Positions 1 to 64,000 of a stretch of DNA of 64,000 bases are shown here, one piece after another. Numbering within the stretch: the stretch's first letter is position 1; each line of letters opens with the position of its first letter. A program made the translations under genes and the position numbers. The stretch is from NCBI GenBank assembly GCA_001661245.1, contig KV454012.1, forward strand, positions 1,198,848 through 1,262,847, in the 5' to 3' direction. The stretch comes from Pachysolen tannophilus NRRL Y-2460 (Eukaryota). The notes below the pieces were generated by a model. It was given only the letters and a program-made list of their open reading frames with translations, did no database searches and was not told the origin of the DNA.

Positions 1-924
1 ATAGCTTCAATTTCTGACAGAAGTTTTTTCAAATAAGAAATGATCAAATTTTCATCAAAATAAATTAAAGAGAGTAAATCTGCATATTGATAATAATTTG
101 CATTTATATTGATATTTGTTATTGGTGTTGATTGTTTTTCTATTAATTGAGATTTTAAGAAAAAAAGAAAATTTCCTGGATTTGATGCAGCCAAATATCT
201 TAAAATTGATTCACAATTTAGATCTATGCTATCTATTAATGATTGATGAATATGATTTGGTTCAAAATTTTCATTTCCTTTCATTTCATTTATTTTTTCT
301 AAAACTGCTCTACCAGATTTCAAATTTGCTATTATCAGTAATGCTTTATTCATTGTATCATCATCCAATTTCTTTGGACGTACAGTATGATAATATACTC
401 TTGAAGCTGATGAACCTATTCCAGCAACAGAACTCAATTCATTTGAATTATAATCTTTCTTAATATATTTTACAGAAGTTTCTTCCATAGTATTCCAATT
501 AACTTCCAATAAATCAGAAAGTAATCTTAACATTACTAAAATTGATCTTAATGAAAGCTTCTTACGGTCCACTAATGGAACATATTTATCGTACTAAATA
601 AATTATTAATAATTAAAAAATTGTTAGTATAATGGAATTGTTTTGAAATTAATAATTGATAAATTATGAATTTTTATTAACCATTATTTTACTTACAGCA
701 TTGATCTCTTCTAAAATTGAACATGTACATCTTATCATATCAGAAAATTTATCTGTTTCTGCAATTTTTAGTAAAGTATTTCTACTTCTTACAAAAAAAA
801 CATCTATCTCCAATTCCGACACTGTTAACCCTGATTTCAAAGGAAGCTGAGGACCTATCCTTGAATATATGGATTCCACAAGAGAACCAGCAGGAATATT
901 CGACTTATCCCATATCAACCCCAT
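1..924 (-). CDS. IRA2: Ras GTPase-activating protein Ira1/Ira2 (neurofibromin family), 5' part. Exon 1 697-924, intron 594-696, exon 2 runs off the window start.
   Basis: Exon 1 LVESIYSRIGPQLPLKSG resembles Ira2 LVNHILFERILPILPVES. Minus-strand intron has a GTAAGT donor at 696, TACTAAC branch and TAG acceptor at 594 (phase 0). Exon 2 reads YDKYVPLVDRKKLSLRSILVMLRLLSDLLEVNW...SILRYLAASNP, matching Ira2 SILIILRLLSDALEYNW...ILRFVAASNP. Confidence 0.85.
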
Positions 925-1908
925 TATAAAGTATATACATACATATATATATATATATGTATATATATATGAAGTGATTAATTGCTCTTGTATATGATTT
1001 TATATATCGAATTGCTATGCTACTTCAATAATAACAAAACAATATTCCCAAAAAAAAAATAAAAATTTAATTCTTTATCTATGATTATCAATTAAAAAAT
1101 GGGTAATTATTTGATTTAATGATTTAATTTATTTCTGTTTAATGTTTAAAAAAAAAAATAAATATTAAACTTGAAACCCCATCCAATTGATCATCAAGAT
1201 AAACTTCTTTGATACCTCGATAACAATAACAATAACAATAACAATGTCTATTTATATTCTTATTCTTATTGTTATTATTAATATTAATATTACTCCAATT
1301 ACTTTTTATAAATATTTAAGTTAACCGCTGTTACAAATTGTATATAATTTGCCTTATACTAGTTAAAGAAGGTATCTATCTGTTTTAACGGTTTCGTTAA
1401 ACTTAGTCGCAAAGAGAACAAAAAAAAATCAAAAAAAAAAAAAAAACCAAAAAAAAAGAAATTAAAAACAGCTTTTTGATTATCTGCGCACTACTGTGTT
1501 TACATATATATATACATATATACCACATCACAGCGCGATTAAGGTACAGTGCTTACCGCTCATACATTAGGCGCATCGCAAGATGAATTTATAATTATTT
1601 TAAATGTGGACCGCAGTTAAAGTACACAGATGCGTACCACAGATGTAGTAAAGAAGAGCGCAAAAAAAGGTTTTTTATTATTATTTTCTTCAATAGTAGT
1701 AGTAGTAGTAGTAGTTATAATGATTACTATTAAGACAGGAATATCAAAACACAAGTATATTTCTGATTGTAATTTATTTTAAAAATTATGGAGCAAGCCA
1801 TTAAGGAATGTATATTATTAGCTACTTTTTCAAATTTATTTTTTTTTTTTTTTTTTGTTGAGCCAGAAGCAATTTACTAACTTATTATTATTTTTATTAT
1901 TTATTTAG

Positions 1909-2288
1909 CCGTTGTTGTAAGAGGTCGTTATGCCGGTAAAAAGGTAGTTATCGTCAAACCACATGACGAAGGTACCAAATCCCATCCTTTCCCACATGCC
2001 ATTGTTGCTGGTATCGAAAGAGAACCATTAAAAGTTACCAAAGGTATGGGTGCTAAGAAAGTTGCCAAGAGAACTAAAGTTAAACCATTTGTTAAATTAA
2101 TAAACTACAACCATTTAATGCCAACAAGATATACTTTTGACGTTGAACCAATCAAGTCCGCTGTCACCGGTGATGCTTTGGAAGATCCATCCCAAAGAGA
2201 AGCTGCCAAGAAGGAAGTCAAGAAAGAATTTGAATCAAGAGTGGCTAGTGGTAAGAACAAGTGGTTCTTTAGTAAATTAAACTTTTAA
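1909..2288 (+). CDS. RPL27: 60S ribosomal protein L27 (eL27), exon 2 only on this strand
   Basis: TACTAAC at 1875-1881 and TAG acceptor at 1906-1908, then (A)[21 protein letters not shown]...[10 protein letters not shown]...[12 protein letters not shown]. Codon usage is strongly biased as expected for a ribosomal protein gene. Confidence 0.97.
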
Positions 2289-2819
2289 AAGCAAAAATGA
2301 AAAAATGAAATAAAGAAAAGAAAAAAAAAAAAAAAAAAAATTAACAATAACAATTAACATAGGTTGTTTTTTCTTTTTTTTTCTTTTTTTTTTTTTTTTA
2401 TTATTCTTTCTTAACTTGAAAAAAAGGAAATATGAGTTTTTGTGAGTTTTTGTGATTTTGTTTTTAATCCATGTATAAAAATTTCTTTAAAATGGGTAAA
2501 TAGAGTTTTAATTTATATGATTCAATCACTTGGTGGAAAAATTGAAAATGCAGTATATTCATTCACCAAAAAAGATAATCAACTACTGATTAACTTCTTC
2601 CCATACTGAACCAGTCTAAAAATTTATCAAAATTTTCTCACAATACAACTGGTAACAATTCTTTTCATTCATTTATTCCATCCATCCATCCATCCATCTA
2701 TCTATCCATTAACTAACTAACACATTCATTCACTCACTTATTCACTCATTAACTCATTAACTCACTTGAACAATTCCCTCTTCTATTCACATATTGATAA
2801 AATTATTGAAATTACATAC

Positions 2820-2850
2820 CAACTTTACCTGATTTAATAAACTTAGCCAT
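2820..2850 (-). CDS. RPL27: RPL27 exon 1 (MAKFIKSGKV plus G), on the opposite strand to exon 2
   Basis: The reverse complement reads ATG GCT AAG TTT ATT AAA TCA GGT AAA GTT G|GTATGT. 31 nt plus 380 nt gives 411 nt, a 136-aa protein, the normal eL27 length with the yeast intron position. Confidence 0.95.
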
Positions 2851-3621
2851 TTCTAATGATATATTATTTTAATATTAAGTGTTATGGTAAAGAAACTTTT
2901 AATATTTTAATAAAAATTTAAATAAAGCAAAATTTTAGAAATCCCAGTACAAAAAGAGTGAAAAATTGGAAAAAAAGAGGTGAAAATTTTTGTTAGTTGA
3001 AAAAAAAAAAAAAAAGAAAAAACAAATCATAGACTGCACACGTACTTTTTTTTTCTTTTTTTTTCCTAATTAAGTACCGAAGTAGTGTGAGAAAACTGTG
3101 GATCCATTATAGACGATCGTTCTTAGTTTTACTCCAAGTGATCTACTATTAATAAAAGGGTAATTCTGAGAATACTTTTTTTTGTGACTGCTAATTTCTT
3201 TGAAACCGATTTACGATTAACGTTTAAGTAAATGCTACACGACTCGCAGCTCACGGCTTATTATTTAGGGAGGGTTCACCGGTCAAGGCTTAAGAGAAGG
3301 AGGAGGAGGGGGTAGTAGTGGGTAGTAAGTACTACATAGGATTTACTTACTAGCGATAAGAACACTACTACATGTTATATTATCAAATAATAAATTGCAA
3401 TTAAGAAAAAAAAGGTAGAAAAGGTGAAGAAATAAAATGCAAATCTCATGGAAATATATAATATAAAATAAGCTGAAATAAAGGGTAAGCCAGCTTTACC
3501 TCTTTTGTGTTTTGTCATTTGTTACTTGTTACTTGTTATTTGTCATTTGTCATTTGTCATTTTTTATTTTTCAATTTTCATTTTTCAATTTTCATTTCTA
3601 CCGTCTTGTATTTGAATTTAT

Positions 3622-6600
3622 CTATTTCTTTCTCTGGCTTCTAGCTAAGAATTTCGAATTTAAACTTGTGATCAACTTCTTTGGACTTCCTGCACTATTT
3701 GGGTTGCTGTTATTGCCGCTATCACTGTTGTGACTATGATGATGGCGCTGATGTAACATATGGCGTTCGGAATTTACTTGTGCAGATGGAGATACCTTTC
3801 TATTTGATGAGACAAATGATGAAGATCTGTAATTATTACCGGAAGAAGGATTTATCTCTGGATTACGCATGGCTGTATTGATTGCTCCAGCTATTAAAGC
3901 ATTATCACTTATAGATCTGTTATGGCCTGGCTTCAAGCCATCTCCATTTTCTGTTGGTGGTGGTGGTTTGCGGCGTGGTCTCCTAGAGTCATGACCTCCT
4001 CCTTCGCCAGTTGATTTTTGGCGTTGTTCTTCCATCGATGACCTATGACTTTTATTACTAGACGCAGATTGTAATAACTGATTTATGGCCTTTAAATCAT
4101 AATCTTTAATTGCATCAATTGCAATTTTTGGTGAGGTTGGTGAATCGGTTGTAAAATCGGTAGTATCGCTTGTTGCAGATCCATTATTAGCAAATACAGG
4201 TGATGATGATGAAACCTTAGCTGCAATTATTGCTGCTGTGGCGTTTGATACAGAACCAACTTCAGATTCAATTGACTCTCTTAACCTTCTATCTTCTTCA
4301 TTAGATTTCGACTTAGCTAAACTTGTGGTCCATTTAATCACCTCTTGTTTTTCAACCTCACACGATATCGTGACTTTAAGTGATTCAATAGCAAATAACC
4401 CCGTGGTTATTGAATTTTTCACTCTTCTATCTCCTATAACTTCTTTAAACTTGATTGCAGGATTTGTTAAATCAATTTCAGTTTTCAATTCAGTCTTATT
4501 TTTAGATGTTTTATTTTTTTCAAATTTTAATATTAAGGCCCTTCCAAATGTTGTCACTAATAAAGTACGCTCTATGGACAGCTCATGATCTGTTGAAGAT
4601 GTATTGTGCGAACCAGCACCTCCTGTTAGTCCACTGAAAACTTTCCTAAATTTACCGCCTGTGGTGACGTTCGATTCATTTGATTTACTCTCTTTACTCT
4701 TTTCTGATTCAACTTCTTCATCTGCAGCACTATAAACTATAGCTTCATCAGAATCGTCTTCAGAAATTGTTGAAATATTTTGGTTCTGCTGATTTCCAGC
4801 ATTACTACCAATACCAGGACTACTTGAATGCCTTAAACCTGGTTGTTTACCATGTGCAACTTGTGTTAAAAAACTTGTTGCCGATGCGTTTGATGATCTT
4901 CTACCGTTATTATAACCCAAAGGAGAATCGGCTAACATTCCTTTATATTTTTTCTCAAATTGAGCTGTTGATATTTGTGTCACCATTACAGGTCCAACTT
5001 TTAAAACTCTTTCATCGGGGTGCTTAAGATATTCTGACCAAGCTAAATCTACAGGGCCCATTTGTGGCACTTCTGTCGCTTGAGGAATATATCTCGTGTT
5101 TTTGGATGAAGACGATTCTCTCATAGAGCTTGAACTTTTCGATCTAAAGCCAACGTTATTGCCACTACTGTTATTATTATTGGAAGCAGTACCAGTTGTG
5201 ATTCCAGCTGAAATTCTTGATTTAATAACAGGTCTTAGAATATTAGTGCCCGGAATATATAAATCTTGAGAAGAATCACTGCCACTAGCATAAACAGTAC
5301 GTCCAGATGTCAGCTGATTTGACTCTCCTGTACTAGTATTACTACTGTTATTATTACTATTAATCATAATTTCCGCTGGTTTTTTCATCAAGGCAGCAGC
5401 AGCAGCACTGCTTGCCGATTTACCTGGTAAAACATAAGATTGTTGAGATTTTTTTGGTGGCGTCGACGGTGGTCCGGATTGATTGGATTGATTTGGTGTT
5501 GTTGGAGCTGATACAGAAGATGATGACAGTTGTAGCTTCAGGGATAAGGGAAGACCCAACTGAGGAGTCGATGGTTGGTTAGATGAAACTAAACTATTGC
5601 TTGATGCCGAATGCTTGCGAGTACTTAGTCTTGTATAATTATTAGTATTGTTGTTGTTGTTGTTATTAATGTTCAATTCTGGTACCGGCATCATGGATTT
5701 TGCTGTCACTTTATAAGGACTTAACTCTGGAAGTGGAGCTTCAAAAATAGAATCTGAATCTGACCAATTTATACCCTGATAAAAATAATGATTTTGTATT
5801 GTTTTTATAGTAGCTCTATCTTTTGGATTTAAAACCAAGATTTTTTTAACCAAGTCTCTAAGTACCAGTGGGAAACCTGCGGTGAAAGCATATTGCAATT
5901 TACAAACTTTTTGAAATGTTAAATATTCATTTGTGGCTTTAAAAGGAGGTTTACCAGCAATCATTTGATATATGATACATCCATATGCCCAAATATCACA
6001 TGCTTTACCTGCATATTTATCATTTAGCAATTCTGGTGAGACATATTCTGCCGTACCTACAAACGACTTTGCTCTTGCGTCAGACGGATATCTACCATTT
6101 TCATCTTTTTCCAATAATTTAGCCGTTCCAAAATCTGTAATTTGTGCTCTCATTTGAGAATCTATCAATATATTTTCTGGTTTCAAATCTCTATGAATAA
6201 CACCATTATCATGCATATATTTAACACCATCTAAAACCTGAGCACCATAGTATCTAACACATTCTTCATTCATACTTCCAAATTTTTTAATCAAAGTCAA
6301 CAATTCACCATTTGGAGCATAATCTAATACAAAATAAAGACTTGATTCATCTTGAAATGTAAAATATAAATGAATTATTCCATTTCTTTTCCCCAATCTA
6401 TTCAATGTATTCTTTTCAATATTAACATATTTTACTTTTTTCTCTTTAATTATATGTCTCTTATCTAAAACTTTAATGGCATAATTTTTATCTGTAGTCT
6501 TATCAGTTGCTAAAATCACTGTAGAATACGAACCTTCACCTAAACTTTTACCAAATTTAAAATCTTTTGCGGATTTTTTAATAATTTTTGTTATCAAGTT

Positions 6601-7137
6601 TCCATTTTCATCTTTTTCAGTCTTGATAATCTTTGCAGCGCCCCTCTCTTCCCAATTTTTAGATGAAGCTGCTAAATTTTTAGTAAGATTATGAATATTG
6701 TCATCAGAAGTTATAAGTTCAGTTGTAACACTGTCAGGAATAAATAATGAAGCTTCAGACATTGCTTTCATCTCACCATTTTTGAGGTAATGTGGTGGAA
6801 GCGGGGTTGACGGTGCCGTCTGTGCCACATGATCACTCAAAGGTGAAGATGAAATGGTTTCCAAGCGAGCCGATAGGTGTCTTATTGGAACCTGGACATT
6901 ACTATTAAAATCCAAAGATCCTACCGCTGTAACATCGTTCTCATCATCTTCACCGAAACTAGATGAATTCTTCTTATAAGCATCTACTATATCCATTGCC
7001 GATGAGGGACCTATACTGTTCTGACGGCGATCATTTTGATTACGGTTATGGTTACGGTTATGGCTATGGTGATGGTGATGATTATGGGGATGGCCATGAC
7101 CGCTGTTATCACTATTATCTAATATAGGACCAGACAT
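3622..7137 (-). CDS. PKH2: PDK1-family Ser/Thr kinase Pkh1/Pkh2
   Basis: DFKFGKSLGEGSYSTV, VKYVNIEKNTLNRL, HRDLKPEN, DFGTAK, SFVGTAEYVSPELL, KATNEYLTFQKV, plus a C-terminal PH-like region. Confidence 0.93.
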   Translation of the reverse strand: MSGPILDNSDNSGHGHPHNHHHHHSHNRNHNRNQNDRRQNSIGPSSAMDIVDAYKKNSSSFGEDDENDVTAVGSLDFNSNVQVPIRHLSARLETISSSPLSDHVAQTAPSTPLPPHYLKNGEMKAMSEASLFIPDSVTTELITSDDNIHNLTKNLAASSKNWEERGAAKIIKTEKDENGNLITKIIKKSAKDFKFGKSLGEGSYSTVILATDKTTDKNYAIKVLDKRHIIKEKKVKYVNIEKNTLNRLGKRNGIIHLYFTFQDESSLYFVLDYAPNGELLTLIKKFGSMNEECVRYYGAQVLDGVKYMHDNGVIHRDLKPENILIDSQMRAQITDFGTAKLLEKDENGRYPSDARAKSFVGTAEYVSPELLNDKYAGKACDIWAYGCIIYQMIAGKPPFKATNEYLTFQKVCKLQYAFTAGFPLVLRDLVKKILVLNPKDRATIKTIQNHYFYQGINWSDSDSIFEAPLPELSPYKVTAKSMMPVPELNINNNNNNNTNNYTRLSTRKHSASSNSLVSSNQPSTPQLGLPLSLKLQLSSSSVSAPTTPNQSNQSGPPSTPPKKSQQSYVLPGKSASSAAAAALMKKPAEIMINSNNNSSNTSTGESNQLTSGRTVYASGSDSSQDLYIPGTNILRPVIKSRISAGITTGTASNNNNSSGNNVGFRSKSSSSMRESSSSKNTRYIPQATEVPQMGPVDLAWSEYLKHPDERVLKVGPVMVTQISTAQFEKKYKGMLADSPLGYNNGRRSSNASATSFLTQVAHGKQPGLRHSSSPGIGSNAGNQQNQNISTISEDDSDEAIVYSAADEEVESEKSKESKSNESNVTTGGKFRKVFSGLTGGAGSHNTSSTDHELSIERTLLVTTFGRALILKFEKNKTSKNKTELKTEIDLTNPAIKFKEVIGDRRVKNSITTGLFAIESLKVTISCEVEKQEVIKWTTSLAKSKSNEEDRRLRESIESEVGSVSNATAAIIAAKVSSSSPVFANNGSATSDTTDFTTDSPTSPKIAIDAIKDYDLKAINQLLQSASSNKSHRSSMEEQRQKSTGEGGGHDSRRPRRKPPPPTENGDGLKPGHNRSISDNALIAGAINTAMRNPEINPSSGNNYRSSSFVSSNRKVSPSAQVNSERHMLHQRHHHSHNSDSGNNSNPNSAGSPKKLITSLNSKFLARSQRKK

Positions 7138-7765
7138 TTATCATAGATATTTCTTTCTAATATCAACAACAACCTTAAAAATATCAATAATCCCAACACT
7201 AATGATGATTATAACTCAATTGATGTCTTAAACATTAATTTATTTGCTTTTTCTATTTCTTGTCTTTTTTTTTTTTCTTTAGAAAAACTGTTATTCTTAC
7301 CAATGCAATAAACTTTTGTTGTATTTTTATAAATACACTTGCTTGATTTATATTTTCTACCCCAAACAAATTAAAAAAAAAAAAAATAAAATAAAATAAA
7401 ATAAATGATTTGCAAATAAGTTGAATAAACTCTAAAAACACTTGAATCAAATCACTATTCAAATATTTAAGCTCTATTCAAACTTATTTATGCTTTATTG
7501 TATTAATAACCTTACCGCCTTTTATATATTATAATTACAATTACAATTATAATATACAAAATAAATTTATTTAATTTAATTTTTCTTGTTTTGTCCTTCC
7601 TTCTCTTATTTGGATGTATCTCAACCGCGATAAAAAAAAAGGTTGAAAGAGGCAACGGGGAAAACAGGAATAATGAGGGCGGGCTTGGGCCAGATCATGA
7701 GCCGGAGAATGAGCCGGAGAATTAGTGAGAGTTTAGGCCTCGACGGAAAGAACAAAAACAGAAAC

Positions 7766-7796
<31 letters not shown>

Positions 7797-8228
7797 NNNN
7801 NNNNNNNNNNNNNNNNNNNNNNNNNNNNNNNNNNNNNNNNNNNNNNNNNNNNNNNNNNNNNNNNNNNNNNNNNNNNNNNNNNNNNNNNNNNNNNNNNNNN
7901 NNNNNNNNNNNNNNNNNNNNNNNNNNNNNNNNNNNNNNNNNNNNNNNNNNNNNNNNNNNNNNNNNNNNNNNNNNNNNNNNNNNNNNNNNNNNNNNNNNNN
8001 NNNNNNNNNNNNNNNNNNNNNNNNNNNNNNNNNNNNNNNNNNNNNNNNNNNNNNNNNNNNNNNNNNNNNNNNNNNNNNNNNNNNNNNNNNNNNNNNNNNN
8101 NNNNNNNNNNNNNNNNNNNNNNNNNNNNNNNNNNNNNNNNNNNNNNNNNNNNNNNNNNNNNNNNNNNNNNNNNNNNNNNNNNNNNNNNNNNNNNNNNNNN
8201 NNNNNNNNNNNNNNNNNNNNNNNNNNNN
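7797..8228. other. Assembly gap (N run) flanked by long poly(A) tracts
   Basis: Seen directly in the sequence. Confidence 1.
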
Positions 8229-8288
<60 letters not shown>

Positions 8289-8604
8289 ACTTTTAGGCCA
8301 GTATTCCGCCAGCTTGGGAGGGCTCAAGGGCGGTGATCTCTCTCTCTCTTTTTTTTTCTTCTCCGGCCGTTTTGTAGGCGGATAAGTGGTCGAGGATTAG
8401 GTGAATGCAATATTATGCATGAGAAGGTACGGTTTTTGTGTCACTGAACCAAGAGATGAGTTAGTTAATGAATGCTGTTGTGATTGAGACAACAGCTTGG
8501 CTTGGTGGGATTTTTTTTCCAAGGTTGACTTGATAAAAAGGCCGTTTGATAAAATTTAAGTTTCTTTTTCTTTTTTTTTTTTGGAGTTCAGTGTATTATG
8601 TATT

Positions 8605-11226
8605 ATGTTCCCAGCTTCGAAATATTCAATTGTAAAAGAGCCATCACAGATAACACTTGATGAATTTGAATTGAAAACAGATTCGATTTATAATGTTGAA
8701 GTTTCTTCCCCAGATTTGAAGCAAATTCTTAGTTACGGGGGGTCCGCCAGAACTAGTTTTGGATTTCCAAATAGTTGTTTGGACACGGCCCTTCTTAGTG
8801 GGACCAACCCTTTGAATGCTTCTACATCGATAAGAGATCGGAAATCAAGTGCTACAGGGGTTTTTGATTCTTCAATTCGTATATCTGATTTGTCGGACTT
8901 GTACTCTATAACGCAGATGCTCAATAATGACAATGTTAATGATAATGACAATGGTCCCGATAATAATAATAATACTAGTAGTAGTAGTGGTGGTGGTGGT
9001 GATAGCAGCAGCCGCAGCAGTCACGATACAAGTTGTAATGATATTATTAGTTTCCCACCTTCAAATAGTGCGAATGTTCAAGATTCTAAAAAAAATGGCT
9101 CCAACAGTGTAGCAGAGCCAAGAAGAAAAAATAATAATTCCATATATAGTTCAGAAAATGATGAAGATATAGATGCAGATGCACCTGTAGTAGCAGTTGC
9201 AGTTGAAGGTCCAAGAAAAAACAAAGAAGCAGAAGCAGAAGCTGAAGCAGAAGAAGAAGAAGAAGTGTCAAAGATATACAGTGACGATGAAATATTTTTA
9301 CAAACCAAAATTGAGACTGAAGATGATAACCCAATGGAAGGAAGTAGTAAAATAGCTCAAAAATTGAGAACTGCATATGCATTAGATAAAATTGGTTATG
9401 ACCGAGAAGTTGATATTTATGATATTTCTTACCCACAATATCGAGAATCTAAAATTGAAGAAACATTTGAATTTCCTACAAATACAGAGCGCTCAATTTT
9501 TAAAAACTCTGCAAGAAGAGTTTATAATAGAGTAAGAAAACTTCATGATTTAATTAGGGGCACACAAAGGAAAAATATTACAACAGACAATTCAAGATTA
9601 ACAACATCCTTAAGGTTGAAAAATAAGAAGAATCATATGAAGACAAATCAAAATGAAGAAGAAATAAGCGAACAATTGGAAACAATTTCAAATTCTAATT
9701 TTGAATTGGCAAGAAGTGTAAGCAAGAGTGGTTCTTCAATTGCTTCAGTTTTGTATCCAGAAGGTTTTATAATTCCGGTTAGAAAAGATCCACCTAGATA
9801 TAGTGATGTAATTGATGTTATAAGAGAAAAAATACCTAAAACTTCAGGAATAACTTCATTAAGAAGATCTGCAACTTTTAGAGGAATCTCTGGTTCAAGA
9901 TCTATAATGGGATTAGCTGGTGCTAGAGCCCCAATACAACATTCGACTTTACCAAGCTATATTAGTCCAACATCTCCTGATTTAATGAGTCCAAATGAAT
10001 TTTCCGAGGAAAGTTTTAACAGTCTTGGATCAAGTGGATTAGATATGATTCGTAATTCTTTGGATATTCCGCATACTAGGAATTCTATTATTGATGAGTT
10101 TCCTCAATTAGAAATAAATGAAGATCATATAGAAGAAAAATCTTCTTCATTAAATGATGAGATTAGTGGAAATAACTCTTCTCCTTCAAATCCATCAAAT
10201 TCAATAATTTCAAAAAAAAATTTATTGATTAACAGTTGTAATTCTACACCTCTTTCAAAACTTCTTCACAACTCTGCAGTTTACCCACCAACAGTTGAAG
10301 ATTCACAACAACCTTCACCGCAGAGAAATGAAGCACAATCTATAAGAAGATCTAAAAGTACCTATAATGATAATGCTTCAACTGATGTTGGAATAGAAAG
10401 AGATGAAGATTTATTGAGGAGACCTGCTGCTTCACAGCATATATTGAATTCTACAAATCTGGAAATACTATCTTCTTCACTTAGTTCTGGAACTCCTACA
10501 CATGCAAATTATAATTATATTCCATTACAAGAAATTAGTGGTGATGAGAGGCCCTTTTCACCATATGGCTCACCAATCTCATCTACTGTACTTAATCTTA
10601 ATGTTGAACAACAACAACTGTTTGGGTTTAACCAATCTACAATTTCCCCAGAATTACTGGTAAATTTTGGGAACAATTCAAATAATATATCCCGTGAAAA
10701 TGTTTTAAGTATACCAATTGAGAAAAAAATTAGTCAACAAGATCCAGACTCACCATTTACCAAGAATATGGACAAACGTAAAGAAGATATACTTGCAATG
10801 TTAGGAATTAATAGATCAACCAAAAATTCACCGCAAATTCCAGGTAGCCTTCCAGAATCAAGTTCTAACTCTTCTCAAATTAGAAAATATGCGATAAAAG
10901 AATCTTCAAACAATCTAATAGATCGAATGTTGAATACTTCTTTAACTATTTCCCCTAAGACTTCAAACAATTCTACAAGTAACACCAGTAATCTTGCAAC
11001 GAGAGTTGTATTACCATTAACCGCTGCAAATAATTACCAAACTGACTTGAGTCGTAACAATTCTTGGCTAGGAACTAAAAATGAAGAGAGAGAAGAGTCA
11101 CCTGTAAGAGCCTATTATATAGCAAGTGGGTCAAGTAGTATAGGAACTGCTAGCATTAATGACAATAATGCACTAGTTAGAGTTCGAAGTTTACAAGCCG
11201 ATGTAATCCAAGAAGAAGAGGACTAA
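8605..11226 (+). CDS. Hypothetical Ser/Asn-rich, probably disordered protein (about 873 aa)
   Basis: Long uninterrupted ORF in AT-rich DNA. First ATG is at 8605 (the track starts at TTG 8581). No domain recognised. Confidence 0.75.
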   Translation: MFPASKYSIVKEPSQITLDEFELKTDSIYNVEVSSPDLKQILSYGGSARTSFGFPNSCLDTALLSGTNPLNASTSIRDRKSSATGVFDSSIRISDLSDLYSITQMLNNDNVNDNDNGPDNNNNTSSSSGGGGDSSSRSSHDTSCNDIISFPPSNSANVQDSKKNGSNSVAEPRRKNNNSIYSSENDEDIDADAPVVAVAVEGPRKNKEAEAEAEAEEEEEVSKIYSDDEIFLQTKIETEDDNPMEGSSKIAQKLRTAYALDKIGYDREVDIYDISYPQYRESKIEETFEFPTNTERSIFKNSARRVYNRVRKLHDLIRGTQRKNITTDNSRLTTSLRLKNKKNHMKTNQNEEEISEQLETISNSNFELARSVSKSGSSIASVLYPEGFIIPVRKDPPRYSDVIDVIREKIPKTSGITSLRRSATFRGISGSRSIMGLAGARAPIQHSTLPSYISPTSPDLMSPNEFSEESFNSLGSSGLDMIRNSLDIPHTRNSIIDEFPQLEINEDHIEEKSSSLNDEISGNNSSPSNPSNSIISKKNLLINSCNSTPLSKLLHNSAVYPPTVEDSQQPSPQRNEAQSIRRSKSTYNDNASTDVGIERDEDLLRRPAASQHILNSTNLEILSSSLSSGTPTHANYNYIPLQEISGDERPFSPYGSPISSTVLNLNVEQQQLFGFNQSTISPELLVNFGNNSNNISRENVLSIPIEKKISQQDPDSPFTKNMDKRKEDILAMLGINRSTKNSPQIPGSLPESSSNSSQIRKYAIKESSNNLIDRMLNTSLTISPKTSNNSTSNTSNLATRVVLPLTAANNYQTDLSRNNSWLGTKNEEREESPVRAYYIASGSSSIGTASINDNNALVRVRSLQADVIQEEED

Positions 11227-11560
11227 ACTAATAAAAAATAGCCAGCTGATCAGATAATCAGCTGATCAACTGAACAACTAAACTAAACTAATCAATTCAT
11301 CAAGTTTATTAAAGTCTTCTTTTCTTCTTGGATTATAGCATTTTGGGTCCAAATCGTTTTTGGTGAGAAACAACAAAACAAAAAAGGTAGTACGTGAAAA
11401 ATCAAATTTAGAGAGTAAGATGAATATTCAAAAATTGTTCATTGAGTCACCAAAGAGAGAAACTTTATGATAATATATGAATTGATTGATAATTGTAATT
11501 AAAGGTGTATAGGAAAATTTTATTTATTATTTAGAGAAGTTGATATTTAAGGGTTGAAAA

Positions 11561-12823
11561 ATGACTGAGGAAGTTACTGAAGGTATTAATGCTTTGGATG
11601 TTAATCAAAAAATTACACCATGGGAGGTTGAAGGTGCTGTTGTTAATGGGAAATTACAAGGTATTGATTATCAAAAATTAGTTGAACAGTTTGGTACAAA
11701 ACTTATAACTTTAGAGACAATGAAGAGGTTTAAAGAGGTTACAGGACGGGAGCCACATCATTTTATGAAAAAGGGTTTATTTTTTTCTGAAAGGGATTTT
11801 AATAAGATTTTAGATTTATATGAAGCTGGTCAACCATTTTTCCTTTATACTGGAAGAGGTCCATCATCTGATTCAATTCATTGTGGTCATATGGTTCCAT
11901 TTATTTTCACAAAATGGTTACAAGATGTATTTGATGTTCCATTGGTGATTGAATTAACTGATGATGAGAAATTTTTATTTAAACAAAAATTAACTATTGA
12001 TGATGTGAAAAATTTTGCCAAGGAAAATGCTAAAGATATTATAGCTGTTGGATTTAATCCTGAAAATACTTTTATCTTTTCTGATTTAGAATATATGAAT
12101 AGTGGATTTTATGAAAATGTTGTTAGAACTTCAAGACAAATTACTACATCAACTGCAAAAGCAGTTTTTGGATTTCAAGATTCTGATAGTATTGGTAAAT
12201 TACATTTTGCTTCAGTTCAAATTTCTGCAGCTTTCCCATCATCTTTCCCAGGAGTTTTAGATCTCCCACCAAAAACCCCATGTTTGATTCCATGTGCTAT
12301 AGATCAAGATCCATATTTCAGAGTATGTAGAGATGTTGCAGATAAGTTAAAATTTTCAAAACCTTCATTGATTCATTCAAGATTTTTCCCAGCATTACAA
12401 GGTGCTACTACAAAAATGTCTGCTAGTGATGAAAATACTGCAATTTTCATGACTGATACTGCAAAGCAAATACAGAAAAAAATTAATAAATATGCTTTTT
12501 CTGGTGGTCAAGTTACAGTTGAAGAACATAGAAAATTAGGAGGAAATCCAGATATTGATGTTGCTTATCAATATTTATCATTTTTTGAAGATGATGACCA
12601 GATTTTGAAAAAAATTTCAGATGATTATAAATCAGGAGAATTATTATCAGGAGAATTGAAAAAATTATGTAGTGATAAATTAACTGAATTTGTATTAGGA
12701 TTTCAAGAAAGAAGATCAAAAATTGATGGGAAAGTTTTAGATTCTTTTATGAAACCACATAAATTGGTTAGTGGCACTAAACAAAGAATTGTTCCTATTA
12801 AACCAATACAAAAAAAGAAATAA
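11561..12823 (+). CDS. WRS1: Cytoplasmic tryptophanyl-tRNA synthetase
   Basis: ITPWEV, LYTGRGPSS, HxGH, PCAIDQDPYFR, KMSAS, KINKYAFSGG. Confidence 0.97.
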   Translation: MTEEVTEGINALDVNQKITPWEVEGAVVNGKLQGIDYQKLVEQFGTKLITLETMKRFKEVTGREPHHFMKKGLFFSERDFNKILDLYEAGQPFFLYTGRGPSSDSIHCGHMVPFIFTKWLQDVFDVPLVIELTDDEKFLFKQKLTIDDVKNFAKENAKDIIAVGFNPENTFIFSDLEYMNSGFYENVVRTSRQITTSTAKAVFGFQDSDSIGKLHFASVQISAAFPSSFPGVLDLPPKTPCLIPCAIDQDPYFRVCRDVADKLKFSKPSLIHSRFFPALQGATTKMSASDENTAIFMTDTAKQIQKKINKYAFSGGQVTVEEHRKLGGNPDIDVAYQYLSFFEDDDQILKKISDDYKSGELLSGELKKLCSDKLTEFVLGFQERRSKIDGKVLDSFMKPHKLVSGTKQRIVPIKPIQKKK

Positions 12824-13133
12824 TTATTTAACTCATATCTTCATATCTTCATGTCTAAAAAAAACTTTTATATTTTATTTTATTTTATTTTAACTTTTTT
12901 TTTTGGTTTTTTGGCTTTTGGTTTTTGGTTTTTTGGTTTTTCGGTTTTCGATATATATCATCATCATGTTCTAAAAATAGAATTTCATCAAAGTGCTTAA
13001 AAAAAAAAAGAAGAAATAAAAAAAATGAATAAAAAAAAAATGAATATAAAAAAATGAATAAAAAAAATTTTAAAAAAAAATGAAAAAAAAAAAAAAAAAA
13101 ACCTCTTAAGAAAGAAGTTGTAAAGTAAAACTT

Positions 13134-13898
13134 TTATTTCTTGCCAATTTTGTTCATATAATCAACTATTTGATTAAGGTTAATAATTTTAATGTTAAAT
13201 TTTTTACCAAATTCTGCACAATCAAGTAATCTCATCATTGACCCATCTTCATCCTTTACCAATTCACCGATAGCTCCGGCAGGTTGTAAACCAACCAATT
13301 GGCATAATTCGACAGCTGCCTCGGTATGACCTCTTCTTTCTCTTAATAAGCCTGGTTTTGCTCTTAAGGGACATATATGACCCGGTCTCATGAAATCTTC
13401 ACTTTTCGAATCCAGATGTGCTAATTTCAAAGTAGTCCATGCTCTATCATGAGCAGAAATACCTGTTGTAGTACCTTCTCTATGATCCACAGTTATAGTA
13501 TAAGCAGTTCCATGTCTATCAGTATTATGTTCGAGCATTAATGGAAGTTTTAATTTATCAGCTCTCTCGGTTGATAAAGGAACACATATATAACCAGAAC
13601 TATACCTGATCATAAAAGCCATTTTCTCCGTAGTAACTTTCTCAGCAGCAATGATCAAGTCTCCTTCATTCTCACGATCTTCATCGTCCATTACAATTAA
13701 AAATTCACCATTTTCTAATTTATACATACAAACATTTTAATCAAGTTTAATCAAATCAGTTAGTAAAAAAAATGAAATATAAATAACGTTTCAGTTAAAA
13801 CCGAAACAAAAAATCAAAAAAATAAGAACAATAAAAGAAAACATACTAAAAGCTTCAAGAGCTTCTTCTATAGGAGTAAATACTTGTGTCTCAGCCAT
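13134..13898 (-). CDS. RIB3: 3,4-dihydroxy-2-butanone 4-phosphate synthase. Exon 1 13847-13898, intron 13715-13846, exon 2 13134-13714.
   Basis: Exon 1 MAETQVFTPIEEALEAF with GTATGT donor, TACTAAC branch and TAG acceptor. Exon 2 has MDDEDRENEGDL, TTGISAHDR, RPGHICPL, RRGHTEA. Confidence 0.96.
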
Positions 13899-14289
13899 TT
13901 TCAAATTATATACGATACAATGTTATTAAAAAAAAATCAAAATCAAATTCTAATGATAATTATGATAATTATGATAATTAGATTAATAAGAGTTCATTGA
14001 AATGCCTGAAATATTTCATCAAACTCATCATCACTTTTAGGTAATTTCATTTAAGATTTCTCGGAGAAGTTTTTGCTTAAAAAAAAATAAAGGTTTCCGC
14101 AGCGGAAAAGTTTAGGAATTCTCGGAGGAAAAAAAGGTTTCCAGGAAACCCCAAATCTTCTCCGTTTCGGTCTTTATTAATATAACCAAGTAAAGTAATA
14201 TTAATGATTGATACCATATTCATACTGTTAGTTATTATAATCTATATACTTTTTTTCAATTATCATTTTGATTTGCATTTGTTGGAAGG

Positions 14290-14943
14290 ATGAATAGGCT
14301 TTTTGGATCTAGGAGTAAAGTTCCCAAACCTAGTTTGAATGATGCTATTAATAATATTGAGGAGCGGGTTTCATCATTAGATGTTAAATTAACAAAGATA
14401 AATGCTGAATTAGGTACTTATCAGGCTAAACTTTCCAAGATGAGGGATGGTCCTGGTAAAAATGCTTTAAAGCAAAAGGCAATTAAGATTTTGAAACAAA
14501 AAAGACAAATAGAGCTGCAGAAGGATCAATTAGAAAGTCAGAGTTGGAATATGTCTCAAGCTTCGATGACTACAGATAATTTGAAAAATACAATGATAAC
14601 TGTTGATGCTATGAAACAGGCAAATAAAGAATTAAAGAAAACTTATGGGAAAATTGATATAGATAAGATACAAGATATGCAGGATGAAATGTTGGATTTA
14701 ATTGAGCAATCAAATGAGTTACAAAATTCATTAGCTGCAAATTATGATGTACCAGATGATATTAGTGAAGGTGAATTGGATGCAGAATTAGAAGCTTTAG
14801 GAGATGAATTTGAAAATGATTTAGATTTGGAAGGAAGTCAAATTCCAAGTTATTTGAGTAATAATGCTGGTGAAGTACCTAATTTCATTGATGAGGAATC
14901 AAGTATTACAGATAAAAATAAAGAAAAAGAAGTTGCTAGTTGA
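14290..14943 (+). CDS. VPS60: ESCRT-III-associated Snf7-family protein Vps60
   Basis: MNRLFG start, QLESQSWNMSQA, YGKIDIDKIQDMQDEM, ISEGELDAELEAL. Confidence 0.93.
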   Translation: MNRLFGSRSKVPKPSLNDAINNIEERVSSLDVKLTKINAELGTYQAKLSKMRDGPGKNALKQKAIKILKQKRQIELQKDQLESQSWNMSQASMTTDNLKNTMITVDAMKQANKELKKTYGKIDIDKIQDMQDEMLDLIEQSNELQNSLAANYDVPDDISEGELDAELEALGDEFENDLDLEGSQIPSYLSNNAGEVPNFIDEESSITDKNKEKEVAS

Positions 14944-15010
14944 ATCCAGTAAGAAAATTTTAATACTTTTTATATATATATATATATATATATTTTTCTA
15001 ATTGTATAAT

Positions 15011-15961
15011 CTATTTAACTCTTTGAATTGCCATAAAATAATTTCCAAGATCTGGACAATTGGTAAAACTCCATCCTTGAAATGGTAAGTAAATACATCC
15101 TTTAGAATCTTTTATTTCAAAATTATCTGCATTTTCATTAAACCATGAAACAATTTCTTTTTGATTTATATATTTTTCTAAAGTATGTGTTCCAACTGGG
15201 ACAATTTTTAAAATATGTTCCCCCATAAAAATTGTGGTAAACCAACTAATAAAATCTCTGTTTATAGTACTTAAAAAAACCCATCCACCAATTTCAACAT
15301 GTTCTAAAACATTTTTCAAAACCAGAGCAGGATATGTAACATGTTCCAACATTTCAAAAATTGTTATAATTTCATATTTTTCTGTAAGTGGTAAATCTTC
15401 TATAGCCATCAATTTATAATCAATCTTATCAACAATTAAAGGATCCAATTTACTATGTATCTTGGCAACTTCCAATACTTCATTTGATAAATCAATTCCA
15501 GTAACCAGCTTAATGATTGGTAACCTCGCTAAGGATTCAGATAAAATCCCACCACCACAACCAACATCTAATGCTCTTAAAGATAATTTATTATACAATT
15601 GTCTTTTCTTCAAAATTTGTTCCAATTTAATCAGTCCAGAAACTTCATTTGGTAATAAACTCAAATCATAAGGTGGTATATACACTTCTTCTTCCACTGA
15701 TTCAACCCCTTCATTCAATTTCAAATTGGAAGATATGGTATCCTGTATAAAATCCATCCTCAACAAATTCATCTTATGTAGTATGCGTTGTGACCCATTG
15801 ATATTCCACCATGATGATGCTAACTGATTGAAATGGTCTTTCTCTTCACTGCAAATAGACGTCAACTTATCATTCTCTCTACAACAAAGAGATGTCATAA
15901 ATGTCCTTCTCCAAACTAACGGCAGGCAATTCCTAAGAGCTCTCAACTTGATAATTGACAT
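15011..15961 (-). CDS. COQ3: Ubiquinone biosynthesis O-methyltransferase, mitochondrial
   Basis: Presequence-like N-terminus, WWNINGSQRILHKMNLLRMDFI, LDVGCGGGILSESLAR, EMLEHV, VPVGTH. Confidence 0.93.
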   Translation of the reverse strand: MSIIKLRALRNCLPLVWRRTFMTSLCCRENDKLTSICSEEKDHFNQLASSWWNINGSQRILHKMNLLRMDFIQDTISSNLKLNEGVESVEEEVYIPPYDLSLLPNEVSGLIKLEQILKKRQLYNKLSLRALDVGCGGGILSESLARLPIIKLVTGIDLSNEVLEVAKIHSKLDPLIVDKIDYKLMAIEDLPLTEKYEIITIFEMLEHVTYPALVLKNVLEHVEIGGWVFLSTINRDFISWFTTIFMGEHILKIVPVGTHTLEKYINQKEIVSWFNENADNFEIKDSKGCIYLPFQGWSFTNCPDLGNYFMAIQRVK

Positions 15962-16164
15962 TTCTTAAACTGATAATTTCTATAAATTAATTTACTGAAA
16001 ACACCAAAAAAATATTTAAATTTATTCATTTTCATTTCCATTTTCATTTTATTTATTTATTTTTTTTTTTTTTAGTATATATTTTGATGTAATAAATTAT
16101 TTAATAAAACGGTATAAATTATAAAATATATTTGAATAATTATAGTATACGATAATCCGTTACG

Positions 16165-18618
16165 ATGAACTTTGAGGATTCGATCATTGCTACACGGCAA
16201 AGACGTTCTAATGCTGGATCGAGGTTGAAACATTTGTTGGAGTTGGAAGAACAAAGAAATGAAGAATTAACTGAACAACCATTTGCTACTGAAGAAGATG
16301 AAAATGTTAATTTATTATTCCAAGAAGATGAAGAAGATGATGAATTTGTAGAAGAAACTGAAGGATCAGGGGAAGAAGAAGAAGTAGAAGGACTGGAAGA
16401 AAAAGAGGAAGAGGAGGAAGAAGAAGAAGAAGAGAAAGAAATACCTTCACGGAAGAGAAAAAGAAAAGCAGAAAGTGATCACGAACTGGAAGCAGAAGAT
16501 AACGATGATGTTTTCACAGATTCTGATACTTCTTCAGGAGAATCTGACGAAGAGGAAGGTGAGATTGAACTTGAAAAACAAGAAAGAGCAGCTAAAAGGC
16601 TGAGACTGAAAAAGGAAAGACTGGTTGCACCAAAGATAACATCACTGGTTTCACAAACGCCAGTTAAGAAATCAATAAAGAAGCCATCTCTGAAAAGACC
16701 ACACCACGAATTAAAAGCTGAATCGTTATTAGATTTGAATAGAAGAGCGTCTTCAAGAAGATCAGTGGTGGAAAATAAATTGGCAATTGTGGAGAAATTG
16801 AAAATTGCGGAAGAGAAAAAAAAGTTACATAAGCCTAGAGAAAAGGTTGAACAGGTAGAATTAACACAAGATGAAAGATTACTGGAAGCTGTAGAAACAG
16901 AGAAACATAACATTTTATCCTTGAATAGATTTCAAGAACAAGAAACTGTTAGAAAAGAAAAACAAAGGGCATTACAATTAAGTAGAAGAATCAAATTAGT
17001 AGATGTTGTTAGATTTAATAGTTTCCAGCAGTTGGTAACACCATTGGATGAGATTAACGATATTAAGGCATTGAATTTATTGGTTGATTCACGGAAAAGT
17101 AAAAGAGGAAGAAGAAAGAGGGTTGAAGAAAAAAAGGAAAGTATTGTAGAAAGTGTTGTTAATAAAGAAATGTTGGATGCTGCGGCAGCAGATCAAAAGA
17201 AAGAGGAGTCTACTAAAGTAGAGGAGGTAAAGAATGAAGCCATTCAGATTACAGAACCATCTCAGGATACAAATATAATAGAAACTGTAGAGGTCCCGCA
17301 GGTGAAGAAAGAAGATAAAGAAGTTGAGGAAGTTGAGGAAAATAAAAGCCCAGAGAATACAACAGCTAATATTTCAGATTCGATGCAGGAAGTAGCGAAC
17401 TCTGAAGATAGGAAAAGTCTTGAAAAAGATGAAGAAGATAAGGAAGTTGAGGAAGTTGAAGAAAATAAGGAAAATAAGGAAAATAAGGAAAATAAAAGCC
17501 CGGAGAATACAACAGCTAATATGTCAGATTCGATTCTGGAAGTAACTAACTCTGAAGATGGGAAAAGTCTTGAAAAAGATGAAAAAGACGAAAAAGACGA
17601 AAAAGATGTTTCAAAACAAGACCCTAATCTGGAAGAAAACGAAAGTGGAAAAGAGCATGTAAAGGATGTGACAAAAATTCAAGACGAGGTTGAAGAGATA
17701 AATGACAAAGAAACTGAAGCAAATAAGATAATTCCACAAGAGAGGAAATCTGATCTAGAAACCTCAGAATCAAAGGAAGATGATCTAACCAAACTTGAAG
17801 AAGGAAATCCTGAAACAGATTCGAAAGTCGATATAGTGTCAGAACAAGGCGAACTGATAAAAATATCAGAGCTGTCGGAACTGCCAGAAGAGAAAAAAGT
17901 TACATTTGCAGACGAAAAAAAAGTTGCCATCATTTCAGAATTAGGTCCAACTGAATCTCAATCAGACACACCTGCGCTTTTGATATCTGGATCCGAAGAA
18001 CCAGAAGATGGAGTGCCTAAGGAGTGGGAAGAAAATATATACGAAGGACCCCCCCAATTAGTTGCAAGAAATTTAATATCGTTTGAGAACTTCAGCAAAG
18101 AACTTTCAGCTTTTGAAATCAAGAAAATTCTCATGGGAGAACAAAGTTTGCTTTCTGCGCATAGGAGATCATTTGATGTTGAGGCAGTAGTGAGAATTAG
18201 AGCTAATACAGAGGATGAAGATCTTGAAAAAAATCTTTTTGTTCCTTTCTCTCAACAAAAATTAGCTCAATTTCAGGAGTTGGAGAATTTGCCAACTTTT
18301 GGTAATTATCTTTCTACTAATGAAGTTCCAGAAGATGATTTAACAGGTGAAGTTAAAAAACAAGTTCAAATCAAGACCCCTGCTCCTATGGGTATATATT
18401 TGTCCAATGGTTTGAAGAAAAAATGTTTGATCTCTGGGAAAGATGCTCAATATTTTGATCCTAGAAATGGTATACCATATAGTAGTGTTGATGCTTATAA
18501 AGTATTAAAAGAAGTTCAAAATGGTCTGTATATATGGTCGCAATTGCCCAACGGTGGTGGCATTTATTTAAACGAAAGGAATGGTAGATGTGCTAAAGGA
18601 TGTCCTGAAGGTTTTTAA
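16165..18618 (+). CDS. VPS72: SWR1 complex subunit Vps72/Swc2 (YL1 family)
   Basis: IIATRQRRSNAGSRLKHLL, LTQDERL.EA.ETEKHN and the C-terminal YL1 domain CLISGKDAQYFDPRNGIPYSSVDAYK. Confidence 0.92.
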   Translation: MNFEDSIIATRQRRSNAGSRLKHLLELEEQRNEELTEQPFATEEDENVNLLFQEDEEDDEFVEETEGSGEEEEVEGLEEKEEEEEEEEEEKEIPSRKRKRKAESDHELEAEDNDDVFTDSDTSSGESDEEEGEIELEKQERAAKRLRLKKERLVAPKITSLVSQTPVKKSIKKPSLKRPHHELKAESLLDLNRRASSRRSVVENKLAIVEKLKIAEEKKKLHKPREKVEQVELTQDERLLEAVETEKHNILSLNRFQEQETVRKEKQRALQLSRRIKLVDVVRFNSFQQLVTPLDEINDIKALNLLVDSRKSKRGRRKRVEEKKESIVESVVNKEMLDAAAADQKKEESTKVEEVKNEAIQITEPSQDTNIIETVEVPQVKKEDKEVEEVEENKSPENTTANISDSMQEVANSEDRKSLEKDEEDKEVEEVEENKENKENKENKSPENTTANMSDSILEVTNSEDGKSLEKDEKDEKDEKDVSKQDPNLEENESGKEHVKDVTKIQDEVEEINDKETEANKIIPQERKSDLETSESKEDDLTKLEEGNPETDSKVDIVSEQGELIKISELSELPEEKKVTFADEKKVAIISELGPTESQSDTPALLISGSEEPEDGVPKEWEENIYEGPPQLVARNLISFENFSKELSAFEIKKILMGEQSLLSAHRRSFDVEAVVRIRANTEDEDLEKNLFVPFSQQKLAQFQELENLPTFGNYLSTNEVPEDDLTGEVKKQVQIKTPAPMGIYLSNGLKKKCLISGKDAQYFDPRNGIPYSSVDAYKVLKEVQNGLYIWSQLPNGGGIYLNERNGRCAKGCPEGF
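17311..17607 (+). repeat. Two tandem copies of an in-frame unit of about 123 bp inside VPS72, with nested 9-bp expansions (ENK)n and (EKD)n
   Basis: EDKEVEEVEENKSPENTTAN.SDS..EV.NSED.KSLEKDE occurs twice with near-identical DNA. Confidence 0.9.
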
Positions 18619-18742
18619 AAATATATGTTAATTACTTAATTTATTTTTAATAATGTATATAAAAAAAATTATCTTTTTTTGTTAGATTAGAAACTCTAAA
18701 GAAAAGCGATTATAATGAAAAGAACTTAATAAATAGTAATAA

Positions 18743-20041
18743 TTAAATATACTTCTTTAACCCTTTTAATTTCTCCACTGCAGCTTCTAACAATTCGTCA
18801 TCTTTACAAACAGCAAATCTCAAACAGTCTTCAGCTACTTTTTCATGTTCTGGAATATAAAATTCTGTTGGAGGAATGGCAACAACACCAAATTCTTTGA
18901 TTAACCAATAAGCCAATTTAAAATCTTTTGCTCTTGATGCAATTTCAGCTGGATATTTATAATCTTGAGGAACTTTTACTTTTCCAAAATTGACCAATAA
19001 GAAATAACCACCTTCAGCAATTGTGTACGGTAATCCCAAATCATCCCAAACTTTGTTAAAAATTTCATATTTATGAATGTATTCTTGTCTTGTCTTTTCA
19101 TAATAACCATTAGTCAATGATTGTTCTAAAGCACTTGCTACTGCTTCTTGTAAAGGAGAAGGTGTTGAAAAACAAATTCTTGTATGTGCTAGAGCAACAT
19201 AACTTATTAATTCTGGATTACCTATAATCCAACCAACTCTCCAACCAGTAGCGGCAAAAGATTTACCAGCGGAACCTACGGTAAGAGTTCTAGCACCAAT
19301 TTCTGGAGATAATGTAGCAATTCTAACATGATCTGTATAATACAAATTTTCATAAACTTCATCTGATACAATTAAAAAATTATGTTTAACAGCCAAATTA
19401 CCAATTTTATTTAATTCATCTCTTGTGAAAACTTTACCAACTGGGTTATGAGGTGTATTTAAAACAATCATTTTTGTCTTTGATGTAATTGCATTTTCTA
19501 ATTCATTCCAATTGATTTCCCATTCACTTCCTTTAACAGTTCTCTTATTAAAATCTGATGGTGGATGTAATGGAACATAAACAACTTTACCACCAGAAAG
19601 TTCAATATTTGAAATATATTGATCAAAAAATGGTTCAAACACAATAACTTCTTCATCAAGACCATGAGTTAAAAAAGCAGTAAAAATTGATAATATTCCT
19701 TCATTTGCACCAGTTGAAACTTGAATTTCACTAGTATCCAATTTTCTACCATAAAATGGAGAATAAGTATCAGATAAAGCTTTTAACAATCTTGGCCTAC
19801 CTCTAGCATGAGAATACTGGTTACACAGCAGAATATCCAAAGCATCTTTTGCAGCTTTAATTGCAAAATCAGGAGGTGAATAAGAGAAAAAACCTTGGCC
19901 TAAATTAACAATTTTCTCACCACTTTCCTTTTCAGCAGCAGCAGCAGTTTCGTTGATTAAAGACCAAACATCTTTCCCACTTTTCTTAAAATAAGGATTG
20001 TTTTTAGGTAACGCAACAGACATCCTACTCAATTTGCTCAT
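18743..20041 (-). CDS. BNA3: Kynurenine aminotransferase (class I PLP aminotransferase)
   Basis: KDVWSLINETA, NLGQGFFSYSPP, LNTPHNPVGKVF, SDEVYENL, VGSAGKSFAATGWRVGW, LRFAVCKD. Confidence 0.93.
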   Translation of the reverse strand: MSKLSRMSVALPKNNPYFKKSGKDVWSLINETAAAAEKESGEKIVNLGQGFFSYSPPDFAIKAAKDALDILLCNQYSHARGRPRLLKALSDTYSPFYGRKLDTSEIQVSTGANEGILSIFTAFLTHGLDEEVIVFEPFFDQYISNIELSGGKVVYVPLHPPSDFNKRTVKGSEWEINWNELENAITSKTKMIVLNTPHNPVGKVFTRDELNKIGNLAVKHNFLIVSDEVYENLYYTDHVRIATLSPEIGARTLTVGSAGKSFAATGWRVGWIIGNPELISYVALAHTRICFSTPSPLQEAVASALEQSLTNGYYEKTRQEYIHKYEIFNKVWDDLGLPYTIAEGGYFLLVNFGKVKVPQDYKYPAEIASRAKDFKLAYWLIKEFGVVAIPPTEFYIPEHEKVAEDCLRFAVCKDDELLEAAVEKLKGLKKYI

Positions 20042-21078
20042 TCAAAGCTTTTTCAGGTTTTAAATTTTTTCTTTTTTTTTCTTTCTTTCTTTCTTTGAGG
20101 AAGAATGAGTTGTTTATTTCCAATCAAATAAAAATCAAAGATTAAAGAAAAGAAAGAAAAAAGGGCATACAAACTTTTAAAATGAAAAGTTCAAGTTTAA
20201 CTTTGAACTTAAATGTGAATTTGGTTGGACATAATTGATAAGAAAGATGTATAGAAAGTCACATGACTTCTATAAAAAAGCCACACTTTTTGCTGCTAAA
20301 AATGTACGCAAGTGCGGTGCACAAATTTGTGCACTGGTGCGGTACTAAGCGATACGCCGTAACTGTTCTTTAAAGCGGCATTTCTGTGCACATAAAAATC
20401 TTTTAATGTGTATCACAAGTGCAATTGAAATTGCGCATCTAGGAGCGGCTGCTCTTTCAAAAAAATAAAAATTAAAAGCGCAATTGCGCACGCTGTTAAA
20501 AAAGTAAATTTTTTTTCGCTTTTGCTGCAAGACGATCTCAATGCGATTGCGATGACTTGATAACTACTATAAAGATCACCAAAGTTCATCAGAACAACAA
20601 CGACTACTACCACCACAACAATCACTACCACCACAGCTTTTCAATTACCACAGAGCCACTATTTTTTTAAAACAAAAATAATTATATATTTAATTTATAA
20701 TTAAAATTAAAAGAGAACAAAGAGAGAGAAAAGTGGCTAGTGATTGATTAAATAATTGAAATTATATTTGCTTTTCTTTGCTGTAGTTGTTTCCATTAAT
20801 TGTTCTACAAAATTTCATTGAGTGATACTAATACTGAAGATCGTTAGTTACTGATTCTTTTTCGGTTCAATGAATGTTGATCCAACACACAAAAGTTCTT
20901 GTGTCGAAAGTTTCCATCACTGGTTTTATTGAATAGAACAGTCTATTGGCTTCAATTGGTGTGGTCTCACACTACTGTGACAAATCAAGGAAGGCCCTTT
21001 TAAGATAACCAATACTTTTTTGAATCCAATTGTTTTTATATAGAAATAATATTGGATCAACGATTAGTAAAAATCACA

Positions 21079-22473
21079 ATGAGTGAGCTTGAGCCTGTGG
21101 CAACTGTCGGCTCATCTGTTGTGAATTTGTTAAATACTATTGTTGGTGCTGGACTTTTAGCTGTACCATTGACTTTTAAAACTGATGGTGTCTTATTAGG
21201 TGTATTAATAATTGTCTTGGCTGGTTTGACATCAGGGTTTGGCCTTTATCTTCAAGGTTTAACTTCAAAATTTATAGATCGAGGAAATGCAAATTTTTTC
21301 AATATTTGCTTAATAACTTATCCTTCATTATCGGTATTATTTGATGTGGCAATTGCAATTCAATGTTTTGGAGTTGGAGTAAGTTATGTTGTATTAATTG
21401 GAGATTTGATGCCTACTATCTTACAGTTTGAGATATTTGGTAACGAACAACGATTATTTTGGATATTATTTTCAGCTTTGATTATAACACCATTATGTTT
21501 TTTCAAAAATTTGGATTCATTAAAATATACTTCAATAATAGCATTACTGTCCATTGGATATATAGTTTTGTTAATTTATATTCATTTTTTCATGGAATTA
21601 AAATTGGAAATTATTAATGGCTTGAAAAGTGACTTGAAAGGTGATATAAGTTTACTTAAACCTGAATCTTTTAATTCTATCTTATCTACGTTTGCTATCA
21701 TAGTTTTCGCTTTTACAGGACATCAAAATATGTATTCAATTATAAATGAATTGAAAGTCAATACAACACTGAATATTAATAAAATTGTTGTTATTTCAAT
21801 TTTTCTTACAGCAATGCTATTTTTAACAGTTGGATTGACAGGTTATTACACTTTTGGTAATAATATCAATGGTAATATAATATTAATTTATACTGATAAT
21901 GCTTATACAAAACTTGCACGCTTATCAATAGTTATTATGGTTCTATTATCATTTCCCTTGATGTTATACCCTTGCAGAATAAGTATACACAATATTGTCT
22001 CATGGGTAAACAAAAATGTTATCAAGAGTTTTTGGACTACTACAACTACTAATAATACAGCTACTGTAAATACAAATTTTCCTCCCGATGAAACCAGTGG
22101 GTTATTAGAAGAGCAAAGGGTTGGTCTTTTAGAAGCTGAAAAACCTGTCTTGAATCATGCAAGGTTTGTTACATTGACTGTTATTTTACTTCTCTTATCC
22201 TACATTATTGCAATCTCATTAACATCTTTTGAGTTTATATTGTCCGTTGTTGGAGCCACAGGATCAACAGCAATTTCATTTATCTTACCTGGTTTGTTTG
22301 GATACAAGTTAATTGGATCGGAAGATAGCCTAGGTATGTTAAGAGAGCAAGTTGATGGAGAAGATGAAGCAATTTTCAAAAATAAAATTGTTAACAAGTT
22401 AAGTCTAGGATTAACAGCCTGGGGTATAATTGTTATGGTTCTTTGTTTATATTCTAGCATTTATCTTGAATAA
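21079..22473 (+). CDS. AVT7: Vacuolar amino-acid transporter, AAAP family (Avt5/6/7-like)
   Basis: NLLNTIVGAG, FKTDGVLLG, QCFGVGVSYVVLIGDL, FAFTGHQN, VGATGSTAISFILPG, many TM segments. First ATG is at 21079. Confidence 0.82.
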   Translation: MSELEPVATVGSSVVNLLNTIVGAGLLAVPLTFKTDGVLLGVLIIVLAGLTSGFGLYLQGLTSKFIDRGNANFFNICLITYPSLSVLFDVAIAIQCFGVGVSYVVLIGDLMPTILQFEIFGNEQRLFWILFSALIITPLCFFKNLDSLKYTSIIALLSIGYIVLLIYIHFFMELKLEIINGLKSDLKGDISLLKPESFNSILSTFAIIVFAFTGHQNMYSIINELKVNTTLNINKIVVISIFLTAMLFLTVGLTGYYTFGNNINGNIILIYTDNAYTKLARLSIVIMVLLSFPLMLYPCRISIHNIVSWVNKNVIKSFWTTTTTNNTATVNTNFPPDETSGLLEEQRVGLLEAEKPVLNHARFVTLTVILLLLSYIIAISLTSFEFILSVVGATGSTAISFILPGLFGYKLIGSEDSLGMLREQVDGEDEAIFKNKIVNKLSLGLTAWGIIVMVLCLYSSIYLE

Positions 22474-22566
22474 GTATTTTATGGATTTTTCAAATTACAC
22501 TGATTTTATTTAAAGTGAAAATAAACGAATAGGTAAAGATTGATAAAATCTTAGATAAAAACTATA

Positions 22567-24750
22567 CTATACTTCCCTGTCAACAAAACTTTGGATCATT
22601 CCAATTTCGCTTTCTTCATATTCTTTTAATTTAACCTCGTCATCTTCAATAAAAGAGTTTGCTTGGATAAATTGTTTTCTTGGCATTCTTTTAGAAATTA
22701 TTATTTCTCTGAACTTGGCAATATCAGGTGTAACAGTTGTCTTTTCGGTGTAAAACTTAGTACCATTTACAACATCAGCAGAGCATTTGTAGACATGTAA
22801 CTTCAATAAATAATCACCGATACATTTTTTTCCAACTGTATGGATCAAAGTTGGATCCAATTTCACTAACAAATCTGAATAATCTGGTTTCGAATATTCT
22901 AATTTGACCAAGCCGGCTTCTAACATCGTCTTGAAAATTGAATATCTAGCTTGCATGTGTGCTTGTCCCCATTTACCAGTATTTGGTTCCCAATACTCTA
23001 TACCAATTAAACCAGCCCTTGCCATAGTTAAAAAGGATGTTAGTACAATCTTATCTTGAATCTCTTTTTTGCTGAAACCAAAAATTTCCAAGAAATCTGG
23101 GAAGAGTTGCAAATAAAGACCAACCAATTCTGCTCTACATTCTTCCATAGAACCAGAAATACTACTGAAGACTGACCCCCAGGTTTCACCTTTCTTATAA
23201 AAAGTCTTAATTGGCTTTCCATCTAAGCCTAATGGAGGATTCTTAACATCAAAGTTGAAAGAACCATCTTGTAATTCAGAAAGTAACAAACCAGTTCCAT
23301 GACCGAGCAACTCATGCGCACCAACTTGAACTTCAAATGCCTGAGTTGTATATTCATCGAATGTTTGTTGTAAAGAATCTTCAATGAATGTAACAGGTTT
23401 TTTAGATGACTTAGCAGATAAGATATTTCCCAAGGAAACGTTTTTAAAACCGATAGTCATTCTAACATCATCATAATTTGGAATATTAATTCCTGCAGGA
23501 ATACCACTTCCTGCAAATGTTAAGACTTCCAAAGAGGTAAAATCAGGAGCAGTGAACTTCTCTTTTTCAAATTCCAGAGACCAAGGCAATTCTTTAATAT
23601 ACTTAGGAGCATTTTGAACTAAAGTTTGGAATTTAGCAGTACGTTCCTTATTAACCATTGCCACTAAGCCCTCCCATTCACCTCTAACTCCTGCAGGATC
23701 ACGATAAGTTTCAATGAAACCGATGTTAGTTTCCACCGAAGGACCGTAATCTTTAACCCATTCTTTTTGGGATTCTTTGTGGGCATTCATTGAACCTGTT
23801 TGGAAAGATTCTATATAGTGAGAGAGCATTCTAGCTTGAATATCATTTGCAGCATGTTTTTTTGCATTTGATAAATTTTCAGCAATTTTGACAAATTCTT
23901 TTGAATGATCACCAAATTTGATGATCAATTTTGCCAGTTTCCCATTGTGTAACTTAAAAGGAATTTCATCCGGATAATAAGTAGTTTCATTTTTCAAGCT
24001 TGCACTAGCAACGTAAACTACAAATTCATCATCACTAATTTTTCCAACTCTTGTATTTTCAGGCATGATTTTTTCATTTGAGAGAGCAGCATTGACTGCT
24101 TCTGCTTCATCTTTTGAAACAACGTCTAAATAATAACCAGAAACATGACCTTTGTCTCTCCATCCTAAAAGTATGTTTTTACCGTCGAGCAGGTATAACA
24201 GGGTTTTAACTGATTGATAAAGTTTGGAAATATCTGGATTACCGATTGTTTCAATCAAAGTATCAAATTCTTCTACAGTTAACCTTGGAATAAATTTAAC
24301 ATCACCAAATGATTTATAATTCCCTAAATTACTTAAAAACATTGAACCATACTCTAAGTACGCCTTCACAGATTCGGATGATAATTTTGAATCAAAAAAT
24401 TTTTCATAATTGCCGTTTACCTGTTTATGAATTGAAATGATAAGATCAAAAATCAGTTCAGATTCTGGAGATACAGATCTCAACACAGCTCTTGTTCCCC
24501 AATGAGAACCTTTAGACATATAATGAGCATACTTCTTTTCATCTAGGGTCAATTGATCAAAATGATGTTTGGCGGACAACGAAATAACAGGAGCTTTTGT
24601 ATCGGCAAAATACTCTGCAGTTTGGATAGTACTACTACCACAAGACATGTTTCTTTTCGATAAATTAATACTAATGATATTTGCTTTATTTAACTTGATT
24701 GAAATTGAATTGATGCTTTTTAGGAAAAATGTTTTCCTAATACTATTCAT
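22567..24750 (-). CDS. Dipeptidyl peptidase III (peptidase M49, YOL057W ortholog)
   Basis: HELLGH zinc motif, EECRAE, GFIETYRDP, PDFTSLEVL, AGINIPNYDDVR. Confidence 0.95.
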   Translation of the reverse strand: MNSIRKTFFLKSINSISIKLNKANIISINLSKRNMSCGSSTIQTAEYFADTKAPVISLSAKHHFDQLTLDEKKYAHYMSKGSHWGTRAVLRSVSPESELIFDLIISIHKQVNGNYEKFFDSKLSSESVKAYLEYGSMFLSNLGNYKSFGDVKFIPRLTVEEFDTLIETIGNPDISKLYQSVKTLLYLLDGKNILLGWRDKGHVSGYYLDVVSKDEAEAVNAALSNEKIMPENTRVGKISDDEFVVYVASASLKNETTYYPDEIPFKLHNGKLAKLIIKFGDHSKEFVKIAENLSNAKKHAANDIQARMLSHYIESFQTGSMNAHKESQKEWVKDYGPSVETNIGFIETYRDPAGVRGEWEGLVAMVNKERTAKFQTLVQNAPKYIKELPWSLEFEKEKFTAPDFTSLEVLTFAGSGIPAGINIPNYDDVRMTIGFKNVSLGNILSAKSSKKPVTFIEDSLQQTFDEYTTQAFEVQVGAHELLGHGTGLLLSELQDGSFNFDVKNPPLGLDGKPIKTFYKKGETWGSVFSSISGSMEECRAELVGLYLQLFPDFLEIFGFSKKEIQDKIVLTSFLTMARAGLIGIEYWEPNTGKWGQAHMQARYSIFKTMLEAGLVKLEYSKPDYSDLLVKLDPTLIHTVGKKCIGDYLLKLHVYKCSADVVNGTKFYTEKTTVTPDIAKFREIIISKRMPRKQFIQANSFIEDDEVKLKEYEESEIGMIQSFVDREV

Positions 24751-25096
24751 CTAATTGATATTTGATTCTTATTTTAAAAAAAGCAACAATTCACAGTTTT
24801 TATATATAAATATACGTGGACCTTATCTTGGAACTGTTTACGTTTGAATTTTGAAAAATTTCTCCACAAACATTGAAAACAAGTGAAAAATAAGTGAAAA
24901 ACCCAAAGAATTCAAGAAAACTACAAATTGATTTCTTCTATATCTAAATGAATATAAATAATTATATGCAGAGAAGTATATGAGAGGTCTATATATATAT
25001 TCTATAAACAAAATAATGCCAATAATTAGAGTTCCCGGTTTGAGTAGTAATAAATACAAAATATGAAAATAAAATATAAAAAATTAAAATACGATA

Positions 25097-27274
25097 TTAT
25101 CCATTCAAGTAACTATCGATGCTCTCCGGATCATCATCTATTTTTTCGTACTCGTCCAAATCGTCGTTATTCGTTAAGCCTAAGTCTCCGTGTTCGCCAT
25201 CATTACCATCCACACCATTTTCTTCATTAGCTGAAGCAGCAGCAGCAGCAGCAGCTCCTGCCGCTGTGCTTCTTCTTCTTCTAGTTCTTGTAGTACCTGT
25301 ATCCCTCGAACCGTCGCGTCCTTCTCTAATGTGATCACTTGCTGCTGTAGTTAACGCCACTGGCGCTGCTGATGCTGATTGACTATCTACGTTTGAAGAA
25401 GAAGAAGCATTATTAGGGTCCAGATTGTAATTTTGAGCTTGTCCCTGTCCCAGTGACTGAGATTCTTCTCTACTATGATTGAAATCGTCAACTTTTTGAT
25501 GATGGGATACGTTTATGCTATCAGTATGAATTCCAGCTATGTCATCTGCCATATTTGCAGCTCTTTGAGTGATTCCTGCCAGTGATGCTTTTCTCGAAAC
25601 ATCATAATAAGTATCACCTGTCGAGCCTTTCCCAAAACTTAAAAACCTGTTACGATTGCTATGGCTGTGGGGTCTCGTAGCGTCTCCAACACTATAATTT
25701 TTTTTAAATAGGTGAATATTTTTATTTTTATCGCTAGGTTGACCCTCCGTTTTTGTGCTAGCGCCAGCATTGGCATAATTATTAAGTTCAATTGCATCAT
25801 TATCTAAAGTTGATTCAATATCTTTTTCTTTTCTTGATTTAACTCTGGTTATAATTCTTCTTAAATTTCCTGAAATTGTTTCCTTTTCTGGATCAAATGG
25901 GTTTGGATCATAACCTTCTTCGTCAGAGTTATTTATATAATTATCCCCAGAATTTTTGCCTTGATATTCACCTTCTATAGCAGTGTTTGGATCTGCAATA
26001 GATTTTTCTCTAAAATCAGGCAGACCCATATTGGCAACTGGGAATACATTTCGAGGAGATTTTACAAATTCTGCAGAGTTTGTAGTCACTACAGGTCTCA
26101 ACTTATTCAATCTTGATCTCGTGGAAACCGCTGAGCTATTACGTTGTAATCCAGTTGATCTTGCCGACTTAAAAGACCTAGAAGACATGCCAGATCTGGT
26201 AGAGAAATTTGTTCTTATTGGTATTATTGAATTTGCTTCGTTTACCCTTTGTTGTTGTGGTTCTGCAGAAGCCGGGAAATAACTCTGAGGAGGTTGATTA
26301 TTAGTCTTATCTTTTTCTTCAAAATCATTTGATGATGATGAAAGACCCATATAATTGTTTGATGATGCAGCTGAAGAAATATGAGACTTTACTCTGACAA
26401 CTCTTGAATCCATATTCAATTCTGGTTGTTCATCTCTCTCATCAAATTCTGGTAAGTTCAATTGTTTCTTATCTTTTTCAACAACAATCAAGTGAGAGTA
26501 CCATGGTAGCCAAACACCAAATACAATACCCCCGATACAGTTTCCTATTGCAGCTGGAATCATCAATTTCCATATGTAGGCACCAACACTATGAGGGGCA
26601 CCATTAAGTAATCCAATTGGAATTAAATACATATCTGCAACCACATGGTTAAACCCCATACTTACAAAAGTGCAAACAGGTAAGTACATCATTAAAAACT
26701 TAACGTGCAAAGGTTTAGCCATAATTTGTAAATATATAGCTAAACAAACACAAAAATTACATGGAATACTTTTAATCAATGTTTCGATAAATGAATATGC
26801 CATTTTTTGATCCACAATTTCGATTGAACCAGCAACCATATTAGCATCTTGGGTTGTCTTTGATAAATGACAAATCACATAGCACACAAATAAGTTTCCA
26901 GCTAGATTTCCGAAAAAACTAACAGTCCAACTTATAACCAAGTCTAGTATAGTTACAGCTCCTCTCAACACACCTACTGTGAAAAATAAAATATTCGAAT
27001 TGAACAAATCAGCACCCATATTCACCACATAGAAAAGCCCAAACGGATACAATGAGCCTTGTAGCAATCGTATTATCCCTGGGTTTGACAGATAAATCCC
27101 AGGGCATTCGGCTTGAGCTAATAAATGTAACATACCACCACAACTAAACAACATTCCACCCATTATAGAATTCAATATTAACGTATCTATCTTCAATCTT
27201 GCTTTCTTCATTGACGTAGCCACCACTGCAAGTGCAGCCTCATGAGTGTTTATATAGTAAGTGTCATCAGACAT
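25097..27274 (-). CDS. Formate/nitrite transporter family protein with a long cytosolic tail (YHL008C-like)
   Basis: GADLFNSN, CNFCVCLA, FVSMGFNHVVADM, GNCIGG, then LPEFDERDEQPELNMDSRVVR and a low-complexity tail. Confidence 0.88.
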   Translation of the reverse strand: MSDDTYYINTHEAALAVVATSMKKARLKIDTLILNSIMGGMLFSCGGMLHLLAQAECPGIYLSNPGIIRLLQGSLYPFGLFYVVNMGADLFNSNILFFTVGVLRGAVTILDLVISWTVSFFGNLAGNLFVCYVICHLSKTTQDANMVAGSIEIVDQKMAYSFIETLIKSIPCNFCVCLAIYLQIMAKPLHVKFLMMYLPVCTFVSMGFNHVVADMYLIPIGLLNGAPHSVGAYIWKLMIPAAIGNCIGGIVFGVWLPWYSHLIVVEKDKKQLNLPEFDERDEQPELNMDSRVVRVKSHISSAASSNNYMGLSSSSNDFEEKDKTNNQPPQSYFPASAEPQQQRVNEANSIIPIRTNFSTRSGMSSRSFKSARSTGLQRNSSAVSTRSRLNKLRPVVTTNSAEFVKSPRNVFPVANMGLPDFREKSIADPNTAIEGEYQGKNSGDNYINNSDEEGYDPNPFDPEKETISGNLRRIITRVKSRKEKDIESTLDNDAIELNNYANAGASTKTEGQPSDKNKNIHLFKKNYSVGDATRPHSHSNRNRFLSFGKGSTGDTYYDVSRKASLAGITQRAANMADDIAGIHTDSINVSHHQKVDDFNHSREESQSLGQGQAQNYNLDPNNASSSSNVDSQSASAAPVALTTAASDHIREGRDGSRDTGTTRTRRRRSTAAGAAAAAAASANEENGVDGNDGEHGDLGLTNNDDLDEYEKIDDDPESIDSYLNG

Positions 27275-27832
27275 CTTTTCTTATGTGTCCAATAATTTAT
27301 ATATAGTCTTCCGAGCTTCCTTTACTTTCTGTTTCCCCTTCTTGTTCTCATCCAGATCAAACAAACTGCTGATCGAAAAATAAAAAACCACAAATAGTTT
27401 ATATGAGCAACCTCGTAAAATAAAAAAAAGAAAAGCAAAACGCTCAACAAGTAATTACTTCAGGAAAGGGAACAAATAAATACTAATAAATAATATCTTT
27501 CAGGTCTTTTTATTATAATTTAAAGTCACCATAATAATAATAATAATAGGTAGAAAAATTGTGTGGTTTTATTTACCTAAAATGTATGGAGGAAAAAAAG
27601 CGCAAAAAAAAAAAAAAAAAAAAAAAAATTGTGAAAAAATTCGGGGTTTTTTCTCTTAGTGGAAAGTGGAATAAAAAGGAAATGAAGCAAAAGGTAAAAA
27701 AAGCTTTATAAACTAATTAATATGGGGGAAAATGTGAAAAGGTGAAAAAAGAAAATATTGTAGCTTATATGTGTTAGTATGTGAAAAGAAAAAAAGAAAA
27801 AAAGAAAAAAAAAGATTTTGTCTTATTTGAAT

Positions 27833-28516
27833 TCAGCCTATTGATGATAGTATTACATTCCAGATTAAACTTAAAATACAATTCATTGGGAATACCAAAT
27901 TTTCCGGCAATATGGTAAACGCAAGGATGGAAAAACTTGGCCATATGAAAAATGAAAGTTTTAATGTCTTTATGTAAGATGTCCTTAGGGCCAATTTGAT
28001 ATCGTTATTATCCCATATACAGCTGAATATTATGAAAACCAATTGAAATGTTGGGTTACCTATGATTTGATCCATCAAGATTTTTTTAACGTTATTTTCT
28101 CTTGCGTTAACAAATATGAAATCGATCCATAATTCTGAAAATAATCCATTAATAGCACCCCAAAGTAAGAATTTGAAAAACTTATTAGCAGAAAAATTTG
28201 ACTTAAAAAATTGATCTATTGTTTGTCCTAAGATTGATGTAATTGATCCTAATAAACAAGATCCCAATAATCTATGATTAATAACTAATATATCATATTT
28301 TAAAAAAAAAACCACCGCCAGTAATGATTCAACTAAAATTAGCAGAAGTAAATTTCTCCTAGAATGATAACTCTTAATAAATGATTTCTTATTATCAGCT
28401 ATCGCTGGCTTAGGTATAGAATTATCATCATCAAAATTTTCTTTCTTTGCTGTGAGGGAGCCTTGTCCAAACGCTGATAATTCTATATTATTTAAATTGA
28501 CGTTTTTGTTTGACAT
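27833..28516 (-). CDS. Mpv17/PMP22 family membrane protein
   Basis: KKILMDQIIGNP, LKLSFFIWP, WNVILS pattern and several hydrophobic segments. Confidence 0.75.
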   Translation of the reverse strand: MSNKNVNLNNIELSAFGQGSLTAKKENFDDDNSIPKPAIADNKKSFIKSYHSRRNLLLLILVESLLAVVFFLKYDILVINHRLLGSCLLGSITSILGQTIDQFFKSNFSANKFFKFLLWGAINGLFSELWIDFIFVNARENNVKKILMDQIIGNPTFQLVFIIFSCIWDNNDIKLALRTSYIKTLKLSFFIWPSFSILAFTILPENLVFPMNCILSLIWNVILSSIG

Positions 28517-29168
28517 TTACCATGTATAATCTATATCTGTTACCTATATTAACTATGTTACCTATTAATTCCCATCTATCTAATTCCTGGAACTTCCCTT
28601 GAATATTCACTATAGATTGATCTATTATAAGAAAATTAACGTCGACGTGTGTTTGTTGGTATATCAGTTGGGAATGGAATTTTATCTTTTTCACTTTTAT
28701 AATAACTGAGATGAACGTCACTGAAATAACGGACACGACGTACCCCACTCACATCAAAAAGTGACACAACAATTTAATAGCAGAAAAAATCCACTTTACA
28801 ACAACGATAAGAACACCAAGACAATCTGATTAGATATATATATATATATATATATGTCTTGCAGTTATATGGGTATCATCTTATAAGATCAATCTTATAT
28901 AGATATATAGATATTATTGTAAAAACTCAGAAACTAACAAAAAAAAAAAAAAAAAAATGAGGCAAAACCTGTTGTTTTTATATGATTTTGAAAAGGGAAA
29001 ATTTAATTACGTTTAAAGAATACAACATTTGAAATGTTGTATTGTTTTTAATTATCAATAATATTGAATTGGAACACAAGTACTTAAAGATGTAACTAAT
29101 TCATGAAATAAAAAAAGAATGTCTCTATATATTGTCACTATTTTCTAAAATAGGAGTGAGACGAAATT

Positions 29169-29993
29169 ATGGAATTGGAATTGGAATTGTTAGCGCTTTC
29201 AAAGAAATATGATGAAAAAAATCATAGTGGAAATCAAAGTTCTTATAGTAAATCTCGTTATCAACAGATCAAGATTCTTTTCTTTGAAAGTGGATATATA
29301 AAAATGCCACCATTATGGAAATCATTTATAACAGTTTACGATAATTTTTTCATGGAAAACGAAAGGGATTTTTGTATTTTACCATCAGATCTTAATGAAA
29401 AAGAGTTGAAAATTGGATTTCAATTATTTCAAAGAATTTGTCAATTACCTATTAGGTTAAGAGACTTAAAAAAAAATGAAAAACTTTCAATTTTACAATT
29501 TAATACACAATCATCATTATTAATTGAAAAGTCAATTAAAAATTATGCGAATTGGTTATTAAGTATGGAAAATAGTAAAGATATTTTTAATTATTTCCAA
29601 AATTGTTCTTATAAAGCTGAAAATTTTAATAACAAGAAAAAAATTTATTATGGTTCATACTTAATCATTACCAAACTCAATTCAAAATTTTTCTTAAAGA
29701 CAAGAACTTCAAAGCAAAAATTAGAAAAGGAAAGGCAAAAACAATTATTAAAACTTGAATTTTTGAAAAAAAATCAATTGTCAAATGGTAAAATTGTTTT
29801 AATAGCGGAGATTATAGGATGTAACATTCAATTTTGGATTTTTCATAATTCATTGGAGAAAACAATTTCTAAAGATTTAACCAGAATTAAATCCGAAATT
29901 GAATGTATTCAATTAGCTCTTAGAATTACCATGATTATTGAATTCGCAAGACAAGAAATGAATAGTTGGTTATCTACCCCTTTTTCTAATTGA
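29169..29993 (+). CDS. Hypothetical basic protein (274 aa)
   Basis: ATG-started ORF of 825 nt in very AT-rich DNA with no overlap with other genes. No confident family assignment. Confidence 0.65.
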   Translation: MELELELLALSKKYDEKNHSGNQSSYSKSRYQQIKILFFESGYIKMPPLWKSFITVYDNFFMENERDFCILPSDLNEKELKIGFQLFQRICQLPIRLRDLKKNEKLSILQFNTQSSLLIEKSIKNYANWLLSMENSKDIFNYFQNCSYKAENFNNKKKIYYGSYLIITKLNSKFFLKTRTSKQKLEKERQKQLLKLEFLKKNQLSNGKIVLIAEIIGCNIQFWIFHNSLEKTISKDLTRIKSEIECIQLALRITMIIEFARQEMNSWLSTPFSN

Positions 29994-30192
29994 CTACTGC
30001 TTATGGTTAGTAGTGTGCAAAATTTTTTTTTAAAAAAAAAAATTCCTTCTAGAAATTTGAGTGGAAATTTTTCATTTCATTCTTAAGATCCAAAACGTAA
30101 ATTTAGCCCAAATTATAAGGTAAAAAAATTTAGCGTTTTGATAAACCAAAAAACATAGAATATAAAGACTTAAAATTAATTTTGTACTAGAG

Positions 30193-30757
30193 ATGGGCAT
30201 TGTTCATAATCCAAACAACTGGTAAGTGGTATATTTTTTTCAAAAACGATTTGACTTGGTACCAAAAAGAATAAAAAGAACTCTAACCAAGAATTTTTTT
30301 TTTTTTTTTTTTTTTTTTTTCATGAATTAGGCATTGGCTCGATAAAAACTGTTTACCTTGGAGTAAAACATATCTTGAAGAAAAACTTGGGAATACTGAG
30401 TTTAAAAATGATAAATTTCAAGTTATTTTAACTAAAGTCAGTTCTGTAACTGGTGATTGTGATGTTACTCAAAGAAAGGGACAGACTAGATGTATTTTTG
30501 ACTTACAATTGGAGTTTGAATCAAAATTATCATTTTTGGAAGAAGAAGATGAAGACATCAATTTCACTATTTTACTTCCTGAATTTGGACATGATCAAGA
30601 TGAAGATGATTATGATTTCATAATCACTGGAGGTAATGCAGAGCTTAAAAAAATTATAAGAGATAATTTCATTCCACTAGTAAGGGCTAAATTACTCCAA
30701 TTCCAAGGTGATTTAATTAAGGAACATGACCAAAGTGTTAAGCACAATACTGATTAG
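30193..30757 (+). CDS. HCH1: Hsp90 co-chaperone Hch1 (Aha1 N-domain only). Exon 1 30193-30221, intron 30222-30330, exon 2 30331-30757.
   Basis: Spliced product is MGIVHNPNNW-HWLDKNCLPWSKTYL...VTGDCDVTQRKGQTRCIFDL (151 aa). GTAAGT donor, CTCTAAC branch candidate, TAG acceptor. Confidence 0.9.
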
Positions 30758-30985
30758 GTATCATATCACATTCATATATTATTTGTATACGTCTATTTAT
30801 ATAAAAAATGGGGGAATTATACACGGCCGTATAATAAGTATACATAAATAGAAAGTTTCCAAAAAAAATCTTTATATACATTTTAAGATAACGAGGGAAA
30901 AATATAAAAAAATAGTAAATAATAGTAAAATCAATATCTATAAACTTATTATACTAATTCACTCATTAGTTATTTATTCATATAT

Positions 30986-32242
30986 ATGGCTTCTCCTATT
31001 CCAGTGATATCACAGCCGTTTAAGAAACATCAAGTTTTTGCAGCATTTTGGATATTTGGGTTATTAAACAATGTATTATATGTTGTTATATTATCTGCTG
31101 CCATTGATCTAGTAGGAGCTTTAGTTCCTAAAGCAACAGTATTACTTGCTGATGTTTTACCATCTTTATTGGTTAAGATACTGGCTCCTTTTTTTATTCA
31201 ATTGATACCGTATAATTATAAAATTACTGTAATTGTGCTGTTGGATATTTTAGGCATGTTAACCATTGTATATTCAGATAATACTTCTTGGAAACTTTTC
31301 GGGATTGTGTTGGCATCTTTGAGTTCAGGTTTGGGTGAAGTAAGTTTCTTACAATTGACCCATTATTATACCAATACTTCATTAAAAGCATTCAGCTCTG
31401 GAACAGGTGGTGCAGGATTAGTTGGTAGCTTTACATATTTTTTAATGACTACTGTCTTGGGGGTTTCAGTTAAAATCAGTTTGTTAGTATTCACAGTTGT
31501 TCCTTTTATCATAATCTTTGATTTTTTCTGGTTATTACCGACACCTGTTTTTCTGTTTGATCTTGAAAACAATGGTTTATCTTATGGTGAAATAGAAGAT
31601 AATCTGGATAATAATAGTGGTAGTATTAGATCTCTCAAATTTAATGATTTGAAATTAAATAAGGAATCATTCATTTTTTTGAAGAAACACGTTCTGAATG
31701 TTTGTAGGAAACTTGAGCTATTAATTGTTCCATTTATGATACCATTAACGACAGTATACATTGCTGAATATATAATCAATCAAGGTATCTCACCAACATT
31801 GCTTTTCTCTATTGATAAGACCCCTTTCAAAAAATATAGAGATTTGTATGTGGCATATGGAACTCTTTATCAATTAGGAGTATTTATATCAAGATCATCA
31901 GCGTCTTTCTACAGGATTAAAAGACTTTATATCCCATCATTACTTCAATTTATAAATTTGCTGATTTGTTTTGCACAGTCTTTATTTATGATAATTCCAA
32001 ATGTAAATTTAGTGTTATTGTTAATGTTTTATGAAGGTTTACTAGGTGGTGCTTCTTATGTAAATACTTTTATGTTAGTTACAGAATCGGTGGATTTAGA
32101 AAATAGAGAATTTGCTATGGGTGCTGTTGGTGTCAGTGACAGCTTCGGTATTGTTGTTGCTGCATGCATAAGCATGTGGTTAGAACCTAAGTTGTGTCAA
32201 TTTCAAGTAAGTGATGGAAGACCTTGGTGTAGAATGGAATGA
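30986..32242 (+). CDS. YHC3: Battenin/CLN3 ortholog, vacuolar membrane protein
   Basis: FGLLNNVLYVVILSAA, SSGLGEVSFL, SSGTGGAG, EYIINQGISPTL, YQLGVFISRSS, YEGLLGGASYVNT. Confidence 0.95.
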   Translation: MASPIPVISQPFKKHQVFAAFWIFGLLNNVLYVVILSAAIDLVGALVPKATVLLADVLPSLLVKILAPFFIQLIPYNYKITVIVLLDILGMLTIVYSDNTSWKLFGIVLASLSSGLGEVSFLQLTHYYTNTSLKAFSSGTGGAGLVGSFTYFLMTTVLGVSVKISLLVFTVVPFIIIFDFFWLLPTPVFLFDLENNGLSYGEIEDNLDNNSGSIRSLKFNDLKLNKESFIFLKKHVLNVCRKLELLIVPFMIPLTTVYIAEYIINQGISPTLLFSIDKTPFKKYRDLYVAYGTLYQLGVFISRSSASFYRIKRLYIPSLLQFINLLICFAQSLFMIIPNVNLVLLLMFYEGLLGGASYVNTFMLVTESVDLENREFAMGAVGVSDSFGIVVAACISMWLEPKLCQFQVSDGRPWCRME

Positions 32243-32501
32243 AATGTCGGCTTACTTTATATATTTAACTTATAATAATATGATCAAAATATTTGTAAAA
32301 GAAAATAAAATAGAATTATACATACACAAAATTTTAAATGAAAATGCTACCCAATTATAATATCGATTGATGATAATAGATAAAACAATTCTATATATTG
32401 AACCTACCCCACCAAAAATAAAAATAATAATAATAAAAAAAAAAAAAAATCATAATAATGAATACCCAATCTGATCTCTCAGTCTCTTTTGTACATATTA
32501 A

Positions 32502-34781
32502 TTAATCGTCATCATCAAAACAATACATTTTTACCTCTCCATTCTCAGAACCATAAGCAAATTTGGAATCACCAATTGCAACACAACAAACGCTATCAGT
32601 ATTACCACCAAAAGTGTGTATACACTTACCGTTCTGCAAATCCCAAACTTTAACTAATCTATCATGAGCACCGCTTACAATCCTAAAAGTATCTGCAGCA
32701 ATGGACCATACTCCTTGAATATGGCCAAACTGCGTTCTGATACATTTTCCAGTTTTCACATCCCACAACTTGATAGTATTATCCAACGATGAAGTAAGAA
32801 TATGTGTTGGATAATTTGGATTTGGTGGAAGCGATGGCTGCAGTTCATGATGGTTTTCGGGATTTGCAGGTGCTTCTCCAAGGCTATTCAGTTCATTTAG
32901 GCCGCGCAACACCACAGGTTGCGCACCTTGGGTATTTTGCAGTATTGAAATTCTATTACGGTCACGGCGCTGTTGTCTAGTCTGTTCTCTATCAGTATTA
33001 ATGTTGTTGGCTGCCATGTTGCTATTATTATTATTCATATTGTTATTATTGTTGACGCCATGTTCTCTAATTTCTTCACTTTCACTTTCATCAGTTGTGT
33101 CTTCAACAACTTCAGTTTTGATAGTCAAAGGGATGACACATTGAACCTGTCCAATGTGACCATTATTCTCAACACCTCCAAATATACGAAGACATTCGTT
33201 TGATTTTAAATCCCACATTCTTACTGTTGTATCATCCGATGCAGAAAATATAGTATTACTCTTATGATGAATCTTAACACTATTAACCCAGTCTGTGTGT
33301 CCTCTAAGCGTATAACAAGTTCTTGAATCAACATGCCAAACTTTTACTGTCTTATCAGCTGATCCACTTGCAATTGTTGTGTTATAAAAATCTACAGAGA
33401 CAACGCTATCTTCATGACCTCTATAAGTTGAGATGCATTGACCAGTATGGTAATTCCATACTTTTATAGTGGAATCCAATCCACCAGTAATTAATTTTTG
33501 ATCATCAAATGCTAATGTACGAACTCCTTTTGAATGTCCTGATAAAGTTCTTAATAATTCTCCTGTCTTAATATTCCATATTTTCACTGTTGTATCATAA
33601 GACCCAGTTATTAATACATCATTATTGAATTGTAAACAGGTGATACCATCTTCATGTCCATTAAAACATTTGACAGTATATATTCCTTTTCTCCAATTTC
33701 TTTCAACTTTAAATCTCTCACTATAAACTGCTTTCCAAGGTCTTTTCTTACGGACAATTTGTTGAGGTTGGTTTTGTTGATTATCTGATTTTGAAGATGA
33801 TGCATCTTCAGCAGTATCACCATCCTCAAGTTTCCGTTTCTTGCTGTTGCACTGGCTCATTGCTGCAGCATTATATTCCTTAGCTCTTTTCATGTGCATT
33901 AAAGGTAACCCCCATCCACAATTTGGGCATTTTCTATCAATATGTTGTTCACACATATAATGCCATACTCTATCATCATCAGCCAAACTTTTCCATCTCT
34001 GATTTACTTGTGCAGCATTACATAAGGAAGAACAATCCAAATAACACAAGATTTTTATAGAAAGTTCATATGGAAGATTTGAAATAAAATCAATTTTAAT
34101 TAATTTTGAAACTTCTTGTGATATTAATGATAATTGTGGGAAACAACATTGACTTAATAAACCTTGTAAAATTAAAGTTCTATGCTGACTTGGAGCAGCT
34201 CCAAAGATTGACCAACAATGTGAGATGGCTTCTTGATCATTTCTAGACAATTTCTCCAAGTTTTGTTGAATTTGAGTCATTTTTAATTCATCTGTTGATT
34301 TGTTACATTGAACATCGGGGTTATGCCTATAACAATATTTGTGGAAATTATCCTTCGGTATTAAATTTTGATCTGCTATATGTTTCACCAAGAAAGGAGT
34401 AACTATTGAAGTATCTTTACCTGAACCGCCACTGCTACTACTACTACCAATATCACTATTATTATTATTAGTACCAGTACTTACACTGGAAGTACCGGCG
34501 GCAAAGGAAGAGACAGAGGCGGCGGTAGCGCCGCTAGCGCTACCTCTGCTACCTCTGCTACCTCTGCTACCGCTGCCATTGCTAGCATCGTCACTGGTCT
34601 CATTCCCATGACCATCGCTCTCTAACTGATTACCCTGCGACATCGTGACTTTCACATCATTTTGAATCTTCTTATTTGCTGAAATGTCTCTTGTTACTGT
34701 AGTCGACACTCTACTACTAAGTAAAACTTTTTCCAAAGAATCTGAAGAAGAAGTTGGTCCACAAACTTCTTTTAAATTCAT
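32502..34781 (-). CDS. MET30: SCF F-box/WD40 substrate receptor Met30
   Basis: KYCYRHNPD, CCFPQLS, F-box IDFISNLPYELSIKILCYLD, MCEQHIDRKCPNCGWGLPL, followed by WD40 repeats. Confidence 0.95.
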   Translation of the reverse strand: MNLKEVCGPTSSSDSLEKVLLSSRVSTTVTRDISANKKIQNDVKVTMSQGNQLESDGHGNETSDDASNGSGSRGSRGSRGSASGATAASVSSFAAGTSSVSTGTNNNNSDIGSSSSSGGSGKDTSIVTPFLVKHIADQNLIPKDNFHKYCYRHNPDVQCNKSTDELKMTQIQQNLEKLSRNDQEAISHCWSIFGAAPSQHRTLILQGLLSQCCFPQLSLISQEVSKLIKIDFISNLPYELSIKILCYLDCSSLCNAAQVNQRWKSLADDDRVWHYMCEQHIDRKCPNCGWGLPLMHMKRAKEYNAAAMSQCNSKKRKLEDGDTAEDASSSKSDNQQNQPQQIVRKKRPWKAVYSERFKVERNWRKGIYTVKCFNGHEDGITCLQFNNDVLITGSYDTTVKIWNIKTGELLRTLSGHSKGVRTLAFDDQKLITGGLDSTIKVWNYHTGQCISTYRGHEDSVVSVDFYNTTIASGSADKTVKVWHVDSRTCYTLRGHTDWVNSVKIHHKSNTIFSASDDTTVRMWDLKSNECLRIFGGVENNGHIGQVQCVIPLTIKTEVVEDTTDESESEEIREHGVNNNNNMNNNNSNMAANNINTDREQTRQQRRDRNRISILQNTQGAQPVVLRGLNELNSLGEAPANPENHHELQPSLPPNPNYPTHILTSSLDNTIKLWDVKTGKCIRTQFGHIQGVWSIAADTFRIVSGAHDRLVKVWDLQNGKCIHTFGGNTDSVCCVAIGDSKFAYGSENGEVKMYCFDDDD

Positions 34782-35030
34782 ATTCCAAAACCCAATCTAT
34801 TTATTTAATTTATTTATTTATTTATTTCAATCAAGCAATTTATTACCACTTACCTATCCTTACTCTTTCCTCAATACAGATCCCCTATATTAATTTTCTA
34901 TTTCTAATTTTGAAATATTGTGACAACATATGATCAATCGATGATGCTATGGCGAAAAGAAAAAAAAAACACTGGCTTTTTTTTTTAAAAGAAAATAATA
35001 CATTTTAAGTAAAAAGAAAAAAAAAGAAAT

Positions 35031-35348
35031 GACGCCACACTTTCCTTAAAAGAAAGAAAAAAAAAAAAAAAATTTTTTTTTTTTTTGTTTTTGTTTTTTG
35101 TTTACTTTAACCAGCCACCAATGCTTTCCGTAAAGGGAAATACCAGGAAACATAAGGGAACATCAGGAAACACCACAACACACTCCTGTTACGTACACCT
35201 TTTGTGGACCATGTGGCGTGTATAATTTTTTTTTTTTTTTTACTTTTTTGTTAGACAAGCAAGCCACAAAGACCAAATTAGAATAGTATGGCTAATTAGT
35301 TTTTTCTCTCTTCTTTTTCACTTCTTCTTTAGGAGTAAATGTGGCGTC
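35031..35348. promoter_or_regulatory. Cluster of TGTGGC(G)/GCCACA motifs upstream of MET30 (Met31/Met32-type sites)
   Basis: GACGCCACAC 35031, ATGTGGCGTG 35211, AAGCCACA 35261, ATGTGGCGTC 35339. Confidence 0.6.
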
Positions 35349-36266
35349 TACGTCAAGGAAAATTTATAAAATAATTTTAAAATAATTAATTAAAGAGAAA
35401 TCTGATCTGGGGTATTTTAAGCAGATAATTTCTCTTCTCTGCAAGATGGTCATTTCACCGAAACAGAGTCCGAAATTACATCAAAAAAGGCAAAAAGTGA
35501 AAAACAAAAAACAAAAAAAAAAAAAAAATCAAGCACTTAACAAAGTATTTCCGTAAAGAATTTACTACATTTACCAATGTATCAGTGTGATAGCGAGCCC
35601 ATGGGTCATTCAAAACCTAATTTAACAATTTTTAATAAATTATATTAATTCAATTTGAGACCATACTTATCTTTCTTCTTAAAGATATAGATACACATGG
35701 GGGAAAATTCCTTTTGTTTTTCTTCTCTTTCATTTTTTATGTAATTTATTTTTTTATTATGGTCGTGTGCTGGAATTACAATTTGAATAACTGGGCCTTC
35801 TCGTGAGCGCGCGCGCGCCTTCATTTCAACTCCAATTTCTCCTCTTTTTTTCTATTTTTCCTTAACATTTTTTCCCCTGGTGGTCCTGTATAATAAGGAA
35901 TTAACCGCCAATTGTTTTATTTTTATATTTTTATTTATTTATATTTATAATTAATAGTAGTTAGATATTACATGTTTGTTTTTATTGGATTAAAAATATA
36001 AACCATAAGGGCGCTAGAGAGAGGGTTATAGTTTAGAAGAAGCGCCATATAGAGTGCGAATTTTAAGTATAACAAAAAGACGAAAAAGAGGGAAAAGAGA
36101 AGGAAAAAAAAGATATATATATATATATATATATATTTGAATATATATCGAGCGAGATATAGTTTATTCAAGGTGAGTGCGTTTTAAATACGTGCTTCAT
36201 CTTTTGTATGAGCGGTTGTGGGTTTTTTCAATTTTCATTAAAGATATTTGTATTATTTTTTGTTTG

Positions 36267-38945
36267 ATGGTTGAAATGTCTAGTACGACAAGTAATACAG
36301 AATATAACGATTCAGCTGTTTTTCTTCAAAATTCGTCTCTAGTATATCCGATATCATGTGTTGAATGTAGAAGAAGAAAAATTAAATGTTGTAAAAGGTA
36401 TCCATGTAAACAATGTGTTAAAAGATCAATAAAATGTGAATTTCCAGAAAAATTTAGATCGATTGAAATTGGGGATATTATTAATAATGAAATTAGTAGA
36501 GATCCAAATATTATATCACCATTAAGTACTTCAGGTTCAAATATTTTATCTTCAACTATATCTGTTAATTTAGCAAAAGAAAATGAATCTTTAAAACTGA
36601 AAATTTCAAATTTAGAATCAAGATTGGAAAATATTAATTTTTTCAATAATAAAAGATTACTAAATAATAATAATAATAATAATAACTTACATGATGGTGA
36701 TGAAGATTTATATGAAGATATAGAATATAATGATTCAGAATTATCAAAGGAAAAATATTATGGTCCAAACTCTGCAATTTTTATGGTTAAATCAACTCTG
36801 GATGCTAAAAATTTGGAATTTGATCAATTTATAAAAGTTAAAACTGAATTAAAACATAAAAGAGAATTACCAATGTTATTAACGCCTGAAAATAATAATA
36901 ATAATAATAATAATAATAATTCATCATTTATAACAGATAATGAAAATCTTAAAATGTCAAATTTTTCATTAATTTGTCAATTGGTTTCAATTTTTTTCCA
37001 ATTAAGAAATTATTGTAATAATTTTATAAATGAAAAAGATGTATTTAATTTCTTACATAATTATGCTACGATTAAGAATTGGTCAAATGATGATGATTTA
37101 TTATTATTAATTATGATCATAGTTACAACTTTGAGAAGTATGAGAAGAGATGACCCTTTATTGGTTGAATATAATTTAAAATTCGAAGTTATAAATAGTA
37201 GATTAATGAAACAATTTGAACATTTAAAAAATGGTATTAGAAATGAAACTATAAGATCATTACAATCTTATGTCTTGGCATGTGAACATTATTATTATTA
37301 TTCTCAAGCTGAAAAATCATGGAACATGTTATTTCATACAGTAGCAAATGCATATTCTTTAGGATTACATGTTTATGATAAAGAAATTGAAATTTCTTTG
37401 AAAAATACTAAAAAAAATACTTTAAAAGTTATCCAAAATGATCCACGTACCTCATTATGGTTAACTATTAATTTCATAAGTTCTGTCTTGTGTTCAGTTG
37501 TTGGAAGACCAAATCCAGTTACTTTCACTTTTCAACCTTTAATAAAAAATCTTGATATAAAATTGAATTATAAAATAGCAATAAGTGAATTAATTAAAAA
37601 ATCAACGAAAATTTTAATTGAAAGTTATAAAGTTACTATAGATTATAAAAAAATAATGGAAATTGATGAACAATTTGAATCAGAAATAGAAATTTATAAT
37701 AAATTAATTTTAGATAATGCTGAAGAAAGACAACGTTTACAAGAATTAGAATTAGAAAAATTGAGGTATAGAACTAAGAGGCAACATTTAGATCATAATA
37801 ATAATAATCAAAGACAACCCACAAAAGCTATTAAACTGGAAAATCAAACTGATAATTCACTGAAAACTTATAGACATAATCAGGCAAATGATTTTAATTA
37901 TATTTTGAATAACGAAAAAGATTCAAAATTTTCTTCAATGGATTCATTATCATCTTCCGGAAACTCTCTGTCTTCATTTACAGAAAAATTTTCATTATTA
38001 GATACTGATTGTGAAACATATTGTGATTTGCTTTTATGTTATGCCAATAGATCTAAATTTCATCAACCTTTTATGTCAACTTATCAAACTTCAACAAAAA
38101 TTTTGTTAAATTCTGTTTTAAAAGTTTGCCATTATGCGATATTATTAATTAAGACATTACAGAAAAAAATTAATAATGTAAATTTTCTGGCCATATATCC
38201 ATTTTTTTATTGTTTTCTTTACCAATCTTTTATTGTATTTTACACTTTTTTACATTTAGATTTTGAAAATATTTTATGTTTTTATAAATTTGAAATCTTG
38301 GAGATTTCACAACACTTGGATCAATTGTACAAGTTGATTGACGATTTTTATTGGAAGCAGAATGCAATTAGAATCATCAAAAAGATTAAAGAGTTGGTTA
38401 ATAAGTTCAAGAGACAATATGAAAAATGGATCAAAGAAAGTAATACTGGAAATTTATATCCAATTTCATCAAACCAAAATTTGGCTAATTTAGCAAATGC
38501 TAACAAGAGTGTTGAATCACAATCTACACCAGTTTCACCTTTTGCAAATAATGGCTGTGACAGTCATAGCAATAGCAATAGAAACTTGAAATCTTTGTTT
38601 CCGGAAATATCAGAAAGAGAGAGCAGTATTAGAGTATCTAATGGTAGTGCTAATAACGTTAATGTCGGCTCTAACGTCAATGCCAATAACAACAATTTGT
38701 TCGGAATAGATACCAATACATTTCAATGGGATAAAACTTTATTTGACAATTTTACAGTGGATCCTGTATTAGGATTTGATTTAAATGATCCATTTTTCAT
38801 TTCAAACCCAGAAGGAGGTATACCAAACGATTATTTTGGAAACAATCGACTTAGTGATGGAAGCATTTCTCGTGGCTCAATAGAAGCTATGACTAGCACT
38901 GAAAATGTTAATGACACCAAAAAAACCTTAAAACGACAACGATAA
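36267..38945 (+). CDS. Zn(II)2Cys6 transcription factor with a fungal TF middle-homology region
   Basis: CVECRRRKIKCCKRYPCKQCVKRSIKC, coiled coil, YYGPNS, AYSLGLH. ATG at 36267 or 36276 (the track starts at GTG). Confidence 0.88.
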   Translation: MVEMSSTTSNTEYNDSAVFLQNSSLVYPISCVECRRRKIKCCKRYPCKQCVKRSIKCEFPEKFRSIEIGDIINNEISRDPNIISPLSTSGSNILSSTISVNLAKENESLKLKISNLESRLENINFFNNKRLLNNNNNNNNLHDGDEDLYEDIEYNDSELSKEKYYGPNSAIFMVKSTLDAKNLEFDQFIKVKTELKHKRELPMLLTPENNNNNNNNNNSSFITDNENLKMSNFSLICQLVSIFFQLRNYCNNFINEKDVFNFLHNYATIKNWSNDDDLLLLIMIIVTTLRSMRRDDPLLVEYNLKFEVINSRLMKQFEHLKNGIRNETIRSLQSYVLACEHYYYYSQAEKSWNMLFHTVANAYSLGLHVYDKEIEISLKNTKKNTLKVIQNDPRTSLWLTINFISSVLCSVVGRPNPVTFTFQPLIKNLDIKLNYKIAISELIKKSTKILIESYKVTIDYKKIMEIDEQFESEIEIYNKLILDNAEERQRLQELELEKLRYRTKRQHLDHNNNNQRQPTKAIKLENQTDNSLKTYRHNQANDFNYILNNEKDSKFSSMDSLSSSGNSLSSFTEKFSLLDTDCETYCDLLLCYANRSKFHQPFMSTYQTSTKILLNSVLKVCHYAILLIKTLQKKINNVNFLAIYPFFYCFLYQSFIVFYTFLHLDFENILCFYKFEILEISQHLDQLYKLIDDFYWKQNAIRIIKKIKELVNKFKRQYEKWIKESNTGNLYPISSNQNLANLANANKSVESQSTPVSPFANNGCDSHSNSNRNLKSLFPEISERESSIRVSNGSANNVNVGSNVNANNNNLFGIDTNTFQWDKTLFDNFTVDPVLGFDLNDPFFISNPEGGIPNDYFGNNRLSDGSISRGSIEAMTSTENVNDTKKTLKRQR

Positions 38946-39240
38946 ACATCATATCACCAACAACTTTGGAAAACCTGGGTTTTTTATCTTTTAATTTATT
39001 TTATTGTTTTTTATATTTATTAGAAATAGGGGGTTTCCCCCTAAATTATGTTTTTTTTTCTTTGAGACATTCGTTTTTTACCTTTTTCCTTCCCTTCACA
39101 CACTATAGACATATTGTATAATTCTTTTTGTTTTCTTTTCCCTTTTGATTTTTTTTAGCTTCTAAAGTAGTGACGAATGAAACGTGATAATAATATTCCT
39201 ATGATTATTGATTATTTATTTAAAAACTTCATTAAAATTT

Positions 39241-39923
39241 TTTCTATTATTATTATTTTTATTGTTAACAATGACTGGTTTATGGTTATTCTCCTTTGTA
39301 TTATGTACATATTGACCCAACAACAAACTCAAAGTTTCCAAATCAAATTTATTGAACTTTCCTGAACCTATTAAATTTTCCAAATATTTCTGTAGAGTAG
39401 TAATTAATGAAATATTATCAGAATTGTAATTTAATTTGGATTTTAAAGAACCATCAACCAATTTTCTAACAAGTTCTAAAGTTACAGGGAAAGATTTTTT
39501 TTTATCATTTAAAACACTTAGCTTGGAGTATACTTTAACAAAATTCCATATAGTTTCCCCATTGAATTGTAAATTTATCAAATTTACCCTTTTCACAAAT
39601 TCAAATACATATAATTTTAATATCTTGGAATTGGAAATAATATCAGGATTTATTGAACCTAGGGAAAAAATCTTAATAGATTCCTCCGCAGTTTCACCAA
39701 GATATGTTTTCAAAAATTCAAAAAGTTGTTGTTGAGACTTGACTGATAATTTTTCATCTCGAGATGCATATATGTCTATTAATTTTTGGAATAAAGTAAT
39801 ATAATACTCAATCAAATGAACCCAAATTACTGGATCTTTATCGATCAACGAAGACCTTAGTTTAAAAGGTGGATAAGCAACAATAGGAATATCACGAAAT
39901 ATTACACCCTGATCACCATTCAT
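39241..39923 (-). CDS. CUE3: CUE3 (RQT3/ASCC2-like) N-terminal half, in inverted orientation
   Basis: PIVAYPPFKLRSSLIDKDPVIWVHLIEYY, LGSINPDI, LVDGSLK and LIGSGKFNKFDL match the Cue3 N-terminus (PIVKFPPFKLRAQLIEKDPVVWLHLIETY...LIESGKFKRIDL). As it stands the frame stops at 39216. Confidence 0.9.
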
Positions 39924-40231
39924 TTCAGAAGATATAACCGACTATGAGCAAATCTTACTAAACCTAACTAGTAATGAACAATACTCATCCAAGATTAATT
40001 AAAACAATAAAGGAATTAAAAGAAAGAAAAAAAAAAAATTAAAGTTCTCAAGAATCAAAATTTTTGTACAAACCTCAAAAAAAAACCTGCCAAAAACTAT
40101 CAATAAGAACAAAGATATCAATGAAATCCAACTACCTTAGACCAATTCTCATTCTTATTTATTTGTTAATTAACGTTGGCTTTAACTAGATGATCTGTCT
40201 GTTATTAATCCAAATAACAAAAAAAAAAAAT

Positions 40232-40304
40232 TGCCTTCAGCCAGATTCGAACTGACGATCTCCTCATTACTAGTGAGGTGCCTTACCAACTTGGCCATAA
40301 AGGC
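40232..40304 (-). tRNA. tRNA-Thr(AGT)
   Basis: GCCTTTATGGCCAAGTTGGTAAGGCACCTCACT-AGT-AATGAGGAGATCGTCAGTTCGAATCTGGCTGAAGGCA. Has a cloverleaf fold, A and B boxes and a downstream poly(T) terminator. Confidence 0.96.
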
Positions 40305-40409
40305 TATTAATTTTTAGCGAAACTGATGATACTTATTTCACGTCTTTAGAGCATAGGATCCACAACTCTTGCCAATACAATTTTGTTATCCATTTACATG
40401 TTTGAAAAA

Positions 40410-41837
40410 AAAATTTTACCTTCTGCTTCTTATGAATTTTCTGGAAGATTTGTTAACGGAAAATGGTTTGAGATGCTAGAAGTGTTGTATAATAAGGGTA
40501 CAGGTGTTCATTCGAAACAGGTTTTCGAGATTGAAGTGATTTCAATATTATCATTACCCGTGGCCCAATTAAGTAAAGTGATTACCACAGATTTAAGAAT
40601 TGATAATTATTTAATGTTAATAAGACTTTATCCGCTTTTATGTAAAATTGTACTCTCCAAGAATTATCGATCGTTGAATCCAGGTTTGGAACAAAGGTTA
40701 CCATTTTTATCTAAGGAAGGAAGGAAATTGAAGCTGCTGCCAATCTTCGATACAAGTCATATTCAAATGGTGAGTGATTTGTTTCCACAGTTAAATACTT
40801 TGCAGATTAAAAAATTATTAGTTGATTGTGATAATAATATTGAAGTCGTCACTAATAAATTATTAGAAATGAGCGAGGAAAAGATACTGAACTTGGAAGA
40901 ATATAAAGAAATTCAAAATCCTTACTCCTCATCAAATAAGAGAACTGTATTTGATGGCGATGAAATATCGCAATTGAAATTGGACGACTCAAGAGTTTAT
41001 CTTGGTAAAAAGAATAAAATTGTTCATCCTACTGGTGATTTAGATAAAACTTCTGCTGCTGATTTGAAAAAGAAAACTTTAACTGCAGCATTAAGATTAC
41101 TATATGAATCAGACGAAGATGAACCTGATGATACTTACTTGGATCAAGAAAAGACATTTGGAGAGGCTCAATCAGCAGGAAAGAAACTTGAAATTGACTT
41201 GGAAAATGAAGAGTTAGAAGAAGAATTAGAGGATAGATCTTCTACTGTCAAGAAAATACCAACTAACCAAATGGATATGATTGAGCATAGACTATTCGCA
41301 GTTTTCAAGAAATCTCCTGAATTATTTGAGAAATCTGCAAGAAAATCGAAAAATAGGCAATTAATGAAGCAAGAAACAGGTTGGACTGATGAACAGATTG
41401 AGGGTTGGTACAGAATGTTATTTAAATCACCAAAGCGTTTTAAATTATTAGATGAGTATTATAATTTTGGAGGTGGTCCAAATGGTATTGGAAATCCGAA
41501 CAGAGGTACTTTGAAACCTAGCAGTTACAGGAAATCAAGGCGCGAAGAAGAAGAAGAAAAAGAGGAAGAAGAATCTAACACGGAGGATGATGACAAAAGT
41601 ACTACAGAAAGTAATAAGAATAACAGGTTTAATAATAATGGTAATAAGCATGAGCTGAAAATTATTTCTAATGTTAAAAAGGGAGATACGGATAATAGCA
41701 AGGAAGATGGTAAATCAAACGTTTCTGAGAAAAGTTCGAAGATCAAGCGTGCTAGAGATAATAAAAATAAGGCTAAAAAGGCTAATCATAATAGAAAACT
41801 GGGCCATGATAGAAAAATGGCTCAAGGGTTTTCGTAG
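40410..41837 (+). CDS. CUE3: CUE3 C-terminal half, including the CUE ubiquitin-binding domain
   Basis: FVNGKWFEMLEVLYNKG, CUE domain DLFPQLNTLQIKKLLVDCDNNIEVVTNKLLE, ALRLLYESDEDEPDDTY, TGWTDEQIEGWYRML, ANHNRK.GHDRK. The homology alignment continues from where the minus-strand half ends. Confidence 0.92.
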   Translation, partial: KILPSASYEFSGRFVNGKWFEMLEVLYNKGTGVHSKQVFEIEVISILSLPVAQLSKVITTDLRIDNYLMLIRLYPLLCKIVLSKNYRSLNPGLEQRLPFLSKEGRKLKLLPIFDTSHIQMVSDLFPQLNTLQIKKLLVDCDNNIEVVTNKLLEMSEEKILNLEEYKEIQNPYSSSNKRTVFDGDEISQLKLDDSRVYLGKKNKIVHPTGDLDKTSAADLKKKTLTAALRLLYESDEDEPDDTYLDQEKTFGEAQSAGKKLEIDLENEELEEELEDRSSTVKKIPTNQMDMIEHRLFAVFKKSPELFEKSARKSKNRQLMKQETGWTDEQIEGWYRMLFKSPKRFKLLDEYYNFGGGPNGIGNPNRGTLKPSSYRKSRREEEEEKEEEESNTEDDDKSTTESNKNNRFNNNGNKHELKIISNVKKGDTDNSKEDGKSNVSEKSSKIKRARDNKNKAKKANHNRKLGHDRKMAQGFS

Positions 41838-41959
41838 ATAATTAACTATCTTTTTTTTTTTTTTTTTTTTTGTGGTGTTTATGTATACTTATTTTATAAA
41901 GGCTGTAAATATAGAACTTAATCATTTTATTTATTTCTATTAAATTTTTTTTTGGAGAT

Positions 41960-43141
41960 TCATCTCCTTTTCTTATTGCTTCTTGTGTTCTTTTCTGTTT
42001 TTGCTTCTAATTCGTTCCACAAGGCTTCTTCTTCTTCTTTTTCTTGAGCTTCAGTATATACTCTTTTTTTCTTACGTTCATTTTTATCTTTTGTTGTAGT
42101 TTCTTCTTCTTCCATATCTTGCTCATCATCTAACATCATTACACAACTTATTTGTGAACCAATATAAATTTTAGCTATTTGTTCTCTTGAATCTAAATCA
42201 AATACTCTAACATATCTATCTAAACCACCTGTAACTAATAAATTCCCTTCGAGGTAAGAGTTCAATGACTGTATGGAACCAACAGCTCCTTTGTATTTAC
42301 CAATTAATTTCCCATTGGAGATATCAAATTTTGCTGTAGTTACATGAGTATCTGAACAAATAATTTCATTTGGATTATCTGTTCGTGAAAGTGTTAACAA
42401 AGGTTTTTCTGAAACTTTGAAATCAGCTATTGGTTTCCTACCATGTGAAGTATCATATTTTCTAATTTGTCCATATCTTGTAGCTGTTATCAACTTATAA
42501 GTATCACCAGTTACTGTTATATCTATGAACATTATTTTCGAAATCCAAATTGGTACTCGAAGATCTAATTTATCATTTTTAACATTTTTACCTTGAAATA
42601 TTATTTTTAATTCAAATTCACTATCATCATTTTTTTTAGGTATTAAAGAGATGATCTTCAAATCATTTTCTTGACCACCATATGCAAAGATATTCTTCTG
42701 TAAAGGATGAGCAATAAAAGCACAAACAGGACTTTTCACTGAATAATTTTTTTGTTTTTTATTCAAATCTTCAGGATCTATTATAGTTATTTTCCCACCT
42801 TGCGTGCATGAATAAATTAAACCAAACGATTCAAATAAACTAATGAAAACATCTTCTTTATTAGCAAAGCAACCCACAAATTCTTTAACAACCAAATAAT
42901 CCTCAACTTCTTTATCCCCCTGAACTGAATTATCATAAAAACAAATCTTACCATCCGATCTTGCACATATTATATAATTTTGATAAATGATAAAGTTTTG
43001 GATTTTACATAAACGAGTTTCCACACAATGTGTTTTAATTGAATCAGGTTGAGTAGCTTTCTGAGAAGAAGTATCAGTACCCCTCTTACATATAATCTCC
43101 TTCAAAGACCCAGAGTCATCTGCTGCTGCCAATATCCTCAT
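41960..43141 (-). CDS. NSA1: Pre-60S WD40 factor Nsa1/WDR74
   Basis: MRILAAADDSGSLKEI..GTDTS, AYGGQENDL, GKNVKNDKLDLRVPIWI, YDTSHGRKP, GGLDRYVRVFD. Confidence 0.93.
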   Translation of the reverse strand: MRILAAADDSGSLKEIICKRGTDTSSQKATQPDSIKTHCVETRLCKIQNFIIYQNYIICARSDGKICFYDNSVQGDKEVEDYLVVKEFVGCFANKEDVFISLFESFGLIYSCTQGGKITIIDPEDLNKKQKNYSVKSPVCAFIAHPLQKNIFAYGGQENDLKIISLIPKKNDDSEFELKIIFQGKNVKNDKLDLRVPIWISKIMFIDITVTGDTYKLITATRYGQIRKYDTSHGRKPIADFKVSEKPLLTLSRTDNPNEIICSDTHVTTAKFDISNGKLIGKYKGAVGSIQSLNSYLEGNLLVTGGLDRYVRVFDLDSREQIAKIYIGSQISCVMMLDDEQDMEEEETTTKDKNERKKKRVYTEAQEKEEEEALWNELEAKTEKNTRSNKKRR

Positions 43142-43500
43142 CTCCAACTGATTTTCTTCAAATTGATAAAAAACTGATATACTACTACTACTACTCTTTC
43201 ATCTAGAGCTCCAGATAGTACCACACAAAAAATTTTTACTCATTGCATGAAAACTTTTCATTAAAAAATTACACGACTTTAAACTCATTGAATAATACCA
43301 CAAAACTGTTGTGTTGATAATTGATTTTAGTTTTTCAGCGGGACAATAAGATGGGAGTTTTTTAAATGGCAATGGCAATGGTCTAGGATTAACAGAAAAA
43401 CATTTCTTTCTTTCTTTCTTTTTGGTGCTGCTATTTTCTAAATATAAATGGTGGTGGTTCACGACTTAGATCCATAAAATCAAAACAGCCTTTTGATCTT

Positions 43501-43572
43501 GCTCGTATGGCGCAGTGGTAGCGCAGCAGATTGCAAATCTGTTGGTCCTTAGTTCGAATCTGAGTGCGAGCT
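43501..43572 (+). tRNA. tRNA-Cys(GCA)
   Basis: GCTCGTATGGCGCAGTGGTAGCGCAGCAGATT-GCA-AATCTGTTGGTCCTTAGTTCGAATCTGAGTGCGAGCT, with poly(T) downstream. Confidence 0.97.
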
Positions 43573-43825
43573 TGAGAAAAAAATTTTTTTTTCATTTTAT
43601 TTTTCACTTAGAATTTTGCTGTGGGTGTTATAGCTCAGAATTTGTATGGGTGTAACTTCTACAACTATGTATGTGTTAATGTTTTGGAGTGAGTTTGTAG
43701 TTGTAATATTTAGCATTAAAATATAGATCTATATTGAAGGCACATAAAGAACTGAAGATTATAAAAAAGTTGGTTTGAAGCAAAAATGAAAAAAATAAAA
43801 AAAGAAAAAAAAGAATTATATAGGC

Positions 43826-43857
<32 letters not shown>

Positions 43858-43925
43858 TAGTTTTTTTTTTTCTATAATAACACTTCTTAGTACAATGGTT
43901 GAGTGGACCTAAATTAGTTTTAACG

Positions 43926-46391
43926 CTAATCGCTCATATCTGCATCCCAATCATCATCATCATTGGCATTTATTAACATCAAGTTTTCACTATCATCAAT
44001 TTTTTGCCAGACACCCAAGTATTGATATTCATCTATACAATTATCGAAATTATTTTTGGTAAAACCTCTTGAAATGACTCTTTCTCTTATAGAATTCAAA
44101 TTTAAAATTTTGTGTCCATTTTCTGATCTTCTTGTGCTTAAATATAAATCTTTAATGATGTGATAAATTTTATTTATTGGAGAATTATCATCTTTATCCT
44201 TAGAATCATCTTCGTATAAAGATGATTTAGAAACTTGTATTAATCTTAATGCTTCATCAACATCATCCATTAGTACTGTATTATCAAATCTAATTCTTGC
44301 TAATGCTTGTGACATTCTAATAATACCTAATAAGGTTCTTGGAGTTGTATGGCTGAATGCTTTCTTGGAATTTTCGTTAAATTTTGAATCTTTTCTCATC
44401 TTTATATAAGATGAAATAATATAATCACTTACATCTTTGGTGATTACAGGTCTAAATTTCCTAGCATAAGAGATATATTGTCTAATTGTTGAAGATTCTA
44501 ATGGTTCAAATCCCATATCTGGTTGCCTGTTATGCATATGCACATAGGCAACATGCTGAGCTAATCTCTCATCATCTTCTCTAGAAGGACTATCCAACAT
44601 TAAAAACAATATATCAAATCTGGATAATAATGCTGCAGGAAGATTAATATTTTCAATTGGGGATAATCTAGGATTATATCTACCATATAAAGGATTTGCA
44701 GCTGCTAAAATTGATGTTCTAGCATTTAAAGTCGTAGTAATACCTGCTTTGGAAATAGAAATCGTTTGTTGTTCCATAACTTCATGAATAGCTGTTCTAT
44801 CTCCATCTTCCATCTTATCAAATTCATCGATACAACAGATACCATTATCTGCCAATACTAATGCTCCACCTTCTAAAACCATTTCATCAGTTATTGGATC
44901 TCTCATGACAGCAGCAGTTAAACCAACACCAGAAGAACCTTTACCAGTTGTATAAACGGCTCTAGGAGCCAATTTGGAAATAGATTTTAATAATTGCGAT
45001 TTGGCCACACCGGGATCTCCCATAAGACAAACATTTATATCACCTCTAATTCTCATACCATCACCAATTTCTTTTGTAACACCTCCAACTAATAATAATA
45101 AGAGTGCTTTCTTAACATCTTCATGTCCAAAAATTTCAGGAGCAATCGACCTAGCTAATTTACTGTAAACATCACCTTCTGCTCTTAATTTTTCAATAAG
45201 TGTTTCAATTTCAGGTGTAATACCTAAATTTTCATATTTTTTTTTATGTTGTCTAACATATTGAGCTTCAAGGTAAGTTTCAGTTAATAAACCAGCTCTA
45301 AGAGCTCTAAACCCCGTATAAGGAGCTGGTAAAAAGATTCCAGCAACATCAACTATATCACCTGGACTCATAGATCTAACTAAATCTCCATTAACATGAA
45401 TTGTTAATGTTCTTGGAATGTGTCCAACAGGTACCTGATCAGCCAATTCTTGAATTTTTACATCTTGGAAAGCACTAAATTTTGAAGCTCTGGTACTCAT
45501 AAATAATTTTCCCTTTGATTGATTTTCTTGACATTGAGGTGAAGTACATTCTACTAATGGAGTGAAAGTTCTAGATGAAACTTCTTGAAAAATTTCATAA
45601 CCACATTTATCACAAGTATAAGCATTAACCAAGACAGAAGGTTTAACATCTGAAACTCTAGTGACAATACCTCTAACAGTTATTAATTGACCAACATAAC
45701 TACCTTTAACTTCTCTAACAGCCAATGCTTTACCTCTTCCTCTATATATATCAGATAATGGTCTAAAATATAAACAATATCTTCTAGTTAATTTTGGAGG
45801 AAACAAGTTATCATTTTTATTTTGTTGAGAATTTGTATTACTATTTTCACCAGCCTCACCACTACCACCACCACCAAGGGCTAAATCATCTTGTCTTGCT
45901 TCTTGTTCTAATCTAATATTTCTCAATCTTCTTTGATGTAATATAACATCCAACACGTCATCTTTATAACTAACATCAACTGTAGGTTCAGGCATTATCT
46001 GGTCAACGACTTCACTAAATAAATTTATATAGTGGAAAGTATTTTTAACTATATTATCAACTATTGAAGTCTTATTATTTTGACTAAAATCACCCTGGCT
46101 TAAACTAGCCGCAGTCTCATAGGCTTTAATATCATCCAAATCAATATATAAAGTTGACAATTCTCTATTACTAACTTTTTGTAATAAATTCATATATTTG
46201 GGACCATTGGACATAATATCATTTTCATTTCCCATAGTGACATCTTGATCCATCTGATCATTAGTTGCTTCTTCATCGCGTGTACTACTTCCTTTCTTAA
46301 AATGTAATAAGAAATCCTCAATACTATCCTTTATATCATTATAGTTGATATTAATCTGAACCGAAGGTAAAATAGAAGTTGTAGTAGCCAT
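43926..46391 (-). CDS. MCM7: DNA replication licensing factor Mcm7
   Basis: Zinc finger CDKCG...[47 protein letters not shown]. Confidence 0.97.
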
Positions 46392-46640
46392 GGTCAAAAT
46401 CACCTATTTACCAGGTTATATCCTTTTTTTTTCTTTCTTCCTCTCTCAAGTAAAACACTGAATTTAACACAAAATACAATATTTTGAAAAAGACCAACAC
46501 TAATAAACAAGATAAAAGATGAATGAAATGAAAAATGAAAGATAAATCTTTTTTTTTTCCTTACTTTTCACTTTGCTAAACCGTTAATATTATAGGTTTT
46601 GAAACATAAAAAAGGTTGAAATATTTTTGTACAGGAAGAA

Positions 46641-46683
46641 ACGCGCCGCGTAAAAATACTAATTAATTTTCCTTTTTAGGAAA
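46641..46683. promoter_or_regulatory. MCB-like ACGCG/CGCGT sites plus an Mcm1 early-cell-cycle box upstream of MCM7
   Basis: ACGCGCCGCGT at 46641-46651. TTTCCTTTTTAGGAAA at 46668-46683 fits TTTCC-N6-GGAAA. Confidence 0.65.
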
Positions 46684-46830
46684 TACCATTAAATTTCATA
46701 CATTTTTCGTGTCGCATAGTAAAGTAAGAAGATACAATACAATACAATATGATATGATATGATATTATATGATATTATATGATATTATATGAATATTTAA
46801 CATTATATACAGTTACACATTTCTTTTCGT

Positions 46831-47080
46831 TTACTTGAATTCTTCTTTTAAAACCCAACCTTTTCTATTAGAGTTCCAATCACAGATTGACTTTAACATC
46901 GACCGAACAATGTACATATCTTGTTTATTTTTCAATGTTAGTTTCAAATGGGTTAATATTTCGTAAGAAGAAGATATTTCTCCTTCTTTTTTAGTAGATA
47001 AGTAATCACGAATTCTTGAAATAAAATCGTTTTTATCGATATTGGTGAAAATAGAATTTTCTGCCAAGGCGAGTTCTTCG

Positions 47081-47118
<38 letters not shown>

Positions 47119-50100
47119 AGAAAAATCTGAACTTGAACCAGAATATTCTCTAATCATTGGTGAAGGTGCTCTACTCGCCAAAGGCGTTTTACGTCCAAAA
47201 ATCTTTGAAGTTTCACTTTCCCTTTTTTCCTCCAATTCTTTCTTGGCCTTGATATTTTGTAATATGGAACTTGAAGACAACGATGATACGTTTGAACGGT
47301 AATTCGGATTGTTGGTTGATCTTCCAGCAGTACCAAATTTACCAGTAAAAGTTGGTGTACCTACTTTTGCCCTTCTAATTTGTTTTCTAGAATCCCTCAA
47401 CATTTTTGAAGCAGCTTCTGCAATCCTAGTAGCTTCTCTTTCAATCAATAAGGTCTCTGGTCTTGAAGAATCCATGATTGAGTCATGCAGCAATGCACTA
47501 TGAACTCCTGATGAGCTAAATAGATCTTCCATTAATCTTTCATCATCTTCCCTCTTAGTCTTGTTCTCAGTAGGGTCTCCTTGAAGTTTTTCTAAACCAG
47601 ATACTCCAGTTATTTGAGCCACTTGAATAAAATCATCTTCATCCTTATTTGAATTTTCATTTATTGTTTTCCGATCTCTAACCAATTTTCTCGAAATTCT
47701 TTGCTTGTCTCCTTCAAAATTAACCTCAGTTCCATTAAACATATCACCAGTTTCAGTTCCTCTTTCATTTTGATCTCCTAAGGTAAATAAATCATGCAAG
47801 TCATTCATTTTGAAAAAACGTCTTTGCTTAGGATCTTTCAATATCTTATTTGTTAAAAATTGCTTGAAAATTTGCCGATGATAAATCTTTTCTTCAATCG
47901 AACCAGCAATCATTAATCGATAAATAGTAACATCTTTTTTCTGACCCAATCTCCATGCTCTTTCTCTAGCTTGAACATCAGTAGAAGGATTCCAATCAGG
48001 ATCATAAATTATGACTCGGTTAGCACCTGTTAAGTTGACACCTAAACCGCCAACCCTGGTAGTTAATAAAAATATATTTATATTGGAATCTTCGTTAAAT
48101 CTATCAACTAAAGACTGTCTAACACCAATTGGTGTTGTACCATCCATTCTCAAATACAGAAATTTTTCATTCTCATCATTTTTTGATATGTTCAAAGTAT
48201 TTATAAATTTTTCTAATATATCTAACATTTGTCTAGTTTGACTAAATATCAAAATCTTACTTGACTCTTTCCTCCAAACTTCAATCAATGTTTTCACAAC
48301 TTGCATCTTACCAGATTTAGCAGCGGAACCAAAATTAGTAAGCCGTTTACTCTTATCCTTACCAAACTCTACCAAATCAGGATGATTACAAATTTTCCTT
48401 AAAATATCAACACCATGTAAGACCTTTCTCTTACCTTCTAAAACGGAGGCCATCTCTTCAGAATGTAAGAAGTTTTCATACAAATTTTGTTGGTATTTTG
48501 TCAACTTACAAAACAAAACCATTTCATTTTTAGCAGGCAAATCTTTTGCAACATCCGCTTTCACCCTTCTCAATAAATACGGAGAAATCAAATCTCTTAA
48601 AATTACAGCACATTTATAACCAGCTTGAACTTGAACATTAGTAGCATTTGCGTATCCACCTATATTAATTGGTATCGAAAATTGCAGCTGAAATACGGGT
48701 AATGTTCCTAATCTTCCTGGAAATATAAAATCAAATAAACTCCATAACTCAACCAAATTATTCTGAATTGGTGTTCCAGATAAAATAACTCTATTATGTG
48801 ATTTAAGTTGTTTGCAAGTTAAAGAAATATCACTATTTGGATTTCTGATTTTATGCCCTTCATCTAGAACAACATATCCCCATCTTTGAGGCAAAATATG
48901 TTTTGCATAAATACGCAAACCAACATAAGTTGTTATCAAAACATGACCTTTTTCAACAACTCTGTCAACTATTTCTTTAGCATTCATTTGAGAATTTTTG
49001 GAATTGATAGATTTCCCTTCTTCAAAGTCTTCTATTTCCAACATTTTTTCTAAATATTCATCATCTTCAACTATTTTTTTAGCACTCATACCTGTACCTA
49101 TCGAATGCAAAATCATTGTTCTTAAAGGAGGCCACCATCTATGAAATTCATTGCACCACTGAGTTAATACTGTTGCTGGGCATACAATTAAAATTGGCTT
49201 GTTCAATTTCCCACTATAATGTAATCCTGCTAAAAATGAGATCACTTGAATCGTCTTTCCTAACCCCATTTCATCACCTATTATACCTCCAGTTTTTTGG
49301 GAATATAATTCCCATAGCCATTGTACCCCAGTTTTTTGATAATCAAATAGAGATGGATAAATATCACCGGGCACTTTAAATTCGCCATTTAAGACAGCAT
49401 CTGGTATTGTTGGGTGAGGTTTAAACCATTCCTCTGTAATTTGATCTACTGGTTCTTCTGGGTGTTTTTTTAATCTTAAAGCAGAACGTCTTGACACCCA
49501 GTCATTCAATCGTCTCTGATAAAAATTTTCATCCCCATCATCTATATTTCTATATTCTTCGTCAAATGACAATTTTTGGGATTTTTCAATTTTTGCCATC
49601 TTTTTCGATGATTTTCTTGTATTACTAGAAGTGGTTTCAATTTTAAAATCAGATAATTCAAAATCTTCATCATCATTATCATCCTCATCCTCCCCTTCTT
49701 CCTCGATTGAACTCCGTTTTCTTTTTTTACTCAATTTTTTTGGCAACTCATCTGTTAGATCATCTTCATCATTATAATGATAATCGTCGTCACGCTCATC
49801 ATCTGCAGCCTTCTCTTCCAGCTCATCACCTAAACCAGGAGACCTTAAAATTTGATGATCCATATGACCATTATTTGCAGTTTGTTCTTCGGTAAAAGCA
49901 TTAAAAGTACCAAACGCCGTAGTTTTACCTGTTCTTATTAAAAATTCTTTCCTTGTCTCTGATGGTAATTGTACCAGAGAAACATCTTGTGAAGAATTAG
50001 CTCTTTCAGATAACGCCACTTGAGTTGTAATTTTTCTTTTATTAATTCTATCCTGAATTTCTTTCAAATCTTTCACAATCAGAGCTAAATCTTCATCTTG

Positions 50101-50484
50101 TAACCAACGAATATCTTTTCTAATATTTTCTTTTTCAGAAATTCTTGTCTTTGGATCGTTTAATTTTGTTCTTAAATTATCAATTCTTTTCAACAATTTG
50201 TCATAACTATCAGAAGTCTTTTTCAATCTCTTTTGATCCAATTCATCATCTTTTAATAACATTTGTTTATCTGCATCTTCAGCAACTTTCCTTTCTAAAG
50301 AATCTTGCTCTACAAGTCTTACTCCTAACGATTGTAGAGCGCTACTAGGACCTTCTAATATTTCTTCTTCTTCTTCTTCATTACCTTGATGATTATCGTT
50401 TTCTTCATTTTGATCATGAGAGGAACTCAGTCCTTGTTCATCACCTATATCATTTGATTTACTATAAATACCACTCTCTGACAT
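46831..50484 (-). CDS. RAD26: SWI2/SNF2 ATPase Rad26 (CSB/ERCC6), transcription-coupled repair
   Basis: LFDYQKTGVQWLWEL, GDEMGLGKT, LDEGHKIRN, GGYANATNVQV, QARERAWRLGQ, GTPTFTGKFG. Confidence 0.96.
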
Positions 50485-50662
50485 CTAAGGCTAGATTGAA
50501 ATTCAACAACTCATTGAAATTAAGAAAATTATATCAATCAAATCCTAATAAATTAAGAAATTTATCACTTTTAGTTAATTATACTTGATGCGCAATAAAG
50601 AAAGATTTTTGCTTACTAAAAAATTCATTTAAGTCACAGTTTAACACAATGCAAAAAAAACC

Positions 50663-50827
50663 ACACCACTCACACCACTCACACCACAAAGCAAACACCC
50701 TAAACCACCTACACCACCTACACCACGTTTTACACCACCTACACCACTAACATTACATCTTACACCACTAACACCACTCTCTGCGCCACCCTATTTAGGG
50801 TACTTCCTACACCACTTCCTACACCAC
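50663..50827. repeat. Degenerate array of ACACCAC with a period of about 9 bp (11 copies by eye)
   Basis: Copies start at 50663, 50672, 50681, 50711, 50720, 50732, 50741, 50762, 50771, 50809 and 50821, all on one strand. Confidence 0.85.
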
Positions 50828-51191
50828 CCTGAACCCATCTCACAGACGGCAGCCTGGGATGCGAAAACTCGCAGTTAACAAAAAGAAGATGACTATCAAC
50901 TATGAAGTCACAAGCTTCTCGATGAAACGATGGACCATAAATATAGATGAGAAACTTAATCTAATATTTGTTCTAGCCGCTTCCTCTGAGAACTAGCGTG
51001 ATAGCCTTGCATTCATATTGTAATTTCTGCTGTTGAGTTGGTTCGTTTGTGTGAGAAAGGAGATAAATTAACTCCGAAAGAGAAAATATCATCATTTACT
51101 AAATCCGTTTTATTTATTATTTTTTTTTTTTTTTTTTGTATTTTGTTTTTTATTTTCATTTGTTTACTAAAAGTGTGAATTTGTAAATGCC

Positions 51192-53936
51192 ATGGTTTAT
51201 GAGTCACTGGGAGTAGGTGCTTCTCAAGCCTCTGCTGAGAATGATGTTGATGTTGATGTTGATGCTAAGGCAAATATTAATGCTTCGAAACGTCGGAGAA
51301 TATCTAGGGCCTGTGATTTATGCAGAGATAAAAAGATAAAATGCGATGGTCAAACACCATGTTCTACATGTATTTCTTTGAAGAAAAAATGTTCATATAA
51401 TTATGTGCGAAAAAGAAAACTTCGTAAACAAAATAGAGCTGAGACTAGTCTTTTCCTGAGGCTGAGCAATAATAGTGATGAAGGTGGTAAAGGTAAAGCT
51501 AAAGAAACAGGTGCTGATAATCTCAATAGTGATGTTAATGTGAATAGAGATATACTGGAACACTCTTGTACTTCATTAGAGGCTAGATTGAAGAATTTAG
51601 AGACCATGGTTGAAGGTATATATGAAATATTGGACAAACATCTAGTCAAGAAAAATGAGGAGAAATTGGAGTCTTTATGTATGGATACAGATACTTTATC
51701 GATTAAAGCTAGGGAAGGTGAACGTGTTGGTGATTTTGCCTCTGTAACTAACTTGAATTCTGCTTTATCGAAATCTGTTCTTAAATTAATTGAAAGTAAA
51801 CTCTCTGGTGAGTCAATATTAAAAGTAATCGACTCCCTATACCAAAGGATGAATGAAGAAGAGAATAAACTTAATGCTTTAGTTGATCCTACAAGACAAG
51901 AAGGTTTTAGACCACTTCCACCAAGACAAATTTCACAATTTTTATTAAATACCGTCTTTTCGACACCTTTAACATGCTCAACTATTATTGACAGAGAAAA
52001 TATTCAGCGACTTGCAGATATTTATTATCAAAATGGCTACAAAGAATTATGTTGTTCTGATTTGGTCTTGTTAGATATTACAATCTTACTTGGAGCATTA
52101 ATCATTCTAGGCGATTATGATAAGGCTGTAAAAAACTGTAATGGTCGTAAAGAAGTTGAAAACATTGTTGTTAACGAACTGTTGAATATAAAATTGAGTA
52201 ATTTGTTAATATACAGAGAAGAATATTTGGAAAATGCTCTTTTTTATTTTCAACAATTATTTACACTGTATGAAGGAATGAATACCATTTATTCATTACT
52301 GATACTTTGTGCAGTTTCAATTACAAGATTGTCTGTTAACACAAGTTACATGTTAGTTTCAACAGTAGTGAGAGTTGCGCAACATCTGGGATTACATAGA
52401 AAGGAATCATATATTGGGTTGTCAGAGGCAGAACTTAAAAGACGGTTACATGTGTGGTGGTATTGTTATTCATTTGATATAAATTGTTGTATTAGGACGG
52501 GAAATCCCCCAGTTATTCAAGATAACGATATATCTTCCCATGGACCAGATTACTTGATGTGGTTGTTCATGAAACCATTTTTCAAGAAACACCCTGAATT
52601 TGAATTCAAGAGTTCAAAAGAAAAGGATAAGATTGATTCATTAGATGTCTTTATTTATGCCCTTCACGATAAGTTTGGCTTTACAAATGCTGTGGATTAT
52701 TACAGATTTAAATTTGCAAAAATTCAATCTAAAACACATCGTAAATTATTTGCTGAAAACTCATTAGCAGGTCAAACTTCAGATTCTGTTTTTAACATAG
52801 TATTGGAACTAAATAAAGAATTGGATGATTGGGTAAAATCAATGCCGCAGGAATTCAGACCAAATAGAACCATAAATCTTGATATTTTTGAATCTAATAG
52901 AGTAGCACGTTCCAAATTAATGGCAATTCATTTTTTATACTACTTGTATGTTATGGTTATTAATAGAGTTTCTTTACTACTGAAGAACTCAAGGAGGAAG
53001 CTGCTGGTTTTACATTCAATCAATTTACATTTGACGGCATCCAGACGGATTTTAAATCTTAGTTCTATGATAGTTGAAGATCATGACAAAATATTCCAAA
53101 GTGTATTTTTACCAATATCAGGATTTGGTGTATTACTTCGTCACTGCATTCAGCATCCGTCAAAATCGGAAAATCCAGGAATAGTAGATGATATAAATTT
53201 GTTGATCACAAGTTCTATGAATCTTTTCCAAAAAACTAGAGCTTTAGAAAACTGTGAATTTTTAAGAACTTCAAGATTTGAAATCTTGGGTATGATTTCG
53301 AGATGCTTTATAAAGATTGCGATATTTGTGTATGACAATAATAATGAAGACAAATTTGTGTTGAATGAGGAGTCAACTAAATATTTACAACCAGTACATG
53401 AAATGATCGATTCACTCAAGACCAGTGAAGATCAATCTGCAAATGAAAAAAAATGTTTGAACCATCCTTCAAGTTCATATAGCATGTATTCTTCGCAAGA
53501 TCAAAATTCACTGCATTATAACAGCGAGCCATCAAATTCATCTTTTACAAATATAAAAGAAAACACTAATATTCTTGAAAATGGATTCACCGATTTGTTG
53601 GGAAATAATAATTTAGATAATTTGAATAACAATCAATCACCTGGAACAAATCTGCAACCACAGAGATGTTTTCTGGATAGTAATCTTTTGGATCCTTTGT
53701 TGTCTTTCAATATGGGAATGTATTCTGATTTTTTATTGGACCTGCAAAATGCCTCGGTACTCAACTTTGATGATACAAATATAGCTCACAACATGAATGA
53801 TTATTTATTTTGTGGTGGTTCCGTACCGTTACAACTGGATCAGCAGCAACTGCAGGAGGAATCCAACGAGGGACAGTCTACTGTGAACGGGTTAGGTTTT
53901 CCAAAACTCTATAGAAGTGACACTAATAAAGACTAA
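51192..53936 (+). CDS. Zn(II)2Cys6 transcription factor with a Fungal_trans domain
   Basis: RISRACDLCRDKKIKCDGQTPCSTCISLKKKC, VRVAQH.GLHR, RRLHVWWYCYSFD, RTGNPP. Confidence 0.92.
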   Translation: MVYESLGVGASQASAENDVDVDVDAKANINASKRRRISRACDLCRDKKIKCDGQTPCSTCISLKKKCSYNYVRKRKLRKQNRAETSLFLRLSNNSDEGGKGKAKETGADNLNSDVNVNRDILEHSCTSLEARLKNLETMVEGIYEILDKHLVKKNEEKLESLCMDTDTLSIKAREGERVGDFASVTNLNSALSKSVLKLIESKLSGESILKVIDSLYQRMNEEENKLNALVDPTRQEGFRPLPPRQISQFLLNTVFSTPLTCSTIIDRENIQRLADIYYQNGYKELCCSDLVLLDITILLGALIILGDYDKAVKNCNGRKEVENIVVNELLNIKLSNLLIYREEYLENALFYFQQLFTLYEGMNTIYSLLILCAVSITRLSVNTSYMLVSTVVRVAQHLGLHRKESYIGLSEAELKRRLHVWWYCYSFDINCCIRTGNPPVIQDNDISSHGPDYLMWLFMKPFFKKHPEFEFKSSKEKDKIDSLDVFIYALHDKFGFTNAVDYYRFKFAKIQSKTHRKLFAENSLAGQTSDSVFNIVLELNKELDDWVKSMPQEFRPNRTINLDIFESNRVARSKLMAIHFLYYLYVMVINRVSLLLKNSRRKLLVLHSINLHLTASRRILNLSSMIVEDHDKIFQSVFLPISGFGVLLRHCIQHPSKSENPGIVDDINLLITSSMNLFQKTRALENCEFLRTSRFEILGMISRCFIKIAIFVYDNNNEDKFVLNEESTKYLQPVHEMIDSLKTSEDQSANEKKCLNHPSSSYSMYSSQDQNSLHYNSEPSNSSFTNIKENTNILENGFTDLLGNNNLDNLNNNQSPGTNLQPQRCFLDSNLLDPLLSFNMGMYSDFLLDLQNASVLNFDDTNIAHNMNDYLFCGGSVPLQLDQQQLQEESNEGQSTVNGLGFPKLYRSDTNKD

Positions 53937-54338
53937 GGTATACCACCATTATTTATTTGCCTTTTAGCAAACAACTTTTTTCATGTTCAAAGTTAATTTG
54001 AAATTTGTAATTTGTAATTTTATAATTTGAATCAAGTATTAAATTTTCAATAACAACTAGATAAACAGTGATGAAAACTGGAAAAAAAAAATACAATCCT
54101 AATTGTACCTGTTCATATCTTAATAAAGACCTTCAAAATAATAAATCTATAATCTTACACGAGTCGAATCTTTAGTCATATATCATCTATTTGTTCACCT
54201 TTATGTCTTTACCTAAATAAATGATAATGTATTTAACTACATAAAGCAGTGAAAAAAATAATTATTTATATATAGAAATTTTTTTGAAATTTTTCAGATC
54301 TCATCGATTTTTTTAATTTGATCAATTATCTTTGAAGA

Positions 54339-55859
54339 ATGACTTTGGAACAGGGTATAGCATGCGATTTGGAATCGAATAGAGTCCAAGAATTGGAAGA
54401 TTTGTTACCGAAAGTTCAATCCAAGATAATTGAATTTGTTAAAAGTGCCGAGTTGGATGAAAATAATGAGTTGAAGCCAACAATAGGACCAACTTTTAAT
54501 AGTCCAGAAGATTTAAAAGAGCTTTTAAAATTGGATAGATTTGATTATTACAAAGGCCAAAGAGGGGGTTCGCAAACTGGGCTTATGGAAATGGTTGATA
54601 GTCTTTTGCAAAATTCAGTTAACACATGGCATCCAGGGTTTTTAGATAAATTGTATGCATCTACAAATCCTATTGGTATTATATCTGATTTATTGTTGTC
54701 AACTTTAAATACAAATTCACATGTTTTCACAGTTTCACCTGCTTTGACCTTGATTGAAAAATTTGTATCACATGAGTATGCTAAGAAGTTTGGTTTTACT
54801 GATAAAGAATCAGGTGGGTTGACATTTAACGGAGGTTCATGGTCTAATGTAACTTCTCTTCATATTGCTAGAAGTATATTATTCCCACAAACTAAATTAT
54901 TGGGTAATGGTGATCGTAAATTTGCCATTTATACTTCTTTACATTCACATTATAGTATTGAGAAATCATGTATATTGTTAGGAATGGGAAGTGAATCTGT
55001 TTTCAAAATCAATATCAATTCAAGATCAGAAATGGATGTTGATCACCTTGAAAAGACAATTGCAAAATCAATAGAAGATGGGTTCACTCCTTTATATGTT
55101 AATGCTACTGCTGGTACTACGGTTTTTGGATCATTTGATCCTTTTGAAGATATTGCTAAGGTTGCAAAGAAGTATAATATTTGGTTTCATGTTGATGCTT
55201 CATGGGGTGGTAATGTTATTTTTTCTAATATTCATAAACACAAATTAAAGGGTTCTAATTTAGCAGATTCAATAACTTCTAATCCACATAAGATGCTTGG
55301 AGTTCCAACAACTTGTTCCTTTTTATTGTTACCGAATAAGTCGATTTTCCAAAAATCTAACTCTTTAGCTGCACCATATTTGTTCCATAACAATAATTCA
55401 GAGACTGAAAATTTCGATCTTGCTGATGGTACCATGGGATGTGGGAGAAGAGCTGATAGCTTAAAATTTTACCTCAGTTGGTTATACTATGGGGAATCTG
55501 GTTTTGCCAAAAGAATTGATCATGCTTTTGAAATTGCAAATTATTTTGCAACAAAGATTTCCAAATTACCAAACTTTGAATTAATTAGTGATCTACCTTT
55601 ACCTTGTCTACAAGTTTGTTTTTATTTTAAACCTATTGAAAATTTATCAAAGCTGGAAAATACTGATTTAACAAGACGTATTGCTAAAAAACTATATCAA
55701 AACGGTAAATTTTTAATTGATTATTCACCAAATCCTAATCAACTCAAAGACAAAGGAGAATTTTTCAGAGTTGTTTTCAATACTCCAAGTTTAACCAGTG
55801 GAATAGTTGATGATTTAATAAATGAAATAATCGTTATTGGGAAAGATTTATACAAGTAA
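54339..55859 (+). CDS. Group II PLP-dependent decarboxylase (glutamate/aspartate/cysteine-sulfinate decarboxylase-like)
   Basis: SVNTWHPGFLDKLY, HSHYSIEK, NATAGTTVFGSFDP, HVDASWGG, NPHKMLG (PLP lysine), GCGRRADSLK. Confidence 0.9.
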   Translation: MTLEQGIACDLESNRVQELEDLLPKVQSKIIEFVKSAELDENNELKPTIGPTFNSPEDLKELLKLDRFDYYKGQRGGSQTGLMEMVDSLLQNSVNTWHPGFLDKLYASTNPIGIISDLLLSTLNTNSHVFTVSPALTLIEKFVSHEYAKKFGFTDKESGGLTFNGGSWSNVTSLHIARSILFPQTKLLGNGDRKFAIYTSLHSHYSIEKSCILLGMGSESVFKININSRSEMDVDHLEKTIAKSIEDGFTPLYVNATAGTTVFGSFDPFEDIAKVAKKYNIWFHVDASWGGNVIFSNIHKHKLKGSNLADSITSNPHKMLGVPTTCSFLLLPNKSIFQKSNSLAAPYLFHNNNSETENFDLADGTMGCGRRADSLKFYLSWLYYGESGFAKRIDHAFEIANYFATKISKLPNFELISDLPLPCLQVCFYFKPIENLSKLENTDLTRRIAKKLYQNGKFLIDYSPNPNQLKDKGEFFRVVFNTPSLTSGIVDDLINEIIVIGKDLYK

Positions 55860-55962
55860 AATAACATTAAAAAATTTTTATACATACAAATAGATATATA
55901 TTTCTTTTAGAAGAAACCAAGTAAATAGAATTAATCAAAAATAAGAAAAAAAAAACCCAATC

Positions 55963-56357
55963 TCATTTCTCAATAGAACTATTCAAATTCTCTAATTTCT
56001 TCATCTCTTCAAAAGGATCAAAATTACCTGTTGATAATTTTTCATATTGTTCATCATATTTACCAGTACTTAAAGCACCATTACCTCTAATTCTCTTCTT
56101 AGGATCAACAATACCTCTTTTACATTCTAAAAAAGTCTTTAACTGAGCTTTACACAATTCTGGTAAATCTTTACTCAATTTAGGATTCTCAATACATTCT
56201 TTTGGTTTATTTCTCTCTATTAACACACATGGAGATCTCTGAAGACAAATTGCAACTTGTTTTAATTGATCTTTACAACTAATTAAAAGAGTTAGAACAT
56301 TATCTTCTTATAATCCAATTTGCAAAACTTGAAAACATAAACTTACCTCGCAACCAT
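55963..56357 (-). CDS. PET191: Cytochrome c oxidase assembly factor Pet191. Exon 1 56347-56357, intron 56279-56346, exon 2 55963-56278.
   Basis: Spliced product is MVAS-CKDQLKQVAICLQRSPCVLIERNKPKEC...DLPELC..FLECKRGIVD. GTAAGT donor, TTCTAAC branch candidate, TAG acceptor. Confidence 0.95.
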
Positions 56358-56592
56358 ATTACCACAACCAATACAAATATGCCTATTATCACTAACTATT
56401 TCAAACTTATACCTATATTGTATCTATTCAATATCAACTGTAAAAGATAAAGATATTTTTGATTTTGATTTTGGTTTTTTCTTTTTTTTTTACTAGTATT
56501 TTTCGAATAAATAATTATATTTTATACCAAAAGATTAAAGCAAATCTTTTTACAAAGAACAAAAGATATATTGAATCAAAAGATGTTATAAT

Positions 56593-59500
56593 ATGACTAT
56601 AAACTTCTTGCCGGGGAATCCAGAATCTAGTTTAACAAGTGTGTGTTATGCAAATTGGCATAGTTTAGATATATTGTCGTATTGTTCAGGTAATAATTTG
56701 ATAATTATCATTAAGAACTTTCAATTTTTACAAACTATATATTTGGATGCCGATTGTTCATGTTGTGATATTAATAAACATAATGGTAAAATTGCCATTA
56801 CAGTTGCAGATAAGGTATTTATTTATAGACCAGATGTTCAAAATTATTTTGATTTTAAGTTTAATGGTAATGGGAAAAATTTAGGTTTGTTGAATGTTAG
56901 ATGGGAGTTGGAGATGACCATTATAAATGATCTTGACCATTCTAAGATCAATTGTATAAATTGGTCTGCAAATTGTGACTTGAAGAATAGTGAAGATAGT
57001 GATGATGAGGATGATTCTAAAACGAGAAAAGATGCTCCGGAAGAATTTAATACAGAGACAAATTCTGAATTAATAGTTGGATCTGATAAGTCTTTATCTT
57101 TTTGGAGACTTTTTTATAAAAATAAATCTTCTCCAACGAATAAAAAATTACATCCAAAATTGTTGTGGTTTAAAGAGCAACCTTCACCTATTTATTTGGT
57201 AAAAATTTCTCCTGATTCAGGTTTAATAGCGAGTTGTGGGAAATTTGATAAATTAGTTAAAATTTGGAAAAGACTTTCATTTGGTATTGAAAATGCAGAA
57301 TTTGATTTAAATTATTTAAAACATTCCCATTTTATAACAAACTTTAGATGGAAACTAACAAATGATGATTCAACAGATTTGCCCAAGGATCAAAGTGAAA
57401 TTTCAAATAGTGTATATTCTTCATTAAGTACACCAAGTTTATCGAGTACGAATTCAAAAGAAGTCAATACCTTATATACATTAACTACAGACTCAATAGT
57501 AAGAATATGGTCATCTTTTGAACTTGATAATAAACATTTTACACAATTCAATGGTGCATTAGATTTATTTGAAAATGGCGGTAGAGAATTTTGTACAAGT
57601 GGTTCAAATAAAACAACTGAAGACTTTAGATTTTTTGCAGTAATGGATAATTCGGTTGTTAATTTTTGCCTTAATAAGATGATAGATAATCTTATAGTAG
57701 AACAGGAACAACTTTTAAGGAATGGTAAAAATTTTTCATCAAGAAGGGGAAGCGGTAGCAGCATAACTTCATATTTGCAAGATAAAGAATTAAAATTAAC
57801 CAAACTATTAAATCAATCAATAGAATTATGTTTTGTGATTGATAAAGCGGGTTCAGTCCTTTTATACCTGATTGAAAATTTATCCATTAATCCACCAAAG
57901 TTGGCCAAGATAATAAAATTAAATAAAGAAAATAATATCAATGACTTAAGTTTAGGCCCAAACTGCTTCCCAAAACATGCTAAATATCTATCTTTCCAAG
58001 ATTTTGTCATATCAAGTCATTATAATTCTGTAACAGAAGAAACCGATAATTATATCAATCTCATAGTTCATGATTTGGAGAAAGGATCTATTAGACATAT
58101 TGAATTTACACTTAATGAAATATTCGATTCTATGTTTACTGTGAATGATACATCAGACAATAATTCTGCCTTCAGTGATTCCACCGTTAATAGTTTTCTA
58201 AGTAATTCCCATAGAAATGGAAATGGTTATTATCTTTCCCGCAATCAAAATAATTATAAAACTGAACATAATCGCGATTTTATTGGCACTTTACAACACA
58301 AATTTACAGGTCACAACAAGTCAATTAAAAGGTTGATTAGATCAAATGATGGTTCATCGCTTTTATCACTAACAAGATTTTCTGAAAGTTTTTTATGGTG
58401 TCCTATTAAATTAGGTAATACAAAAAGATCAAAGCATCATTCTTCCAAACATAAATCTCATCATTTACAATGTAATGATGCAATTAGCGGGAATACTTTA
58501 AGTCGTAAATCAGTTATTAAGACTTCTCTGCCCATTTTGGATGCTATAATATTAAATAAAAATGGTCATTACGTTATTTCTTTGATTGAAAATGAAATCA
58601 TATTATGGAACTGCATAGCAAAAAAAAAAAAATAGCTGAAAAAGTGGCTTCTTTAGTTACAAATATTAATTATAAACCTTTGAGTTTTATATTACTCCCC
58701 GAGGTTTCAAATAATACTAAAAACATTTACCATGTCGTTTCAATATACTCCAAAAAAGAAATCAAATCTTGGGAAATCGAAATAGGAGACTCGCATAAAG
58801 CTACCGCTATACGCAATTTTGAAATTGACAGCTTACCTTCTGAACAAGAAGATATATTGAGAATTTCACCCATTGATCCAGTCGGTTGGAATAATACTAT
58901 TGATTATGAAGATTCAAACCTATATAAATATGATATAAAATCTTCAATTCAGAGACCTGTGTTATCAATAATTGATAATAAGGGGAACTTGAGAATCTAC
59001 TCGATGAATATAGTTGGAGGAAATAGAATAGAGTGGATATTGAAAAGCTTGACAAGAACTAATATTAAAAATTGTAAGTTTTTCAGAGGATCAACTTTAA
59101 ACAAAATCGCAGTAGTTGATGAATCATCTAAAAAATTGTTCATTTGGGACTCAATGACAAAACTTTTGGAATATGAAGAAGAATTTGATCTGATTATCCA
59201 AGATTTGGATTGGACTTGCACAAATACTGACTTTAGATCGATATTAGCTGTTGGCTTTCAATCACGTGTGTTATTGTATACACAGCTAAGATATGACTAT
59301 ACCAATGAATCACCATCTTACGGTCCTATTAGATCAATTGATGTATCTGAGCTGACTTCACATAATATTGGAGATTCTATTTGGTTAGAAGATGGTACCT
59401 TAGTTATTGGTTCTGGGAATCAATTTTTTGTTATCGATAAGTCAATTGATGTTTCCAAAGATTTCTTATCACAAAGAGCAATTGGTTCTAAACAGATTAT

Positions 59501-61175
59501 AAGTGATGATATTTTTTCTTTATGTTCTGTTTTAAATGGTCCTTTACCTATTTTTCATCCTCAGTTTTTAATTCAATCATTGTTTTTAGAAAAACATGAA
59601 ATTGTCAAAAAAATTTTAGTTTTATTAAATGAAAAGCTAAGGTCTGTCGAATTAGACCCTGATGGTGATATCTTAACAGATATAAATAGTACATTAGGTA
59701 TTGATATTGATAAGCTTACTATTGAATTTAGTGATAATAATGATATCAGTGATAGTGGTTTTCAAAACCATAAATTGAAAAAACAAAACTATCAGTCTTT
59801 GTTTATTGATGGTAAAAATGATGGTGAAGATCATAAAATTTTTGATAAAAACTTGGCATTTTCTTTAATTGAAAAATTACAAAAAATGAAATTACCATTT
59901 TTAACAAGACATCAACAGATTACATTAGTTTCTGTAATAGAAACTGTATTAGACATTGATATTAATTACAAAAAAATTTTGGATAGTAATGGGTTAAGGT
60001 ATTATTTAGGTATGAAATTATTTCAATTAAATGCAACAAAAATTAAAAATGATCATTCTTTAATTTCAATTAGAGATATCAATTTTGCTTTACATAGTGG
60101 GAATAAGGATATTTTATTAAATATTGTAAATGAAATATCACATTTTGAACTTAATTGGTTAACAACGAAAAAATTAGGTTTAGTTTATTGGTTATCAAAT
60201 GGTAAATTGGTTGAAATTTTTGAAAAAATTGCTAAATTTGAATTTTTAAAATCTTCTGAAAGATTTAAAGATCCTTCAAAATGTTCAATTTTTTATTTGG
60301 CATTAAAGAAAAAGCAAATTTTAATTGGATTATGGAAAACAGCCACTGGTCATCCTGAACAACAAAAAATGGTTAAATTTTTAAGTAATGATTTTAAAGA
60401 AAGAAGATGGAAAACTGCTGCTTCTAAAAATGCATTTGCCTTGATGGGTAAACATCGTTATATTGAAGCTGCATGTTTTTTCCTTTTGGGAGATTCTTTA
60501 AAAGATTGCTGTAATGTTTTAATAAGACAAGTTAAAGATTTACAATTAGCAATTGGTGTTTCTAGGTGTTATGAAGGGAACGATGAAGGAGCCGTTTTCA
60601 AAGATATTTTAACATCTTATCTTTTACCGATTTCAATTCGTGATAACGATCGTTGGCTTAGAAGCCTTATCTATCATATGCTTGGGCAAAGAGAAAATTC
60701 AATTCAATGTTTAATCAGTGACGAAGAAGAAGTAGAAGAAGAAATAGAAGAAGAAAATGATGATGATGAAGAAGAAGAAGAACATACATCTTTGAGAAAA
60801 TCATTTTTAGAGTATGATCCAGTATTAATTGTATTATACAAGAATTTAAGACTACAAGGAGTCTCATCACCAAATGAATATAAATTCATTTTAAAGATAA
60901 TTTCAATCTACAATAGAATGGGTTGTGATCTACTATCTCTATATATTGTGAAAAATTGGAAATTCAAATACGATTTTATGGGCCAAAGTAACAACAACAA
61001 CCTTAAAAAAATTTCTTCACATACTTTCCAAACACCGTCTACAACCGTTCCAAATAATTCAACCAATACAACTCCATCAAATCAAGAACAAAAAATCGGT
61101 AGTGGCTTTGAAAAGAAAAAATTTGTGGAACCTCCTTCTTCTTTGGAGTTTGACATGGGTGCATTTGAATTTTAG
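56593..61175 (+). CDS. RAV1: RAVE complex subunit Rav1, apparently frameshifted at an A13 run (58620-58632)
   Basis: N part: MTINFLPGNP, SYCSGNNL, FTGHNKSI. C part: DLDWT, LYTQLRYDYTN, IGDSIW, LNGPLPIFHPQFL, FYLALKKK, RWKTAASKNAFALMGKHRY. Confidence 0.9.
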
Positions 61176-61501
61176 ATTAAAAAAAAAAAAAAAAAGAAAT
61201 AAGAACGTGCGTTTACGAGAGAAATATGTATATAATATATATATATATATATATTTATAAATGGCTGGTGTGTATAGTCATGTAGATAGAGAAGTAACAT
61301 TGAAACAAAAACAAAATCTCATCTTTTGCTCAATCATTAAGGGCTCATTCGTTTACGTCATGTAATATATAATTAATTAATCCGTTTCCCCAATGTGGGT
61401 TTAATTGAAAAGAATTAAAAAAAACCCCTTTCGTGCAGTTTCGTACAGATGAACTGTAATTCCCGAATGTTTGTATATGCAGTTGAGGTTATTTTCTGTT
61501 T

Positions 61502-61656
61502 CTCCGCCTAAATTCCCGCCTTTAAAAAAAATTCCCGCCCCTAAAAATTCCCGCTCTTGGTTCCCGTTGATGTTCCCGCTTTGGTTCCGTTAAAATTCGG
61601 CTCAAGTTTTGCCTTTGGTTCCGCCTTGGGGTCCGCCCCTGGGTTCCTTCCGCCTT
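61502..61656. repeat. Same-strand cluster of TTCCCGC/TCCGCC motifs
   Basis: TTCCCGC at 61513, 61532, 61548 and 61573. TTCCCGT at 61561. TCCGCC at about 61503, 61620, 61632 and 61649. Confidence 0.75.
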
Positions 61657-62138
61657 TTACCTTAAAAGGAGAATATTATTTTTACGCTCCGTATAGTTGG
61701 CCGGCTGCAAAGAACGAATAAACGAGGCATCCAAACAACACAACGAGTTAGTTATTATTTATTAATTACTAAGAGATTTGTAATTGATCAGTCAGTCAAG
61801 TCTTTTTTTTTTTTTAGTTTGAATTTTCTTTTTTAAAAAAAAAAAGTAAAAAAAAAAGTAAATTCTAATATTTAGAGAGTTTGTGTTGTACGGTAGTGGT
61901 TAGTTAACTCTGCATTTAATTTAATTAGTGTGTGGTTTTTGGTGGTTTGGCTTACCCCAGCAATTTTATATTTCATCATTATCGTACTTGAAGATATTTA
62001 TATAAATTAGACTTTTGCTGAAAAGTTAGACCTTTTCTATTTTGGGCAATTGTTCCCTTTTATAAGTGTTAACAGATTAACTGTTTGATTTGCTTTCTAG
62101 AAGATCATTTTTAATTTGAACCAGTCCATCATTTAAGT

Positions 62139-62169
<31 letters not shown>

Positions 62170-62428
62170 TCTCGATAATCATAAGGGATTAGTATATTGT
62201 TGTTTAATATTTGTACTGTGTTAAAATTTGATTTTCATTTTATTGGTTTTGTTGTGAAATATAATTTACATGTTACCTTGAGCAATAATGTCATTTTAGA
62301 TTTTAAAGATAAGATAACCAATTCACTAAGAAGGAATTTTAATTGAAAGATTCTTGTTTATTATAAATATATTTTCAATTATCAAAAATCAATATTATTA
62401 TTATCAGCAGGTTTTTTTTTTATGTGAG

Positions 62429-62946
62429 ATGCTGCCTTATAATTTTCGAAATTTCAAATTACAATCCCTTATAAAGGATTTAATAGTATTTAATTCTCCG
62501 TGGTTAATGATTCTTATGGTTAAAGATTTATTAAATTATTTTAGTCTGCATAAAAAGAGTAAGTTTTAAGAGTTTAATAGTTTTTCAGTTTTCTTCTTCA
62601 TTAAGAGAATCATTCATGGATTTTTACTAACAGTTTTTGTAAATGGGTGAAGCATCAGTTGTTGGCTTTTCTGGTATATTAACACGATTGATCTCGCATG
62701 GTTGGTTATCCAACATTATTGGGTTGATCCTGTAAGTTTTTATCAAATTAAAAAATTAATACTTATAAAAGTCTTACTCCTTATTAATAAAGATTACTAA
62801 CTTTTCCTTTTTTTAGTTTATCTGCTTATATTGGAGCTGCTTTGTTTATTGTTATTTACTTGATAATTTTTTACTCAATGTGCTTATACCAATCTGTTGG
62901 CCAAAAATGGATTGTTGTTAAAAAATTTATAGACCAATTGCTCTGA
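62429..62946 (+). CDS. Predicted 3-exon small membrane protein (110 aa). Exons 62429-62558, 62659-62731, 62817-62946.
   Basis: Two introns, each GTAAGT...TACTAAC...YAG. Exon lengths 130+73+130=333 nt give an open frame ending in TGA, with hydrophobic C-terminal segments. The start codon is uncertain. Confidence 0.7.
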
Positions 62947-63142
62947 GTTTAAAAAGAGTTTGCTAATTTTTTTTTTTTTTCTTTTCAAAAAAAGTTGATT
63001 TGTATTGCTTGTAATGAACTTTTCATTTTAGTTCTTTTTCTCTTTCTAGACTCGTTGATTTCACTTTTTTTTTTTATTATTATTATTATTCAATTATATA
63101 TGTATCTTACCCAGATAGAATTTTGAAATTGGTAAAGCCAAA

Positions 63143-63175
<33 letters not shown>

Positions 63176-63229
63176 AAGTTAAATAGTTTTAACAGAGTTC
63201 CCAACTTATATTATGATATTAAATTATTA

Positions 63230-64000
63230 TTATTTTATTCTTGAACTTTCCCACATTTTTTCTAAACTTTTTTTGAAAACACAAACATTATGATCGATTA
63301 TTGATAATTGAGTTTTAACATTATCATCAATTTCCTTTTGAGATAAATTTGAAGTATCACCATTATCAATTCTAACTAAAGCTACTAATGCTAAACCTCT
63401 TATCATTTGATGTAAATATAAAATTGTTCCATTTTTCAATTTTGAAATACATTTTATTGGTTTATTATTTTTATCTTCTAATAATAATTTTTCCAGTCCA
63501 GTTTCATATAAACCATCTAAATCTATTGTAACATCAATAAATTCTGCACAAACTTCATAAGTTTGAATATCAACTGGAGAAGAATCTGTTGCAACATAAA
63601 TTTTAGAATTTATATCAAAAAGAAAAATTTTTTCAAATTTATTATATTGTATAAGTAAATCTAATAAATTTTCTAATGCTGGAAGTTCAAAAATTAATTT
63701 TTGAATTATTCTTGAAAAAGCTTCATAAATTGAATGATCAAAAATTGAAGTTAAATAAAATGAAACTTGAACACCTTCTAATCCTAAATCTAATAATTCA
63801 TCTCCAACTCTTTGCATAATATCTCTTTGTGTATCCATTCTAAAATCTTCAGATAATCCATCAATTTTATGAATTAATACTTCAATATGTATTTTTGGAT
63901 TTATTCTATAAGCATATTCAACAATCATAGAAACATTAGTCAAAGCATTTAAATATTCATCTTGAGAATCAATAACATAAACTAATGCACCAATTGATGA
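63230..64000 (-). CDS. GTR2: Rag GTPase Gtr2 (RagC/D), 3' part; the start lies beyond the window
   Basis: GALVYVIDSQDEYLNAL, EVLIHKIDGLSEDFR, FYLTSIFDHSIYEAFSRIIQKL, SKIYVATDSSPVD. Confidence 0.95.
   Translation of the reverse strand, partial: SSIGALVYVIDSQDEYLNALTNVSMIVEYAYRINPKIHIEVLIHKIDGLSEDFRMDTQRDIMQRVGDELLDLGLEGVQVSFYLTSIFDHSIYEAFSRIIQKLIFELPALENLLDLLIQYNKFEKIFLFDINSKIYVATDSSPVDIQTYEVCAEFIDVTIDLDGLYETGLEKLLLEDKNNKPIKCISKLKNGTILYLHQMIRGLALVALVRIDNGDTSNLSQKEIDDNVKTQLSIIDHNVCVFKKSLEKMWESSRIK

Follow-up and report, generated by a model that had tools for sequence, protein, structure and literature searches.

Gene content and arrangement of the eL27 locus

The stretch of DNA analysed here, referred to as the window, comprises 64,000 nucleotides of Pachysolen tannophilus NRRL Y-2460 and is AT-rich yeast DNA with a G+C content of 30.1%. 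It contains, not far from its beginning, the gene of the ribosomal protein eL27 (RPL27), whose exons and splice signals are distributed over both strands, next to a PKH-like kinase gene:

1875 to 1881, plus strand: TACTAAC, the branch point in the intron of eL27, located on the piece that we regard as turned
1882 to 1908, plus strand: 3' end of the eL27 intron, with the acceptor AG at 1907 to 1908, 27 nt behind the branch motif
1909 to 2288, plus strand: eL27 exon 2, consisting of the bases CC, 125 codons and the stop codon TAA, recognised by translation, the PF01777 match and blastn to relatives
2341 to 2813, minus strand: 5' part of the eL27 intron, joined to exon 1; its presumed extent assumes junctions at a T18 and an A20 run
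2814 to 2819, minus strand (read 2819 to 2814): 5' splice site GTATGT of the eL27 intron, adjoining exon 1
2820 to 2850, minus strand (read 2850 to 2820): eL27 exon 1, starting with ATG and encoding MAKFIKSGKV plus a G, the first base of codon 11
2851 to 3621, minus strand: spacer between the stop codon of the kinase gene and the ATG of exon 1, the presumed eL27 promoter, as suggested by a G+C-rich cluster and by synteny
3622 to 7137, minus strand (read 7137 to 3622): PKH-like kinase gene, just upstream of exon 1 and on the same strand

Translation of positions 1911 to 2288 of the plus strand yields 125 amino acids ending in SKLNF, followed by the stop codon, and this product matches the Pfam family Ribosomal_L27e (PF01777) over the full profile (positions 1-85 of 85) with an E-value of 1.6e-38. 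The TACTAAC motif in front of it is the sole plus-strand copy within positions 1 to 5000. The conserved N-terminal strand of the protein, M-x-K-F-[IL]-K-x-G-[KR]-V-A, is encoded at 2850 to 2820, on the strand opposite to the remaining gene, and the exon 1 peptide MAKFIKSGKV is the same as the N-terminus of the homologues P0007, P0009 and P0047 in our alignment. The 31 coding bases of exon 1 and the 377 of exon 2 add up to 136 codons in phase, and the codon split by the intron (G+CC) specifies alanine, which is the consensus residue at this position among the homologues. Neither half displays any decay: exon 1, GTATGT, TACTAAC and the acceptor AG are undamaged, as is each of the 125 codons of exon 2. 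Nevertheless, in the window as assembled the two exons are convergent, and they are not colinear in a way that would allow cis-splicing to the 136-aa frame.

An initial annotation, made from the letters of the DNA, had placed exon 2, branch point and acceptor on the plus strand and exon 1 with its GTATGT donor on the minus strand, and every one of its coordinates proved right. Its description of two intact and phase-compatible halves (G+CC = Ala) of a 136-aa protein is borne out by translation and alignment, and its failure to find another exon 1 on the plus strand or a branch point on the minus strand is reproduced by three kinds of scan. A six-frame search recovered no further pieces of eL27 in the 64-kb window, the 1200 nt that precede the branch point on the plus strand contain no canonical donor of the form GTA[ATC]G[TA], and no consensus branch point occurs on the minus strand from 2819 to 900, where a relaxed scan gave only AGCTAAT at 1823.

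The non-coding surroundings display some further features. The 5' half of the intron carries tetranucleotide-type microsatellites at 2662 to 2766, composed of TCCA/TCTA repeats and CATT/CACT-like units. Clusters of G+C-rich motifs stand out at 1480 to 1660 and at about 3090 to 3360 in spacers of 30% G+C, each upstream of the start of a minus-strand gene, and are presumably promoter elements. An Rfam scan of positions 1 to 8000 for an intron-borne snoRNA that might explain the cluster at 1480 to 1660 returned only mir-1277 with an E-value of 0.27, which is at chance level. The motif TTAGGG near exon 1 was considered as a promoter mark and discarded; with 11 sites in the window it is not distinctive.

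Comparison with the loci of relatives

Eighty metagenome-contig loci with relatives of exon 2 were available for comparison, and all of them were scanned for the exon-1 pattern. The species' own locus was absent from this metagenome scan, in which the best match was 82% identical. The loci fall into three groups:

L001 to L011, the closest group (11 loci with 70-82% identity): both exons on one strand, exon 1 first, with the junction G|GTATGT or G|GTACGT
L017 and L033: N-terminus continuous, without an intron at that site
remaining 67 loci: no match to the exon-1 pattern; more distant fungi with other gene structures

Exons 1 and 2 are colinear in all 11 closest loci, with the intron at the same position and in the same phase (after V) as in the window, and the implied introns measure about 141 to 820 nt. 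When positions 900 to 3650 of the window are aligned by blastn, exon 2 matches in forward and exon 1 in reversed orientation against each of these 11 loci. The convergent arrangement thus exceeds chance, and the window differs from every one of the 11 relatives by one inversion.

Synteny indicates which of the two parts has moved. In six of the 11 loci (L001, L003, L004, L009, L010 and L011), tblastn located the PKH-like kinase gene immediately in front of the colinear eL27 gene and in the same direction; in the other five it was not found within the 3-kb flank. Since the kinase gene precedes exon 1 in the window just as it precedes the colinear gene in these six relatives, the piece with exon 2 is the turned one, and exon 1 keeps its ancestral place and direction. 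The blastn alignments to all 11 loci and the synteny thus uphold the view of the initial annotation that, in the assembled sequence, exon 2 with its stop codon and the 3' intron end is inverted relative to exon 1.

On the other side of eL27 lies a minus-strand gene at 3 to 924, which is interrupted by an intron (GTAAGT at 696, TACTAAC at 629) and continues beyond the start of the window. Its exons gave no Pfam match at E <= 0.01, and the gene was not found downstream of eL27 in the loci of the 11 relatives.

Public gene model and copy number

The public proteome already contains the product of exon 2: it is 100% identical to P0002, a protein of 133 aa from Pachysolen tannophilus NRRL Y-2460 that UniRef names 60S ribosomal protein L27. 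The N-terminus of P0002, MEQAIKES, corresponds to the start of a plus-strand ORF at 1788, and the model implies the following additional feature:

1788 to 1809, plus strand: makeshift first exon of the public model (MEQAIKE plus a T), with a GTATAT donor at 1810 and an intron of 99 nt

All 19 full-length homologues start with M-x-K-F-[IL]-K-x-G-[KR]-V, from which P0002 differs. Four other introns are recognisable in the window, three with the donor GTAAGT and one with GTATGT, whereas GTATAT lacks the G at +5. Similar makeshift N-termini are present in the models of other species that missed the short exon 1 (P0003, P0004, P0008 and P0014). Because its N-terminus departs from 19 of 19 homologues and its donor lacks the G at +5, the first exon of P0002, which begins at a chance ATG, is probably the work-around of a gene predictor for a missing exon 1, and thus a mis-annotation caused by the turned piece.

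The copy number of the gene bears on all explanations considered below. Among the best 120 of 1515 protein matches, which represent annotated proteins, no second eL27 of this species was found, and the protein cluster of P0002 comprises a single member from a single contig. eL27 is required for growth, as known from the genetics of S. cerevisiae, and for this reason a broken single-copy eL27 gene is unlikely in a healthy strain of a culture collection.

Homopolymer runs and candidate junctions

Long homopolymers are unusually frequent at this locus: of the 18 A or T runs of at least 16 nt in the window, five fall within 1431 to 3015. These five alternate between the two bases, namely A16 (1431), T18 (1839), A20 (2321), T16 (2384) and A16 (3000), and two nested inverted pairs of runs, T18/A20 and A16/T16, flank exon 2:

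1431 to 1446: A16 run, alternative outer left boundary, inside an A-rich arm at 1412 to 1461
1839 to 1856: T18 run, forming an inverted pair with A20 and favoured as the left end of the turned piece
2321 to 2340: A20 run, favoured as the right end of the turned piece
2384 to 2399: T16 run, alternative outer right boundary, inside a T-rich arm at 2368 to 2417

The two arms of 50 nt (1412 to 1461 and 2368 to 2417) are 78% complementary. As A and T runs alternate, every piece between them has orientation-symmetric ends. The piece between T18 and A20, for instance, still begins with a T run and ends with an A run after reverse complementation, and joining at the runs therefore cannot fix its orientation. 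The possible junction pairs lead to different genes when the piece between them is turned back:

1857 to 2320 turned back (T18/A20): piece of 464 nt, colinear minus-strand gene with an intron of 551 nt
1447 to 2383 turned back (A16/T16): piece of 0.94 kb, intron of 898 nt
1717 to 2580 turned back (AGTAGTT/AACTACT pair): intron of 431 nt

The junctions probably lie at the inner pair T18/A20, with 1857 to 2320 as the turned piece. We favour this pair because it requires the smallest change and results in an intron of 551 nt, which is inside the range of the relatives, and because it keeps the G+C-rich cluster at 1480 to 1660 out of the intron, in a position in front of the neighbouring minus-strand gene (start at 924). 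Turning of the outer block, 1447 to 2383, is possible and less likely, as its intron of 898 nt exceeds the maximum of about 820 nt among the relatives and would include this cluster. The initial annotation had proposed AGTAGTT and AACTACT as a weak junction pair and a turned segment of about 0.9 kb (0.86 kb for that pair). The heptamer occurs seven times in the window, compared to 8.9 occurrences expected from shuffled sequences, so the pair does not exceed chance level, and the homopolymer pairs imply a piece of about 0.46 kb, or of 0.94 kb for the outer pair, in place of the proposed length.

Two other rearrangements were considered and rejected. If the piece with exon 1 (2400 to 2999) were turned instead, exon 1 would follow exon 2 on the plus strand, and the synteny of kinase and eL27 would be broken. 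A plus-strand gene could be obtained by both moving and turning the exon-1 piece, which needs two rearrangements and is contradicted by the synteny.

Short-read contigs

A search of sequencing runs retrieved five matching runs from two studies in the form of assembled contigs, none of them recorded as RNA, and contigs of four runs were aligned on positions 1000 to 3600. Runs of both studies contain a proportion of 0.90 of the sampled 31-mers of this region, so nothing in 1000 to 3600 is grossly wrong, although the measure is insensitive to the few words that cross the junctions. In the exon-1 region (2419 to 2988, disregarding the repeat at 2662 to 2750) the contigs show no differences from the window; one contig of 613 to 614 nt represents the region in each of the runs X1, X2 and X5, whereas X4 has two. 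The exon-1 contigs of these four runs from two studies extend from about 2404-2419 to about 2988-3017, where the end at about 2404 was estimated from record lengths in three runs, and they end at the T16 and A16 runs. The hole in the listed contigs at 1174 to 2391 carries no weight, as a filter and the skipping of repeats produce such gaps. Two contig joints, 1076 to 3046 and 1610 to 2912, have low-complexity sides of only 20 to 22 nt and were taken as spurious.

Origin of the convergent arrangement

The discrepancy between an undamaged gene and an arrangement that cannot be spliced in cis can have several explanations. We consider it very probable that the convergent arrangement is an orientation error made in the genome assembly and not in the cell, and misassembly, which the initial annotation had named as the simplest alternative, is judged the likeliest explanation here. 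Most likely, eL27 of this species is an ordinary, intact, single-copy gene of which the exon-2 piece was turned in the assembly. The piece 1857 to 2320 would have been set between T18 and A20 in the wrong orientation during assembly, and the true gene would lie entirely on the minus strand, with the promoter below the kinase gene, exon 1 at 2850 to 2820, an intron of about 551 nt, and exon 2. The data show the anatomy of the locus, the colinear state in the relatives, the synteny, the homopolymer boundaries and other homopolymer defects of the assembly; we infer both the origin of the inversion in the assembly rather than in the cell and the pair of runs that holds the junctions, and regard this reading as probable.

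This explanation is supported by the colinear genes and the synteny of the relatives, by an intron length inside their range once the piece is turned back, by the ends of the short-read contigs at T16 and A16 runs, by the inverted runs that bound the piece, by the undecayed state of both halves and by the lack of a second annotated eL27 of the species among the matches listed, and indirectly also by the homopolymer defects and the contig statistics of the assembly described below. On the other hand, neither presumed junction contains an N, so that either the data or a gap-closing step joined the sequence as shown. Reads of at least 100 nt normally span runs of 18 to 20 nt, and a modern assembler should therefore orient such a piece correctly. 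Furthermore, no aligned contig shows the other orientation, although the contigs listed do not include 1174 to 2391 and leave the junctions uncrossed.

Homopolymers are associated with defects elsewhere in the window as well. Its only gap, 432 N at 7797 to 8228, is flanked by A30 and A56 (7767 to 8284), which means that contigs of this assembly end inside a very long poly-A tract. A RAV1-like gene on the plus strand (56593 to 61175) is broken up into a 680-aa ORF and an 856-aa ORF that overlap, and the latter carries the Rav1p_C domain (3.6e-224). One frame gives way to the other precisely at an A13 run (58620 to 58632), and the split has the appearance of a homopolymer miscounted by one base during assembly, as far as the reading frames can tell. 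A published table lists the public assembly of the species at scaffold level, with the contig N50 in the 10^4 bin and the scaffold N50 in the 10^6 bin.

That the inversion is real in any form appears unlikely to us. The version to which we would give most weight, while still considering it improbable, is a recent inversion in the sequenced culture between the T18/A20 (or A16/T16) runs, which broke the gene in cis and was tolerated by virtue of a rescue that escapes view, be it an unassembled second copy, a mixed population or a makeshift plus-strand model. In its favour, the sequence is joined without Ns, the runs of two studies contain 0.90 of the sampled words, the piece is flanked by inverted runs, and the lack of decay fits a very recent event. 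Runs of 18 to 20 nt, however, recombine very poorly, no second eL27 of the species is among the best 120 of 1515 protein matches, and selection should act strongly against a broken ribosomal protein gene of which there is a single copy. Moreover, the exon-1 contigs are letter-identical across the two studies, so that both would have to carry a mutation private to one culture. A DNA flip-flop, in which the piece would be a programmed invertible segment that turns eL27 on and off, likewise draws on the inverted runs around the piece, and we hold it to be the least probable of the explanations weighed here, one that hardly merits credence. There is no recombinase site or long inverted repeat (the best pair has 50 nt, is 78% complementary and of low complexity), switching off an essential ribosomal protein would be without evident use, and two orientations were not seen in the aligned contigs, of which none listed crosses the junctions.

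Alternatively, the inverted state could be the functional one, with the sole eL27 mRNA produced by trans-splicing of two convergent transcripts, a minus-strand transcript with exon 1 and the 5' half of the intron and a plus-strand transcript with the 3' half and exon 2. The two would be brought together by their overlapping tails or by pairing of A and U runs near the branch point. The splice signals are perfect on both halves, convergent transcripts would overlap in 2289 to 2813, and a T-rich direct repeat (1819 to 1856 and 2360 to 2397; 38 nt, 76%, of low complexity) would allow an A-rich stretch of the minus-strand RNA to pair immediately in front of the branch point. Animals provide real precedents. 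Nevertheless, we consider this explanation highly improbable. The mRNA of a ribosomal protein is required in very large amounts, beyond the yield of an inefficient bimolecular reaction, and the plus-strand half would need a promoter of its own. To our knowledge there is no natural case of pre-mRNA trans-splicing in budding yeast, and none was apparent by title or abstract among the literature matches listed. The suggestion of trans-splicing or DNA flipping in the initial annotation has found no support. Marginally less credible still is that the public model is right and the gene is a plus-strand gene with the first exon MEQAIKE at 1788 to 1809 and the 99-nt intron, in which case the minus-strand exon 1 would be a relic. 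This model is indeed present in the public proteome (P0002, 133 aa), and the ATG at 1788 and an in-phase GTATAT do exist. Apart from the aberrant N-terminus and the missing G at +5, it is opposed by the supposed relic itself, which is letter-perfect at the protein level and has a perfect donor, and by the makeshift N-termini of other models in which the short exon 1 was missed.

If the arrangement is an artefact, the public reference assembly carries a small inverted piece, and the eL27 of the proteome has a wrong N-terminus, MEQAIKES instead of MAKFIKSGKVA. Together with the two more homopolymer-linked defects in the window this is a warning to users of that assembly. The locus also provides a neat test case for assembly checkers, because the alternating A and T runs free every piece between them to flip. 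If, on the contrary, the arrangement were real, an essential yeast ribosomal protein gene would be split across strands, which would be remarkable, and if trans-splicing were true it would represent the first natural spliceosomal trans-splicing in budding yeast, in an essential and highly expressed gene. Most likely, the inversion is a property of the assembly and not new biology.

Comparison with known systems

Genes with parts on both strands have been described from animals. In Caenorhabditis elegans the halves of eri-6/7 lie on opposite strands and are trans-spliced, and according to the account in PMC11414722 the inversion is polymorphic among wild strains, the direct repeats that mediate trans-splicing stem from the ends of a Polinton transposon, and the joined mRNA has been demonstrated. 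The likeness to the Pachysolen locus, as far as that account goes, is that of a coding sequence whose halves were placed on opposite strands by an inversion. In contrast, the present case has only A/T runs and no transposon, is seen in one assembly, and concerns a highly expressed ribosomal protein gene of a yeast. In mod(mdg4) of Drosophila, alternative 3' exons on the opposite strand are joined by intragenic trans-splicing, an arrangement that PMC4528330 ascribes to small inversions; the same source describes many clusters of alternative 3' exons with their own promoters, conserved across Drosophila. Here, too, exons of one mRNA are found on both strands. Unlike the exon clusters described for mod(mdg4), the Pachysolen gene has a single constitutive exon in the inverted piece, and the convergent state is found in none of the 11 relatives.

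Errors in the orientation of pieces between inverted repeats are a general class of artefacts in scaffolded draft assemblies. The eL27 locus resembles this class in that inverted low-complexity runs enclose a piece of small size (0.46 or 0.94 kb), and in that contig ends and a frameshift occur at homopolymers. It differs in that the junctions are without Ns and that the presumed error is deduced here indirectly and not from reads. With an ordinary budding-yeast RPL27 the gene shares the PF01777 domain, the exon 1 peptide, a phase-1 intron after codon 10, the signals GTATGT, TACTAAC and AG, and the upstream kinase neighbour that is found in six of the 11 relatives; it departs from it in that its exons lie on opposite strands in the window, while they are colinear in all 11 relatives.

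Follow-up and report, generated by a model that had tools for sequence, protein, structure and literature searches.

Strand switches that break RPL27 and CUE3 in the Pachysolen tannophilus reference are very probably errors of the deposited assembly

In a 64,000-nucleotide stretch of the deposited Pachysolen tannophilus assembly (hereafter the window), the genes RPL27 and CUE3 each change strand part of the way through, and the question is whether these inversions belong to the organism's DNA or only to its published sequence. The original prediction, made from the letters of the window, described two gap-free inversions of about 1 kb and offered as possible causes a systematic mis-orientation of the sequence, its manipulation, or an active microhomology-mediated inversion process. 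Both strand switches are indeed present. The inverted segment at CUE3 is real in the sequence and measures 1,171 bp; for RPL27, neither the predicted size nor the predicted start at 1695 could be established. There is no N at any of the flip junctions, the only N run of the window being at 7797-8228, and every coding piece is intact, so that the absence of gaps and of coding decay was described correctly. We consider it very probable that both lesions are errors of the deposited assembly, and that RPL27 and CUE3 are intact and colinear in the organism's DNA.

The amino-terminal half of CUE3 is read from the minus strand at 39923..39219 (235 codons; public protein P0091), and the carboxy-terminal half, in which Pfam identifies the CUE domain, is read from the plus strand at 40403..41837 (public model P0001). 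They are recorded as separate public proteins of 235 and 479 amino acids on one contig of 2,193,613 bp. Each owes a few residues to a junction: the left flank supplies the last five codons of the amino-terminal half (EVFK and the stop), while the start ATG of P0001 at 40398 is created by the junction, and the first two residues of that model are coded across it. The halves match residues ~4-234 and ~213-656 of the orthologue, with nothing missing or doubled, and they cover complementary parts in all five orthologues tested. The flipped block, placed from read-derived contigs at 39232-40402 (1171 bp), holds the amino-terminal half, its upstream region and a tRNA-Thr gene (AGU; 40232..40304, minus strand). 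When 39232-40402 is turned back, a single open frame of 2127 nt appears, with 708 codons and one terminal stop. The contig alignment constrains the ends of the flip such that left end and right end sum to 79634; they are ambiguous by 4 nt, in that the left end may lie further left and the right end further right. The right end predicted at 40418 is 16 nt off.

A second view of this locus is provided by Logan contigs, which are assembled from reads. We aligned them to positions 30000-49999 of the window for four runs from two samples and two studies. Runs X1, X2 and X3 come from one sample, which may be the source of the assembly itself; X5 represents the second sample and the second study and, as it shows no substitutions, could be from the same strain. 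The independence of the two samples is therefore one of sequencing and not necessarily of isolate.

In each of the four runs, one contig of 2417-2496 nt joins the amino-terminal half of CUE3 directly to the carboxy-terminal half. These contigs match the minus strand over 39273-40251 (in one case to 40200), continue with 41 unplaced letters, and then match the plus strand over 40403-41834. Their depth, between 70 and 176, is equal to that of the neighboring contigs. No contig crossing 39231|39232 or 40402|40403 in the arrangement of the window is listed in any of the four runs. The CUE3 flip is an error of the published assembly, and it is absent from the contigs of two samples. Colinearity in the read-derived contigs of both studies, an outcome that the original prediction had named as refuting, speaks against a real inversion at CUE3, and it bears out the suggestion that the sequence was systematically mis-oriented.

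The contigs of the left flank can be read in the same way. Their match to the window ends at 39231 or 39227, yet another 127-132 letters follow. If the order of the window were correct, this extension would share more than 80 letters with the other contig; with the block turned back, it would stop 29-30 nt inside the tRNA-Thr gene, where a contig built from 31-mers would be expected to end. This gene is a multi-copy sequence at which contigs end, and the depth bin that covers it (40005-40671) has approximately three times the depth of its neighbors. Every other contig listed for 30000-49999 lies on a single strand and no further flip was seen there, with the proviso that a flip having both of its ends at contig breaks would escape the comparison. 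The remaining contig joints, some of which have sides of only 20-22 letters, were taken to be low-complexity matches from elsewhere. Contig cover was low at 35336-36002.

Across about 17 kb of aligned sequence, the window and the contigs show no true substitutions. They differ at long homopolymers: 6 of the 17 runs of 8 or more disagree with all four sequencing runs. The assembly undercalls long homopolymers, and this marks it as error-prone. We counted 7 differences in 979 nt of the flipped block versus 3 in approximately 16.1 kb of its flanks, and three of four long homopolymers are divergent in the block versus three of 13 outside it. A separate error profile for the block is nevertheless not convincing, because all of the differences sit at long homopolymers. 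Such undercalling explains the split RAV1 gene, which is probably frameshifted in the public record. Apart from RAV1, no other split gene was found in the window by a Pfam scan of 31 open reading frames of at least 90 codons, picked from 57.

At RPL27 the strand switch falls within an intron. Exon 1 consists of 31 nt on the minus strand (2850..2820), which encode MAKFIKSGKV and supply the opening base of the codon after it; the RPL27 proteins P0097 and P0099 share its first 11 residues. A 5' splice site, GTATGT, follows directly (2819..2814, minus strand). The remainder of the gene is on the plus strand, where the branch point TACTAAC at 1875-1881 lies 24 nt before the TAG of the 3' splice site (1906-1908), and exon 2, including the stop codon, occupies 1909-2288. 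When both strands of 901-3600 were searched, this TACTAAC was the only one, and GTATGT occurred just twice, the other copy being at 937-942 on the minus strand beside the start of a neighboring gene. Exon 2 matches the Pfam family Ribosomal_L27e (E 2e-38) and is 100% identical over 125 amino acids to the public model P0092. Joined together, the two exons give 136 codons and a stop, and 111 of the 136 residues are identical to P0097, as they are to P0099. The public RPL27 model, P0092, is 133 amino acids long and has a false N-terminus, the true exon 1 having been replaced by a makeshift one on the plus strand (1788..1808; MEQAIKE, then GTATAT).

The left end of the RPL27 flip lies within 925-1874 and the right end within 2288-2813, which gives a size of 0.4-1.9 kb. 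An A-rich/T-rich pair at 1412-1461 and 2368-2417 (50 nt, 78% complementary) may bound it; the ends of the CUE3 flip show that repeats such as these are not needed. We also dropped the idea that the flip had cut a snoRNA, for there was no Rfam match at the gathering score and a permissive search of 900-3700 returned only chance-level matches. A protein search found 1172 RPL27 matches, of which 120 were listed. P0092 is the only RPL27 of Pachysolen tannophilus among these best 120 of 1172, and the next-best matches among them belong to other genera, at 82-83% identity. In Saccharomyces cerevisiae RPL27 is essential, and a real break in it should therefore be lethal. On the strength of this and of the analogy with CUE3, we infer that the RPL27 flip is an artefact too, and that it would share the nature and the cause of the CUE3 flip.

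In the explanation that we favor, a short and otherwise correct block would have been written reversed, leaving no gap and losing no bases, during a technical step (scaffolding, gap filling or patching, for example). In the organism's DNA, RPL27 would be a minus-strand gene with a single intron, and CUE3 a plus-strand gene of 708 codons. We looked for a recognisable technical cause, for example long inverted repeats on either side or gaps in the scaffold at the ends, and found none. The CUE3 flip is exact, no bases having been lost, and its ends lie in unique sequence with a 4-nt inverted identity, which is not what repeat-driven mis-assembly predicts.

That identity, between TTCA at 39228-39231 and TGAA at 40403-40406, is all the homology that the CUE3 flip has at its ends. 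An inverted identity of at least 4 nt was found for 2.8% of 200,000 random pairs of ends in the window (P = 0.028), so that the match is somewhat above chance, and template switching in real molecules could leave such a pattern as well. A search for sizeable inverted repeats around either flip found only low-complexity matches, in keeping with the short low-complexity microhomologies originally reported. However, the 11-nt inverted match of this kind at 39233-43 and 40408-18 is not the CUE3 junction: it would leave the gene out of frame, and the ends placed by the contigs are 1-16 nt away. Nor did the 31 scanned open reading frames include a recombinase or a transposase, which agrees with the earlier impression that none was visible.

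The short identity and the exactness of the CUE3 flip are what one might expect if a minority of the cells or DNA molecules truly carried the inversions, produced by template switching in vivo, or in vitro in the course of cloning or amplification. Among the alternatives this one survives best, but we think it unlikely. The colinear contig is present at full depth in every run, with no listed contig for the junctions of the window; an assembler would not normally choose a minority form repeatedly; and the RPL27 flip would kill the cells that carried it. A more specific version, in which template switching at short inverted identities flips some share of the DNA molecules in this yeast, with the minority forms then caught by the assembly, is more doubtful still. 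The active microhomology-mediated process first proposed finds no support in a colinear form that is as deep as its neighbors, although rare variants are dropped from contigs and minority forms may go unseen in them.

Less probable again are real inversions fixed in the sequenced isolate, with CUE3 truly broken and RPL27 truly split between strands. The flips do stand in the deposited sequence and in its annotation, and the undecayed state of all the pieces is as expected of a very young lesion. Against this, CUE3 is colinear in contigs of two samples that have no substitutions relative to the window, and RPL27, an essential gene in S. cerevisiae, is single copy among the 120 listed of 1172 matches. 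We give hardly any credence to the idea that the inversions were planted by altering the window after download: an exact, gap-free flip with almost no bounding homology has the look of an in-silico operation, but the start of P0001, the end of P0091 and exon 1 of P0092 depend on the flipped junctions and exist independently in the public protein collection. The lesions were already in the deposited record, and the suggestion of manipulation is not supported. It is just as far-fetched that RPL27 is a true two-piece gene whose half-introns are trans-spliced from opposite strands, since, even with canonical signals kept in both half-introns (GTATGT; TACTAAC and TAG), the window's other flip, at CUE3, is intronless and a demonstrated artefact, and we know of no precedent for trans-splicing of such a gene in budding yeasts.

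We found no look-alike windows in other genomes, and a literature search returned no publication reporting such flips for Pachysolen tannophilus. The closest known class is the inversion-type mis-assembly, in which a block is placed on the wrong strand and which is counted by evaluators such as GAGE and QUAST. It usually arises from flanking inverted repeats that exceed the word or read length, or from small contigs flipped inside gapped scaffolds. CUE3 resembles this class in that both the block and its flanks are correct sequence, with the error confined to orientation, and read contigs contradict the join; the flips are also accompanied by other assembly errors, namely the homopolymer miscounts. 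It departs from the usual case in having no gap and only a 4-nt identity, and in that the multi-copy tRNA gene lies inside the block and not at its ends. Template-switch inversions of the microhomology-mediated FoSTeS/MMBIR type are real DNA rearrangements. They share with CUE3 exact junctions and a short inverted match at the ends, whereas in all four runs examined the main form of the DNA lacks the CUE3 flip.

DNA inversion does occur in this species: the published account of mating-type flip/flop in Pachysolen tannophilus describes an invertible MAT region of 8 kb between inverted repeats of 2 kb (PMC6692504). That system needs kilobase repeats and acts at one locus, whereas the CUE3 flip has a 4-nt identity, affects an ordinary gene and is absent from read contigs. 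With no sizeable end repeats and no recombinase among the 31 scanned frames, the window does not have the makings of a programmed invertible switch.

The finding is one of quality control for this reference, with practical consequences. The public gene models of this CUG-Ala yeast are wrong in that CUE3 is split into two proteins, the N-terminus of RPL27 is false and RAV1 probably carries a frameshift. Given the read evidence, such flips should be treated as artefacts, and not taken for young lesions, trans-splicing or split RNAs. Studies of gene content, introns or synteny that use this assembly should screen it for short strand-switched segments and homopolymer frameshifts.

CUE3 changes strand in mid-gene as it is written in the window. 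Its N-terminal half (39923..39219, 235 codons) lies on the minus strand and its C-terminal half, which carries the CUE domain and extends up to 41837, lies on the plus strand, with a tRNA-Thr(AGU) gene (40232-40304, minus) between the two. The halves match orthologue residues ~4-234 and ~213-656, respectively, with nothing missing and nothing doubled on all five orthologues tested; the strand switch called in the original prediction is present. The window is AT-rich (~30% G+C) and holds the ordinary housekeeping genes of a budding-yeast chromosome (Pfam scan, 31 ORFs).

Of the words sampled from 36000-45999, 95-96% occur in each of five public sequencing runs (X1-X5), none of them recorded as RNA. 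Runs X1-X4 represent one sample from one study and X5 a second sample from a second study; the strain sequenced in X5 may be that of X1-X3. We aligned the Logan contigs of X1, X2, X3 and X5 to 30000-49999 and found, in each of the four runs, one contig that bridges the gene (records 4, 11, 18 and 25 of the alignment; 2417-2496 nt). Its first 984 letters (931 in X3) follow the minus strand of 39273-40251 (to 40200 in X3) and, after 41 unaligned letters, it continues along the plus strand of 40403-41834; that is, the N-terminal half of CUE3 runs directly into the C-terminal half on one strand. The interval from 39272 down to 39232 is likewise 41 nt long, a low-complexity stretch that the alignment seems to have skipped. 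In this layout the two end coordinates of the block add up to 79634, which gives a block of 39232-40402 (1171 bp). Turning it back yields a 2127-nt frame whose sole stop is the terminal one, and the restored join, ...NRKNFN/EKKILPS..., resembles the RNINKK motif of orthologues at the same place. The bridging contigs have depths of 176, 70, 175 and 122, equal to those of neighbouring contigs, so the colinear gene is the main form; a rare flipped form could escape contig data. Contigs from all four runs aligned, in two studies, are colinear with the gene and contradict the window, as mis-orientation of the sequence would have it. The flip in CUE3 is an assembly error in the deposited sequence.

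Indirect support for the turned-back order comes from the left junction. Contigs of the left flank align up to 39231 (X1, X3) or 39227 (X2, X5), a 4-nt offset that equals the inverted identity TTCA/TGAA, and carry 127-132 more letters past the end of the alignment. If these letters followed the window's order, they and the other contig would share an overlap of more than 80 letters; with the block turned back, their end would come 29-30 nt into the tRNA-Thr gene, precisely where a 31-mer contig would be expected to stop. The depth bin containing this gene is at ~3x its neighbours. The gene is multi-copy in the genome, and unique contigs stop inside it.

The predicted strand switch in RPL27 is also present. 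Exon 1 (2850..2820, 31 nt, encoding MAKFIKSGKV plus one base) is on the minus strand, directly followed by the 5' splice site GTATGT (2819..2814, minus), and the TACTAAC element (1875-1881, the only one in 901-3600), the TAG acceptor (1906-1908) and exon 2 (1909-2288) are all on the plus strand, opposite to exon 1. The splice signals are all perfect, and the joined exons give 136 codons plus a stop, with 111 of the 136 residues identical to P0097 and likewise to P0099, two RPL27 proteins used for comparison in which the first 11 residues are identical to ours. On the simplest reading, RPL27 is a minus-strand gene and the turned block comprises exon 2 with the 3' part of the intron on one side and the 3' flank on the other. 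The left end of the block falls within 925-1874 and the right end within 2288-2813, for a size of 0.4-1.9 kb; the flip itself was correctly predicted, but its proposed start at 1695 and size of about 1 kb are not established by these bounds.

The public RPL27 model of this species (P0092, 133 aa), which its source assigns to Pachysolen tannophilus NRRL Y-2460, begins MEQAIKE where the conserved MAKFIKSGKVA is expected. Its makeshift first exon (1788-1808), with the non-canonical donor GTATAT next to it (site 1788-1816), is an example of gene callers papering over the flip. Among the 120 matches listed of 1172, this species contributes no RPL27 other than P0092, and the next-best matches among those listed are 82-83% identical and come from other genera. 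RPL27 loss is lethal in S. cerevisiae. From the single RPL27 among the matches listed, this lethality, the perfect splice signals and the proven flip in the same assembly, we infer that the RPL27 flip is an assembly error too.

Both flips belong to the public record. P0091, an entry of its own with 235 aa (sources NCBI, UniRef, nr and MetaClust), is the N-terminal half of CUE3. P0001, with 479 aa, is the C-terminal half, and the sequence coding for its first two residues spans the junction. Both proteins are encoded on one 2,193,613-bp contig. Because P0091, P0001 and P0092 already carry the products of the flips, the suggestion that the flips were planted in the window is contradicted. P0001 differs from the standard-code translation of 40398-41834 only at five CUG codons, all given as alanine, which assigns the yeast to the CUG-Ala clade; the annotation source applied that code.

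Repeat-driven mis-assembly does not predict an exact flip that ends in unique sequence on both sides and carries a multi-copy tRNA gene mid-block. We found no sizeable inverted repeat bounding either flip. The known invertible region of Pachysolen tannophilus is the MAT locus, an 8-kb region flanked by 2-kb inverted repeats (PMC6692504), and is a different thing from the RPL27 and CUE3 flips. The sole homology at the CUE3 flip ends is the 4 nt of inverted identity, and among 200,000 random end pairs drawn from the window, 2.8% reach at least 4 nt; an 11-nt low-complexity inverted match nearby is longer, yet is not the junction. As predicted, the junctions are gap-free (no N at any of them), and there is no recombinase or transposase among the 31 ORFs scanned with Pfam. 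A gap patch put in the wrong way round would fit, although this is speculation; the error profile of the flipped block is not convincingly different after counting homopolymers. Our literature search found no paper reporting such flips for this species.

The assembly is error-prone beyond the flips. Over ~17 kb of aligned contigs there were no true substitutions between the window and any run. All four runs carry extra homopolymer letters at five sites (after 39050, 40076, 40218, 46423 and 46548), and a sixth homopolymer run, 40027-40038, shows a paired mismatch (site 40027-40041); in the aligned pieces, 6 of the 17 homopolymer runs of at least 8 differ, the window being shorter. RAV1 is split into two overlapping frames, 56593-58635 (WD40 N-terminal part) and 58605-61175 (Rav1p_C), meeting at an A13 run (58620-58632) where, by arithmetic, one added A would fuse them, which fits the same undercall. 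The window's sole N run (7797-8228, 432 N) lies within a poly-A tract (7767-8284), preceded by A30 and followed by A56.

Both strand switches are thus real features of the window as deposited, that in CUE3 an assembly error and that in RPL27 by inference another, and neither is a biological feature of the yeast.

Follow-up and report, generated by a model that had tools for sequence, protein, structure and literature searches.

The window, the whole 64,000-nucleotide stretch of Pachysolen tannophilus NRRL Y-2460 DNA analysed here, carries two open reading frames related to the ribosome quality-control gene CUE3. One runs on the minus strand (39216–39923, 235 aa) and the other on the plus strand (40398–41837, 479 aa), and between them lies a tRNA-Thr gene with anticodon AGT (40232–40304, minus strand), which was absent from an earlier sequence-only reading of the locus. 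The left neighbour is a gene for a Zn(2)-Cys(6) fungal Zn-cluster protein (36267–38945, plus strand), recognised in a domain search, and the left breakpoint of the inverted segment described below falls downstream of this gene. To the right lies NSA1 (41960–43141, minus strand), which was identified by a match to PDB 5z3g_V (Ribosome biogenesis protein NSA1, E 1.1e-47) and to WD40-type families. NSA1 and the 479-aa frame are convergent in the window, as the sequence-only reading had described, and CUE3 and NSA1 are also adjacent and convergent in S. cerevisiae. Further right, a tRNA-Cys(GCA) gene (43501–43572, plus strand) sits between NSA1 and the next gene and is overlain by a 54-aa frame (43431–43595, minus strand) that is surely spurious, while an 821-aa frame (43926–46391, minus strand) resembles, by eye, an MCM-family replicative helicase subunit with a Walker-type IDEFDKM stretch.

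The two CUE3-related frames lie on opposite strands and point apart from each other. The 235-aa frame matches S. cerevisiae Cue3 (PDB 7zpq, chain CB, for which 297 residues are deposited) over residues 19–196 with an E value of 1.4e-35, and the 479-aa frame matches the same chain over residues 204–294 (E 2.1e-08). The helical N-terminal domain that marks the Cue3/ASCC2 family is hence covered in two pieces which abut in the Cue3 alignment, as had been claimed from the sequence. A Pfam CUE domain (PF02845), the ubiquitin-binding domain expected after the helical domain, was detected at residues 119–159 of the 479-aa frame (E 1.1e-08; 34.9 bits, above the cut-off of 21.1), and this order places the gene in the Cue3/ASCC2 family. 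These matches, together with the fit of the rejoined frame to orthologs described below, confirm that the two frames are halves of one CUE3. In an alignment with 10 full-length orthologs, chosen from the 89 non-self matches of the 479-aa protein search, the two pieces meet in a poorly conserved linker.

Both proteins are in the public record, the 235-aa protein as P0001 and the 479-aa protein as P0008, and both derive from a contig of 2,193,613 bases, hence the public assembly itself contains the split. Neither junction in the window has an N. P0008 differs from the standard translation of the 479-aa frame at 5 of 479 residues, each a change from L to A at a CTG codon, which shows that CUG was read as alanine (NCBI table 26) when the record was annotated; under that table, five steps of the frame are read otherwise than by table 11. 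CUG as alanine is the code of the Pachysolen clade, after which table 26 is named (see also PMC4937558, PMC5951914).

Public sequencing data bear directly on the arrangement at this locus. Seven sequencing runs are listed, none of them recorded as RNA, and five contain the stretch, with a word share of 0.93 in every case. Runs X1, X2, X4 and X5 come from sample S1 (X1, X2 and X4 within study P1) and run X3 comes from sample S2 in study P2. Four of the five holder runs (X1–X4) were placed on positions 38800–42000, in all cases as Logan contigs and not as raw reads. Two types of contig were found in every one of these four runs. The first (2466–2469 letters) follows positions 38800–39231 on one strand and then abuts, on the other strand, a piece that runs from 40275 or 40276 to 40402. 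The joint is placed at 39231|40402 in X1 and X4 and at 39227|40406 in X2 and X3; the two placements differ by 4 nt because TTCA at 39228–39231 is the reverse complement of 40403–40406. The second type (2417–2496 letters) covers 39273–40251 on the minus strand, followed by 41 unplaced letters and then by 40403–41834 on the plus strand, with the minus-strand part ending at 40200 instead of 40251 in X4. A repeat at 39236–39272 was skipped in the read placement; we infer, solely from the equal letter count, that the 41 unplaced letters are 39232–39272.

Read together, the two contig types describe a single un-inverted order in S1 and S2, in which the left flank is followed by the segment's tRNA end, and the N-terminal part of CUE3 directly by its C-terminal part. 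Both types have depths of 70–197, equal to the depth of the flanks, and the flanks themselves are letter-identical to the window in X1–X4 (no other letters in either flank). The junctions of the window, 39231|39232 and 40402|40403, are bridged by no listed contig piece in any of the four runs. At both junctions the contigs therefore disagree with the assembly, and they support the reciprocal pair in four of four runs, bearing in mind that these are contigs and that S1 and S2 may not be the source of the assembly. A de Bruijn contig cannot create joins of this kind without a shared word of around 30 bases, and the ends of the segment share only 4 nt. The word shares agree with this picture: for a run in which nothing is missing except the words at the two junctions and at the differing homopolymer sites, a share of 0.94 is calculated, and all five holder runs have 0.93. 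The contigs show that the intact form is present and, since rare variants are dropped from them, cannot show that the inverted form is absent. A separate listing of joints, from which joints at repeats are dropped as mostly false, shows none, and our reading rests on the table of contig pieces.

From these contigs, the reversed segment is 1171 bp long (39232–40402) and contains codons 1–232 of CUE3, the region upstream of CUE3 and the tRNA-Thr gene. Its breakpoints are 39231|39232 and 40402|40403, shiftable by 4 nt owing to an inverted microhomology between TTCA (39228–39231, plus strand) and TGAA (40403–40406, plus strand); comparison of the sequences shows that the match fails at the fifth base. 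The apparent 235-aa frame consists of CUE3 residues 1–232, three foreign residues and a stop created by the flip, whereas the apparent 479-aa frame begins with two foreign residues from a chance ATG and continues with CUE3 residues 232–708. In the read-supported orientation the tRNA-Thr gene lies upstream of CUE3 and in the same direction, and the N-terminal segment is indeed the displaced piece, as the sequence-only reading had supposed.

Flipping 39232–40402 in silico, with zero bases altered, gives an open frame of 2127 bases that encodes 708 aa without an internal stop, and the proposal that a flip of about 1.17 kb would restore CUE3 holds now that the reversal and ortholog comparison it called for have been carried out. 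The flipped protein gives one BLASTP alignment that spans the join with each of the 10 full-length orthologs. With P0009, the nearest relative in the collection, identity is 50.5% over 701 columns (query 11–708, subject 8–648). Collinearity with the orthologs extends over the full length after the flip, and in the window as given it is found only in two pieces. The intact 708-aa protein has no gene call in the protein collection searched, where the best non-self match of the 479-aa protein is 46% identical.

The join in the flipped protein reads RKNFNE|KKILPSAS, and KNFNEK at this position aligns with the pattern [RK][NT][IV][NS]K in 8 of the 10 orthologs, with N in second place in 6 of the 10. 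A different join, NNNNR|KKILP, had been suggested from the sequence, along with a frame that opens only if an adjacent run holds 5 or 8 A. Neither suggestion survives: the contigs give the join above, and the flip of 39232–40402 is open with the A runs untouched. We reject the NNNNR|KKILP join with an adjusted A run, as it contradicts the contigs and drops residues whose counterparts in the orthologs form a conserved motif. Placing the join there deletes residues of the KNFNEK region, which is why 5 or 8 A seemed to be needed; the frame puzzle arose because the join was misplaced at a short repeat rather than at the true breakpoints.

That short repeat was proposed to have one arm at 39233–39244 and an inverted arm at 40404–40418, and both sequences were found at these positions. 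As a boundary of the segment, however, an inverted repeat of 12–15 nt could not be upheld, the arms occurring at chance frequency and the breakpoints coinciding with the 4-nt microhomology instead. The 12-mer occurs 12 times in the window with at most one mismatch, against 9.4 occurrences expected, and 25 of 100 shuffled sequences reach 12. Between 38900 and 41000 there are 159 inverted pairs of at least 10 nt, and the proposed pair falls outside the 25 longest. The left arm lies in CUE3 coding sequence in the read-supported orientation and the right arm lies inside the CUE3 coding sequence of the window (both plus strand), and in the read-supported orientation the two form a direct near-repeat, not an inverted pair.

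Other irregularities were seen in the assembly of this region, where G+C is 30.1%. The four placed runs share the same letters, different from those of the window, at five sites, 39050 (+T), 40039, 40041, 40076 (+A) and 40218 (+AA), which all lie in or beside runs of A or T and outside coding sequence. A run of 432 N occupies 7797–8228, with poly-A (at least 25 A) on both sides. It is a scaffold gap or a withheld stretch, and a 207-aa frame that spans it (7673–8296) is an untrustworthy gene call. RAV1 (56593–61175, plus strand) appears as two overlapping frames with a change of frame at a run of 13 A (58620–58632); the first (680 aa) matches PDB 9cop_x Rav1 (E 3.2e-53) and the second (856 aa) matches Pfam Rav1p_C (E 5.6e-224). 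Judged from the sequence, this split probably comes from a homopolymer that was miscounted in the assembly, or else from a true shift of frame.

At the tRNA-Thr gene (40222–40304), the summed word depth of the contigs is about five to six times that of the flanks (1007.7 against 175.8 in X1), and read contigs begin or end within the gene. This suggests that tRNA-Thr(AGT) is a multi-copy gene with several near-identical genomic copies, although depth taken from contigs is a poor measure. The tRNA gene was considered as a cause of misassembly and rejected: contigs break within it, yet neither of the discordant junctions falls there. Also rejected was a longer inverted repeat at the breakpoints that would emerge after homopolymer collapse and could mislead a run-length-compressed assembly, since only about three letters match by eye.

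We consider it probable that the split of CUE3 is an assembly artefact, the 1171-bp segment being reversed in the assembly only, because the read contigs of two samples show an intact CUE3. Misassembly was one of three options raised from the sequence, beside a recent disruption and an invertible switch, and it is the one that the data support. The outcome named for it, spanning reads with a contiguous CUE3, was observed in four of four runs at flank depth, as far as contigs can show it. On this explanation the organism would have one ordinary CUE3 of 708 codons in a locus that runs Zn-cluster gene, tRNA-Thr(AGT) and CUE3, all rightward, followed by NSA1 leftward. The assembly would carry 39232–40402 back to front, so that the CUE3 frame breaks off at codon 232. 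A stop would then happen to lie three codons beyond the left breakpoint, with a chance ATG two codons ahead of the right breakpoint, and gene callers would consequently report two proteins of 235 and 479 aa. The reversed form would have arisen as an error in assembly or in a finishing clone and would not be a state of the genome.

The position of the break also supports an artefact, as it falls inside the Cue3 helical domain (S. cerevisiae residues 1–297) and not at a domain border. Features of the flip itself count against it: its exact reciprocity at 4 nt of microhomology, with junctions free of N, has the look of a real microhomology-mediated inversion and matches no failure mode that we could tie to a specific assembler. 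The comparison with inversion errors in draft assemblies is similarly mixed. As in such errors, reads disagree with the assembly at two reciprocal junctions, and here a gap and homopolymer miscounts lie nearby; unlike them, the junctions here have no Ns and there is no repeat long enough to create ambiguity for an assembler.

The main rival is a real 1171-bp inversion private to the assembled isolate or clone, made by two breaks or by a template switch at TTCA/TGAA, which we regard as unlikely. Such an event would cut CUE3 in its Slh1-binding helical domain, and the outcome would be a null allele or a pair of fragments that share one upstream region for their expression. The exact reciprocity at a 4-nt microhomology and the junctions without N would be expected of it, and both pieces retain an ATG and a stop, although stops arise quickly by chance at 30% G+C. 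Samples S1 and S2 may differ from the sample behind the assembly, so that the assembled isolate could differ from them, and rare variants are dropped from contigs. Set against this, two samples from two studies are intact at full depth with flanks otherwise letter-identical to the window, the word share of every holder run is at most 0.93, and the assembly has other local errors. That the isolate truly carries a recent, exactly reciprocal flip at a 4-nt microhomology, which moved the tRNA gene, cut CUE3 and produced a natural RQT-deficient variant, is in our estimation rather improbable. Were it so, the pattern would be that of rejoined 4-nt staggered breaks or of microhomology-mediated repair, with two fragment frames facing away from a shared upstream region and the strain's other sequenced samples wild type. 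A literature search combining CUE3 with inversion listed no paper about the gene.

An invertible on/off switch for CUE3, with 39232–40402 present in both orientations within a population, had been raised from the sequence and is very improbable. Yeast flip-flop switches, such as the mating-type loci of methylotrophic yeasts and the 2-micron FLP system, depend on long inverted repeats or on a recombinase and the sites it acts on, and the inverted repeats of the known systems are of kilobase size. The likeness to them lies in a segment that can take two orientations, with a change in expression, and the sole point for a switch here is that the orientation differs between the assembly and the read contigs. 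In contrast to those systems, the ends of the segment share only 4 nt and the listed contig pieces of all four runs show a single orientation. No inverted repeat above chance was found at the two segment ends, given the 4-nt match, the 12-mer at chance level and away from the breakpoint (12 against 9.4), and the 159 pairs in 2.1 kb. Similarly, both orientations were not found in one population, the listed pieces of the four runs holding un-inverted junctions only, with the proviso that contigs cannot exclude a rare form. The repeats are thus too short, and the contigs too uniform in orientation, to lend the switch support.

Least credible of all, to the point of being nearly negligible, is a CUE3 truly and conservedly split in this lineage into two functional proteins. 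Two intact frames are called in the public record (P0001 and P0008), but P0009 (648 aa) and all 10 aligned orthologs are full length and the read contigs show a fused CUE3. Short relatives of the N-terminal part were considered as a sign of a split CUE3 elsewhere. From 577 candidates seven were retained, among them the protein of the window itself, and the other six are 43–52% identical and all look like fragments: five lie on contigs of 732–5759 bases, and two of the six are labelled partial (one of those five, and P0005 on a 2.5-Mb contig). Being fragment-like, they were rejected as evidence for a split gene.

The functions at stake are known from relatives of the protein. In S. cerevisiae, the N-terminal helical domain of Cue3 (residues 1–297) packs against and binds the helicase Slh1, and the CUE domain binds ubiquitin (PMC9938168); binding of Slh1 and of K63-linked ubiquitin is expected of a member of the Cue3/ASCC2 family. 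The authors of that paper state that this helical domain is also present at the N terminus of human ASCC2, which belongs to the ASC-1 complex (PMC9938168). The 708-aa protein resembles S. cerevisiae Cue3 (Rqt3, of the RQT complex; PDB 7zpq, 7zrs and 7zuw, chain CB) in having a helical domain followed by a CUE domain, and its gene is likewise convergent with NSA1. It differs in its length (708 aa, compared with 624 aa for S. cerevisiae Cue3; PMC9938168), in its extra low-complexity stretches and in having CUG read as alanine. Binding of Slh1 and ubiquitin by the 708-aa protein is predicted from its homology to Cue3. Should the flip be real in the assembled isolate, a disabled protein would be likelier than two working parts because the break lies inside the helical domain that packs against Slh1, and the locus would be of modest interest as a clean, microhomology-bounded inversion that inactivates an RQT subunit.

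The artefact that we favour carries a caution for reading AT-rich DNA, in which a plausible short inverted repeat can mislead while the true breakpoints lie a few bases off. It also matters for curation: in place of the single 708-aa Cue3 that this yeast most likely has, the public record appears to list two truncated proteins (235 and 479 aa), and comparative studies would then count a gene of ribosome quality control among those that are broken or split.
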